Counted from the whole stretch's first letter, positions 1-63,242 are shown. The stretch is 63,242 nucleotides of DNA, filler included, from 22 parts of 22 records of this genome joined end to end with filler, not necessarily neighbours in it, one strand, 5' to 3'. Program-made: numbers and translations. Notes: generated from the letters alone by a model not told the origin.

Positions 1-1
1 T

Positions 2-3000
2 GACACTGAAAGCAGCGCTAAGAAAGTGAAACTCGGCAGACCAAAGGATTCAGGGAAAGAAGCAGCTTTTCTAGAAATCATTGAACACTTAGAAGCTAAT
101 GATGAGGAGCAAACGACAGTGAATGACCTTATCAAACAGATGGCAGAAACATTAGGCCCACAGCATGAACCATATTCATTTAAACATATGAAAGCAATGC
201 TCCAGAAACAGTTCGGTGAAAACCTGATAATCACTGATATAAATGGCGTCGAAAATGTTGTGACGTTTAGGCGCAAAGCATCGTCGATCCTTGGGAAGTT
301 TTACCAGTCAAAGCAACTTGACAGTGACTCTGAAAAGCTACGCTTAGTCAAAGCTTCGGCAGCCCTAATCAAGAGTGATATAAAGAACATTGTTCAATCT
401 AGGGAGGTGTATCCGAGTACCCTTGAGATGTCTACGGTTGAGGAGACAATGGCATTCCTGCCGGATTCATTGCGAGTCTTTCTTGATGCTCTACTTGTCG
501 GAAAGGACAAGAATTTGAAAATAGGTTCAATTGGTCAGGCCCTAATGCAAGCAACACGTCCCAGGGTTCTGATCGCCCCACTCCAACTTGGGCTCAGCGT
601 CCAGATGCATTCACATTTTGCATCTCGATTTCTAATAGATACTTTATATAAGCATGGTTTTAGTTGTTCCTACCCAGAAGTACAGAAATACGAACGAAGT
701 GCAGCGGTGAGCGTTGGTATTGACATCCCAGGCTTTGTCCCTGGTCACTTCATGCAATATGTGGCAGACAATGTGGACCACAATGTCAGAACTCTGGATG
801 GTTCCGGTACTTTCCATGGCATGGGAATCATAACCACTGTCACACCTAAGATAGGTCATGCTGCATCAGTTATCAAGCGTGTTTCTGTGACTGCTGATGA
901 CATAGCCGCAGTTGGGCGGATTGACATTCGTTATTTCACCCCGGAGCATGATGGAATGTCTTCTTTGAAATATGAACAATTTCAAAACGTGAATGACAAA
1001 GACAATTTGGCGAAGGTTGACCTGCTGTGGAAAGTTTCTTTCTTGGTACGGCCTCGGCGCCCTGGTTGGTCTGGTGCAATGCAGATGATATCAAATGGTG
1101 AGCACCCAGGACAGGCATCAGTCATATTTCTACCAATGATCGACATGAACCCAAGTGATCTGACATGTATATATTCAACTCTGAACTTCGTATGTGACCA
1201 TGCGTATCGCTACGGGGTTACACCGGTGATTACTTTCGACCAACCGCTTTGGTGGAAAGCAATGACGATCATTGAGAGTGAACCAGACACCAGCCGACTC
1301 CGTTCCTTTGTGCTAAGGCTAGGAGGTTTCCATACTCTCATGAGTTTCTTAGGGAGTATTGGACATTTGATGTCAGGCATGGGACTCCAGGAACTGTTTG
1401 AGATGATTTTCGCTTCAAATACCGTGACACACATTCTAAGCGGCAAGGCAGTTGCAAGAGCCATCCGTGGACACTTCCTTCTTGACACGGCTCTGAACAC
1501 CATTCGTGTTGCGAATCTACTTGGTGTGAACGTGCCCTCAGATGAAGATGATGAAGATGTTGACAACAATGACATTCCGACGATGATGGAGGAAAATAAT
1601 GTCGTGCAATCAGATGATGTGATAGATCATGATGAGGATAGCATCCTTCCCATTGAAGACAAAGATCTCCCTTTTGAAGAAGAAGATGATAGCATCCTTC
1701 CCAAAGAACTGCAGGCTGTTGCAGATCTTTTAGATAGACTCCTCGTAGGAGAGGCATCACTGTCAGACGTTGATTCATCGGTGGACCTCGAATCCATCAA
1801 AGATCTGATCCAAAACAAGACAATGGAACAAAGATCAAGAACGAGTCAATTGTGGACAATGTATATGACGATGATTGATATTGTGCGTGAATTTCTAAGG
1901 TCAGAACGTACAGGCAACTGGATTCAACACTTACAGGTATTGCAGAAAATGTTACCGTATCTTGCTGCCTCTGGCCACAACCTGTACACAAAATCGGTAA
2001 ATCTTTACCTTCAAAAAATGATGAAGCTCCATGAGACCAACGCAGACATCTACTCGAAATTCATGGAAGGATTTCATGTTGTGCGGCGATCGGAACGGTT
2101 CTGGGCGGGGCTCTCCGCCGACCTCATCATTGAACAAGTCTTGATGAGAAGCCTAAAGACCACCGGGGGATTAACAAGAGGAAGGGGAATGACCGAGTCA
2201 CAACGATTGCTGTGGTGCATGTCAAGTCCTGTGCGTGCCGAAGTTAACGATGCGATGCAACAACTCACCTCTGTGACATATTCCACGAGTGAACAGCATA
2301 AGGACCTATCAAAGGCAAGGCAAGGAAGGGACATGACTGATACTATGAAGCTAGTTTCAGTCCTAAAGGACCGGAACCCCTTTGATGACAATCCATTATT
2401 AAGTAACGTTGTCACTGGTGTAGCCACTAGAGAAGACGTTAATGTAGAACAGGCTGAGCGAATCGGGCAGGACATTCTAAGTAACATGGCTGGGCAACAC
2501 GTTCAGCAGTACACGTTCAAGAAGAAAAATCAAGCCATAACACCGGAATCGAAATCAACCATTAAAATCGATGGGGAAAAGGTCAATATCGATCCTCAAC
2601 TCTTGTTCCAGAGACTCATCATTGCAGGGACACAGGCGAAAAGTCTTCTTGACGCATTTCGCTTTGAACTCTGCTCATATCCACCGGCCTTGTTTGAAAC
2701 AAAGCACGTGCTTCTCAAGGCAAACAAGCCCGCTCTTGGCAAAGTCATTTGGGAAGTTGTGCCAAAGGAGGAGCAACAGATCAGACCAAGGAATTGTCAG
2801 TATGTCCTAGATGGAGGCGCTCTTCTCCATAGGATCCCGTGGCAAATCGGAGAAACCTACGAAACCATCCTAAAGCGATACACTACATATGTGACAAAAC
2901 ATTACAGAACGGCTGTTGTGGTGTTTGACGGATACGAAGACGGCCCATCAACCAAAGACGGAACCCATCAGAGGCGGCTTGGAGTAAGACAGGGGAGAGT

Positions 3001-3967
3001 TGTCAACTTCCAGACCTCTATGAAACTTCAGATGAAGAAGGAGGAGTTCCTTTCCAATGAAAAGAACAAGCAACGGTTTATACACTTGCTCTCCGATGTG
3101 CTCGAAATGGAGCGCTGTGAAGTCCATCACGCCAAAGGCGACGCAGATCTTCTCATCGTCAAGACAGCCATTCAAATTGCTGAAAAATGTGATGTGATTC
3201 TTGTTGGAGATGACACAGACCTTCTTGTTCTTCTCTGTTACCATGCCAAGTATGTGAAACATACCATATTCTGGCGTCCAGAGCCAAAAAAGGGGGACGT
3301 CATGAAGCATCTTAACATCAACCGGGTACGAGAGCTTCTTGGAGAAGGCGTTTGTGAGAAAATGCTGTTTGCTCACGCTATCCTTGGATGCGATACAACC
3401 TCCCGGGTCTTTGGCTTTGGAAAAGGGGTTGCTTTGCAGTTGATAAGAGACAGTGAGGGTTTCCGTGACCAGGCTACTGTGTTTAACAATGCAGATTCGA
3501 GCAGAGATGATATCATCCAAGCTGGGGCGAAAGCTCTACTGTGTCTATTTAAGGCAAAACCAACTGACAACCTGGATACACTAAGGCACTTCAAGTTTCA
3601 GGAGTTGGTGTCAAGAAGTACAAAGGTTGTCCAACCAAAGTCTCTTCCACCTACTACAGCAGCTGTCAAGTACCATAGCCTCCGTGTGTTTCACCAGGTA
3701 CAGGCATGGAAAGATGTCAACTTGGAGCCAGGGGATTGGGGTTGGAGGATCAGTGAGGGTCACATGGTCCCAATCATGACTGATTTGGAACCTGCTCCCA
3801 AGGCATTACTGGAAGTGATACGATGCAAATGCAAGACGGGGTGTGGAAAACGGTGTGGATGCAGAGGACTTGGGCTCGAGTGCACGCCCGCTTGTGGTGA
3901 ATGTAGGGGCATTTGTGAGAATATGACGAAGGACGTTGACGAAATATCAAAAGATACTGATTTGTGA
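2..3967 (+). mobile_element. Academ (AcademX-type) DNA transposon protein, 5'-truncated: transposase core + XPG/PIN-like nuclease + C-terminal Cys8 (CXC-like) zinc finger
   Basis: Transposase motifs ADNVDH..LDG.GTFHGMG, TFDQPLW.KA, RLGGFH, DLIIEQ. XPG/FEN-like motifs LDGG, VFDGY, DADLLI, GDDTDLLVLL, GCDTTS. Terminal CKCKTGCGKRCGC...CTPACGECRGIC. Frame is open from the contig edge. Confidence 0.8.
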
Positions 3968-4343
3968 AATGCTTATGATGCTAGCTGATTTGTTGTGTAG
4001 TCTGATGTGAACCAATCCTAGGGAACATATGCTTCCATGATTGAAATATACCTTCATGTATCGTGACTTAATGGTATTTCGAACCAAATTGTCGTTTAGC
4101 ATTTGACTCCGGAGACATTTTGACTTGCGGCTTAGGGACCAACGCCCGGGGTAGGCGTACCAACGGTTTGAATACGAAAGATCAATCAAATATGATAAAA
4201 CTGCTCTAGTTGATAGAATAGACTATGAAATCATGGTACAATACAAAAAAAAATGTATTAAAGGTGACCAATACCTAACAGGGCTAACATTTGATAGGGT
4301 ACCTAATTTCGCCAGTACCCCAATATCACCAATATTTGACCCC

Positions 4344-4443
4344 NNNNNNNNNNNNNNNNNNNNNNNNNNNNNNNNNNNNNNNNNNNNTTAATTAATTAAN
4401 NNNNNNNNNNNNNNNNNNNNNNNNNNNNNNNNNNNNNNNNNNN
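4344..4443. other. Artificial contig spacer (44 N + TTAATTAATTAA + 44 N), first of 21 copies. Contigs: 1-4343, 4444-7598, 7699-10258, 10359-12772, 12873-15319, 15420-23101, 23202-25217, 25318-27682, 27783-30066, 30167-33856, 33957-36069, 36170-39060, 39161-41365, 41466-43856, 43957-46031, 46132-48477, 48578-50699, 50800-53004, 53105-55291, 55392-58814, 58915-61048, 61149-63242
   Basis: Identical 100-bp block at every gap. TTAATTAATTAA gives stops in all six frames. ORFs run into it and end in X...LIN or X...N. Confidence 0.99.
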
Positions 4444-6877
4444 CATACATCAAAATATTTACATAAAAGTTATCACACAATACCCCATAATTAAGCTCAT
4501 TTACACTTTTTGCAAGATCATTAATAAACATAGCAAACAAAGTGGGTGAGAGAACATCTCCTTGTCTCACACCAAGTTCAATGTCAAACCAGTTGGTGAA
4601 CATGTTGTGATTAATTTTAACACAAGCTTGAGGTGCACAATACATGGATTTCACAATATTATAGAACCTCCCACATACACCTAATTCTATAATACGGAAA
4701 AACATGAAATCTCTATTAATCCTGTCAAACGCTTTTTGAAAATCAATAAAACAAACAAATGTTGATAAGTTAGATGCCTTACGATTGCGAAGAATAGAAG
4801 TTATGGTAAAAATATGATCAATACATGCACGCATTTTTCTGAATCCATTTTGCTCATCAACCAATAAATTATTTTCCTCCAGAAATTTTAACAGTCTTGT
4901 ATTTAATATACTGCTAAAAAATTTACTAACACATACAATTAGACTTATACCTCTATAGTTTAAAGGCACACGCTTATCTTTGGATTTATCTTTAGGAATA
5001 GGATTTAATATTGCCTTTCCCCACTCACTGGGTGCAATACCAAGACTAAATATCTTATTAAATAGGGCATGCAACATCTTTATTGATAACTCATTTTTAA
5101 ACACTTCATTTGGGAGATTGTCAAAACCGGTTGCTTTATTATTTTTGGAGTTATTTACGTGAACTCTTACTTCCTCTAACGTAATGTCACAGTTCAAACT
5201 GGAGGAACTAATATTTATCTCAGTATCTACATTTAGTTCTACCATTTCTAGCTCAAATTGCTCTTTAAATTTACAAATGTCATTAAAAAACTCATCATCA
5301 AAGAGAAATTCGTTAGTTTCATTGTTATAAATTGTAAATAATTTAGAAAATTCATCTCTCCATTTATTTAAAACAATATTTGGATCTGTATCAATTGTAT
5401 TGTCATCATTTAAAATTTCAATTGGAATATTACTTGATTTAGATGGTCCCAATTCTTTTAATTTTGCCCAAAAATCTTTTGGATTATTAGTATTAAGTCG
5501 ATCCAAATTTTCTTGTTCTCGCTTATAATACGCACGTTTAGCTTTTCTTACCATTTTATCAAAGTTTCTTTGTTTGTCCTTAAATTTAGCTCTCATTTCT
5601 CGTTTTAAGCCTGTAGTGCCATGACAAGATAAAAACTCTTTTTCTGCTTTGCATTTCTCAACCCAAAGGCCTTTTAACTCATTTGACCACCATGGCTTAG
5701 TTATATTTTTTGAATTTTTAAACTGGTTGGTTGATTTTGTTGCAAAGTAATTATCCATCTCTTTATAATAACTTTTACATATTTGCTGCCACATTTCATC
5801 TATATTCTGTTGATTTCCTTGCATATTTGTTATTCTTTCTATTGCGTAATTTATTTCTAATCGGATGTTATCGTTATTAAGAAACGTCTCTGGAATAACA
5901 CCAATTTTAAATTTTGGTCGTTTTATATTTACATAATTATTGGCAGCTACATCTGATTTATTATCATTTCCAATGTCAGATTTTAAGCCACTTTCTCTAC
6001 TTGATGTACCAAGTTCATCAAAATTACAACACTCGTCACTACATACGACATCTAAAACTAATACTGAATGATCAGGCATCGTTGTCTGTGGCTGAAATTG
6101 CATAGCATTTAATACATCAGATATTAAATAAACCTTTAACCTTTTGCAGTATTCGAACTGACTTTGTGGTACAAAAAAATAATCGACCACAGATTTTCCT
6201 TTTGTTGAAACAGATGTAAAACCGTCATTATCATGTGTTATACGACCATTTAAAATCGCACACTTACTTTCTAGCAAAAATTCAATAAATGCATCCCCGT
6301 GTGAGTTTTTTACCAAGTCAATTGGTGTCCTGGGATATATGTCATCAATATCTAAAATATAGTCATTTAATTTGGCAACACGAGCATTTATATCACCACA
6401 ATATAAGTTTAAATCATAATCAGCTACATTGTATGCATGCAACAATAAATGATTAAAAAATTCCTCAGATTTTTTGCCATAAACACTATTTAACGGTGGC
6501 AGGTAAGTTACAGTGATAGAAAATGTAAATTTTGTGTACTTGTTAATGAACTTAACACTAAGTATACCGTCAAATGATGCTTCTAGTACTGAAACATTGT
6601 AGATATGCATTAAATCTTTTCTGATTAGCATTCCTACTCCACCGGAGCCAATTTTAGTTTTTCGGCCAGCAGTTCTACGATTATGGCCAAAATACATGTA
6701 GTTTTCTAATGTTATGGTTTCATCATTTTTCAATTTTGTTTCTTGTAAACATATAATATCACACTTTAAAAATAATATCACTGCTAGCCTATCTTCATAA
6801 TTGTTTGGTGTCCATGAATTCACATTCCATGAAGCAATCTTTAGGTTGGTTTCTTTCTTTGGGTGGGCGGCGTCATC
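4444..6877 (-). mobile_element. LINE ORF2 (APE endonuclease + reverse transcriptase), 3'-truncated; no AUG before the first APE motif
   Basis: APE motifs LKIASWNVNS, CLQET, GDINAR, VDY, PDH. RT motifs NYRGISL, QNGFR, FIDFQKAFD, GVRQGDVLSP, cut at LMY(ADD). Frame is open back to the ORF1 stop codon. Confidence 0.95.
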
Positions 6878-7598
6878 CTATTGCGTGCTGCTGGCAATGG
6901 TTGATTGTTGGTTGGAACCAGTCGGTGATTGATTGATACCAGCCAATGATTGGTCGGAACCAGACGGCACGTGTACAACTTCCGGATGACGGTTCTCTAT
7001 GAAGTCGGCTATCGTGGGCAGTGCGCTATGGTCGTTTCGTTGGGTATGGTGTGTATCGGTGTTAGCGAGATCGTCAAGCTGGATGTATTCGTTTGATCCA
7101 CTAGGCAGGCTAGCAGAGGCCCCTGGATTTATAGGCTGACGTTTTGCCCCTGCGTCTAGTGGAGAGCTCGCCGTTCGCTTCCCGTGATGCCTCTCTCTGC
7201 CTTTGTAGTTTGTTACGACTGTTTCCGCTTCCTTTAGTTCAGCCTCGCTAGGCCTATACCATTTGTGCTCGACAAACAATTTACAACCGGCAACATAGGC
7301 ATGCTTGTTTTCGCCTCGGAATTTCTTCATAAGCGTTAGTAGCAGCTTACGCGTATGCACCATGTTAGGTGGATAATCTTCAGATATCCCCATTTTCGTA
7401 CCAGCTAAGTTCCGAGCCGCTTTCTTCACCTCCTCCCTGTCCTCAAACCAGAGAAACCTAGCAATAATCGGGCGCTGCTGTCCAACTTTCGGATCAGAAC
7501 CAACTCGGTGCGCTCGCTGAAACTTAATTCTTTCCGGGTGCACGATCTTCAGCTTGCTCTCAAAAAACTTGTGTAGCACCTTTTTGACGTCCTCACCC
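6878..7598 (-). mobile_element. LINE ORF1 C-terminal part (L1-type RRM/CTD, Transposase_22-like)
   Basis: RAHRVG...RPIIARF...ISEDYP motifs; lies directly upstream of the APE-RT ORF. Confidence 0.85.
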
Positions 7599-7698
7599 NN
7601 NNNNNNNNNNNNNNNNNNNNNNNNNNNNNNNNNNNNNNNNNNTTAATTAATTAANNNNNNNNNNNNNNNNNNNNNNNNNNNNNNNNNNNNNNNNNNNN

Positions 7699-8630
7699 CC
7701 TGCACCATACTTTTCTTTTAATGATTGGATCTGCCTTAATGTCCTCATCCATCTCCAGAATCATTACATTGTGATCTGACTCTGTTCTGCTGCCAGTTAT
7801 TTTGTAAACATGTTCATCATCTACTGTTAATTTCTTCAGATTACTATATGCGCAGTTAGTCATAAGACAGTAATCTAAGATTGATTTTTCTTGTGGATTC
7901 TTGGTATTTTGTCTAGTCCATGTCCCTTCGCATTTTTCTGTGTTATTCACAAGTGTTAGGTCCAAGTTGGAGTATGAGTCAAAAAGGTGCTTCTCTATAT
8001 TTGTCATAGATTGGTAGCTTTTTAGAGTTTTTGTTATACGCCCATTATCGTCCGTGACATCCAGCAGTTTTATATTAAAATCTCCAAGTAGGACGGCATT
8101 TGTTAGTGCCTGTTTTACATCCAGTGCTGAGGTAAATAAGTCATTTAGGTCTTCTATTATTTCTTGGCTCTGGGTTCTTCCTACTTGTTTTCCATAGTAG
8201 AGTCCTAATCCTAGGGATGCTTTACTTGATATATTAATTCTTATCCACATATATTCACAGTTATTTTCATTTATGTCATATACAAAGCACTTGTTTTTTA
8301 AACTGTTTTTTATGAAACATCCAATTCCTCCACCTTGTTTATTTCTTTCTCTGCCTATCCATGAATAGTTAGGAATTGATGGATTTTCACTTTTATTTAA
8401 AAAGGTTTCTGTAAGCATAAGTATATCAGGTTTTAGTGATTCTGTTATCTCTAGAATGCTTTGCATTTTGCTTTTCATACCCCTTACATTACTATATGCA
8501 ATTTTTAAACTATTGGAGTTAGGCCTACAATTATTTATTTTTGAATTTGATTTGTTTTTGTGGCTTTTTTGTTTTTCATTGTTCACATTTGTTATCCTAG
8601 TATTGGTCGAGGTGCTACTTTTATTTACTA
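7699..8630 (-). mobile_element. LINE ORF2 N-terminal APE endonuclease (truncated); frame is -1 relative to ORF1 and overlaps its last ~30 codons
   Basis: LKIAYSNVRG, LTETF, GGGIG, LGDFN, ILDY, SDH motifs. Confidence 0.92.
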
Positions 8631-10178
8631 CTATTGGCTGAGATTTATAGCTGGGGCAAATTGTTGAATCTGGGCGAGTTGGTGTTCCCGCTGAGCATTC
8701 TGAAAAGGCTGTTGGCTGTTAAAGTTGTTCATGTTGTTGCTGAACGGGTTAAAGTCGCCGTAAAAAGGCTGCATTTGCTGGGGATACATTCGTTGGGCTG
8801 CGCCATAGGGTGTTGGTTGTATTTGTTGCGGGTGCATGCAATTTTGCTGCTGGGCTTGCATGTTCATTGCTTCATTGAAGCTTTCAGGGCTAGGAGTTGG
8901 GAGTTGGTATAATGCTGGGCCTGGGCCTGCAGAGAAGTTTGGGTTTTGGCGTTGCGCTGGGTGTCTGTATCTGCAGTTTCTGTAGCTGCACTTTCCATTT
9001 ATATAGTCTTTGCACACTGGAATTTTGTGGCTGTCTTCGCATAACAATCCTCTAGTGCATTTGCCCGCGATATTATCCTGGCAAAGTCTTCCGGACTTTT
9101 CAGGGATTTTAGTTGATTCCTCTATCATCTGTTCTGCCATTGTAATTTCCTCTGGTACTCCAGTCAGTGTAACTTTGGAGACATCTTGGTTTTGCCTTTG
9201 GATGTTCAGCTTTACATTCGAGATTCTTTGTATTTGTTTTATTCGCCATCCTTTTCTTCCAATTAGTTTTCCCATATGTTCATTATTTATCGGTAGTTCT
9301 TTCGTAATCTTTCGGACTGATTGTTCTACATGTTCTACCTCTTCCGCTGAGTTTCCTTGTTCTTGAAGCACTGTATACATGTTATTGCTATCAAAGCGTG
9401 GTAAGTGGGAGTTATTGGCATGCTTGTTGGTGGCATCCCTGTAGTTAACATGGTTAGGCACCTGTACTTCCTGTGCATCGTTTGTCAGAAAATCCATCTG
9501 ACCCTCTAGCTTTTCCATCTTTTTCTCCAAGTTTACAAAGAGACTGTATAATGCTTCTCCCTCATATCCGTTAACATGGTTAACGTTTGGTATGTTGTTT
9601 CCCATCGCTGATTTTGTTTGTAGCAGCTCGTTTTTGTCCACCTGTGTTTGCAATCGTATTTCTAATTGCCTAATTATCTCGTTTTGTTCATCTAGTCTTG
9701 TTTCTTTGTTTTTGTCTGACTTTTTCAGCGCTGCATTTTGTTTCTTGGAATCTTCTAGCTTCAATTTTATATCTTCATTATCTTTCTCTACCTTATTAAA
9801 GTTTTCCTGCATTTTAGCAATTTTGTCCCTCAGTATTTCCGTTTCATAACTTATTAAAATCCTCTCATTACCGGTACCATCACTAGTGGACCCGGTGGCG
9901 GTGGGCAAGTCAGGCGTGGTATGGACATCAACGTCTTCCTGCCTATGGTCAGACTTGTCCTCCTTTGTCATGTTTGTCCTGTTTTTGTCCACACTACACG
10001 AACCACAATACCATTTTTTGCTTTTGTTTTGGGACAAACTGACCCATTCTTTATTAGTGATTAGAGTGCAGTCACGATGTAGCCATGCCTGGCAGCTGTC
10101 ACACCCTATGCTTTCATGGGTGTCTTCTACTATTTCGCCCTGGCACTCACTACAAATAAACTTTGTCATGTTTGTCAT
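8631..10178 (-). mobile_element. LINE ORF1 with PHD finger, coiled coil, KH domain, two CCCH fingers and Q/P/N-rich tail
   Basis: PHD C4HC3 (CSEC..CDSCQAWLHRDC..WYCGSC); heptad region; KH MGKLIGRKGWRIKQIQ..V.LTG; CQDNIAGKCTRGLLCEDSH and CKDYINGKCSYRNCRYRH. Directly upstream of an APE ORF. Confidence 0.85.
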
Positions 10179-10358
10179 GCTTAACAGCTTAGCCTTAGGC
10201 TTGGGTGGGGTTTGGCAGACTACTCTACCAACGCGCAGTTAAAAGTTTTAGGACCAGTNNNNNNNNNNNNNNNNNNNNNNNNNNNNNNNNNNNNNNNNNN
10301 NNTTAATTAATTAANNNNNNNNNNNNNNNNNNNNNNNNNNNNNNNNNNNNNNNNNNNN

Positions 10359-12547
10359 TCAGTATACAAAATGAACTTCTTTGTGAAATCGGGATAGGCA
10401 AGAACCGGCTTGGTTACCAGTATCTTCCTTAGGGTGTCAAATGCTGTTTGGCAATCTTCAGTCCAGATGTACGGTGCATCCTTTTCCGTCAACTTCTGGA
10501 GTGGATAGGCGATTTTTGCAAAATCCTTCACGAAACGTCGGTAGTATGACGCCAGCCCATAAAAGCTCCTCACCTCTCCTGCGTCCTTTGGAATAGGCCA
10601 TTCCATGACCTTACTGATGTTGCTGGGATCAGGGCGAACTCCATGTTTGTCTACAAAGTGTCCTAGAAAGACGGCTTCGTTTGCAGCAAACTGACACTTC
10701 TCCGGTCGGATCTTGAGGTTGGCGTCTCGGATACATGTTAGCACTTCTCGTACCTTGACTAGTTGGTCGTCAAAGGATCTCGTGAAAATAACTATATCAT
10801 CTATGTATACTTGACAACTACGCCAGTCCACCCCCGAAAGGACTAATTCCATCAATCGCTGGAAACTTGAACCTGAATTCATCAATCCGAAGGCCATCAC
10901 CTTGAATTGGTACAAACCACGGCCTGTGGTGAACGCTGTTTTGGCTTTATCGGCTTCTGTCATGGGTATTTGCCAATATCCGCTTGCGAGATCGATTATC
11001 GTAAAGTAGACAGAGCCGGACAACAGATTTATGGTTTGTTCAATATTCGGAATAGGATACGCATCGGGTACTGTCGCCATATTAACTTTCCGGTAGTCAA
11101 CACAAAATCTTATATCGCCCGATTTCTTCCGTACTAAAACAATCGGACTCGACCACGGACTGTCACTTGGCTCCGCTATATCGGCCTCACACATTTCTTT
11201 GACCTGTTGGTTGACGTACTCCTGTAGGTGCACTGGTATTCGGCGATACTTCTGTTTTATCGGCGTGCTGTCTCCAGTATTTATCGTATGTTCGACTAAA
11301 TGAGTTCGCCCAATGTCGTTTTTACTTTTGCTGAAAATATCCTCAAAGTCAGACAGCAGTTCCCGAAGTTGTGCTTTTTGTTCGTCGGTCAAAGCTTTGT
11401 TGATCGCATTGCTTAGATCTGGGCCTTGGTTGGCCTTGATCTTGCATGCCGGATCGGGCTGATTCCGTTTCTTGTTCAGCTTGTTGTAACTTAAGTCCTG
11501 TTTGACTTCAGCAGCCAGATCTTGATTAACCTGTCCCTCCCTATTCGAGCCTTGTTTGACCTTTGCACTTGGTGACTTGTAGTTACCCGGATCTTGTTTG
11601 ATCCATTCCTCCTCGATTTTCTTGCCCTTCGAGTCTCGATTTTCACGCATTTTTGACGTATCAGTGTAACTGCCTGGATCCTGATTGATCCGACTGCAGT
11701 CCATTTCATCATCTTCTTCCGTGTGTTCCAATAATAGTTCGTATCCATCCTCGTCTGTGCAAAATGATCCTAATACCGTGCCTGGATATAACGTACGTTC
11801 TTCATCGCTCAAATTTACTACTCGTATCGGGATTTTACCATGATTAGCCTTTGTTACTACACAGGCTACAAGAACATCTTGATTATCATCTAAAGTTACC
11901 CTTTTACATGGTTCTAATATGCCTTGCAAATCATGTAAATCTACGCCAACATTATTTTGTAACTCTGCCGCAAACGTGTAATGAGATTTAGGAGGAAGTA
12001 CAGTAATACTGGAGATGCGCGCTATGCAATGGGACGGATATACTTCTCGAGCAGATAAAAGAGGGATAGCCTCATTATTTAGACGACAAACACCACTAGG
12101 GATATCTAAAATCCCACTGTATTGCTGTAAGAAATCAAAACCTACAATTATACTATGAGTTAATCCGCGTATCACACGGAAAGCATGATTATAGCTACGG
12201 TTACCTACAGTAAAAACAATGTTAAGTTCCCCTAGTACGTCTAATTTGTCCCCCGAAACAGCTTTGGAGACTTGATCGCAACAATTATAAGATAATGGCT
12301 GTAGTTTCAGATGAGGAATTTTCATACGAAACGTTTCACTAATGGCTGAAAATTCCGCACCAGAATCCCATAAGGCAGGATGACAATCACTGCCGACTAA
12401 GATGTTAGAATATGGGGTTGTCCTGTTGCTGTTTCGTTTAATATTAGACGATGCCGACCTATTTGCTTCGCTGCTTCTTACATATACCGGGTCATTCACA
12501 TTGCGCGCCCTCGTTAGACCCTTAACGCGGGCGCGGCCTAGTTTGAC
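10359..12547 (-). mobile_element. Ty3/gypsy pol (protease + RT, start of RNase H), 3'-truncated; -1 frame relative to gag
   Basis: LWDSGA protease; SPWSSPIVLV, RFCVDYR, DLASGYWQI, YIDD, FLGH RT motifs. Confidence 0.96.
12489..12547 (-). promoter_or_regulatory. Putative -1 frameshift element (G_TCA_AAC + H-type pseudoknot)
   Basis: Stem GCGCCC/GGGCGC extended by CGTTA/TAACG. Loop GGGTC is complementary to downstream GACCC. Pol frame is -1. Confidence 0.7.
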
Positions 12548-12772
12548 GCTGGGTCATTAGTTACATTTGCGGGTCGCCAGGTTTTGCCACATCGCTTTCC
12601 TACATGACCGACTTCGTTACATTTAAAACATTTCCCTGCAAATGTACAAGAATGAGCCAAATGGCCGGGACGGTCGCAATTATAACACCTTCTGGTTCCT
12701 TGATCATACCTATTCTTATCGCCCCTATTAGGCCTATTGTCTCTATTAGGCCTATTGTTATAATTGTCCCTA
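12538..12772 (-). mobile_element. Ty3/gypsy gag C-terminus with two CCHC zinc knuckles
   Basis: Manual translation RDNRPNR...CYNCDRPGHLAHSC...CFKCNEVGHVGKRC...DPASN*, TAG at 12540-12538. Confidence 0.9.
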
Positions 12773-12872
12773 NNNNNNNNNNNNNNNNNNNNNNNNNNNN
12801 NNNNNNNNNNNNNNNNTTAATTAATTAANNNNNNNNNNNNNNNNNNNNNNNNNNNNNNNNNNNNNNNNNNNN

Positions 12873-15285
12873 CAATGCAACAATAGCCAACATGATGGAC
12901 AAAATCATTGCAGAAACGAGCTGTTCGATAGAGGTAGCGCTTGCTTGGGCACTCAGCGCAAAGAACTCTTTACACAGTGTATACGGATTTAGTCCGAATC
13001 AGTTAGTGTTTGGAAGAAATCCCAATCTACCATCAACAATGATTGACAAAGCACCTGCGTTAGAGGGTTGTACGTCAAGTGAGATTGTGGCACAAAACCT
13101 GAATGCTTTACATGCGGCAAGAAAAGCCTTCATACAAAGTGAGGCGTCCGAAAAAGTCAGGAGAGCTCTGAGACACAACATTCGTCCTATCACCAGCATC
13201 ATTTATAACACTGGAGATAAAGTGTATTACAAGAGAGCTAACGAGAAACAGTGGAAGGGCCCTGGAGAGGTTATAGGAAGAGACAATCACCAAATCTTTG
13301 TCAAGCATGGTGGTATGTACGTTCGTGTGCATCCTTGTAGTCTGAGACTAGTAACAGCTCCTGAATCACGTGATGATGGTGATGAAAATGAAGTTGATGA
13401 TACAGTTCAAAAAGAAACACACACTAATGATGATGAATGGGAAGAAAGTGTCACAGACGATCAAAACACAAATGAAGATGTTGCAGATCACAATGCGGAT
13501 GATGGTCATTTCGATGATAACACCGATGTAAATGAACGGGAAATTGTTGATGGCAATTCATTTGAAAGAAATCGCACTGTCTCACAGAAAGAAGTACCTC
13601 CGGTGAAGAGTCATATCCAATACAGGATTTCAAACGATAGTCCTTGGAAGGAAGCGATTGTTGTAAGTCGAGCAGGAAAACAAACAGGAAGGAACAAATT
13701 TTGGCTCAACGTACAAGATAAAGAAGACAATTCTTTACACAGTGTAAATTTTGAAGAAATCGATGGATGGAAAATAGAAGAAGAAAACGTTCTTTCAGTT
13801 AATACCGATAGCCATGCAGTTTTAGATGCCAAACAAAAGGAGTTGGAAAATTGGAAAAACCATGGTGTATATTGTCAAGTCACAGATGAAGGACAGGAAT
13901 ACATTTCACTAAGATGGGTGGTTACGGAAAAACTCAAAGAAGACGAAATGACAGTAAAGGCAAGACTAGTCGCAAGAGGTTTTGAAGACCCAGAGAAACA
14001 TAAACTTCGCACCGACTCACCTACATGCTGCAAAGAGAATTTGAGAATTCTTTTCGTAATCGTAGTTACCTATCGTTGGAAGTCGTGCACGATTGACATC
14101 AAAGCAGCTTTCTTACAAGGCAAGCCAGTAGATAGAGACATATATGTCAAACCTCCTATTGAAGCGGGAACAAAGGATTTATGGAAGCTGAACACCACGG
14201 TCTATGGCTTGAATGATGCCTCAAGAGTATGGTATCTTCGAGTAAAGGAAGTGTTGTTAGATTTGGGCATGACCATGTCTAGATTCGATGAGGCAATCTT
14301 CTATTGGAGGGTCAACGGTGAATTACAAGGTGTCATAGCTTGTCATGTCGATGATTTCTACTGGGGTGGCACGGAACAGTTTGAACAGAAGGTTGTAAAC
14401 ATGTTGAAATCGACATTTCAAATCAGCCGGGAAGACACTTCTGCTACTTTCAAGTACTTAGGTCTGGAAGTCTCCAAGAAACAGAACGAGATCATAGTGC
14501 GTCAACAAAGCTACATTAATGAAATCGAAATGATGACAGTGCCAGACAGAGGTCACTCGTCACCACTAGAGGATAATGAAAAGCGTAGTCTTAGACTGAT
14601 AAATGGCCAACTCAATTGGTTAGCGAATCAAACAAGACCTGACATTGCTTTTGAATCGTGTGAACTGAGTACTTGCGTTAAGAATGCTACGGTGAAAGAT
14701 GTCATACATGCAAATAAAGCTGTTAGAAAAGTGAAAGCAGAAACAGTCCAGTTACACTTTCCCAATTTGGGTGACTTATCCGAAGCCAAGTTGGTTGGTT
14801 TTTCAGACGCGTCGTTTGCAAATCTGCAAGATGCAGGCTCGCAAGGAGGCTATATAATTTTCCTCCTGGGTAGTAACGGAAAATGCGCACCAATCATGTG
14901 GCAATCAAAGAAGATCCGGCGTGTCGTAAAAAGCACTCTAGCAGCTGAGACACTGGCACTTTTGGAATGCGCTGAAAATGGATTTATAATACGATCTGTA
15001 ATGACAGAAATTCTAGGCATGCAGACTGTACCTATAACATGCGTAACAGACAACAAATCCCTGTACGATTGCGCATACTCCACAAAAACATTAAGTGATA
15101 AACGGCTTAAAGTGGACATATGCGTCATAAGGGACATGATACAGAAACAAGAAATTACACGTATCCTATGGACTGATTCTGAAAAACAGTTGTCAGACTG
15201 TTTGACAAAGAAAGGTGCTTCTTACAGTTCTCTGCACAAAGTGCTCAATGGCACTGCAGATCTAACTGTGAATGGTCTCGAATAA
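12873..15285 (+). mobile_element. Ty1/copia pol (integrase C-terminus, RT, RNase H), 5'-truncated; resembles the GalEa-type copia of aquatic invertebrates
   Basis: IN precedes RT. Motifs KARLVARGF, DIKAAFLQG, YGLNDASRVWY, HVDD, FSDASFA, AETLAL, TDNKSL, QLSDCLTK. Confidence 0.93.
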
Positions 15286-15419
15286 ATGAAGCACAAAATT
15301 TTGTACATATGTAGATATANNNNNNNNNNNNNNNNNNNNNNNNNNNNNNNNNNNNNNNNNNNNTTAATTAATTAANNNNNNNNNNNNNNNNNNNNNNNNN
15401 NNNNNNNNNNNNNNNNNNN

Positions 15420-15445
15420 GGTGTCACAATAGCCTTCGCCTCAAA
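15420..15445 (-). repeat. Polypurine tract and first bases of the 3' LTR of the gypsy element
   Basis: Minus strand reads TTTTGAGGCGAAGGCTAT-TGTGACACC and the contig breaks here, as expected at an LTR repeat. Confidence 0.55.
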
Positions 15446-15770
15446 ATTTAATCGTCCCGATTAAAATATAATATTAACTACTTTTGACCAAATTCGTACA
15501 ATGAAAATTTAGCTACTTTGGATACTTCAGTACACTTTTTTTGTTAACACATAGTAAAATCTAGAAATTTCACAGTACAGCTTCAGTTAAATCTAGCACT
15601 AAAACAATAATTTTAATTATTTTAAATTGAGAAATCTCTGCTTAAAATGTCTAATAAATACACTGGTGCAAAAAAATTATAATACACTGTCATCATCTAT
15701 TTTATACAGTCTCGCGTTACATTGATTGATGCAAATTGAGAACTTGAAACTTTAATTTAATGTTCGTTAA

Positions 15771-18700
15771 TCACATTTCTTCAATTAAACGAGCCGGCCT
15801 TCTCACCAAGCGTCCAGCACGTGTTCGTGTACGCAAGTCTTCTCGCACTTCTTGCCGTACGCGGTCTGCTCGAGCTCTTCTGATGTCTCTTCTTCTTCGT
15901 ACCGGATAGTCTAGTTCGGGCCGCTCGATATGTTGAGCAGCAGGTTCAGCTTCGGACTCTACCCGAGAAGATGACCCAACAGAATTTGATGATTCACCAT
16001 CAGACGCTGCACGAGAACTATTGGATCTAACAGCGGCTGGCTCGGTCAACACAACACATTCTTCCTCTGATGAGCTCGACAGCACTGCCTCGATGTTTTC
16101 ACGATGGTGAGAAGACATTCGCACAGAACGAACAGGCTTACGACGGCGGCGCATGTTTCGTTTCCAATTGCCCCTGGTGCGAGGAGGCCATGTGGAAGGC
16201 GGCACCTTTCGCAAGTTATTCACATGTATCACTTGCTCTTTCTGGGACACAACATGACGTAAGCGATAATTTACCGTGCTTATCTTCCTAATTACTACAT
16301 ATGGGCCGAGCCAGCGTGCTGAAAGCTTTTTACAACGACCTTTCTTCACCTGCGGTTTGTAAGCGAGCACTTTGTCGCCGACGTCGAAGCTACGCGGATG
16401 AGAACGTTTATCATATTGGCGCTTCTGCTTTCTTTCTGCCTGCTCCAAGTTCTCCGCCACTATTTCCATCGTACGCTGATTTTGCTTCTGTACGGCTTTG
16501 ACATGGTCTGAAAGAGGCATTGCACCAGGAGTTGGAAGTCCCAATGCAAAGTCAAGCGGAGTGACCGGATCGCGGCCTCGAAGAATGTAGTATGGCGTCT
16601 CGCCGGTGCTCTCTTGATACGATGTCCTCAATGCGTACAATATGTGGGGAAGCCAGATGTCCCAATCACGTTGGTTTTCGCCACAATATTGTTGGATACA
16701 TTTCACGATCGTCTTATTGGTCCTCTCCACCAATCCGTCGCACATAGGGTGATACGGAGTTGTTCTGGTCTTGACGATGCCAAGCAAACGACAGAGCTCC
16801 TCCATTATCTTTGAAGTATAATTCGGACCCTGGTCCGAGTGCAGCTGGTACGGCATACCATGGTTCGCAACGACATTACCGAATATGAATTTGGCGGTGG
16901 TTTCCGCTGTTGCATTAGGTGTTGCTAACGCTTCTGGCCACTTACTGAAGTAGTCAATGGCAACAATGATATAACGGTTGCCTCGCGGCGTGGTCGGCAT
17001 AGGACCCACAACATCTGTACCAACGATTTCGAACGGATAACTTGGTCTAATTTTGATGAGTGGAGCCCTCGTGTTCGGGATGTTAGACTTATTTCGAAGA
17101 CATGCCTCACAAGAAGAGACCCAGGCCTCCACATCTCTGCGTTGGTATGGCCACCACAACCTGCACTGCAATCTGGCCAAGGTGCGGACAACTCCAAGGT
17201 GTGCAGCAGTCGGATTGTCATGACAAATATCTAAAATAACAGGTACAAATTGGTGAGGAATCACAGTAACAAATCTATCATTCTCTCTACACTTATTGTA
17301 GACTTTCTTCATTAAGACTTTTCCGTGTAAAACAATGTTTCCCTTCTTAAATTCTGACAAGATTTTTTTATCCGCTTTTGTTTCAAACAATTCCTCGTTA
17401 ATTTCCTTCTTTTCCAGTAAATTTAGCCTGATAACATTTAAACAAATGTCATCTTTCTGCCGTTCAGACCACAAGTTTTCGAAACTTTGTTGCTCATCAG
17501 GCCTATCGATCTCTAACGTTTCATTTACAACATTTAAAATTGCACATTTTCTCAAAATCTCTGAATCAGATGTCTCAAACGGAGAGCTGTTATCAATATG
17601 GGATTCAGTAATGCACTGATCATCTACATCAGAATATTCCGAATCAGAATCACAATATCCCCAATCAGATGCAGTTTCTAAAGGTTGGTAACACCTCCCA
17701 GAAGTGTTTTGACTAATCTTTTGAGCCAGTGACTGATGTTCGGACATGTTATTTGTTTCTTCCAACCTGGAAGGGCATATATATACAGAGCAGTTGGAAG
17801 AAACATCATTAACATACAAAGAATCAGACAGTTCATGCATAGCGCGATGTGCAAAAGGGTCATTCATTGAACAATCCGTTTGTATACATGCATCAGAAGT
17901 GTTCACAGTTTGCGTTGCCTTGTTTTCACACACTTTAGCGCACACGTTTATTACTCCTACGAACTGCGATTCGAGATCACTGGAAGATTTATCGTTATTT
18001 CCGCACAAGTAATCCGCGGTTTGAGCATGGGGTATGCGAGAGAGTGTATCCGCATTATTATTTAAGCGCCCCGGCCTGTATATAACTTTGTACGAGTATG
18101 ATTCGATCTCCATCAACCAACGCGCTATGCGACCCTTCGGTTCCTTGATACCACGCAACCACACCAAGGGTTGATGGTCAGTAATCAAAGTAAAGGACTT
18201 GCCATAAAGATAACTTTTGAACTTCTTCAATGCCCATATAATGGCAAGGCACTCTTTTTCCGTAACTGAATAATTGTTTTCAGCTTTGCTTAACGTACGA
18301 CTCGCATAGGCATTTACGCATTCTTCGTTTTCGATAGTTTGTGATAAAACAGCACCTAAACCCTTATCTGACGCGTCTGTGGCTATATAAAATTCGTGCT
18401 CGAAATTTGGAAACCTTAAAATTGGTGCATTAGTAAGGCAAGCTTTCAATGTTTGGAATGCTAATTCGGCATCGTTACTCCATTCCACCACCTTAATCTC
18501 TTTTTTGGTAAGATCCGTTAACGGTTTTGCAATGCGCGAAAAATCTTTAATAAACCTACGGTAATACCCGCTCAATCCAAGAAAACTACGAATTTCTTTA
18601 ACAGTGGTGGGGCGAGGATAATCGCGAATGCATGCAATTTTCTCATTGTCTGGCGCAACTCCTAAATCACTCACCACATGACCTAAATAGTGGACGGACC

Positions 18701-20414
18701 GCTGCAGAAAATGGCACTTTGAAGGTTTGACTTTTAAATTTGCCTCGCGTAACCTATTAAATACTTGCCGCAAACGATCTACGTGGGAATCTATATCTTT
18801 ACTCATTATAATAATATCGTCTAGGTATACTAGACAGATTTCCCATTGCAGTCCCGCTAATGCATACTCCATAAGACGCTCAAAAGTACTTCCAGCATTA
18901 CACAAACCGAATGGGAGAACATTGAATTCGAATAACCCCTTCTGTGTAGCGAAAGCCGTTTTACATTTGCTGCGAGAACTTAAAGGTATCTGCCAGTAAC
19001 CTGAGGTCAAATCGAGGGTTGTAAACCACTTTGAACCACTAAGTGCGTCTAGTGTGTCGTCGATTCGTGGTAACGGGTACGAATCCTTGACAGTAACATC
19101 ATTTAACCGACGATAGTCTATACACGCGCGTGTCGTATTATCCTTCTTTTTAACGAGCAACATTTGCGCTGACCAAGGCGAAACACAGGGAGATATTATA
19201 CCTGCCTGCAGCATTTTTTCAACATGTTCATTTTGTTGCTGTCGCAACAAAGGGTTAGTCCGCCGCATAGGTAACTTAACCGGTTTAGCACCAGCAGTAT
19301 CAATAGAGTGTTTTAGAATATGAGTGCAACCAATGTCTGTATCGTGTTTAGAGAAAACATCATTGAATTCATCAAAAAATTGATCCAACTGTGTTCGAGC
19401 ATTTTCGTCTAAATCGGGATTCACATCTAACTTTTCCTTCCAATCATTTTGACCTACAGAATTAACATTCATGTGTTCCGAATTTTCATGTTGACATTCA
19501 TCAAGCAACTCGTCATCCAGTAAAAAATAGCTATCGTTTTCACAGGCACATTTACTCTCAACTACTTCTTTGATTAAGTTCTTATACCGACCAATTTGGG
19601 TACCGGTCTCTATATCTATAGAATTGTTACTCACATTCATGATCCTAACAATAGCTTTGGAACTATCTTCTGTTGGTGCGACTGCAGTTCTAGCTATCCC
19701 AAGCCCTTCTATCCCTCTGTTCCAATCACCCTCTATAACTCCTTCTTCCGATGCATTCCTAGTTATAAAGTGTTTATGTTTATCAGGCTTACTAATTCTA
19801 GTCTCAACCACCATCTCAGAATTTGCAGGTACATGAATGTGATTAACAACGTAAACAGGTTGCCCATGAAACTTACTACAAGTATGATTATGCTTGTTAC
19901 TAAATCGAACCTTCAATGAAACACTACCTGTTGGCCAAATTAATTGTTTATTGTACAAATGGACATCAATTCTATTCTTTACCAGGAAATCGGTACCTAA
20001 TATAACATCTGAAACCAAATTTTCTACCACTACAGCATCCCATAATACTTGTAAATTACCAATTTGAACAAAGATTGGCATTTTACCCAAAACTACCAAA
20101 TCATTTCCCGAAGCAGATGAAATGCCCTCAGTCATACTGACCATCACATTTTTCGACAGTACTGAATGATTTTGGATGACTTTGTTGCTGATAAGTGTCA
20201 ACGGACTACCCGTATCTACCAAAAATTCCATTTCATTTCCATTAAGTCTTCCAACACAACATGCAGAATCAGTTATACTATTAGTATTTAATTTGGTCTT
20301 GAGTTGTGAAAATGTTGTATCGGGTTTATGTTTATTCACAACATTAGGCTTAGGGTGGCTCTTTAACGCGTTGGTTGATGGCCGAGCCGCATCATCAACC
20401 CGACTTAGTTTCCC
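15771..20414 (-). mobile_element. Ty3/gypsy pol (PR-RT-RNase H-integrase), uninterrupted, -1 frame relative to gag
   Basis: LVDTGS; YLDD; RNase H TDAS/EKECLA/TDH/NADTLSR; HHCC finger; integrase D (GTDVVGP), D (HSDQG), E (GLVER); GPY module. Confidence 0.97.
20357..20414 (-). promoter_or_regulatory. -1 programmed ribosomal frameshift signal: G_GGA_AAC slippery heptamer + H-type pseudoknot
   Basis: Canonical X_XXY_YYZ at 20414-20408, 7-nt spacer, 8-bp stem GGTTGATG/CATCAACC, loop GGCTC complementary to downstream GAGCC. Confidence 0.88.
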
Positions 20415-21766
20415 TGCGCATTCACGTCGACATTGCCCATAATTCCTCCAGTGTTGTTTTGCAGGCTATGATTTGGGCAGCAGTTCATAGCATTGGGCAG
20501 AGGAGGAGTTGGAGCGTGATAATTATACGGGTTGGCGTATTGAATACCAGGATTATTAACAGCATTATTTACAAACCCTGGACAACTATACGCAGCATTA
20601 TTTACAAACCCCCGATGATTATACGCGTTATTCCCAAACCCATTCGGACTATTGGTATCCGCGTTAAAAGCTTCAGACTTTTGAGCATAAGTATTGCTGT
20701 AGCCTTGAGCCCCTCCATTCCTCGTATCATTAGTATTATCGCCAAAATAAAGCTTTGGGCAACGCCGTTTAATATGACCGAAGTCGCCACAGCCAAAACA
20801 TTTTACGTTACTATAATCTCTTGGGCGCCTATCATTATCGTCCCTATTCCTACCATCGTTATTCCTACCATCGTATCCCCTGTTATTCCTACCACCTCTA
20901 TTGTTACGACCGTAATTACGATTTCCATCTTTGTACCTAAACCTATCATCAGTATGATCACGTGCGTAACCTTGCGGTTGAGAATTATTTTGAGCACTAC
21001 CTTGGACAGCAAACTTATCTGACTCACTATTCTGTTTACCTGCATTTTTCAAACCGTCAATATCTTTCTGCAAACTAGACTGATTGTTCATTAAATCTGA
21101 GACAAGATTAGTAAGTGTATCTAGCTTAGCATCAAGTGCACTAAAGTTCTCCTCATTTATGCTATGCCCTTGCTTCTCAGCTGCTATAGCACCTACAGTT
21201 TTCTTAACTCTATCTGCCTGTATCAATTCGTTTACCGCCCTGAACCGCTTAGCAGTAGCAATTGCTTGATCTAGAGTCTCGGGATCATGCTGTAACACCT
21301 TCTCTTTAAGGTCCTGACTTAATCCTACTACAAACTGGTCTCTTATCAAAGTATCTTTAATAGTATCTGATCCCTCAGGTAAAGCTAAGTTTAACTTTTG
21401 TCGCAGCCGACAAGCAAAACCTTCCATACTTTCACCATCCCGCAATTTCATACATCTGAACTCATTCATGTATAAATGTCTCCCGCTCTTAGGTGTGAAG
21501 TGTTCTTTTAAAGCATCTACCAGTTCCTTGTACGTTCCTAGTTTGCTATGAGGAGTGTATGCGGTAAAAGCTTCGTCTCTTAAATACACAGGGAGTTTTC
21601 TCCTTTTAATAATATCACTCCAATCATTACTATCTGCCACACATTCAAAATGAGCTAACCAAACTTCAAAATCTGCGCCATTACCCCTAAATATATCTGG
21701 TTTAGCTAAGCCATAAGATTTAGTTTTGCTAGACCCTTTCGGGTCTGTATCCTCGTTATCACTCAT
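20405..21766 (-). mobile_element. Ty3/gypsy gag with CCHC knuckle
   Basis: Capsid-like PDIFRG..WLAHFE..LRDEA, DQFVVGL; CFGCGDFGHIKRRC; ends GGA AAC TAA. Confidence 0.93.
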
Positions 21767-22382
21767 TATACAATAATTATGCTAAATAAATACGGACTTA
21801 ATGGTCCACTTACACTAAAACAGCATTCCTTATAGCTAATCAATGAAGTTTAGTCCTACACAAAAAAAAATAATCGCGGAAACATGCCTCTGTTCATTGA
21901 AATTTAAATACAAATTCTATGACATGACAAAAAAAAATTTAACTGCCAACTAGTTCGAGCCGCCGCGACATAATTTACCTTTGCATGTATGTTTGCCAGC
22001 AATAAGTCCCTTTATGTTCATAGTGTACAGTTGTCTCACACAAATATACAAAGTAACAACAACATGTAACATACTACGTGTTAGTAAGTGTAAGTTTTTT
22101 TTTTTTTTTATGTTTACTGCGAATTGAAAATAAAGATTCAGTAAGCGTGTATGTGTATGTGAATAATAACCTACATGTATTTTTAATTGTCAAAAGTACA
22201 AAAATTATCATTATAATTATTATTATTTTTTAAACTAGTTATCTTACGTTATGAAGTCCTAATAACATTTACTTGCTTGGCCAAGTCTAGACTGATAGTA
22301 TGCTAAGTTCACTAAGATATAATCAGGTATTTTCTTTAGAGTAATAGGCAATGCGGTACTTGTTTAGGCAGATCGTCCAATT

Positions 22383-22650
22383 GTGTATGTGTCACACGTT
22401 TGTGTATAAGTCGCCTGTGCAACCGTGTGCATGCGTGCGTGCGTGCACGTGTATGTCTGCATCTGTAAATGTGCACGAGTGTGTGCGTGAGTGTATATGT
22501 GCATCTGTATGCATGAGTGGGTGCGTGAGTGTATGTGTGCATCTCTATGCACGAGTGGGTGCGTGAGTGCATGTATACTCGTACGTGTGAGCCTATGTGT
22601 GTATGAGCATGTGCCAGCTTTTGAGTACAAGTTAGTACACACACGTTGTG
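22383..22650. repeat. Degenerate alternating purine-pyrimidine (GT/CA-rich) simple repeat upstream of the gypsy gag
   Basis: gtgtgc/gtatgt/gcgtga runs; internal repeats such as gagtgggtgcgtgagt. Confidence 0.8.
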
Positions 22651-23201
22651 ACAGACAAAAATAACAATAAACTCGATCATACAACCTTTCACTGCCGCAG
22701 GCTAACTAATCTGTACACTTTAAACACAAAGGTTCATTTTTTTTTCTTAAATATATATTCATAGGCTATGTTTCTTTTCTTAGTAAGAGGTTGCGCATAA
22801 AACAATAACACAAAAATATGCGATGCACGAGTATTTTAACCTGATATGCGAAAAAAAAATGTGATTTGAAATGCACAAGACAATGGAGTGTTACAGCAGT
22901 TAGCAGCAAGAAGCTATTATCAAGATGGCCGCTTTTTTTGAGAAAAATCTGTATAGTTTCACAAAAAAAACTTAGGATGTGTTTACGTAGTTACCTAGCA
23001 GCCTACTCTTTATTCTAGCACATGACCATAATCACGCCCTAAAAAAACTTAATTAGGCCTACTAAAGTACCTAAGGACAATAAATCCCGACCCAAAAAAA
23101 ANNNNNNNNNNNNNNNNNNNNNNNNNNNNNNNNNNNNNNNNNNNNTTAATTAATTAANNNNNNNNNNNNNNNNNNNNNNNNNNNNNNNNNNNNNNNNNNN
23201 N

Positions 23202-25217
23202 ATCCAACAGCCTAACAATCCTATAGTACACAATGATCGAAACGCTATTGTCTCAGTAGTGAATCATCTCAAAAAACCAGTCATCAATATCCAAAGGTTT
23301 GAAGGAAATCCTCTGCATTATAAAAACTTTATTAGACAATTTACGAGTAGAATAGCTAACTATGCTGATGATAATGAGGAAAGAATGGTATACTTACAGC
23401 AGTTTACTGTGGGGGAACCTAATAGAATAGTGGCGGGTTTCAGTTTCCTAGATGCGAACGAAGGGTATCATGCTGCTCTCAAAGAATTGGAATACCGCTA
23501 TGGTAGTGATGAGATAATTGCTAACGCATACGTAAGGAAGGCTTTAGATTGGAGCCCAATTAAGAGTGATAACGGTAAGGCTTTAGATGAGTTTGCAATA
23601 TTTCTTACCGAGTGTCAGTATGCTGTTGGTAGCATACAATCAGTAAAGGTTCTCGAATATACGGAGAATATGAAAGCTTTGGTAAGAAAGCTTCCATTTA
23701 GACTCCATGATAAATGGAGAAACATTGTTTTCAATACAAAAAGCAGGAACGCAGATGTCAATTTCAAACAATTGGTCCAATTTGTCAAGGACGAAGCCCG
23801 AAAATACAACGATCCCGTCTATGGTAGGGAGTCAATGTCAGTAAAACTAAATACACCGACACATTTCAAAAGCAGTGGACAAACACATTTAGGGAACAGT
23901 GAGGAGCCAGATACTGACGGAATGGCTAATAGCCAAGGATATGTATGCAATGCTAGCGACAAAGAAGATAATGTAAGTAGTTTTAACACAAACTTAAAAG
24001 GTCATAAAAATAAAAGCAATGGATTCTGTGCGTTTCCTGCACACAGGAACATTACACCCGGACATACGACACAAGATTGTCATGCATTTAGAAACCTATC
24101 TATACCAGAAAAATATACAGCTCTCAGAGAGGTGGGAGCCTGTTTCCTCTGCTTTGAGAAACATCGTAGAGACAGTTGTCCAACAAAGAAGCCATGCAAA
24201 CTTTGTAAGAGAGACAATCATAATGAATTGCTCTGCTACCAGGCCAATAGAAAATTTCATCCAACATTAAACTCAAACTCATCCAACAATGGAAATAATG
24301 CAGAGAGTAAAGTACACACAGCATTAAACTCAAACCCATCCAATAACGGAAATAACGCGGAAAGTTATTCATCACAAGGGAATTTCCCTACTTTAAATGC
24401 AATACAACAGGCACCAATAACTGGAATGAATATGACAGCAACAGTATTTTTCGATGATGGTTCCAATACAACCTACATTACACATGATGCAGCCAATCGA
24501 TTCAAATTGAAGAAAGTCAATTGTCTTTCATTAGATGTAACTACCATGGGAGAAATACAGACAACTTACAACACTTGCCAATATGAAATACCACTCACAA
24601 CTAAAGACGGCAACAATGTAACAGTATTCGCATATGGAATGAACAGAATTACTGGACCAGTGAGCAAATTAGATTTGGAAGTTTTGTCTAACTTATTCCC
24701 GGGCTATGAAGTTCAAACACTCCAGAGACAGTCAATGACTGTGGATATACTTATGGGAGGAGATCATTTGGGTCTGCACCCTAAGTATGAGATTGCTCAA
24801 GCTGGTGAGAATCTTAGCATAATGAAAGGGGTATTTGGAGACTGCTTGAAAGGAACACATCCCGATTTAAAGGTGGCAGAAACACAAGTTAATAAAGATT
24901 TGTTCAAGACAATACACGATGAAAGAATCAAACTTGACTCTAATCATGTGGAAATGGTGAATTTCAATCATCCAGAATTTACAGTAGTAAAGAACTGTAA
25001 AAAGAATCTTGGTTCAGAGCAAGTGGAAGTGGGTTCCAATCATCTAGAATTTGCGATGAAAACGACATGTTATAGAATTAAAGCAAATGCAGTGAATCAA
25101 ACAGAAGATACGAACATTAACACTTTTATTAATGGTGAACAACTAACTACAGAAATAATGCCATTATGTGGTAGTTGCAAATGTGGGAAATGTCCAATTG
25201 TTGGACAGACATATTCT
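23202..25217 (+). mobile_element. BEL/Pao LTR retrotransposon gag-protease region (partial at both ends)
   Basis: DUF1759-like RFEGNPLHY..F; knuckles CFLCFEKH..C..CKLC..H..LC; protease-like FFDDGSNTTYI..VDILMG; CGSCKCGKCP. Confidence 0.85.
24266..24367 (+). repeat. In-frame tandem duplication (LNSNSSNNGNNAES / LNSNPSNNGNNAES) in the BEL gag
   Basis: Two diverged ~45-bp copies, each starting ttaaactcaaac. Confidence 0.8.
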
Positions 25218-25317
25218 NNNNNNNNNNNNNNNNNNNNNNNNNNNNNNNNNNNNNNNNNNNNTTAATTAATTAANNNNNNNNNNNNNNNNNNNNNNNNNNN
25301 NNNNNNNNNNNNNNNNN

Positions 25318-25506
25318 GGGGGAGGGCGATCGTACCAGTTCGATGGTTCTCGGCCAAAGCGACCGTTCGTATCATCTACCCAGGGTCCCTTTCGAGAAGG
25401 CACCTGCCGAAAGTGCGGCGAGTTCGGCCACTGGGTGCGAGATAACAAGTGCCGCATGCAATCGGGACAAGGCCCAAGCAGCACCAAGTGGGTGCACAGA
25501 CAATAA
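25318..25506 (+). mobile_element. DIRS/PAT-like gag C-terminus with a CCHC-like knuckle
   Basis: Manual translation GGRSYQFDGSRPKRPFVSSTQGPFREGTCRKCGEFGHWVRDNKC...HRQ*; overlaps the RT ORF, which is in the +1 frame. Confidence 0.8.
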
Positions 25507-27487
25507 AGTGTTTAAAGATAAGTATGATTCTTTATACGCTGATATATTTCGAGATTATGAGTATACCGATTCAGATGGCCCTCATGTAGTTGGCACGTTA
25601 AAGAAACATTTGAGTTTTTGGAAAAATTGTTTAGGTGCAAACTCAATGATTTTAGATTCATTGGAAAATGGGTACAAAATTCCATTCGATTCTATGCCGC
25701 AAAGAATGCACAAGAATAACAATAGATCGGCTTTAAACAATGGTGAATTCGTGACTGAAGCTATTTTGAGCCTTGAAAAAAGTGGCTTAATTTCCAGGTG
25801 CATTAATACGATTCCCAAGTGTGTAAACCCATTGTCAGTTGCTGATCAATCACATTCCAAGAAACGCCTTATACTTGATTTGCATTTAGTAAACAAACAC
25901 GTACAAAACCGGTCTGTTAAATATGAAGACATGAGGACTATGCTATTGTATCTGAAAAGGCATGGGTTTATGTACGGCTTTGACATAAAAGCAGCCTATC
26001 ATCACATTAATATATTTCATGAGCACAGGACTTATCTGGGCTTTGCATGGCCCTTTGAAGGCGTCATGACATATTTTGTATTCAATGTTTTGCCGTTTGG
26101 TCTTTCAGTAGCTCCTTATCTATGGGTTAAGGTGACACGGCCACTAGTTAAGAAGTGGAGAAGTGAAAGCAAGAATATTGTCTTATTTCTCGATGACGGA
26201 TTGGGGTGTTCATATAATTTCGAGACGGCTCAGTTACATAGCTCTGAGGTTAGAGCTGACCTTCTAAATGCTGGTTTTGTTATAAATGAAGACAAGAGTG
26301 AGTGGTTTCCCACTCAACGGAAAACTTGGATTGGGTACGACATTGACCTTTGTTCAGGGAGGTTCTCGATTCCTCAAGTAAGAGTAGCAAAAATCAAAGC
26401 GGACATAGAATCGGTTCTTAGCAATGAGGCGCACATGCATCATGTTAAATTCATTGCAAAAATTGTGGGTCAGATAATGTCCATGTCATTAGTTATGGGA
26501 AACGTTTGTCAGATTATGACAAAATCACTTTCATGTTGTATTGCTGAAGCTTCTTCGTGGAACAGTTATCTGTACCTTACTCCGCAAGCTATAATTCAGT
26601 TGCATTATTGGCTTCGCCACATTCAGGACCATCAGAGTTCAGATCTATTTTTCAAAGCATCGTGTGACCAGATTGTTTACAGTGATGCTAGTGAAACAGG
26701 GTGCGGAGCATACACTGTTAGTATGGGCAGTATGATTTTCCATAGTGAGTTTTCAGACACGGAAATCGGGACTAGCTCTACCTATCGAGAACTCAAGGCA
26801 GTGTTCTATGCTTTAGAAGCTTGGAAAAGCAAAATGCAATATAAGCGAATAAAGTGGTTAACTGATAACAAAAATGTAGAGATTATTATTCTGAAAGGGA
26901 GCATGAAGCCTTACTTACAAGATGTAGCATTTGAAATTTTTACATTGTGCATGGTGAACAATATTGTTATCGAACCGGAATGGATACCTCGGGCAGAGAA
27001 TGATGTGGCAGATTATTTGTCACGCATTGTTGACCTAGATGACTGGGGTGTCACTGACACGGTATTCACGTTTTTGAATAATGCGTGGGGCCCATACACT
27101 GTTGATAGATTTGCGAGGGCGCACAACACAAAATGTGCGAGATTCAATTCCCGGTTTTGGGAACCCTGCACGGAAGGTGTAGACACTTTTGCTATTAATT
27201 GGCATGGGGAAAATAACTGGGTCGTCCCTCCGCCGCATTTAATTAGTAGAACACTAATGCACATGAAAAACTGTAAAGCACAAGGAACTTTGGCTGTCCC
27301 GTTATGGAGAAGTGCGCCTTTCTGGCCTTTGGTGTGGGTTCATGGATCATGGGCATCCGAAATTACAGACTATGTTGATTTGCCATCTAGCAAACAATTT
27401 TACATCCCCTGTAAGTCAAGAAGGGGCCTCTTTGGTTTACAAGACCTGCCATTTAGAATGCTAGCAATTCGAGTATGCTTTGGTTAG
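25343..27487 (+). mobile_element. Tyrosine-recombinase retrotransposon (DIRS/PAT-like) RT + RNase H + Dam-like methyltransferase domain
   Basis: KKRLILDL, DIKAAYHHI, LPFGLSVAP, FLDDG; RNase H SDAS/RELKA/TDN/N.VADYLSR; MT-like VDRFA..N.K, WVVPP, VP.WRSAPFWP. Confidence 0.92.
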
Positions 27488-27782
27488 GCTTAGGCCTCGT
27501 TCGTTTTGAGCGGTGCATCTATTTTACAGGCCTACGTGTACACCTGCAACAATTTTACATTCCTATTCTTCAAAGCAATGCATAGGATTGTATCATACTT
27601 TTGTAAACTGCTAGTTCACAGGATACGGCACATACTTTATTATTCCATTCAGAATAGAAATTATTTCCATTATTATTGTAACNNNNNNNNNNNNNNNNNN
27701 NNNNNNNNNNNNNNNNNNNNNNNNNNTTAATTAATTAANNNNNNNNNNNNNNNNNNNNNNNNNNNNNNNNNNNNNNNNNNNN

Positions 27783-29108
27783 GCGAACAATTACGAGCGC
27801 TTGCTGGATGTGGCGCAACAACTGTCGACGCCTACGGACATGAACACAGAGACAGAGACTATAGCTTCAGAGGATGTTGTGGGCGAGTCGATACGCCTAT
27901 CACAAAGGTGTAGCAAGCGGCCAAGCAGTATCGCAGCTGCTAAGGCAACCAAAAAGCCGCGCAAACAGTCAGTCGGGACTACCATGCCAAACCGCCAGTC
28001 GCCAGCAAGTGCTCAAGTGGTATCGTCTGGGCATGAGGCACAGGATGTGTCGGCAGTGTCCGAACTAACTCTGTTGGCAAAATCGCTCCAAGAGTCAGCA
28101 ACAGCATTGACAGTGCTAATGGGGGCAGTATTGTCCGGCAGAGTATCTTCCCCACCAGACGTGACAGTGGATGAAGACATGAACTATATCGAGCCGGACC
28201 CGATCGCACAGGAGCGGAGCGCAGAAGAAGTGATACAAAAAGAGTTAGAGGGTGAAGGAATACGGATACTGCAAGAAGAGGCAGGAGAATTAACCGGTGT
28301 CGGACTAGCCGCAGGTACTTACAAAACCATGGCTCAAGGCAATATGTATGCTCATGTATCCCAAAAAGTTAAGGCAAAAATACTTAGCAATGAGTTTGTT
28401 AATCTGTTCGAACTGTTGCCCAGGGACAAAGGACTGGGGGAGGAAGAAAATGAGGAGAAGCAATTGATTTTCAAATGGGTAAAGGGGCAACAAACCTTAG
28501 CTTTGGGTTCAAACAGTAACTACAAGGGTAAAATCATGGGAATTGGGCAATGGACTACTGCATTCAACGTATACATGTCCATATACCTGGGAAAGTTTCC
28601 GGCGGAAACTCAAGGGCTATTGAAATACTTGGGCCGCATTAGACAAATGCAAGATTCATTTAGAGGCACAGCATGGCTACAGTATGATAGCGATTTTCGC
28701 AAACTGCGAGCGGAAGATGTGGAGGGAAACCCATGGGGAGGGGTAAACCTAGAACTATGGGCCTTTGCCATGAGCAAAGCGGAGGTGGGAATATCTAGGC
28801 CCAAGAGCTATGGTACGCGTAATATGTTCGATCTGAAATCTGACGTGGGGCGCCCTTTTCGGGGCCAGGGACATATTGCAAACAGGTTCCAGAGGGGCGT
28901 ATGTTACCAATTCGCCGAAAAAGGGTCCTGTGCGTATGGGCAACAGTGTCGATTTCGCCATGAGAGGGGACAAATGGCGAGACAAGCCACATTCGATAAC
29001 AAACATTCCCACACTCAGTCACGATCTGATACCAGTAACCCCAATAAGACCAACACAGGTAGAGTCGAGAAACATATTGCCAACCCCAATCAAAATAAGC
29101 AAGCTTAA
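27783..29108 (+). mobile_element. Ngaro/DIRS-like gag with CCCH finger
   Basis: EFVNLFELLP, WTTAFNVY, WLQYDSDFR, PWGGVNLELW, CYQFAEKGSCAYGQQCRFRH. Confidence 0.85.
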
Positions 29109-30066
29109 TGAATATTTATCAGGCTACAGCCCACAGCGAAAGGATGACTTGATCAGAAACTTAACATTTGGCTTTCGAGTGCATTATGAGGGCACACATA
29201 AAGGCATGCGAGCACGCAACTTGAAGTCTGCTTTTGACCATCCACACATGTTATCGAGCAAAATCAATAACGAAATCAGTTTAGGTAGAATAGCGGGTCC
29301 ATTTAACACACCCCCATTTGAGCCATTTGTTATTAGCCCCACGGGGTTGGTTGAAAAACAAACACTGGGGGAATACAGACGTATACACCACCTCTCATAT
29401 CCAGAGGGGGGAGATTCAGTAAATAGCCGAATTGATGAAAAATTTTGTCGCGTCTCGTATGCATCAATCGATGATGCCACATATGAAATCCAGAGACAGG
29501 GGAAAGGGGCACAGCTAGCGAAAACGGATATTAAATCAGCTTTTCGCTTGTTACCTATTCATCCGGATGACTACTACCTCTTAGGTTTCTCTCATCACGG
29601 CCAGATGTTCTATGATCGAGTCATGCCTATGGGCCTCAGCGCAGCCTGTCAGGCTTTCGAAAGCCTTAGTACTGCAGTCGAGTGGATTGCTAAAACTAAA
29701 AGGGGCATTAGCTCTGTAATACATGTCTTAGATGATTTCTTGATAATCGGACCACAACAAGCAAGCATATGCCAGATACAGTTGCGTGCGTTGTTAAATT
29801 TATTTGACGACTTGGGAATTCCTGTAGCACAGGAAAAAACTATGGGTCCCGACACTACGTTGGTCTTCTTGGGAATAGAACTGGATACTGTAGAAATGGA
29901 AGCCAGATTACCACTTGATAAACTGGTGAAATGTAGAAATGCAATCAAAGAGCTGCTAAATGTCAAGAGAACGACGTTAATTGAACTGCAGTCAACTGTG
30001 GGCCTATTAAATTTTTGCTGCAAAGTTGTGGTACCTGGCAGGACCTTCTTGCGACGCATGTATGAC
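28837..30066 (+). mobile_element. Ngaro-like reverse transcriptase (3'-truncated), +1 frame overlapping gag
   Basis: LPTPIK, GRIAGPF, IHHLSYP, AKTDIKSAFR, PMG, HVLDDF, FLGIELD. Frame opens after TGA at 28834-28836. Confidence 0.92.
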
Positions 30067-30359
30067 NNNNNNNNNNNNNNNNNNNNNNNNNNNNNNNNNN
30101 NNNNNNNNNNTTAATTAATTAANNNNNNNNNNNNNNNNNNNNNNNNNNNNNNNNNNNNNNNNNNNNCAACATGTTGGCACAAGATGATTCTGCTGAACGA
30201 TGCAAGTTAAATTTCTATTTTCCTAATTTATGCTAGTATGGTAAATATTATTATATAGGCCTAGGCCTATGGAATTTCGTATTTCTTTATCATTGATGGA
30301 AGTAGTCACATTACAGCATAAACCTATTTACATATCTATATACATGTATAGTTATCCAG

Positions 30360-33300
30360 CTACATGTGTGCATCTAGTACCATCAGATCCCCATTTTTCA
30401 AATCTCTTAGAAGAGGAAAGTGCCATGTCGTGTCTTCTTCATCGTCATCGTATCGCACTTCATATTCTGTCGCAATTGGGTTATTTACATTAGGTCCACT
30501 AATAGATACTACAGTGCCTTCAAACCAATCCACGTTGGAGTCTTTGTCATTTTCTTCTGCATAACATCTGTGCTTAATTTTCAGACCAATCAGATTAGTT
30601 GGATCCTTCTCGTACACAGCTAACTTTGCCTTTTCTTTCACCAAAACACGCTTTTCACGAGCCAAAAATAATTTCGCTGTCAAAAGCTTCTTCTGTGCCT
30701 GAAGTCCTACAGTTGCACTGTCGTTGGTAGCTGATTTCTTTGTATTAGTTGCCTCAACTGGTGCCATGGGATTTGTCCGAATTATTGTTTTCAAATTTTC
30801 TTTTAACTTCTCAACACTGAACTGCACTCGCTTCTTATCCTTTGTGCATGACTGTACAAATAGTTCTCGTGGACCCTTAGCAAACAGAACTTTTCTGTAA
30901 TATTGGATCTGATTCATTATGGTACCCCGCCCCGCGCTTCTTTATCGGAAAGATTTATCCTATCAACTTCTTCCTCTTTCGTGATTACCTTTCCAAACTC
31001 GGCTAACTTATTAGTGATATTCACTTTTAGTTCTTTCGCTTTGAGCTCAGTTTTCCTTTTGTCCTCCTGTTTTCGCATGAGAATTTGGTGACGCTGCTCT
31101 TTTATTTGTTTAGCACGGTCGCGAAATCGATCTTGCGCATTGTAAAATTCTCTTCGGGCCTCTGACATTACTTTTTCTTTTTCTGATTCACCTTTCTCTT
31201 GCAGCCACTGGCTAGTCTTATTGTTCATCCACATAATTAATGTGGATTGTGCCAACATTGTAGCAGCAGGTTTGATGCGCACAAGCAAATCTAAGATGGC
31301 AAAATCACGTTCAGATACCATGTTTGTTGTGGGTACCGCTTTAGATGCATCCAAAAGAAAATTGTCTGGATTACTGTATTTGCCACCAGGTAGTTGATCT
31401 TCACACTGCCTCTCTAAAATAAGAAGCAGGCCGTGGCAAAGCATTTCTAGACATTGCTGTGTCAGAGCATTAAAGTCTTCCTCTTGAGGCGCAAACAGAG
31501 CTTCATATAATTCATCTTTATGAATGTCAACATCTGCTTCAGAAAAAACAGGTTCAGCATTGAGCAGAGGAGCGGCATCACTACACAAATTCTCCAAAGC
31601 TAACTTCATCTGTAAAAGATGCTTGTTAAGTGACAAAATGTTTTCTGCTTTCTCCACAATACGCCAGTAGGGTCCAGTAATAAGTTTATCGATGATTCCC
31701 AAGGAGCGTACACCAACAACATGTGGCATGTGAGATAAATCTTCTTTTACTGCCAGTAGTAAATTGTTTGGATTTGGCCAGGTAGAAAGAAATTTTGTCA
31801 TATCATCCTTATGATAGAAAATTGCAGCTCCGTTGTAAAACATAATGTTTATGCGCTGACCGTGCACATCTGGAAGCAGTAACTTTTTATCCGTCATTTC
31901 CAAAAACGTCTCAAAATAGTGGGATACACCTGCCTCATCACTTCCGCGAGGGTGAAATGCCTTGGCAGCTGTACGCAGTAAGCGGCATGTTCCTGATTCG
32001 CTCGAAGCAAAAGCGTGCTCCGATTGGGCTTTGCCGACCACATCTTCGAACAATTTTAAGACCGAGTCACATTCGGACGCCATATTAACAAGTACGTGCA
32101 TTTTGCAATAAAAATTTCCCATGTGTGCCAACTGTGCCTGTGTATTTGGTGAAAGGATGTTCCAATTTGGTATGACTTGTGGTAAAAGCTCCTTTCGAAA
32201 CTCTTCTAGATTTCGATTGAAGACCGGCATCGTGGAACCCTGGTCGGACATTGTGTTTTTAATTGACAAAACTAATTCAGCAACAGACGTTTCATTTTTT
32301 GTAATTTTCGATAAGTCGGTAACTAAGTCCTTGAAGTCTGATGTGATCGTTTCCGAATCTTGTCCGCCGAGCTCTCCCATCCCCATGCTCAGTTGCTTTC
32401 CGGAACTTAGTGTTACCTGCCATCCTTGGTAATGTTTGTGAAATTTAGTGGTTGCGTCTCCGTGCACAGTGTGTCCTTCCGATGTTAACATTTCTTGTGC
32501 TACTTGCACTTTGGCTATATGGGATGCTTCAACTAGTAAGCGTGACTTTACTGCATTACTTGGCAGACGATTAACCGATATGCCTGCCAAATTTTTCAAC
32601 ACTGTTTTTATAACACTGTTTACATGGTTCATGCTCACGTTCATTGATAGCAGGGACATAATCGTTTCTCGTACCTCATCATTGTAGCGTCCGTTTTCGA
32701 ACGTCTGAATTTCGGCTTTTTCCATTAGCGCATTTACAGACTGCAAATGTGTTATCTCGGCATGCAAGTCTTTTATTTCTGTTTTTAGCGAAGCAACTTC
32801 GTCTTCATACAAACTGTCTACTTCGGTGCTTTTTATTTTTCTGCTCTTCAGGTACAATATTTTCTTTCCGAGTGCTTTTTTGCTCGCTCTGTGTTCTCTC
32901 AAAGAGGATTCCAATTTTTCATGTTCCGCTCTTAAAGTACCTACTTGCTCCTCAACCTTTTTTAATGTGTTGCTTTCCTCTTTCAAGCCATCAATCTCAC
33001 TTCTTTGTTGCTTTATTTTTGATTCCTTTCTCTTAAGCTTTTTATTTAGGTTGCGGACATTTTTTGATGACGACTGTGCACACTTTTCCTGCATCTTAAA
33101 TAGTTTGTCGGTGCATTCTTTATAACTACTGTTCAGTTTGTCAAGTTCACTCTGCAACATTGCTTTTGATTCTCTATCTTGCGCTATTTTCTCTATCAAA
33201 GCATCTGTTTTCGTGTTCAGCGAGTTCATTAGCTCTATTTGAGAATTGTATTTGGTCTCCCAATCATCCGATAGTTCAAATTGTTTTGCAATGTCTCGCT

Positions 33301-33646
33301 GAAGTTTTTTATTTTCGCGTTTCATTTCACCAATTACAGCTTTCAGTTTACGTTTACGCGGTGTTAGTGAATCAACATTCCTCTGGGCACAAGGATCTGT
33401 CGCCATGTAATTCTGCAGCACATCCAATTTCTTTTTCGATGCAGAGCCTTTTTTCAAAGAAGTTATTTTGTCGTAAATGTACTTGAGTTTTTTGTATAAC
33501 ACAGAATTATCTAGGTTTTTGAACATTTCCGGCACACAATCAATTTTGCGAACCGCACTACCCACAGAGTTCATTGTACGTTCTGTTGCAGGTATAGATA
33601 TCCACACATGATACAGGAGCTCGTTGCAGAACTTGTTTTCCTCCAT
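30360..33646 (-). pseudogene. hAT-related (DDE, CxxH) transposase with N-terminal coiled coil and C-terminal Spindlin/Tudor-like domain; split by a 5-bp duplication at 30925-30934
   Basis: HGDATTK (D), TMSDQ (D), FYCKMH, TTNMVSERDF (E). Removing one CCCCG copy joins the 909-aa and 185-aa ORFs (..EARGTIMNQIQ..). Confidence 0.7.
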
Positions 33647-34009
33647 ATTTATCGTTGTCTAGTTATGTTGAAATGGTCCATGACTAGGCCTATTATCTGA
33701 AGTGCAAAAAAACAAAAAGAAAGAAATTAAAACCCATTAGTAGGCTAGGTGCAATATATACCAAAAAGAAAACCCAATAAAATTTGCTAGTTTAGGGAAT
33801 CGTTCCGAAAATCATGATGATATGAAAAACCAACAACGTACACCAATCCATTTCCGNNNNNNNNNNNNNNNNNNNNNNNNNNNNNNNNNNNNNNNNNNNN
33901 TTAATTAATTAANNNNNNNNNNNNNNNNNNNNNNNNNNNNNNNNNNNNNNNNNNNNTCAGAGACCAACAGTTGAATCTTGTTTTTAATAATTTTAATTTT
34001 TTATTTTAG

Positions 34010-36069
34010 ATTATACACCAAAACACTTAGCATCATTGACGTCAACATGCAACCAACACTGTAGAAACTTTCAGTTGGAGCGCTTCACAACGAATATTCA
34101 ACTAAAAATACATCGGTTCAAGGATAGCTGTTACAAAACATTTTTTGAAATGGAGATAGACAATGAAGGTTGCCTAAGAGACATCATGAATAAACTCGTT
34201 AAGGGTAAACGTGGATACTACCCCTTGGAAGATAATTCACACCTAAATGACGTACTGCATGATGGTTGGGACCGTTGCGTTGTCAACGACGATGACGTCA
34301 ACCATGTCGTCAATGGATCCCTGAAAATTCGCTTTCGAAAAAAGGGATCTTTTGTCATCGGCAAGTGTTCGTTTTTTCGAGAAAAGTCGAAATCTGCTCA
34401 ATAGACTGTAGGCATAATGCCTTATGCTGATGTTAAACTGAAACATTTTTTGCAGTACTCTGTTAATGATGTTGTTCGTTTCACGGAATTGGAAAATGGC
34501 GTAACATTAAATCCAACTAATGACGAACTCGAGCATCTACGTGGTCGCGGCCGTGGGTTCGTAAGTAAACATAACAGAACTTATAGGCAATTAAGTAAAA
34601 AGAAGCGTGAGGCACTACTACAATCAGTGTATAAATGGCAATTATCTGAAGCAAATTTTGTTTGTCTCAGATTGAAGAACAGGGAATTGCGACGCGAAAA
34701 TGATCAGTTAAAACAGCGAGTGCTTGGGTTAAAAAATGCAAGTAATGCAAGGAAATCACGGCAGGACTTTCGTGATCTTACATCGTCTAACGCCAGGAAA
34801 CAAAGGAGGAAAAAAGCTGGTATTCCATCACCAAAAAAACTCACGCCGCGTAAAGCTTTAAAGAGTAAAGATTTAAAGCAAATATCTGACAGACAGTGGA
34901 AAGTGTTATCCAATACTGCACCGGGTAATGTAATTCCATCTTTACGCACGGTGCAGCGTGTGAGTAAAAAGTTAAACAGACTATCTTCCCAGCATATTAG
35001 TGTACATCAAAATTATGCTGTACGCTCCGATGTGAAAGAGGCAGTTGTAGAATGCCTTAATTATGCATCACCCGATAATGAAACAGTATTTTTGAAGCTA
35101 TCAGGAGATGGCACTTTCCCGGGCAGACAAAAAAGTGACGGTGTTATAAACATCTGTATTGAACTTATTAAGCCTTGTATAGAAGTTAGGAAAGTTGTTT
35201 CGATTGCTATTGTCCGTGGCTCCGAAAACGAAGGAACGTTGAAAAACATCATGAGCAAAATTGATACTGAAATCGGTGATATAAAGCGTAATGGTATTCC
35301 TGGTTTGGAACGCCCATTCAGACTCTTCCTTGGAGCAGACTATAAGTTTCTCCTCCTTGTTCTTGGATTAAGTGCCGCAACCAGTACCTACGCGTGCATC
35401 TACTGTGATGTTTCTAAAGATGAACGGTGGTCAAAAGCAGGCAGGCCACGAACTGTTGAAGATCTTGTAAACAATGCATCAAAGTTACGCAAGCAGCGTT
35501 GTTCCACAAAAGATGTTCTAAGCCAAAAGCACGTGCCACTTCTCACAAACATCCCTATAAGTGACATAGTGTGTGACGAGATGCACTTAATCCTTCGTGT
35601 CTTTGACAAATTATGGGATGTCGTTACTCCAAAATTAAAGCTGAGCGGTGAATATGACAAACTATGTCGTGCTGTAAACACAATATTAAAGCGGAACGTT
35701 AATGTAGGAAGTGATGACTTGCTCCGAAGCACGGAGTTGAGTATGAATGAAAGGGTCAAACTGCTACGTTGCTTACCGGGCAATGACTTCTTCCCAGAAA
35801 ACCAAATATTTAATTGTGGTAAACAATTCATAGAGATTATTGAGCACATTGATGTAGTGCACAATACATGTGCCTCTGTAGAAACCATTGTATCTTATAC
35901 AAAAGATAGTACTTGGAATTTTATTCATAACTTAGTTAAATACATACCTAGAGCTGCTGTGACACCATATTTACACATATTTTGGTACCATTGGCACAAA
36001 ATTGTTCGGCGCACTGAAGGGTACATTCATGACTTTAATCAACAGCTGGTTGAACAAAGCAACATTGCA
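34010..36069 (+). mobile_element. RAG1/Transib-like DDE transposase (3'-truncated); the upstream 34036-34404 segment is in the same frame behind one TAG
   Basis: KLSGDG (D), LGADYKFL (D), CIYC, DEMH, TPYLHIFWYH, QQLVE (E), in the same order as the RAG1 core motifs. Splice acceptor ttttttattttag at ~33997-34009. Confidence 0.7.
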
Positions 36070-36169
36070 NNNNNNNNNNNNNNNNNNNNNNNNNNNNNNN
36101 NNNNNNNNNNNNNTTAATTAATTAANNNNNNNNNNNNNNNNNNNNNNNNNNNNNNNNNNNNNNNNNNNN

Positions 36170-38975
36170 ATTGTTTTGCCAGAAAATTGAACAAGTGCGA
36201 CAAAATTCGTTGGCACGTTACTTCATTTGAGTGTGCGTTTTCACTACTTTCTGAGCATGCGCCCAATGTCAGCTGGCTACACAGAGAATCTTTCTTAAGT
36301 AATGAAACTATTGTTGCTGCAAACAAGGATCGTTGGCAATTTGCTTTCAGGAAAACGTTTAGGAAATTTTCGTTGTTGCGCATGAAACGCCAGTAAATGT
36401 AACCAAACATGGCTATTGTCAAAGTGTATTCTGAGGGATGAGTTAATCCACCTCTGCTTGCAAAACTTATAAAATCATTTGACTGTGCGTCTACCGGTGT
36501 ATCAGAAAATTCAAATGCTGTGGTGACTTTCAGTTGCGCATTGCATGTGCTACATTTTCTCTCTTTTGTAATGGATCTTGCAATATGGCCTGAAATGAAT
36601 TTCAGTGCCTCCACCTCTTCTATATCTTCAAGGGTACAGTCAACTTGATCCAAGTTCAGCGATTCGAACATAGCGCCCAATTCACTACATTTACTGGCAT
36701 CTTCCAGTTTCGATTCCTCTTGGGCCTGTGCCATATGAACTTTAAGCTCAGGCACCGAAAATCCAGTGTGCTTGAGGAGCGACAACACACGCAGCTTTTT
36801 CTCAGACTGAAACAGCTGCTGAACACTGATTAGATAATTTCCACCTGATAACTGGCGATACCATGAGAACCTCTTTTCAATTGGATCACTTTGCATTTTG
36901 CCTAGTAGAACATAATTAAATCCTTTCTGTGCAATCAAATATTTGGCAAAATCCACAAGCGCAGCACAAGTGTGGCCAACTGCCATGAAAGTTTCTTTTG
37001 ATAACCCATTGCGTGGGTAGTTGCTTTCCCATTGCTTGAGCCAAGCCACGAACTCTTGCAAGAATTGCAGCTTTGGGTCGTCCAAAGATCGAACTGGCTC
37101 CATATTTAGCGAGCGTTTGTGAATGCCTTTCAGGGGTGATTTAACATTCATGATCTCCCATGATTTAAGTACAATGTCTACAAACTGTGCCGTGTCTCTC
37201 CATTGTAGGCCTATCTCATTACATTGTCCATAATATAGCAAAGCATTTCTAGTGCTTTCACAAAACACTGACATGGCCAACTTTACGTTTGTCCGCTCAA
37301 TATTTGACGGCTCAAAAGCAGATTTGCATAACTTAGGCGCAAGTTTAGCATCTTTCATAGACTCCAACTTATAGAGATCTTCTATATAATGGAAGTTTGG
37401 CTGCATTTCTGTATTTGATGAAGTCGAAGGCCCAGGCCATACCGGGCAAGTGAAGATCTTCTTTTTCTGAAAATTGTTGTAAATGTTCTTGATATTATGG
37501 ACACTGTCAAATAAAATAAATAGTGGCTTGCTTGGATTTACAGGATTCGGTATTGAAGTGGACAATTCGCCTCCACACATATCTTTCAAGCAAGCTCTGT
37601 TCACGGGATGATTATCCAGAGACAAACCCACGCATTCCACGTTAATTTCTGAACATTCTAGCAATTCTAAAACTCTCATAATCAGAACTTTCAAATCATG
37701 CTTTGTTAAGGAAACTGTGGGATAGAGAGCAACAGTGTCTCTGTATTGTCCAGCTACAGACTGTATAAAAAATGAAAGCACAGTTTTAGCAGGCTGCATA
37801 TCCTTATCGTCAACAATCCCATACACTTTGCCTCCAGAAAATCCAAGTTTCCTGGCCACGTATATCTCGTCAATTAACAGCAAAACGTTTCTTTCATACT
37901 CATTTAATCCATTAGTCCTGGTCTGCAAGTATTCCTTAAGAGACGAGTGAATACCCGATGACACAGACAAATCCGATGAGTAGTTTTTTAGCAACCTGAC
38001 TGACGGCAAAATCAGTAACTTTCTAATTTCTTCATAGGCATTTGGAGCCAGCATTTGCCAAATAAAGGCGGTTGTCAATAGTTCGTGAGAATACTGACGG
38101 GCATATTTGTTCTTAGATAGTAACTGCAACTGTTCACACACAAACCGAATCAAACTGTAATTATAATCCGATTCTTCACCACTTTTGGCAGATTCATTTC
38201 GTGAAAGCGAATCAAGACAAGAAATAGCTTCTTGCAAATAATTTCTTGGAGGCAAGCTTGATTGAGACAAGTTTTTTACTCTGGCTAAAATGTTTTCCAG
38301 CTGTGTTTCTGCTTTAACAGCCAAGCCCAAATCAGACAGTTCATTTGGCACAGGTATTCCATGAACAGATGCACTGATATCCAAAGTGTCACTTACACAC
38401 ACACTACATGTCACCACTTTAAGGTCATCTGACAATGCGAAGAAAATAACTCTATCACTTTCTTCCCTGTAACAGTAATAGTTTAATAAGTTAAGCTTGG
38501 AAACTTTCGCTTTCAAATCCGCCAGTGTACGTATACTGTCACATTCGAAATATTCGTGTTCTCTATCCTCAATAACTTTCTGTCCCTTTGCTTGACGTGC
38601 TCCAGAAGTTGCTGTGGAAGCTGTACGTTTTGACGTTGTTTTGGATGTGTCCGATAAATATTTTGGCAGTGTAGGAAACTGGGAAGGTACAGCATTTGCA
38701 TGTAATCGGCGTTTTTGTAACTGTTTGTTTTCTTCCCTTTCTCTCTTATTGATCGAATCGTAACGAAAATCATTTGCCACAAAATGCGAACTACATACTC
38801 TGTGATTTTTACTTGGAGTCCAGTTGTCACGTGGTATTTTTCGTAGCCATTCTCTGTGTAGATCAGGATTTTTTTCCGCGTCTGGCAAACGATGTAAAGT
38901 TATAAGAGCATCTTGTTGCTTTAGTTCACTAGCATAGTTAGTTTTACATCCAGTTATACAGCACTTGTAAGGCAT
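36170..38975 (-). mobile_element. P-element/THAP9-like transposase with N-terminal THAP domain (3'-truncated)
   Basis: THAP CCITGC..W..RVCSSHF..AVP; LLIDEI (D), SLDNH (D), FDSVHNIKNIYNN, MQSDPIEKRFS (E). Confidence 0.93.
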
Positions 38976-39160
38976 GTTGCATGGGAAGTGTTCAAACTCA
39001 AAGTTTACAATCGAATTTGATAAGGCATTTCAAACTTGTGGAAAGAGTACCAGTAAACAANNNNNNNNNNNNNNNNNNNNNNNNNNNNNNNNNNNNNNNN
39101 NNNNTTAATTAATTAANNNNNNNNNNNNNNNNNNNNNNNNNNNNNNNNNNNNNNNNNNNN

Positions 39161-41364
39161 GTATGGAGCGACTCTTCATTCAGCTGCTTACCATTCGATT
39201 GAAGAATAGCTGACAAGACGCTGCGGACAGTCCGAATTTGTCGCTCCCAAACGCCGCCCATGTGACTAGCAGAAGGAACATTGAATTTGAATTCAATCCA
39301 GTCACAGTTGCTTTTTTGGAGTTCAACCTTGACTTTGTCTTGATCCATTTCTTGTAGTGCAGAATGTAGCTCGGAATTTGCACCTACAAAGTTCGTTCCA
39401 CGGTCACATCGTATTTGACGAACTGGCCCTCGTCTGGAAATGAACCTACGTAAAGCACAAATAAACGAGTCTGTGCTGAGAGTGTGCGCAACTTCCAAAT
39501 GGATGGCTCGCAGTACCATACATGTGAATAGAACTCCATATCGTTTAAGTTCTTTGCGCCTTTCCTTTACGTAGAAGGGTCCGAAGAAGTCAACTCCACA
39601 ATATGTGAAAGGTGGTGCAGGATGAAGACGATCTTCAGGGAGACTCGCCATTTTCTGGTACTGAAGAGATGCTCGCAGTTTCTTGCACATTGTACAGCAT
39701 TTGACGTAATACGATACAGCACTGCTGATCCCAAGTATCCAGAATCCGTTGGCACGAATCTCATTCGTAGTAAAGCACTGACCTTGATGTTTGACTTTTT
39801 CATGGAAATGTTTGATGATCAACTCGGTGACGTGTCCTTTGCGTGGAAGTACGACAGGATGTTTGATATCGTCATTGATGTTTGCAGACTGTAATCTGCC
39901 CCCAACTCGTATAACAGCATGTGTGTCGACAAAGGGATCTAGGCGAGAAAGTGGACTTGATGATTTAACTCCTACCTCAGGATTATTGACACCATTTGGT
40001 CCATCAACTTGTTTAGTAGACAGCAACCGTGATAGCTCATCAGGAAATGCACTTTCCTGTACAGCCTTAATGATGTACGTCTCAGCTTCCTGGATGTCTT
40101 GTACAGTCAATGACTGAGTAGGTGTAGGTTCAACTTGATTCCTCGAACGTACTTTGTGCAACAGAATGCTTCTGTATCGTAGAATATGTGCAACAGCTCG
40201 TCTAGCCCTATGCCAATCAGAGAAGTATTCCAAGCGACATAGCAGGCTGTTTGCCCCATCAAGGGTTGGATTTACTACTGTGGAAAATGCAAACGCTTGT
40301 CTTACATTCTCATCACTCTCTAGTGGATAGCTGGAGGGGACTTCGACTCCGAAATCAGACCAGTTCTCGTTTCTACTGAGGAGAAACTGTGGCCCACGTA
40401 TCCATGATGACTTCTCAGCTATATCCATGGCTTTGATACCGCGAGACGCAGCATCTGCTGGGTTCGACTTCGTGCCTATATAATTCCACTGATCTGGTTT
40501 TGTCAAATCACGGATGTGTTGGACACGATTGGCAACAAACGTATGAAACTTTCGTGCTTCATTGTTGATATAGCCTAAGACAACTTTACTGTCGGTCCAA
40601 AAGTACTCTGTAACGTCTGGATAGTCTAGTTCATGGCGAACTATTTTGCTTACTTTGACGGAAGTTACTGCGGCGGTGAGTTCCAGTCTTGGGATTGTGG
40701 TGACTTTCAGAGGAGCAACACGTGATTTTCCCATCACGAACGAACAGCGAATCTTGTGTTCTGGGTTGAATAAACGTAGGTAAGAACACTGACCGTATCC
40801 CTCGCAACTTGCATCGGAGAAATGGTGCAGCTCAACTTTGTTAACGATCCCGAAGTCTTCTGATGTAAAGCATCGATCAACTTTGAAGTCTTCAAGATGG
40901 ATGAGATCTTGACGCCACTTTATCCATCTATCTTTGAGGTTCTCCGGAATGTCATCGTCCCAGTCTATTGTGCCGTCTTTGCACAATAGTTGAAGAATAC
41001 GTTTACCTTCTAGCAGAACTGGAGCTATAAAGCCAAGTGGATCGAATATCGAAGTGACTGTTGCTAGAATTCCGCGTCTTGTAAGAGGCCTGTCGCACAT
41101 AGTGATGCGAAACTTAAATGTGTCGGACTCGATGCACCATTGTACTCCTAGTGCACGTTCCATAGGGAGAATGTCTACCGAAAGGTCTAAATCTTTGATT
41201 TCCTTTGCACGGTCTTCTTTAGGTACTGACTCAATAACTTCTCGTCTGTTCGAAATGATCTTGTGCAGCCGAAATCCACCTTTCAGACACATCTGTTGAC
41301 TATTCTTTATGAGCGATATGGCTTCTTTGCTTGAAGGTAGGGACTTGAGGCCATCATCGACGTA
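39161..41364 (-). mobile_element. BEL/Pao pol (end of RT, Pao RNase H/peptidase A17-like region, integrase), partial
   Basis: YVDDGL at the contig edge; FDPLGF, HHFSDAS, IPRLEL, WTDS, NPADAASRG, RVGGRL, GVDFFGP, CDRGTNF, GGVWER. Confidence 0.95.
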
Positions 41365-42308
41365 ANNNNNNNNNNNNNNNNNNNNNNNNNNNNNNNNNNN
41401 NNNNNNNNNTTAATTAATTAANNNNNNNNNNNNNNNNNNNNNNNNNNNNNNNNNNNNNNNNNNNNCCCCCCCCCCATTTACTTTTGGAGCTATCCAACGC
41501 TCCAATTTCGGAATGGATGCAAATTTTATAAGGTACCGGTACCGTTCGCCTACTGGATAAACATACGCTACAGTATAATAGTTGGATGAAGTCTAATATG
41601 GTGACTAATTTAATGTAATGTGAAAGATAAATTATAACCTCCCCGGTTTCCTATAATTTTAATTAAATCGTGCGAACCAAAAAAAGTAATATTATACATT
41701 TAAGTATATATATGATGACATTATCATAATTGTAATCAGAAGCTTTTAGGCATGAAGATGAATATAGACACGCAACGGTGGAAAATTAGGCATACAGTTA
41801 CGAGTAATAATTATGTGAGCGACTAAAACGGCGAAAGGCGTTTTGGGTCAGAACACCGAATCCTCCTTCCCCATTCTTGTTTGTCCTGTGATTCTTCTGT
41901 CAACTGTTTCTCTTCCACTTGAAGAGCGATTATATACCCGTCCATCTTAATCGTGCATGTTTTTATCTTTGTCTATTTCCAGTAACCAATGTAGATCATG
42001 TCCAAAAAAGGCTTCTTCTTGTTTGACCACCGGTACTGTTCGGCAAGGTTATAATGGTGCCATACTATATGCAAGCCTATACCTAATTTGACACACAACC
42101 CTTTAAATGTTCAACATCCTCTATAGAAACCAAATCTTTGAACCCTTGAATCAGTTTCAGTTATGTAAACAAATACATATGACACCGTAGTTCTCCAGTA
42201 TGGGCCCTTTCATTAGATCAATTTGTCTGGTGCCAGTAATTATCAAAATGATCTTTCGTTAAAATAGCAGCTTGTAATCAGTAATATTGTTTTCTTTCTT
42301 TCCTTTAG

Positions 42309-43164
42309 GTGCCATGCGGTGCTGTGCAAAAAAGCCGAGAAGGCCCAGGCGATGGCCACACTCCTTCAGGAGAAGCTCATTTCAGCCCTACAAGAATTCA
42401 AGCGAGACAAACGGAAGAAGCAGAACGCCCGCCTCACGCTCAGCCAATCACCGCTCAGCTACGTTGGCAGTATACCTCGCCGTAAGCAATTACTGGGCGC
42501 CGGGCAACAGTTCAGACCCCCAGCAGAGAAGAGCAGGAGCGCTCCGAGACTCAACTCCATCTCCGAGGACTGCTCCGAGGATCCGGACATAGCCGGTGCG
42601 GAGTACAACGTAACATATAGACATTCCATATGCTCCACCGTCGGAGATTTAACGAATGCCCACAGCAGGTTGTTTATGAACAGGCCAAGTTTGCCTTCCC
42701 TCGAAAAGCTCAAATTGAACATTTTAGAGGAAGCGGATGAAGAAAGCGACAAAAATGGCGAAGAACATTCTGGTAACGCAACACCGCCAAATGTCGAAGA
42801 TAACCCCAGCGCGAACTTTGTGTTTGACGAAAGCGCGTCGCAGAGTCCTCCCGATTCGCCCACCCTTTGCGACGTGCAAATCCCAAAAGCGACGGTTGCC
42901 GACATCAAAGAAGAAGAGTCCGACAACATTTCCGACGAGTCGGGATATTCCGACGACATGGTGCTACGGAATGGCGACAGCGACAGTAGTTTTTCAGAAA
43001 ACACGCCGCCACTTTCGGTTCGATCGTTTTACGACAGTAGTCCGCAGCTCAGTGACAAAACCGTGTCCAGTTGTGGCTCCTCCGGCATTATAGAGACAGC
43101 AGCGTCCAATACAGTAGAAGCTAAAGACTCGGTAGCCACGCCTACAGTTGTGACGTCGTCATGA
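42309..43164 (+). CDS. FAM43: FAM43A/B-like PTB(PID)-domain protein, terminal exon
   Basis: Polypyrimidine acceptor tttctttcctttag ending 42308. CHAVLCKKAEKAQAMA..ALQEFKR and RPPAEKSRSAPRLNSISED match motifs I recognise from FAM43A. AATAAA at 43350-43355. Confidence 0.8.
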
Positions 43165-43731
43165 CGTCATGATGTATAGACTGGTTTATCCAGTGATGGC
43201 TACTGGTGCAGTAACTACGTCAAATGACGTTGTTCTGTTTAAATCCAATCAGGTTCAAGTGTTAGCTACGCCTGCTATTGTGACGTCATCATCGTGGAGT
43301 TATGTCGTCACAGTGACGTCACACGTTATCAAAGAACTTTACCCATGACAATAAAAGTTTAGTATGCTGTTGATGTACTTAAGCATGAAATGTTGACATT
43401 TTATATGCCAGTTTACCTGTATATACAGTGGCTAATTTATCAAATGAGAATTTGTATAAAAGTATATCAATTTTAATTATACATTCTGCATTTGGCTGCT
43501 ATTTATATCTCATATAGGCCTATAATTGATGACTCGTATAAGGCTACCGGCTAGGTAGGTAAGTAGCTGAATGTGTCCATTTTCACTCAGCTAAACTGGG
43601 GCAGTATGTGAGAAATGCGATATAGACATAAGGATTTCCAATGGGCTCAAATGGGAAACAACTTAAATTTGAAGGCACATACAGTACATAGCTCAAAAAC
43701 AGTGCATGGGAGTTAAAGAAAATTTTCTTTT

Positions 43732-43817
43732 AACACTACAGTGCAATTACACCAAGCAACATTTTAATAAATAGAACACTACAGTTCAATTACACCAAGC
43801 AGCATTTTAATAAATAG
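43732..43817. repeat. 43-bp tandem duplication (2 copies, 2 mismatches)
   Basis: aacactacagt(g/t)caattacaccaagca(a/g)cattttaataaatag twice. Confidence 0.9.
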
Positions 43818-44314
43818 CCTACTTGGAATTGTTTCCGTCAAGATTTAAGGGGGTTGNNNNNNNNNNNNNNNNNNNNNNNNNNNNNNNNNNNNNNNNNNNN
43901 TTAATTAATTAANNNNNNNNNNNNNNNNNNNNNNNNNNNNNNNNNNNNNNNNNNNNGTATCAAAGTTGTGGAAAAAACCGGCAAAACAAAATGGCCGCCA
44001 ACTAAAATCGAAAATAGGCGGAAAATTTTGATTTTGAGATAATTCTCGGGTGATAAGGAGTACTACAAGGAGTATTGAGACTACCGGCCACTATCCGGAA
44101 ACACTCGACTAAAACCGGAAGTGATCTGATTTTTTCGTGATTTTAGGCTGAAATTTGGCACAGAGATTGTAAGACACTAATAAGCAACTATAGTCCCATT
44201 CTTGAAGTAGCGTCGGCAAAAACAAAATAGCCGCCGACTAAAATTGTTCTGGGTAAAAATAAATAGTGTTGGTTGCAATTATAAGAATATTATTGGAAAT
44301 TAGGCTTGTACCTG

Positions 44315-44614
44315 ATGCATTTCGATCAATCTTTGGCTAAAAACTGGTTTGACTTGCAAGCTATTGTACTTAGGTCTACCATAATTGGAGTACAACAACG
44401 AACTGTAACAGGTGAACTAAATGATGAAGACGTGCTACAACTAAACGGCTTTATCAATTTTGCACGTGAACGCCTGGGTCACATTGCAACTTATATAAAC
44501 CAGGTGTCACCTACCGAAAGGGACGAAGTCATTGATGAATTACGCGATCAAATTCAACTGTTAGATGAGACAGTAAACGGCCATGAACTATTGGTAACCG
44601 ATCACGAAACTTAG
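44315..44614 (+). CDS. Small helical ORF (~99 aa) upstream of the gag-like ORF; function unknown
   Basis: ATG-initiated ORF with amphipathic-helix-like composition; no recognised motif. Confidence 0.3.
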   Translation: MHFDQSLAKNWFDLQAIVLRSTIIGVQQRTVTGELNDEDVLQLNGFINFARERLGHIATYINQVSPTERDEVIDELRDQIQLLDETVNGHELLVTDHET

Positions 44615-44707
44615 TTAGGTACTTGATTGTTAGTAAACAAAGGGGAGAAGATCCCATAAACTTCCATAGTTATTAATATTGGTGCAACCAATCACGCACA
44701 CTGCATA

Positions 44708-46031
44708 ATGACGCAGCCTGGAATACAACTCGATATGAAGCATTTTAGCACTGGTACGTCGGAACAGTGGGCAGCATGGACCGAACAATTTGAACTGGCA
44801 GCCAAGGTATCAAAATACACCGAAAACCCGAGGAACTAATGCCATTCTATTTGGATGGCACAGCTTTTGAGGCTTTTAAAAGTTTATCGGATGACGATAA
44901 AAGGAAATTGGATGACATCAAAGCTGCAGTGGAAAGGCTATGCACCACTGGCGAAACCGAGTTCATGATGGCACAACGGTTTCGATCTATCAGTAGAGGG
45001 CCTGAGGAATCCATCGCACAATGGGAAATGCGGGTCGCTAAAATGGTAAAAAAGGTGTTGACAGCGGGTCTCGAAGAAGCAGAAAAGCAAAAGACGCTAG
45101 TCCATACATTTACTGCCGGGATCCAAGATGTCAACCTACAAAAGTTATTGTTGAAGGAAGCTCCCACTACCATGAGGGCCGCCGCTGACCTAGTTATTAG
45201 AGAACATAACATTTGTAAATTCACGACTCGAACCTCAACGCTCATTAATACCCAAAATGAACCCCGGACTAGGCCGTTGCAAGCCGTCCGCCAGGACATA
45301 ATGCGACCAGTCGATATGACTGCAATGGACAAAGCTACCATGGACCAAATGGCTACTTTGTTAGCCAATAAAATGGCAGAGCCTGACCGAGTTCAGACAT
45401 GGCCACCGAGATGGCCTACGAGAGATAATCGAGATCGGCCAAGGCCCAATGAGCCAAGTAGGCCAACGCCTAACAGTGACCAACACGACAAACAGGACCG
45501 CTATTGCACATTCTGTAAGCGCTCCACTCACTGGACACGTGACTGTTGGACGCATCCGGGGGCCACTGCCAGACCACCACAAGGAAGGAGGGATGCCAGA
45601 CCGACGTCCCGGGACCGTGGGGATCACCCCAGGTCGACATCCCCGGAGGGTAAGGCACCACGCCGCAGATTACTATGTCAACGCTGCAGATGCGCGCGAC
45701 ACGAAGCTAAGGATTGCTTGGCAGACTGGGACAGCCTAAATAGGTGCAAATGGTGCCGGCACTCCAACTCTGAATGTATTTGCAAAAATCGCAAAGACGA
45801 CATGCCGACACAGGAAAAGTCCAAGTCGGAAAAAGTCGACCCGCAGGATTCACGGGCAGAAAACCTGCGGGAATAAAACAACCAGCCCACTCCACAACCA
45901 CTCAACCTCCCGACAAAAACAACAATTATCATACACCAAAGCCAATGTGAGAGGATGAAGTAGTCCCATATGTGGTAGGGGAGTTCCCAGTCATGAAGTT
46001 ACCCATTTTAATAGACAGTGGGTGTGAGCTG
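44708..46031 (+). pseudogene. Degenerate Ty3/gypsy-like gag (frameshift near 44830) with two CCHC knuckles, followed by the start of the aspartic protease
   Basis: MTQPG..F..W.EQFELAA (44708) continues in another frame as MPFYLDG.A; CTFCKRSTHWTRDC and CQRCRCARHEAKDC; PILIDSGCEL at the contig end, in the -1 frame with an upstream TGA. Confidence 0.75.
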
Positions 46032-46131
46032 NNNNNNNNNNNNNNNNNNNNNNNNNNNNNNNNNNNNNNNNNNNNTTAATTAATTAANNNNNNNNNNNNN
46101 NNNNNNNNNNNNNNNNNNNNNNNNNNNNNNN

Positions 46132-46352
46132 TTAAAGCGGCCAAACAGCTGGCAACACAGAGGGCAAAGATCTTCATTAAACCCGATCAAACTTTGAGCG
46201 AACGTAAAGAATCAAGTCGCCTGTCGAAAAAGATGAAGGAACTACGCATTCAACACCAAAATGACGGTGTCCGTGTCTACATCAAAGGACAAAAACTGTT
46301 TGTGAACGACAATGTTGTCGATCAAGCCAAAACTGATAACCAGGTTTTTTAG
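46132..46352 (+). mobile_element. LINE ORF1 C-terminus
   Basis: Manual translation ..KIFIKPDQTLSER..IKGQKLFVNDNVVDQAKTDNQVF*, a typical ORF1 CTD, immediately before APE-RT. Confidence 0.8.
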
Positions 46353-46387
46353 ACACTCAGCTGAATTGCAAAACTGTAGATATTAAA

Positions 46388-48477
46388 ATGATGTTCTGGA
46401 ACATTAATGGACGCATGCATATATTTGACTCCAAACATAACATTTCTGTTTATCAGCAATGGATTGAGGAAAACAATTATGATATAGTATGTTTTAGTGA
46501 AACCCACATGTATAAGAAACAGTCGTTTGTCATACCGGGGTTTATTGAATATAGCCATGCTTACTCTGAGCATACAACACAACATCCACGTGGTGGAGTC
46601 TCTGTGTATGTTAGCCATAGGGTTTATGACAATTTGGTGTCCGTGGAGTTCCCTTGTGATGACTGTATATTGTGTTGCTTCCAGTTCGACAAACGCATAT
46701 ACATTGGCTCAATGTATGTTCCACCACGGGATTCCGTATATTTCGATGAAGGCATTTTCACAAAAATGGCTAATATCATGCAGGAATACAAACAATATCC
46801 GTTCATCCTAGGCGGCGACTTGAACTCACGAGTGGGCAACAACCCTGCTTCATCTCGATTGCCTGTTGGGATTACGTACACACCCAATCCTGACAACGTC
46901 GTTAATAGACATGGGGAAGAGCTCGTTCGAGTTTGCTCTGCAAACAAATGTTATATCTTAAATCACATGTGCTACAACGCTAAATCCTTTATAGGGGATT
47001 TTACATATCACCGTGGCAATCTTAAGTCACAAGTCGATGTTGTCTTTGCTAATAAATCGGCGCTGGAACTCGTCACTAATCACTGTGTACTACCCGTGGG
47101 ATGGAATCCGTCCGATCATCTACCGTTAGAAACTCAAATTAAGGTTGTCCAGCGTGATCCATTAAAGTGTGCTTATCACTCGATTCTTGATGTGAACACT
47201 GAGTACTATTTGAATAAACGAAGGCCAGCAAAAATAAGAAATGCTAATGTCAACTGGACTGTATATAACACGTTAATTGACGGGAAATGTGCACAGTTAA
47301 GAAATAAGCTACAAATTCTAACTGAACCATATCTCATGAGTGACATTGACAATATTGTTACCGATTTGTCGACATCTCTCTACCAGGCTGCCCGTAGTAG
47401 CGAGAAACGAAACAGCAATAGGCAGACGTGTGTTGTTGAAAATACAGAAAATTTACGAAATATGCAACGTTCAGTGCGAGATTTATGGACTGATGCTGAT
47501 CAGAAATTTTCAGCTTTTATGATCGAAAGCAGTGATGAAAATAGACTCTTATGGGAAGAAAGTCGCCGTGCAGCGCTAGTTGAAACGGATAAGTTACATG
47601 AAACCTCAGTGTCAGATAAATGGCAGCAAATAATTAACGCGGATGATCATAAAAACTTATGGCAGTCAATAAATTGGAAAGGAGCGATCTCTTGCAATGT
47701 GACTGATAACAAAAATGAATCGCCACCTGCTCACGTTATGGCTGCTCATTTTCAACAGAAATGTTCTTTAGAGTCTGATGAAACACTGGATGATATAATG
47801 GATGGTTATAACATGAACGTGCCTGTTTTGGACGACCCTATACAAGCCGAGGAAATACGGCAGGCCACTGAGAAACTGAAAGATGGGAAGGCATCGCAGG
47901 ATGGTTGGTCATCAGGAATGATAAAGTTCGGTTTGCATTCGATATTGCCTGTGCTATTGATGCTGTTGAATATTATATTTATAACAGCTCAGTATCCGCG
48001 GAGCTGGTGTATCTCATTCATAAAGGCACTTTATAAGAAGGGAGACCACAATGAACCGAGGAATTATCGAGGGATATCACTTGTCCCACTCCTAGCGAAG
48101 TTGTATGATTTTATTCTGACAACACGTTTTATGCTGTGGTTTTGCCCTGCTGAAGAACAGTCGGCTTTTCAGGCAAAACGTAGCTGTGCGGAACATGTTC
48201 TGTTACTAAGAATCCTGATGCAGTTAGCGAGAAAACAAAAACAAACGCTTTTCCTCATCTACCTTGATTTCGAAGGTGCTTTTGACAGGGTATCACGTCG
48301 CATAATGTTTAATAAGCTAAAGCTTATGGGAATAGGAGCTGTTTTTCTCAGTGCTCTACTGTCTCTGTATATGCTAACAGAAAATATTGTGTATGTAAAC
48401 AGTGATTCATCAGGCACATTCTGTACATTAGCTGGTATACGACAGGGTGCGCCAAGTTCACCACTTCTATTTCTGGC
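46388..48477 (+). mobile_element. LINE ORF2 (APE + RT), 3'-truncated; -1 frame relative to ORF1
   Basis: FWNING, FSETH, GDLNSR, VD, SDH; NYRGISL, QSAF, LDFEGAFD, GIRQGAPSSP. Confidence 0.95.
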
Positions 48478-48577
48478 NNNNNNNNNNNNNNNNNNNNNNN
48501 NNNNNNNNNNNNNNNNNNNNNTTAATTAATTAANNNNNNNNNNNNNNNNNNNNNNNNNNNNNNNNNNNNNNNNNNNN

Positions 48578-50007
48578 CTAACTGTACATGCAGTTTCCTC
48601 CATCAGCTCCGAAGATACGTTTGACTGTGGCTGGGTCATGATCACTGCCAATGAATGGGTGGTGTTTTTGCCATTGACTGATGAACCCTCTAGATCAAAA
48701 TTGTCCATCATGAACTGGATTAATCCATCATGGGCATCTGACACACCATGAAGTGAGGCAGTGTAGGAAGCAGCCACAGCTACGGATTTCCTAAATCTTC
48801 TAAACTCTTCATATGTAGAAGTAACTCCAAATGAATGAAAACAATTCAAAAGTTCTTTTGATTCAAGTATCATAACGCTGAGGGCTAGCTGGAGGGGTGT
48901 TGTACAGTTCATCAATAAGGATGTAACAATGTTACCTATCATCAATGCTGGTAGTGTACTGTTTAGCTTGGGGGTGAGCCGACATAGAAGGTCTAACAAG
49001 GTAGAGCTGATTGCTTCAGTCGCCGTTTCCTGACTCAACCTGGGTTTATAACAACCTTTTTCTATTTCAATCTGATTAACCTCTTTCCGGATTGCTTTAG
49101 CAACTGTCTGTACAGAAATGCTAATATCATCACCACTGTCATCATTTACAATTCTCAGTGTAGAAGATGCTTTGTCCCTGAAAACAATTAGACTAGCTAC
49201 CCCTGGGGATGACAACACAATTACATCATTACCAAAATATTCAATGACCTTGCTTACAACAGATTTTTTACATAAGTCATTTCCACCTCTTGCTATATAC
49301 CTACTGTACACATCATTAGTGTTCCAAATTAAGGAACGACCTTCACTCATTAGAGAAGTCACAGTTTTTACTACAGAGTCACCTTCATTTGATGAACTGC
49401 CACTTGCTGCACTTATGGATTTAGATGAGGAAAAAGTTGCTCGACAATTTGCATGGTAACGCGCATCTGCAGCATGAAGATCTGCAGTTGCACCACTCAC
49501 ACGTATTCTAACAAGATTTGCCTGTTCATCATTTCTTAGGTCACAGATATCTAACACAGATTGTTTAATTGTCTTTGTTGATCCTCTCTTCTCAATCTCC
49601 CTGAACTGATATGCTGGGATCCATCGTTCTGGATGCTTTGGATCCTTATTAACATTGCATTCCATTCCACAATAAAGACAGTTTTCTCGGAAATTAAATT
49701 TTGGACCACCTGATTGTCTTAGTCTTTTCTTTGGGTTAGGATTTTCATCTGGTTTTGATCCCATACTTTTACTTGCAGCAGCCGCCATGGTCTTCTTAGA
49801 ACAGTATGTAGAAGCACATGCATGGCGTGCAAACACGAAAGGGTCGTCACTGCTGTCTAACAATGTCTGAAGTTCATTCTCTTTTCCATCTTTACAGACT
49901 CTGCTGGCTGCAAGCATACTTATGATTCTTTCACGACCACTTCTGCTCAAGGGGCCCTTCTTGCAAGCATTTCTGAAAGCCAGGAAACATTCGGATTCCT
50001 CTGCCAT
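48578..50007 (-). mobile_element. Academ transposon protein, N-terminal part (3'-truncated); likely start ATG at 50007 after a splice acceptor
   Basis: H..C..Y, CLYC, DLHAADARYHANCR, TPLQLAL, GVTSTYEE, MDNFD..G..TTHSLA, paralleling the other Academ proteins here. Acceptor tttatctgtttgcag just upstream. Confidence 0.72.
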
Positions 50008-50799
50008 TGTGGTTTCTGCAAACAGATAAATAAGTAATGGGTGCCCGCATGTTTTAATTAGCCCAAGTTTTGTTTGTTCTGCGTTTTTCTGAATGGATAC
50101 AGACATTGTTCTATTATAAAATAATTACCGCTCCCTACCAACATGATGCAGTGATGTAAGTACCTATTATTATATTATTGTATTGCATAGGCCTATGCTA
50201 TCCTGGTTGCAAACTTCCTGGGAGCTGGAAGCCGGAGTCCACTCCAGCAAAAAAAAACTTTTAGTCAGGGGTGTACATTAAACTACATTTGTGTTTTTTG
50301 TCTACACTCCGGCCCAATAGAATTACATCACTCGCGGCCAGAAGTGTATTTTTCACTAAAAGTTGGCATAAAAATTATTAACGAGCCGGGGTATTCGGAT
50401 TCGAAGTATTATCTTTGCATAGGAACAGGGGCAAAGGTCTACAAAAACTGAATCCGCTCATCTCTAACTTAATCTATTACAGTCCGTCTAATGAAGAATT
50501 ATGGTAACCCGGAATGACAGAGCGTTTATTTTAGGCCAATGCATCTTGTAACTGATTCTCTAGTATATTTTGCCGCCGTAACATAATTTCATGATGAAAA
50601 AGTCTCACTATTTTGTTTTGTTTTCTAAAGTTCGCAGTTACTATGAGTTGTAGGCCTAAGTGTATATTATAGTGGGTGTCACTTACATAGGCCTATGTTN
50701 NNNNNNNNNNNNNNNNNNNNNNNNNNNNNNNNNNNNNNNNNNNTTAATTAATTAANNNNNNNNNNNNNNNNNNNNNNNNNNNNNNNNNNNNNNNNNNNN

Positions 50800-52786
50800 C
50801 TTGAGCGGGAAAAACAAGTATGCTAGAGTGTATTCCCCAGAAATACTAACTACGTGTTTTATTTGGCACATGTACTCTCCAAACCTTTATGAAATATTGC
50901 GGACTGTGTTTGTATTACCGTCAACACGCCTTCTGCGAAAGTATTCTGCGGGGATTAATGTTGATGATGTTAGTGACAGCATTTTGAAATATCTTGCTTT
51001 AAGAACACAGAATTTGACAGTCTACGAAAGAAACTGTTTGTTAATAATAGACGAGATATACGTTACAAAAAAATTGGAATATTCTGCTGGAAAAATTTAT
51101 GGTTTGGCAGATGATAGTGACAACGCTGCAAAAACCGTTGTGTCATTTTTAATACAATCGGTAGCCAGTTCTTATAGGGATATGGTTTCCTTATACCCAG
51201 TAGTGACGCTAAATACCAGACTACTCTATGAGTACACGATTAAGGTGTTGACACTATTAAAACACAGCTCTGTGAACGTTTGTGTGGTAGGAACTAGTGT
51301 AGACAATCACGCTGTTAACCGTGCTTTGTACGTCAAATTAAGTGGACAAGACGCTATAAAAGCTTGTGTGCCTAACCCAGTTTCTCCTGAAGAACCAATT
51401 TTTCTACTGTTCGATGCAGTCCACAATGTAAAGAACGTTTATAATAACTTTCAGAAGAAAAAAGTATTCAACTATCCTTCATTTGATGGACATTCTACAT
51501 CTCAGGATATTGACTGTGTTGCAAACTTTTATCACGTTGTAAGTCTTCAGGAAATTGAAGAAAACAATGCAGCCAAGTTGGCGCCAAAACTAACGAAAAG
51601 GGTTCTTAACCCAGGCAACCTTGAAAGAACAAACACGAAATTATCACTAGCTGTGTTCAGTGAAAGTACCCGAAATGCACTGGAGTATTATAATAAACCA
51701 GGCTACCAAGAAACTGCAAACTTTTTGTCCATAATTTTAAAGTCATGGAACATTATGAATGTGAAAACGCCCGATAAAGGAATACACAAAAAGAATCCAG
51801 ATATGGAACCTGTTACACGCATAAATGATTCAAAACTGATTTGGCTAGAGAAATTTGTGCAATTCTTAATATGCTGGAGAAATCTATTCCCAGCCAAAGG
51901 TCTGACAAAGGAAACCTTCGTGGCTGTGATCCAAACTTGCTCGGCCTTACCCCAGTTAGCCAGGTACCTTCTGACAAAATGTGGTTTCAAATATGTTTTG
52001 TTAGGAAAACTACAAAGTGATCCAATTGAAAGGCGCTTCAGTTGGTATCGCCAACTGTCTGGAGCAAACTACCTAATCTCAGTTCAGCAACTGCTCCATG
52101 GAGAGAAAAAAATACGTATACTGTCGCTTTTAAAGCACACTGGGCTAAATGTTCAGAGTCTCCAGAAAATGGTAGCACTTCAGTCAGAATCCCTGGAGCG
52201 TGGGTGTGACAAAGTACAGGAAGACACATTATGTGAATCTATAGGTGATGAACTTGTAGATGCTAGTGAAATTACGTCAGAAGAAACTGAAGCAGTAAGG
52301 TTCATAGCTGGGTGTATTGCGAAAACAATATCAAATGAGAGGCACTGCGATGATTGCGTGAAAATTCTTAAGAGTAAAAACGCTGTCAAAATATTATCAG
52401 AGGACAATCAGGTGGAGCGTGATTTTGTGACCTTTGTTAGTCGCGGAGGCTTAACACAACCCAGTGAATATACTTTGTGGATTTGTTTAATTGGTTATAT
52501 TGTGTGGCAAAATATTAAGTCGAATCCAAAATTATTGAAAGTGTTCTTAACTGCGTCACATCACAAGTCGTTGTTTGTTGCTGTTGTTGCACGTGCCATA
52601 CAGAATGAACCGTTCATTGACGAGCTGTCGCAAACATCCTGTAGTTTTGGGCACACAAACACAGTTCGTATCCTTGGACATTTATTTAATTACTTTGGAA
52701 AGAATTTCACAAACAGTGCCGTTCGAGATACAGCAACGATGACGCAAATGAAAGCATCAAAACTACAGTCCAAAAAGCCCCAGTAA
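50800..52786 (+). mobile_element. P-element/THAP9-like transposase (5'-truncated), related to the 36170-38975 copy
   Basis: LIIDEIYV, SVDNH, FDAVHNVKNVYNN, LQSDPIERRFSWYRQLSG. Confidence 0.93.
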
Positions 52787-53104
52787 TTGGTAAGTATTTA
52801 AATTCTAAATTGGGATTTATTTTATTAATTATCAGAACATTTATTTTCCTGTATAGGTATTTATACATGTACAAAGTGATTTTATAGGAATATATTTACT
52901 ATTACGTTTAGCTGCGTGCCACTCCTATCGTGTTTACAACACTGTACAGTACAGTACACTCACAGTAGTATCCTCACTGCTGTAGACCAGCTGCGCGGCC
53001 TTCCNNNNNNNNNNNNNNNNNNNNNNNNNNNNNNNNNNNNNNNNNNNNTTAATTAATTAANNNNNNNNNNNNNNNNNNNNNNNNNNNNNNNNNNNNNNNN
53101 NNNN

Positions 53105-53508
53105 AGGGAAGGTGACACCGAGGGATACCCTTGGGACAAAGTCAATTCCGAGTTATGGACCTTTTCAATGGGGCAGGCAGAGTATAGTCTAAACAGGCAG
53201 TACAGAGGTGCAGGTGATAAGGGATACAGGCCATACCGGCCATCTCGGGGGCATTTGGAACCAGAGGCCGAGGGGGGAATTTTCGTGGCAGGTGGCAGCC
53301 TGGGCCATGTTTCCAATTTTCCAAGAGGGGGACATGCAGTTTTGGTGAACGATGTAGATTTCGACACGATCGGGCATACAATACACAGCCAACAAACAAT
53401 ACCAGCAGGCCAAGAACAGCACAAAATACCACCAATAGCACGAACCGTATCATGCCCACAACAGTTCCCAAATATGCAAACAACACCAATCAAGGTACCA
53501 GTAAGTAG
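53105..53508 (+). mobile_element. Ngaro-like gag C-terminus with CCCH finger; internal 1-nt frameshift between 53221 and 53280
   Basis: PWDKVNSELW is in the RT frame. GGNFRGRWQPGPCFQFSKRGTCSFGERCRFRH...SK* (TAG 53506-53508) is in the frame -1 to RT. Confidence 0.8.
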
Positions 53509-55234
53509 GCCAAGGGGCTATTTGCAAACATACAATGAGCACACCAGTGCCATAATCTTAAGTAGCAAACAAATAGCACAACCTGCCAAGCAACAGTACA
53601 AAAAACAACCAGTAGCAAGTGTGGCATCAACTTCGCAGCAACATTCGAGTACACTACCAACACCAATCAAGGTAGATACACTTGGTGCATATTTACAAGG
53701 CTATAATGAGCATGATAAAACTGAATTATTGCAAAACATGCAATTTGGCTTCCGTTTGAAATTTCAAGGTCATCACAAAGGTATGTTAGCACAGAACTTG
53801 AAATCTGCATTACAACACCCAGACATATTAACAAAAAAGATAGGTGACGAGTTGTCTCGCGGCAGGATAGCCGGCCCTTTTGATAATATGCCTATGACAC
53901 CATTCGTGGTGAGTCCAGTGGGGTTAGTTGAAAAACACACACCTGGTGAATACAGGATGATACAACATTTGTCATTTCCAGTGGACGGCGACTCGGTAAA
54001 TGCTGGTATCCCTCGGGAATTTTGTACGATTAGCTATGCAACCATTGATGATGCAGTATTTCAAATATTCAGATTTGGTAGGGGTGCTAAAATGGCCAAG
54101 ACCGACATAGAATCCGCGTTTCGTTTATTACCAATACACCCCAAGGATTATTATTTACTCGGTTTTTCACACCAAGGTAAATTTTTTTACGATAAGACTA
54201 TGCCAATGGGATCCAGCATATCATGTCGTGCTTTTGAAAGTTTGAGCACTGCACTTGAATGGGTAGCAAAAAATAAGTTAAAAGTTGCATCAATCGTACA
54301 TGTTTTGGATGATTTTTTACTTATTGGTCCATCTGGTAATGACAAATGCCACAAGGATTTGCAGGCGCTTTTGACATTTTTTTCGACTGTTGGAATTCCA
54401 GTGGCTGATAAGAAAACAGTAGGTCCTACAACTGAAATAACATTTTTGGGAATCGTTTTAGATTCAGTCGCCTTAGAGGCAAGACTTCCACTGGATAAGT
54501 TGCAAAAATGTAAAAACTTGATAAGTGGTCTATTAAGTCGCAAAAGAGTCACATTGCAGGAGTTACAATCAATAGCAGGCCTCCTTAACTTCTGTTGTAG
54601 CGTAGTAGTGCCAGGTAGGGCATTTCTACGTAGATTGTATGGGGCGATGGCTGGGGTAACCAAAGCGCACCATCACATTAGATTGACAAATGAAATTAAG
54701 GAGGATCTGATTATGTGGCAGACATTCTTAGATATGCATAATGGGAAGTCTATGTTTTTATCACAACAGTGGGTGTGGGCTTCCGCTTTGCACTTGTACA
54801 CAGACGCCGCCGGTTCCTTGGGATTCGGCGGAATTTTAGGGACGAGTTGGTTTGTTGGGCAATGGCCAGATAGCTGGAAAACTTTGAACATAACATTGCT
54901 AGAGTTCTATCCTATATTTGTAGCGGTGCATATCTGGGGGGCTATACTCACCAATAAATGCATAATTTTGCACACGGATAATTTGGCTCTCGTATCAATA
55001 ATAAACAAGCAATCTTCCCGGGAAAAATTGGTAATGAAAATGATGAGAATGTTCGTTTTAAGCTGCCTCAAAAATAATGTGTGCTTTAGAGCAGAATTTA
55101 TCCGTGGCTCCACAAATGTGTTATCGGATGCTATTTCTCGATTTCAGTTCGATCGTTTCCGGAAATTGGCACCATGGGCAGATCAGGCACCACAGGAAAT
55201 CCCAAAAGGACTGAGGCCAGTAGATATTTTCTAG
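53168..55234 (+). mobile_element. Ngaro-like RT + RNase H (no methyltransferase domain)
   Basis: LPTPIKV, GRIAGPF, AKTDIESAFR, HVLDDF; RNase H TDAAG, LEFYPI, TDN, SDAISR. Closely similar to the RT at 28837-30066. Confidence 0.93.
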
Positions 55235-55291
55235 TTGCCAAAAAACTGCTTCAAAGATCCACCGAACATTCATCCAAGCAGACATACAAAC
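55174..55291 (+). mobile_element. Probable start of the tyrosine recombinase ORF overlapping the RT-RH end (-1 frame)
   Basis: GCACCATGG context. Translation ..AKKLLQRSTEHSSKQTYK resembles YR N-terminal LL..S...S...Y and is in the expected position. Confidence 0.5.
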
Positions 55292-55391
55292 NNNNNNNNN
55301 NNNNNNNNNNNNNNNNNNNNNNNNNNNNNNNNNNNTTAATTAATTAANNNNNNNNNNNNNNNNNNNNNNNNNNNNNNNNNNNNNNNNNNNN

Positions 55392-58300
55392 CATTGAAAA
55401 GGGCTCAAAATACGGGGAAAACAGCAAAAACTTAAAACACTTTCAAAAGATATTCACAAACAATATAATGCATTACTTTTGGAAAACAATGCAGATTACC
55501 TTGAAGATGATATGGTGGGTGATTTTACGATTCAGCATTTGCAAAAAAAAATAACGATGCATTTCGGTGACCAGATCAGTTTTGGAACCAACCAAAATAA
55601 AACATTTGTGTACAAGAGTTCAATGAGCGGAGAACGTGCTGCGGGAGATGTGCTTCAAGCACAAAAATATGAATCTGCAAAAGCCCGCGATGTGGCATTT
55701 CAGCTTCGGAATGCCATACTCAAATGTACTAGAAAGCCCATTGATAAAAATCTAACTGTCGCTGATATTTTCCGAGGTGAATCAGAAACTCCGGCTTTTC
55801 TGAGCGAGTTTTTGACCCATTTAGTTGCTGGCCCAGATCCAAGGCGTGGAAACACAGAGAGTAATGCCCGTAGGATTTCGTCGTTTGCACAAGACTTAAT
55901 GTATGCTGTAACTAACGGAAATGTGAAGCCAGCGAAGCATCTTCAGCTAGGGCTAGCGATGAAATCGATAACTGGAAGTAAGCAGGCAGTAACTATTCTC
56001 AATCGCCTTGGACACTGTGTCAACTACAATTGTGTCGAGGAATTGGAAACCGAACTCACGTACTCGGCTATGAAAAATGCACGCAATCTTCCAGAAGGGC
56101 TTATACCATTACCTGATCTGGCTACTGGAGTAGCATGGGACAATTATGATTGCTTTGTTGACACCATTGATGGAAAAGGAACCCTGCACGACACAGTAGG
56201 TATTTGTTACCAAAATGTTACCGACGAACAAATCACCTCTGAAGATATGCCATGTCAAGCAACTGGAAGTAGCGCAAAACCGAAAGATATGCGAAGGACA
56301 ATTATTGTTTCTGATGTAGAGATAGAGCCATTCCGAAAACGTCCAAAATTAACGTGCACGAGCTTTTTGCCACTAAGTGATGATCGTCGCAATAACCTAC
56401 CCGAGAATATTGGAAAGTACAATGCCCTTGACACGCTGTGGATGATCACACTATCAGTAGCACCAACGGAGACCCCAATGTGGACAGGATGGAACTCCAA
56501 AGTACTTGAGGACAAACTACCAAGACAAAAACTATGTTATCTTCCACAAATCAACTTGTCTCCAACATCTAACCATGTCGTTGCCGAGACATTGAGAAGA
56601 TCCCTGTCCATAGCCACTGAATGTGCTCAGCCATACATGATCGTTACGTATGATTTGGCTATTGCAAAAATGGCTTTGAAAATACAAGTTGAAGAGAGTC
56701 CAAGATATGACAAGTTATTCATTATGATAGGGGGATTCCACATTTGCATGGCTTACTTCAAGGCTGTGGGAAAGTATCTGGAAGGATCTGGTGGCACTCA
56801 CATTCTTTCTGAAGCTGGAGCTTTGGCTGAGGGATCAATGAATGGATTTTTGTCTGGTAAACACTTCAACCGGTGCAAAAGAATTCACCCTCTATTAGCT
56901 GTGGCTATGGAACTGCTGCATTTCAATAAGTTTCTATCAGTATATGAATGTGAACTTTCAGATGAAGATATTGACTGCATCTGCCATTTGACATCAACAC
57001 CTTCAACATTCGATGTCGATGATTTAAATGACAACGTTCGGAACCTGTTGAAGTCATACCAGGAATTTTCTAAAGAAACGGAAAGTGGACAACATGGGAA
57101 AACACCACAATATTGGTTCGGCTACATCAAGCTCTTGCATCTATACTACAAGATGTCTCGAAGTATTCATACCGGCAACCATGTCTTGTTCGCATACAGC
57201 ATTGGGGAAATGTCCAGCATTTTCTTCAAGGTCAATCAACCAAATTATGCAAGGTGGCTTTTGCAGTTGCAGGATAATTTGCTACGGATGGAAGACACTC
57301 ATCCTGGTATCACGAGCCAATTTGATCAGGGCGTTCTCTCGATACGGCCTACATCAAAACACTTCTCAAGAACAGCTATGGATATGACATTAGAGCAGAC
57401 AATCAACGCGGATGCGGCGAGCAAGCTAACTGGGATAACGGCTTTTACCAATTCAATCGCAGCAAGGCAACGATGGGCAATAAGTCACTTTATGCGGACA
57501 TCAATAATCAGTCACCTGTATGAGGAAATTGGTTTGATCAAGCAAGAAGACGTCACTCGTGAAGTGAAACCTGCAAGTATGAGAAAGAGTCAAGAACAGC
57601 TGTCGAATATAATGCAATGTGTTGAGAAAGCCCTTGATCCTTTTCAGAGTGGAATTGAGCCGTCGCAGTTATTCAACATAGCTTCTGGAAAGGCTGCTTC
57701 AAGTGAAACAACGAAATTTCTTCTTGAAATTTTTGAAAATGGAGCTAAAGAGAAAACCAAATTTATTGAAGAATGCCATGATGATCCACCGCGCTTCAAC
57801 AGACCAATAAAGCGCTGCACTATTGCCAACTTTGCTGCAGAATGTTCCAAAGTCAGAAGAAAAGCAAACGGCAAAATCATAGAAGCACGGATGGAAAGAG
57901 ATTTAATGGGTCGGCTGCTGTGTCTGTCTCTGGAGAATAAGATTGACCTACAGCTCGTCTTCTCTTACCCATTGACACCTGTACCACTGTCTCTTTGCCA
58001 CATGGACGAGACAATGTTATCAACCGAAAAATCAGTGTTAATGAGAAAGCTGGAAAAGAAGATAGACAGCTACGGCCCAGAAGAAATTAACCACGTAGTT
58101 ATAGATGGCATGTTTTTCCTGCATATTCTAGGAGACCTACCGGCAACGTTTGAAGGTGTGGCACGCCATATCCTGATTAAACTGTGCAACTTCAGAGCCA
58201 CGTACATTCACATAAATTTTGACAGATCTATAAAACCATCAATTAAGGACGTTACGCGTGATATGAGATGTCAGGGTACACCATCTCGAGACCAACACTA

Positions 58301-58814
58301 TGTCATTGCAGGCGGTGAAATGCGACGACCAAACGACTTCACTGGCACACTTCGAAATGACAGCTTTAAAGCAGAACTTGTAAAGTTTTTGATTAACTCG
58401 TGGAAGTCGAATGAATTCACTTCTGTTCTAGGACACCGAGTACTGTTTGCCACACTTGATGATGAATGCTACTCATACAGGGCCGAGGATGGCATGATGA
58501 AATTCCAAATAGAGGAGCATCTGGCTTGCACCCACGAGGAAGCGGACACACGGATGATTTTCCATATCGCTAATGCTTGCCATCAGCCGTGTAATGTCGT
58601 GGTTAGGTCAAATGACACAGACGTTCTGGTGATCCTTCTAGGGAATATAGCCAAAATTGATTCAAACGTGGCTATATGGATGGAAGCTGGCATTCAGTCA
58701 AAGAACACCCTGCGCTACATAGATATAAGAAAGTTAGCCACAGAGCTTGGTCAAAACCTGTGCAATTCTCTGCCAGGTTTCCACAGTTTTACCGGTTGTG
58801 ACTATTCAGCCGCA
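55392..58814 (+). mobile_element. Academ transposon protein (transposase + XPG/PIN-like), partial at both ends
   Basis: AWDNYD..G.GTLHDT, TYDLAIAK, IGGFH, DMTLEQTIN, IDG, HEEADTRM, SNDTDVLV, FTGCD. Confidence 0.8.
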
Positions 58815-59446
58815 NNNNNNNNNNNNNNNNNNNNNNNNNNNNNNNNNNNNNNNNNNNNTTAATTAATTAANNNNNNNNNNNNNNNNNNNNNNNNNNNNNN
58901 NNNNNNNNNNNNNNGATGTATGTGATATTGGAATTGTCCTGCTACGGGTCGCGTTCAGTTTCAATGGACAACAAATTGTAAAGATAACAGATACATTACA
59001 TGTGTGTGCATAACTACGCCACACAAACTAGCTTGTAGGAAAATCAACCTTCAGATTTACAGGCAGTTGCTTATCCCATGTTTTGATAACCGCAGTAACC
59101 GTACGTATACTCATAGTTTTATAATTTTCTGAAGACAAAATTATCTAGTTATCGTCTGGTGGCCGTAAAAAATAAATGATTGTAGGCGGCATACTAAATG
59201 CAGATATTCAACAGTTCTGTCATCATAGACTTGATAGTTACCAATATCAGCATCATTGTTGGTTCCAAATTTAATGACATTATGAACATTGCCTACAATC
59301 CCTGTTCTATACCAACTTAACTCTAATATTCACATTGCTCATCAGTTTCCTTGTTTCTCCTTCATATCGAGTCTTTTGCTGATGCTGTAATATTTCCCGA
59401 TGTCTAAAAATTTGAACAATTGTCAAAATTGTTTTTCTTTTTCTAG

Positions 59447-60856
59447 GTACGGATCATTTTGTTCTCGAATCTTCAGAAGCCACCCATGTTTCTCTCTACT
59501 CTGAGTGTAAAATTCAGCGGTCGAGTCAGAGTCGGAACGATTTCTACTCGGTCTGCATTTGGTAACAGCACGCTACATTCGTTAAACTTAACAAAGCAAC
59601 CAACCTATTGGGTGACAACGAGCGAGAAAAATTTTACCTTTGGCGAGAAAAGTAGCGAGTATTTAAACTATCGAACAATGGACTTTCTCCTCAAATTTCT
59701 ATATCCGGAACAGAACGACCTTTTTGTTCTGAGCCTAGCCATCGTTAACCTCTTTTGTTGCATTGAGTTTTTTCTCCGACAGACTTCCTTTCTCCGCAGG
59801 ATAAGTAAATTCATTCTGTCGCTGATCAAACTGAATTTGATTGTTATTCTACTTTGGTTACCAATCGTTGCCGTTTTCCAATTCTCATGCATGGGTAAGG
59901 TGTGCGAGTACTTAATAAGCATGCTGCGCTACTCATCAGGCCATATGTGGGCAGGTTCCATACTAAAGTATTCTCGATTTTTCTCGACCAATATATGTCT
60001 TGTGGGTGCATTGTTCTTTTTATACGGAGCCGCCATTTCGTACCTCAACAAGCGCTACCAACTGGTGAAAGACAACGAAGAAGATTCAGACCTTCTGACG
60101 TGGTTGACACAAACGTATTCTCCTTATTTGTTTCGGCCCAGAATCCAAAGCATAACTCGACCGCGCGATAGCGACCTTGAAGCTGGGGTGGAGTTGTTGA
60201 TTGAGCGGCTTGCTGTACCCAATCTTTGGCTGCAAACCAACGTCATACCGTATGAGTATATACATGATTTACCGACATGGCGATACAGCAGGAAGGAAGA
60301 AAGCACAGACAAGGAAACCAGCGGCAGTGAAATGGAACATGAAAAGCAATCCGATGTGGAATGTCACGTGTCATGTCCAGGTTTGTTAAACAAGAGCTCC
60401 TGCCAGTCATGTAGTACGCCAAATAGAGATCTTGAAAATGTTACGTTGAGCATTCCAATGTGCAAAACGCCAGAAAAAAGAAGCTTACCAATCGACGATG
60501 CTGGAAAACCCTGTAAGAATTGTTCTAGTCCAGAGTTGCCATCAGGTGGAAGCCGGTCCTCGAAAATTAGAGAGACCACCTCTCCTCGAAAGCAGAGCTC
60601 GTTGCCAAAAAGTCACGGAACGTCACGACACAAGAGTCCGAACCGAGACAGTGTGCCACATGGCATGAGAGAGAGCACGGAATGTGCCATTTGTCTGGAT
60701 GCATACGAAAACGGCGTTATCCTCTGTGGTCTGCCATGTGGCCACGCCTTCCATCAACCATGCATTATGGGATGGTTGACCAGGGATAATCACTGTTGTC
60801 CGGTATGTCGCTGGGCGTCTTACAAACCAAAGAAATTCCACCTCCATAACGAGTGA
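59447..60856 (+). CDS. RNF103: RNF103 (KF-1)-like ER E3 ubiquitin ligase, large terminal exon (TM segments + RING-H2)
   Basis: Acceptor tttttctttttctag ending 59446. VRIILFSNLQKPPMFLSTLSVKFSGRV; LIERLAVPNLWL; CAICL..LPCGHAFHQPC..W...HCCPVCRWASYK. Confidence 0.88.
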   Translation, partial: VRIILFSNLQKPPMFLSTLSVKFSGRVRVGTISTRSAFGNSTLHSLNLTKQPTYWVTTSEKNFTFGEKSSEYLNYRTMDFLLKFLYPEQNDLFVLSLAIVNLFCCIEFFLRQTSFLRRISKFILSLIKLNLIVILLWLPIVAVFQFSCMGKVCEYLISMLRYSSGHMWAGSILKYSRFFSTNICLVGALFFLYGAAISYLNKRYQLVKDNEEDSDLLTWLTQTYSPYLFRPRIQSITRPRDSDLEAGVELLIERLAVPNLWLQTNVIPYEYIHDLPTWRYSRKEESTDKETSGSEMEHEKQSDVECHVSCPGLLNKSSCQSCSTPNRDLENVTLSIPMCKTPEKRSLPIDDAGKPCKNCSSPELPSGGSRSSKIRETTSPRKQSSLPKSHGTSRHKSPNRDSVPHGMRESTECAICLDAYENGVILCGLPCGHAFHQPCIMGWLTRDNHCCPVCRWASYKPKKFHLHNE

Positions 60857-61261
60857 AATGTTTATTTTTGACTGTGTGGAGGGGTAATGTGCCAATATTC
60901 GATCTCCCTCTAAGATTAAGATATTTGCCTCTAAAATTTCTGCTTTATTTTAAATCTGTTCCAATTTCCAGTAAGAATTGTTTGTATCTTCGTTATTTTG
61001 TGGTTTCTGATATCTTCTCATGGACCGGGAGCTAGCGCCGATTTAATCNNNNNNNNNNNNNNNNNNNNNNNNNNNNNNNNNNNNNNNNNNNNTTAATTAA
61101 TTAANNNNNNNNNNNNNNNNNNNNNNNNNNNNNNNNNNNNNNNNNNNNATGATGCATTTATTATTTTTGTATATCGGTACCGTCATTATTTTACATCACT
61201 GTACTACTTTGTAGGCCCTTTGCATAGGCTGAACTGATGTGAGCAAGTGTAGGCCTATTAT

Positions 61262-63242
61262 CTATATGTAATTATTTTGCCACGGCACTTTGCCTTCGTT
61301 GTTGAAGTAGTTCAGATACAGTTCACGAGTGTACTTTGCACTTTCACCTACATTTCGCCCATACTGTGCCTTCTGAATGTCGGCCATACCATCAGGTCGT
61401 AACCCCAACGTTAAGATTCCTTGTTCAATGTCTTCAGTATCTAGACATTCAGATGGAGTATATGATTCCCGTGATCTTCTTCTAAGAAAGTTGTGCAGTG
61501 CACAACAAGCCATTACAACAGCATCAACATTTTCAAGCTGCATATTGATATTTGTCTTGAAAATGCCAAATCTTGCTGACAAAATTCCAAAAACGTTCTC
61601 AATTATGCGACGAGCATGTGACAATCGGTAGTTGAATATTCGCCTCTCATCTGTCAACAGTTTCACGTTGAATGGTTTTAGGAAATCATCACGTAGTGAA
61701 AATGCTTCGTCAGCAACAAACACGTACGGCAAACTTCCTTTGTCACTACCTGGTTGCGCCACTTCGGGTATTTTCAAAGCCTTGCCTTTCAACTTTCTAA
61801 AAAAGTCAGTGTACTCAATTACCCCGCCATCCGAAACACGCCCATTTGTTCCAAAATTCACATAGGTGAATTCGTAGTTCGCATTTGCAATTCCCATTAG
61901 TACAAGGCTATGAAATCCTTTATAATTGTAAAAATATGATCCTGCGCCAGCTGGGGGGCAAATGGCCACGTGTTTCCCGTCCACCGCACCTAGGCAATGC
62001 GGGAAATTCCATTTGTCTTCGAACTCTTGTGCGATTTCGACCCATTCCTCTTGAGTTTTGGGAAACTAAAAACAAAAATTATTCGAGATAGACCAAAAAA
62101 TAAAGTTAAACGAGTGTGTCAAAAGAAAAAATATATTTTACATGACATATTTTTATTATTATTATTTTTTTTAGTTGTCTGTCGATGGATGATATTTTTA
62201 GTTTTTTTTTTCTTTTTTTTTAGTTGTCTATGGATGGATCAGAGGACGAGGATTCGTCGTCTGTGGCGGAGATACAAGAAAGTGGCTCAGCCACTCCTGA
62301 AACCCAAGATGTGTTCACAACACCAGTACGGCCAGGGGCAGTAGCAGCGGCACCATCAGCCAACAAACGACAAAAACGTAGAAGTGCAGAAAAGGTTGAT
62401 AACCCTGGAAGTCAGGTGCTATCGCTTGTCAGGGATCGCTTAAAAGAAATTAAGCCTGAGGATAACTTTGATATTACTGGAAAAAATGTTGCCGCAAAGT
62501 TGAGAATGATTCCAAACGAACAGCGCATTTTAGCGGAAAAACTGATTAATGATGTACTGTTCGAGGCCGAGTTAGGAAACCTTACCCGTAATTGTCGCAC
62601 TGTCACTGGCCAACCTACACCTGCTGAGTTGTTTCATGATGGTAACCGTTATCAGCCTCATCAGTTTCATGACACATCATATTATCAAAACAATTAAAAA
62701 CTTGAGATAGTCTGTTAGGCCTAGGCCCAGTAATTTCACTGATCAGCTTATTGATGCATGTAATATAGCTACATGACTCTAGGCCTATTTAGCTTGTACT
62801 GTAGTGTAGAAATTAGTAGACATAATTATCAGCTGGCCCTAGTATAACCATTGTAGGCCTATTAATCTGTAACTCGGCTAATTATACTTTATACTTAGGC
62901 GAGAAAGTACGCTACATAAAATAAACATAGCTAGTTCTTATAAACTTGTTTTAAGGCTCCAATAAAATGTATTATGTATCCTTACCTTCAAGTGTTCTGT
63001 TTTAAGGACTTGAAAAATTGCTCTGCATGTTTCCGGTATAATTCTTCCTAAAGCTTGAGGTGAGATTATCGTTGAAAACTTCAGATCCTCGTAGTTTCTT
63101 CCTGTTGCTAAGAACCGTAGTGTGGCTGACAGCCGTTCATGAGCAGGTATGGCTGGGCGCATGCATGTGTCATTTTTGCTGATTAAGGGCGAAACCAGCT
63201 CCAGTAATTGAAAATATGTTTCTTCATCCATGCGTAGATAAT
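61262..63242 (-). mobile_element. PIF/Harbinger (HARBI1-like) transposase, two exons: >63242-62986 and 62065-61262
   Basis: Donor AAG|GTAAG at 62985 and acceptor tttgtttttag at 62066 give in-frame LK|FPKTQEEW. Motifs LSATLRFLATG, GAVDGKH, YFYNYKG, VADEAF, FNYRLS, IENVFG, CALHNF. Confidence 0.93.
62224..62697 (+). mobile_element. Harbinger accessory DNA-binding (MADF/Myb-SANT type) protein, terminal exon with BESS-like motif, antisense inside the transposase intron
   Basis: Long T-tract acceptor ending 62223; DNFDITGKNVAAKLRMIP..QRILAEKLINDVLFEAELG; basic KRQKRR segment. Confidence 0.7.

Follow-up and report, generated by a model that had tools for sequence, protein, structure and literature searches.

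A candidate UUU_CGN +1 frameshift site in the gag/reverse transcriptase overlap of tyrosine-recombinase retrotransposons

Retroelements with a tyrosine recombinase (YR) gene are plentiful in animals, molluscs and hemichordates among them, and the translation of their overlapping ORFs has been a question left open. In the parts available to us, papers on YR elements note merely that the ORFs overlap (PMC3266345, PMC6681497, PMC9210276), and statements quoted in PMC13003380 suggest that the YR ORF involves frameshifts, which they leave unspecified. We examined a window of 63,242 nt (the whole stretch of DNA analysed), which consists of 22 short contigs separated by spacers of the form N44-TTAATTAATTAA-N44 and which holds three retrotransposons, all of them broken copies, on contigs 8, 9 and 19. 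The original prediction was that these elements share a UUU_CGN signal at which ribosomes slip from gag into the reverse transcriptase (RT) frame. Its coordinates for five TTT_CGN sites agree with the sequence, and translation together with Pfam matches to RVT_1 confirmed that RT lies in the +1 frame relative to the zinc-finger (gag) frame in all three contigs. Every one of the five sites is in the finger frame, and from each the RT frame stays open into RVT_1. All features described here are on the + strand.

Contig 9 holds a gag ORF of 441 codons (27783..29105), identified by translation and clipped at its 5' end by the contig, which has weak Pfam matches to zf-CCCH and terminates at stops in 29106-29111. 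The RT ORF (28837..30066, clipped at its 3' end by the contig) is in the +1 frame and is preceded by a last RT-frame stop, a TGA at 28834..28836, which sets the start of a gag/RT overlap of 272 nt. In the gag frame, CCT_TTT_CGG (28854..28862) lies 20 nt into this overlap and 13 codons ahead of a CCCH finger (CYQFAEKGSCAYGQQCRFRH, 28902..28961), and a second hexamer, TTT_CGC (28953-28958), lies inside the finger. The conserved RT N-terminal motif PTPIK (29080-29094) overlaps the final gag codons. We regard CCT_TTT_CGG as the best candidate shift site of the window. The prediction that the motif sits near the overlap start applies to contig 9; in contigs 8 and 19 no RT-frame stop lies between the contig's 5' end and RT, so that the start is undefined there and could be checked in contig 9 only.

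In contig 19 (53105-55291) a single open frame of 709 codons (53105..55231) runs from a homologue of upstream gag through RT/RNase H. The homologue, detected by protein alignment (53105..53254), reads REGDTEGYPWDKVN...RPYRPSRGH and shares its frame with RT. The CCCH finger (53308-53367) belongs to a different ORF of 95 codons (53221..53505, between stops at 53215-53220 and 53506) that includes AAT_TTT_CGT (53278-53286) and, within the finger, TTT_CGA (53359-53364) with AGA directly before it. Because upstream gag is in the RT frame and the finger frame is stopped at 53215-53220, gag must be frame-broken within 53255-53289, a segment that adjoins AAT_TTT_CGT. The conserved RT start LPTPIKVD is located at 53654-53677, and a second, duplicated copy of this motif at 53480-53500. 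Protein alignment pairs RPFRG of contig 9 with RPYRP of contig 19, coded TAC_CGG, and the first sites of the two contigs may therefore occupy non-homologous positions. The second, in-finger TTT_CGN is present in contigs 9 and 19 as predicted but is not conserved, since relatives read CR[FY][KTVQSRA]H at this position.

DIRS1-like elements have inverted terminal repeats and an internal complementary region, and PAT-like elements have split direct repeats. Contig 8 (25318-27682) is DIRS/PAT-like. Translation gives a 62-codon 3' fragment of gag, clipped by the contig end (25318..25503; stop at 25504-25506), with a candidate +1 shift site, CCC_TTT_CGA (25387..25395), three codons ahead of a CCHC-like zinc knuckle in the gag frame (CRKCGEFGHWVRDNKC, 25405..25452). 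Read in the RT frame, this site encodes P-F-E. The ORF in the +1 frame (25319..27484), 5'-open to the contig end, encodes RT, RNase H and a putative Dam-like methyltransferase (Pfam RVT_1, 5.3e-16; RT_RNaseH, 5e-05; Dam, E = 1.1e-05 at 25.6 bits, which is under the cut-off of 28.1). Several homologues have a precomputed match to PF05869, and one (P0198) bears the source name 'Tyr recombinase domain-containing'. The contig finishes 198 nt past the stop of this ORF.

Contigs 9 and 19 have RT/RNase H without a methyltransferase domain, as is typical of Ngaro-like elements. The contig 19 ORF matches RVT_1 alone up to its stop, and among the matches listed at least 120 homologues have RVT_1, some with RT_RNaseH as well and none with Dam. 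No YR ORF falls inside contigs 9 and 19, which are truncated. In a related locus, L013, the ORF after RT/RNase H, a candidate YR ORF, overlaps it in the -1 frame and has weak, below-cut-off matches to Phage_int_SAM_1 (7.7e-4) and Phage_integrase (1.8e-3). Split direct repeats (A1...B1A2B2) were found in none of five related 8-10 kb loci; since the contigs may fall short of complete elements, we use 'Ngaro-like' with reference to domain content only.

Are these sites three unrelated chance instances of a common 5-mer? TTTCG occurs 152 times in the window, counting both strands (shuffles, 129.5 +/- 12), which by arithmetic corresponds to about one in-frame occurrence per 2.4 kb; TTT makes up 60% of Phe codons and CGN 57% of Arg codons in the window's other long ORFs. 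This abundance favours coincidence, as does the lack of conservation of the two in-finger sites among the five. The window by itself is thus suggestive, without decisive force, and because chance could not be excluded from it alone, 80 related Ngaro-like metagenome loci were fetched. These gave 69 junction sequences, which formed 45 clusters at 90% identity. Cluster representatives were termed intact where gag ran for 250 codons or more in a frame lying one base behind that of RT and stopped no more than 60 nt from the RT motif; 29 of 45 were intact, with RT +1 to gag in 29/29, this offset being part of the definition.

Gag ends 14-29 nt past the start of the RT 'TP[IV]' motif in most of the 29 representatives, so the frame change must occur upstream of TP[IV]. 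The overlap is typically about 250-300 nt, and the RT-frame ORF starts after a Leu-rich ELWL motif. From the start of the RT ORF up to the TP motif an RT-frame ATG is absent from 10/29 representatives and is not conserved in position among the rest; in L046 an RT-frame TAA stands two codons ahead of the site, and the stretch from that stop to the RT motif contains no ATG. Composition accounts for most of the long overlap. Recoding the gag protein synonymously predicts an open +1 frame over the last 80 codons in 15.6 of the 29 representatives, whereas 22 have one (p = 0.005); the stops number 9 where 18.2 are expected. The signal of dual coding is weak, gag third positions differing by 0.294 inside the overlap against 0.381 upstream of it, and RT second positions by 0.092 in RT proper.

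Within these overlaps TTTCG heads the ranking of all 1024 in-frame gag 5-mers, being present in 23/29 representatives for the whole overlap (next best, 17) and in 11/29 for its first 10 codons (next best, 4). In 23/29 intact lineages the overlap has a TTT_CGN from which the RT frame is open, and the density of TTTCG per 100 codons is 1.12 from the overlap start to the TP motif and 0.27 in the gag body. Phe-Arg within 50 nt of the overlap start is spelled TTT_CGN in 13/13 cases. Enrichment of this dipeptide is confined to one orientation, with 33 FR in the overlaps against 13.4 in shuffles (maximum 24), and 18 RF against 13.8. Enrichment and top rank across 29 independent lineages, together with a one-orientation FR excess that recurs in two superfamilies (below), make coincidence very improbable.

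Where the motif lies varies. It is found upstream of the gag zinc fingers, or just after them in some relatives, and shifts among lineages, always within the open RT frame; some half of the representatives have their first site >40 nt beyond the overlap start, and distances from overlap start to site match random placement. A pre-finger F-R occurs in 8/12 selected CCCH-type gags, as TTT_CGN in all eight. In one subgroup conservation extends to the nucleotide level: TGT_AAT_TTT_CGT is identical across 8 clusters and TGC_ACY_TTT_CGT is found in 2 others, although the synonymous sites beside the block vary and gag third positions differ by 0.57-0.62 between lineages with this type of block. CGT is used at every conserved-block site, despite accounting for 21% of Arg codons. 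In L060 and contig 19 AAT_TTT_CGT_GGC also precedes the finger, at non-homologous places.

Such a pattern might instead reflect the protein. Phe-Arg could be a conserved gag feature, an aromatic-basic pair that leads into the zinc fingers or out of them and for which TTT_CGN is the usual spelling, with RT made otherwise, for example through another shift site in the overlap, non-AUG initiation or re-initiation. The original argument from codon choice holds for all five window sites and yet is weak, because control FR outside the overlap, chiefly a conserved E[QN]FR motif, is also mainly TTT_CGN (22/32, against 27/33 within it), and the spelling does not discriminate. In gag outside the overlap TTT is 73% of Phe and CGN 66% of Arg, and CGN is no rarity either in these elements or in the other ORFs of the window. 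Also in keeping with a protein feature, the pre-finger F is retained without R in L058 (F-Q), L051 (F-L), L042 (F-S) and L074 (F-L), the RT-frame start behind ELWL has compositional reasons, and the overlap is without TTT_CGN in 6/29 intact lineages (L037, L040, L042, L044, L074 and L063, although L006-L009, sister copies of L063, carry it). Such a feature accounts poorly for a motif found at non-homologous places (after ELWL, before the CCCH finger, after the CCHC knuckle) and in two superfamilies with unrelated gag tails, or for an unchanged 12-nt block, always with CGT, where synonymous sites are near saturation; this block and the top-ranked 5-mer argue for conservation beyond protein and codon usage, against which stand the control FR and the six lineages. 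Nor do the lineages without an RT-frame ATG, the absence of other known shift motifs from the overlaps and the five fused or -1 relatives without the motif (below) fit it well. We therefore consider a protein feature with RT made by another route unlikely.

RT might alternatively be translated from altered RNA (a spliced or subgenomic form, or one on whose T run the polymerase slipped); another option is that the conserved block acts in cis in a different role. The TGTAATTTTCGT block is in principle compatible with a cis element of any sort, and gag runs into the RT frame in the copies of contig 19 and L011. However, many sites have three T's only (ACA_TTT, TCC_TTT, CCC_TTT), a run ill suited to polymerase slippage, L011 and L024 change frame away from the T run, and with the RT frame open throughout the overlap splicing is unnecessary. 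These alternatives appear improbable.

We therefore favour, as a rather likely reading, that the gag-frame UUU_CGN by the zinc fingers is a +1 programmed ribosomal frameshift site of the PA-X/amalgavirus type; its recurrence in dozens of related elements suggests that a slip there is probably how they make RT. Slippage, and how frequent it would be, we infer from sequence. When UUU is in the P site, paired with tRNA-Phe, and CGN occupies the A site, the tRNA would re-pair on UUC in a small fraction of ribosomes, which would continue in the RT frame, yielding a fusion of the N-terminal part of Gag with RT/RNase H, while the majority would complete gag. A site ahead of the fingers would produce a fusion without them; to lack these nucleic-acid-binding elements would be unusual and counts against the frameshift reading.

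The +1 frameshift site of PA-X in influenza A virus is reportedly the subject of work by Jagger in 2012. It is UCC_UUU_CGU (Firth 2012, PMC3498833), and the available text of PMC3498833 and PMC5052127 describes UUU_CGN as an experimentally shown +1 site in PA-X, used at about 0.7-1.3%, and as a predicted one in amalgaviruses, with all four CGN codons; of the two precedents first invoked, PA-X is thus experimental and the amalgavirus sites are predictions. As in PA-X, the retroelements have a zero-frame UUU_CGN with a +1 ORF that opens at or just ahead of it; downstream RNA structure is unneeded in PA-X, and none turned up in the present analysis. They differ in being DNA-integrated invertebrate retrotransposons rather than an RNA virus, in a putative Gag-RT fusion rather than an accessory protein, in the codon before UUU, which varies (AAU, ACN, UCC, CCN), and in that the frameshift is predicted from sequence. 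Amalgaviruses, in the text available, likewise have UUU_CGN (any N) in a long ORF1/ORF2 overlap (287-968 nt, against about 250-300 nt here) that links a capsid-like ORF1 with a polymerase ORF2, as deduced from comparative sequence data; they are RdRp-encoding dsRNA viruses, unlike a YR element with its reverse transcriptase, and in the retroelements the site shifts position within ORF1 between lineages. Ty1 (CUU_AGG_C) and Ty3 (GCG_AGU_U) also make Gag-Pol by a +1 shift at a slow A-site Arg or Ser codon, but with other heptamers, neither type of which occurs in any of the 29 overlaps, and at the extreme end of gag, in a short overlap. Poulter and Butler (2015), as quoted in PMC13003380, proposed a programmed frameshift for the Ngaro-like YR ORF; this is recoding of overlapping ORFs in the same element class, at the RT/RH-YR junction and in the -1 direction, and the quoted passage names no site. 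The literature that we searched contains no description of a UUU_CGN +1 frameshift for these elements, in line with the original prediction.

A defined six-base signal would make the translation question directly testable with reporters, and variation in nature (the four CGN codons, different codons ahead of UUU, positions before or after the fingers) would offer material for studies of UUU_CGN slipperiness. If the frameshift reading is correct, a PA-X/amalgavirus mechanism would reach from RNA viruses to retroelements, and annotation would improve, with a single Gag-RT product replacing an RT ORF with an arbitrary start.

The DIRS-like clade bears on how general such a route might be. FR lies no more than 60 residues upstream of the CCHC knuckle in 43/49 DIRS-like gag homologues, and is again enriched in one orientation (FR, 47 against 15.0 in shuffles; RF, 14 against 15.0). 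The pattern [FILPV]FV[PAT], which is TTT_CGT as read in the +1 frame, occurs in 18 of the 35 N-terminal extensions of the RT frame that are 80 aa or longer (shuffles: mean 0.7, maximum 4). The gag motif extends to FR[GPA][YF], which has the appearance of a motif at the protein level and to that extent favours a protein feature. TTT_CGN is absent from all five fused or -1 relatives examined: of those with gag and RT in one frame L082 has TTC_CGG and L097 no FR, and L083, L085 and L086 have a -1 arrangement. As a trait of all YR elements TTT_CGN was consequently rejected. The proposal that YR elements make Gag-RT by this slip thus draws on Ngaro-like enrichment, subgroup conservation and the DIRS-like FR and xFV[PA] patterns, against the six Ngaro-like lineages without the motif and the fused or -1 DIRS-like elements. 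That UUU_CGN is the general route to RT in large metazoan Ngaro-like and DIRS-like clades, as a movable module of the gag tail, falls a little short of an even chance in our estimation. The signal would have moved to a place behind ELWL, ahead of the CCCH finger or behind the CCHC knuckle, the Gag-RT fusion would keep its zinc fingers in some lineages and lose them in others, and the site would be the first of the PA-X type in a retrotransposon as well as in animal DNA genomes. Some relatives come near to the influenza site: L028-L030 carry TCC_TTT_CGT, identical to that of PA-X, and the DIRS-like L081 carries TCC_TTT_CGA upstream of its knuckle.

A UUU_CGN slip that joins gag to RT was the original prediction for three tyrosine-recombinase (YR) retroelements of the window. 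Comparative analysis lent this idea support from two superfamilies; the support is not conclusive, and controls weakened the case. We consider a PA-X/amalgavirus-type +1 ribosomal frameshift at UUU_CGN to be the best-supported reading and a probable one, and the recoding hypothesis for YR elements is both well motivated and directly testable.

The window (1-63242) consists of 22 short contigs of 2.0-7.7 kb, with N44-TTAATTAATTAA-N44 spacers between them, and most contigs carry long intron-free ORFs. Many hold mobile elements (LINE, Gypsy, Copia, BEL/Pao and a P-element/THAP9-like transposase), there are a few host-like ORFs (KH+PHD+CCCH, RING and PTB), and the whole has the look of an invertebrate transcriptome or of a very fragmented invertebrate assembly. 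The YR elements occupy contig 8 (25318-27682; RT, RNase H and a weak Dam-like domain, a DIRS/PAT-like content), contig 9 (27783-30066; gag with a CCCH finger, then RT) and contig 19 (53105-55291; RT/RNase H without a methyltransferase). Contigs 9 and 19 are called Ngaro-like on domain content only; the recombinase lies outside the window contigs, and no split direct repeats were found in five related loci examined. The closest database proteins are approximately 45-53% identical and, among the matches listed, the named ones come from bivalves, a hemichordate and amphioxus.

All five predicted TTT_CGN sites are present and in the zinc-finger frame, with RT in that frame +1 on each contig: CCC_TTT_CGA in contig 8 (25387-25395), CCT_TTT_CGG in contig 9 (28854-28862), AAT_TTT_CGT in contig 19 (53278-53286) and second sites inside the fingers of contigs 9 (TTT_CGC, 28953-28958) and 19 (TTT_CGA, 53359-53364). 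These in-finger sites are not kept in relatives, where the motif reads CR[FY]xH with x = K, T, V, Q, S, R or A. The placement of sites near the overlap start held for contig 9, whose RT-frame stop (28834-28836) lies 20 nt upstream of the site and whose gag stop is at 29106; the RT frames of contigs 8 and 19 run open as far as the 5' end of the contig, so that an overlap start is definable in contig 9 only. The contig 19 arrangement also proved irregular, since the finger frame is closed upstream by stops at 53215-53220 and the homologue of upstream gag (53105-53254) sits in the RT frame. The frame break falls within 53255-53289, a stretch with G and T runs that adjoins the site, and may be a mutation or an assembly error. 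In protein alignment, RPFRG of contig 9 pairs with RPYRP (TAC_CGG) of contig 19, so the pre-finger sites of these contigs are not clearly homologous. The original observation was thus confirmed in part. TTTCG occurs 152 times in the window against 129.5 +/- 12 in shuffles, and TTT and CGN are the commoner spellings in the other window ORFs (60% of Phe and 57% of Arg). Taken alone, the window data are compatible with chance as the source of the sites.

Relatives were therefore of interest at two levels, protein and DNA. A protein search with the contig 19 ORF scored 8000 candidates, of which 964 passed E <= 1e-10 and the best 120 were listed. Among these listed matches, many RT-frame N-terminal extensions, otherwise unconserved, contain [IL]FV[PA], which is the +1-frame reading of xxT_TTT_CGT_SCN; FV[PA] was present in 8/13 listed extensions that reach 80 aa, where shuffles give 0.6 (maximum 3). 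A first metagenome scan with a two-sequence alignment as query confirmed no relative. Scanning of metagenome contigs with a 36-sequence alignment (A3) produced 594 pattern matches, of which 423 were confirmed and the best 80 loci taken. The RT N-terminus was placed in 74 of 82 sequences, and the 69 with enough upstream DNA formed 45 clusters at 90% identity. Representatives were termed intact (n = 29) if the gag ORF had at least 250 codons, lay one base behind the RT frame and ended no more than 60 nt from the RT motif. The other 16 were left out of the counts because gag was cut by a contig end or degenerate; by our own reading of the listing, 11 of these also have an in-frame TTT_CGN in the overlap. 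Gag of the intact set mostly ends 14-29 nt past the start of the conserved RT 'TP[IV]' motif, so any frame change must be upstream of that motif. The gag/RT overlaps are typically approximately 270 nt, ranging from 25 to 155 codons and reaching at least 78 codons in 23/29.

The signal emerged from a test without prior choice of motif, covering all 1024 gag-frame 5-mers in the 29 intact representatives. TTTCG was the most widespread 5-mer both in the first 10 overlap codons (11/29; next best 4) and in the whole overlap (23/29; next best 17). From the overlap start to the TP motif, 23/29 representatives hold 27 TTT_CGN sites in total, and the density there, 1.12 per 100 codons, compares with 0.27 for the gag body. 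Where a Phe-Arg pair falls in the first 50 nt of an overlap, its spelling is TTT_CGN in all 13 cases. The dipeptide FR is itself enriched in overlaps (33 against 13.4 in shuffles, maximum 24) and RF is not (18 against 13.8). A coincidence of TTT_CGN sites, for all that the window data would allow it, is very improbable beside these counts.

The site does not occupy one homologous place across lineages and falls into three groups. In group 1 it follows an ELWL[KR] motif ahead of the fingers. In the CCCH group, to which contigs 9 and 19 belong, the site is 5-25 residues ahead of the finger; among 12 members picked out, 8 have a pre-finger F-R, always TTT_CGN, and the other four read TTT_CAA, TTC_CTA, TTT_TCG and TTT_CTT. 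In class B it stands directly after the last Cys of a CCHC knuckle, with TGT_AAT_TTT_CGT identical in 8 clusters and TGC_ACY_TTT_CGT in 2 more. Synonymous positions adjacent to the class-B block are variable, and the sequence 3' of it is unalignable. Divergence at gag third positions is 0.57-0.62 among such lineages, and only 21% of Arg codons are CGT. AAT_TTT_CGT_GGC also occurs pre-finger in one further relative (L060) and in contig 19. The degenerate copy L032 has TTT_TGT at its relatives' TTT_CGT position, approximately 40 nt before the RT TP motif, which fits a dead copy whose site has decayed at its CpG.

In 10/29 intact lineages the RT frame has no ATG from the start of its ORF to the TP motif, and ATG positions in the remaining intact lineages are not conserved. 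The overlaps of the 29 representatives contain no Ty1- or Ty3-type heptamers, and RNAalifold found no consensus structure 3' of class-B sites (0 pairs, 9 sites).

Several lines of argument lost force under controls. Choice of TTT/CGN over TTC/AGR, put forward as a stand-alone test, failed to discriminate, as 22/32 Phe-Arg pairs outside the overlap are TTT_CGN against 27/33 inside; most of the outside pairs come from E[QN]FR, a motif conserved 60-95 nt upstream of the overlap, and TTT_CGN is the usual spelling of Phe-Arg in these elements. Overlap length was rejected as a strong argument. The gag-body estimate (+1 stops at 4.3% of codons, and a length of 75 codons in only 2.6% of open runs) overstated the surprise, and a recoding control explains most of it: the +1 frame is open over the last 80 gag codons in 22/29, against 15.6 expected under random synonymous recoding (p = 0.005), with 9 stops observed against 18.2 expected. 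The gag tail is poor in Leu, Val, Ile and Met, and random recoding thus often leaves the +1 frame open. In seven independent pairs, substitutions at positions 1/2/3 were 0.207/0.148/0.294 in the overlap against 0.212/0.161/0.381 upstream. The overlap evolves mainly as gag, with a modest drop at gag-synonymous sites (approximately 3.9 standard errors, by our own calculation from the counts).

The expected clustering of RT-frame stops 5' of the site added no support, the median distance from the last stop to the first site being approximately 16 codons, by our own reading of the listings, against a background open-run median of 13; this distance is consistent with frameshifting but is no evidence for it. 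Individual stops do lie one codon before the site in L001, L005, L010 and L023 and two codons before in L046. Six of the 29 intact representatives (L037, L040, L042, L044, L074 and L063) have no TTT_CGN in the overlap. L063 has an extra RT-frame stop, and its sister copies L006-L009 do have TTT_CGN; L037 and L044 have TTT_CCN or TTT_CAC at corresponding places. Pre-shifted copies, or transcriptional slippage, were discarded as support because the frame changes in L011, L024 and L066 are not at the T run. In these three loci, indels elsewhere fuse or break the gag and RT frames.

For the DIRS-like clade, an RT search from contig 8 gave 372 proteins (best 120 listed). Among the matches listed, [FILPV]FV[PAT] is present in 18/35 N-terminal extensions that reach 80 aa, where shuffles give 0.7 (maximum 4), and other extensions read PFE or LFE, the counterpart of the TTT_CGA of contig 8. 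A zf-CCHC domain is part of several listed RT homologues of approximately 955 aa, and a Gag-RT polyprotein is thus a natural product in this group. Only seven DIRS-like DNA loci were found, all in metagenome-assembled genomes (MAGs) that evidently hold host-derived contigs. In L081, the closest locus, RT is in the gag +1 frame and TCC_TTT_CGA lies 22 codons ahead of the CCHC knuckle. L082 and L097 have gag and RT in one frame (the FR of L082 is TTC_CGG and L097 has none), and L083, L085 and L086 have RT in a -1 relation with no FR ahead of the knuckle. All three gag/RT relations thus occur, fused (L082, L097), -1 (L083, L085, L086) and +1 (L081, contig 8), and these relatives would lend themselves to a comparison of recoding signals. 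Searches of the MAGs that contain the DIRS-like loci yielded no further +1-type junctions with intact 5' parts.

Gag homologues of L081 with a CCHC knuckle have FR within 60 residues upstream in 43/49, with 47 FR against 15.0 in shuffles (maximum 28) and 14 RF against 15.0. The motif is often FR[GPA][YF], and a feature of the protein would account for this equally well. An FR motif at the level of the gag protein, with RT made by some other route, is a serious if less probable alternative to frameshifting. RNA-level routes to RT, or another cis function of the sequence, are unlikely explanations.

The animal-type DIRS-like contigs (L081-L087, L088-L109) occur in bacterial MAGs titled as Thiodiazotropha, Sansalvadorimonas, Poribacteria, Anaerolineae, Stappiaceae, Hyphomicrobiales and an unclassified Pseudomonadota bin, most simply through host contamination. 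Some of their proteins are deposited as bacterial, for example as 'DNA N-6-adenine-methyltransferase'. A scan of viral contigs found no DIRS-like RT.

Under the favoured +1 frameshift, tRNA-Phe would re-pair from UUU to UUC with CGN still waiting in the A site, after which translation would continue at a GNN codon of the RT frame. The predicted product consists of most of Gag, from its N-terminal side, joined to RT/RNase H by a linker of poor conservation, which would be the RT-frame reading of the gag tail. With the site before the fingers in contigs 8, 9 and 19, the fusion would lack fingers; in class-B relatives, with the site after the knuckle, it would keep them. Frames, motif and conservation are observed, and we infer slippage and its efficiency.

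Frameshifting at UUU_CGN is itself established. Influenza PA-X is made by a +1 frameshift of approximately 0.7-1.3% that needs only UCC_UUU_CGU (PMC3498833), and in amalgaviruses UUU_CGN, with any N, is placed within ORF1/ORF2 overlaps of 287-968 nt (PMC5052127). Relatives L028-L030 carry TCC_TTT_CGT, the influenza PA-X sequence, and the lack of a consensus RNA structure after class-B sites also resembles PA-X-type sites, which need none. Use of UUU_CGN by tyrosine-recombinase retrotransposons appears undescribed in the searchable literature, and an earlier remark on ORF1/ORF2 frameshifting may exist. Literature searches found nothing on ribosomal frameshifting in Ngaro, with none of the titles listed for Ngaro and frameshift concerning translation of these elements, and nothing on gag/RT frameshifting in DIRS. 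The passages retrieved on Ngaro and frameshifts concern mutational frameshifts or YR ORFs 'frameshifted' relative to RT; UUU_CGN papers, by their titles, treat amalgaviruses, other plant viruses and, in one case, ASXL genes. The accessible portion of the Atkins 2016 review does not mention DIRS, Ngaro or tyrosine recombinase. For a YR ORF in the -1 frame, Poulter and Butler 2015 proposed programmed frameshifts (as quoted in a passage of PMC13003380), and such a -1 overlap does appear in the Ngaro-like locus L013, where a putative tyrosine-recombinase ORF overlaps the RT/RNase H end by 163 nt (L013:4561-4723). L013 also has a GDSL/SGNH-like hydrolase ORF (783-1406) upstream of gag.

Further features of the window contigs were observed. 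The RT frame of contig 19 contains the conserved RT N-terminal motif twice, as TTPIKVPVSRPRGYLQTYNEH (53480-53540) and LPTPIKVDTLGAYLQGYNEH (53654-53720), the copies lying approximately 58 codons apart as an internal duplication directly after the gag tail. In contigs 9 (29080-29105) and 19 (53480-53505), the end of gag and the start of the conserved RT sequence both run through CCAATCAA, read as ..N-Q.. in the gag frame and as ..P-I-K.. in the RT frame; this dual use of approximately 25 nt is general among related loci. Finally, in a Gypsy-type element on contig 6 (15774-21781, minus strand), a 458-codon upstream ORF and a 1564-codon protease-RT-RNase H-integrase ORF share 58 nt. As calculated from the coordinates, their relation is -1, the usual retroviral arrangement, in contrast with the +1 of the YR elements.
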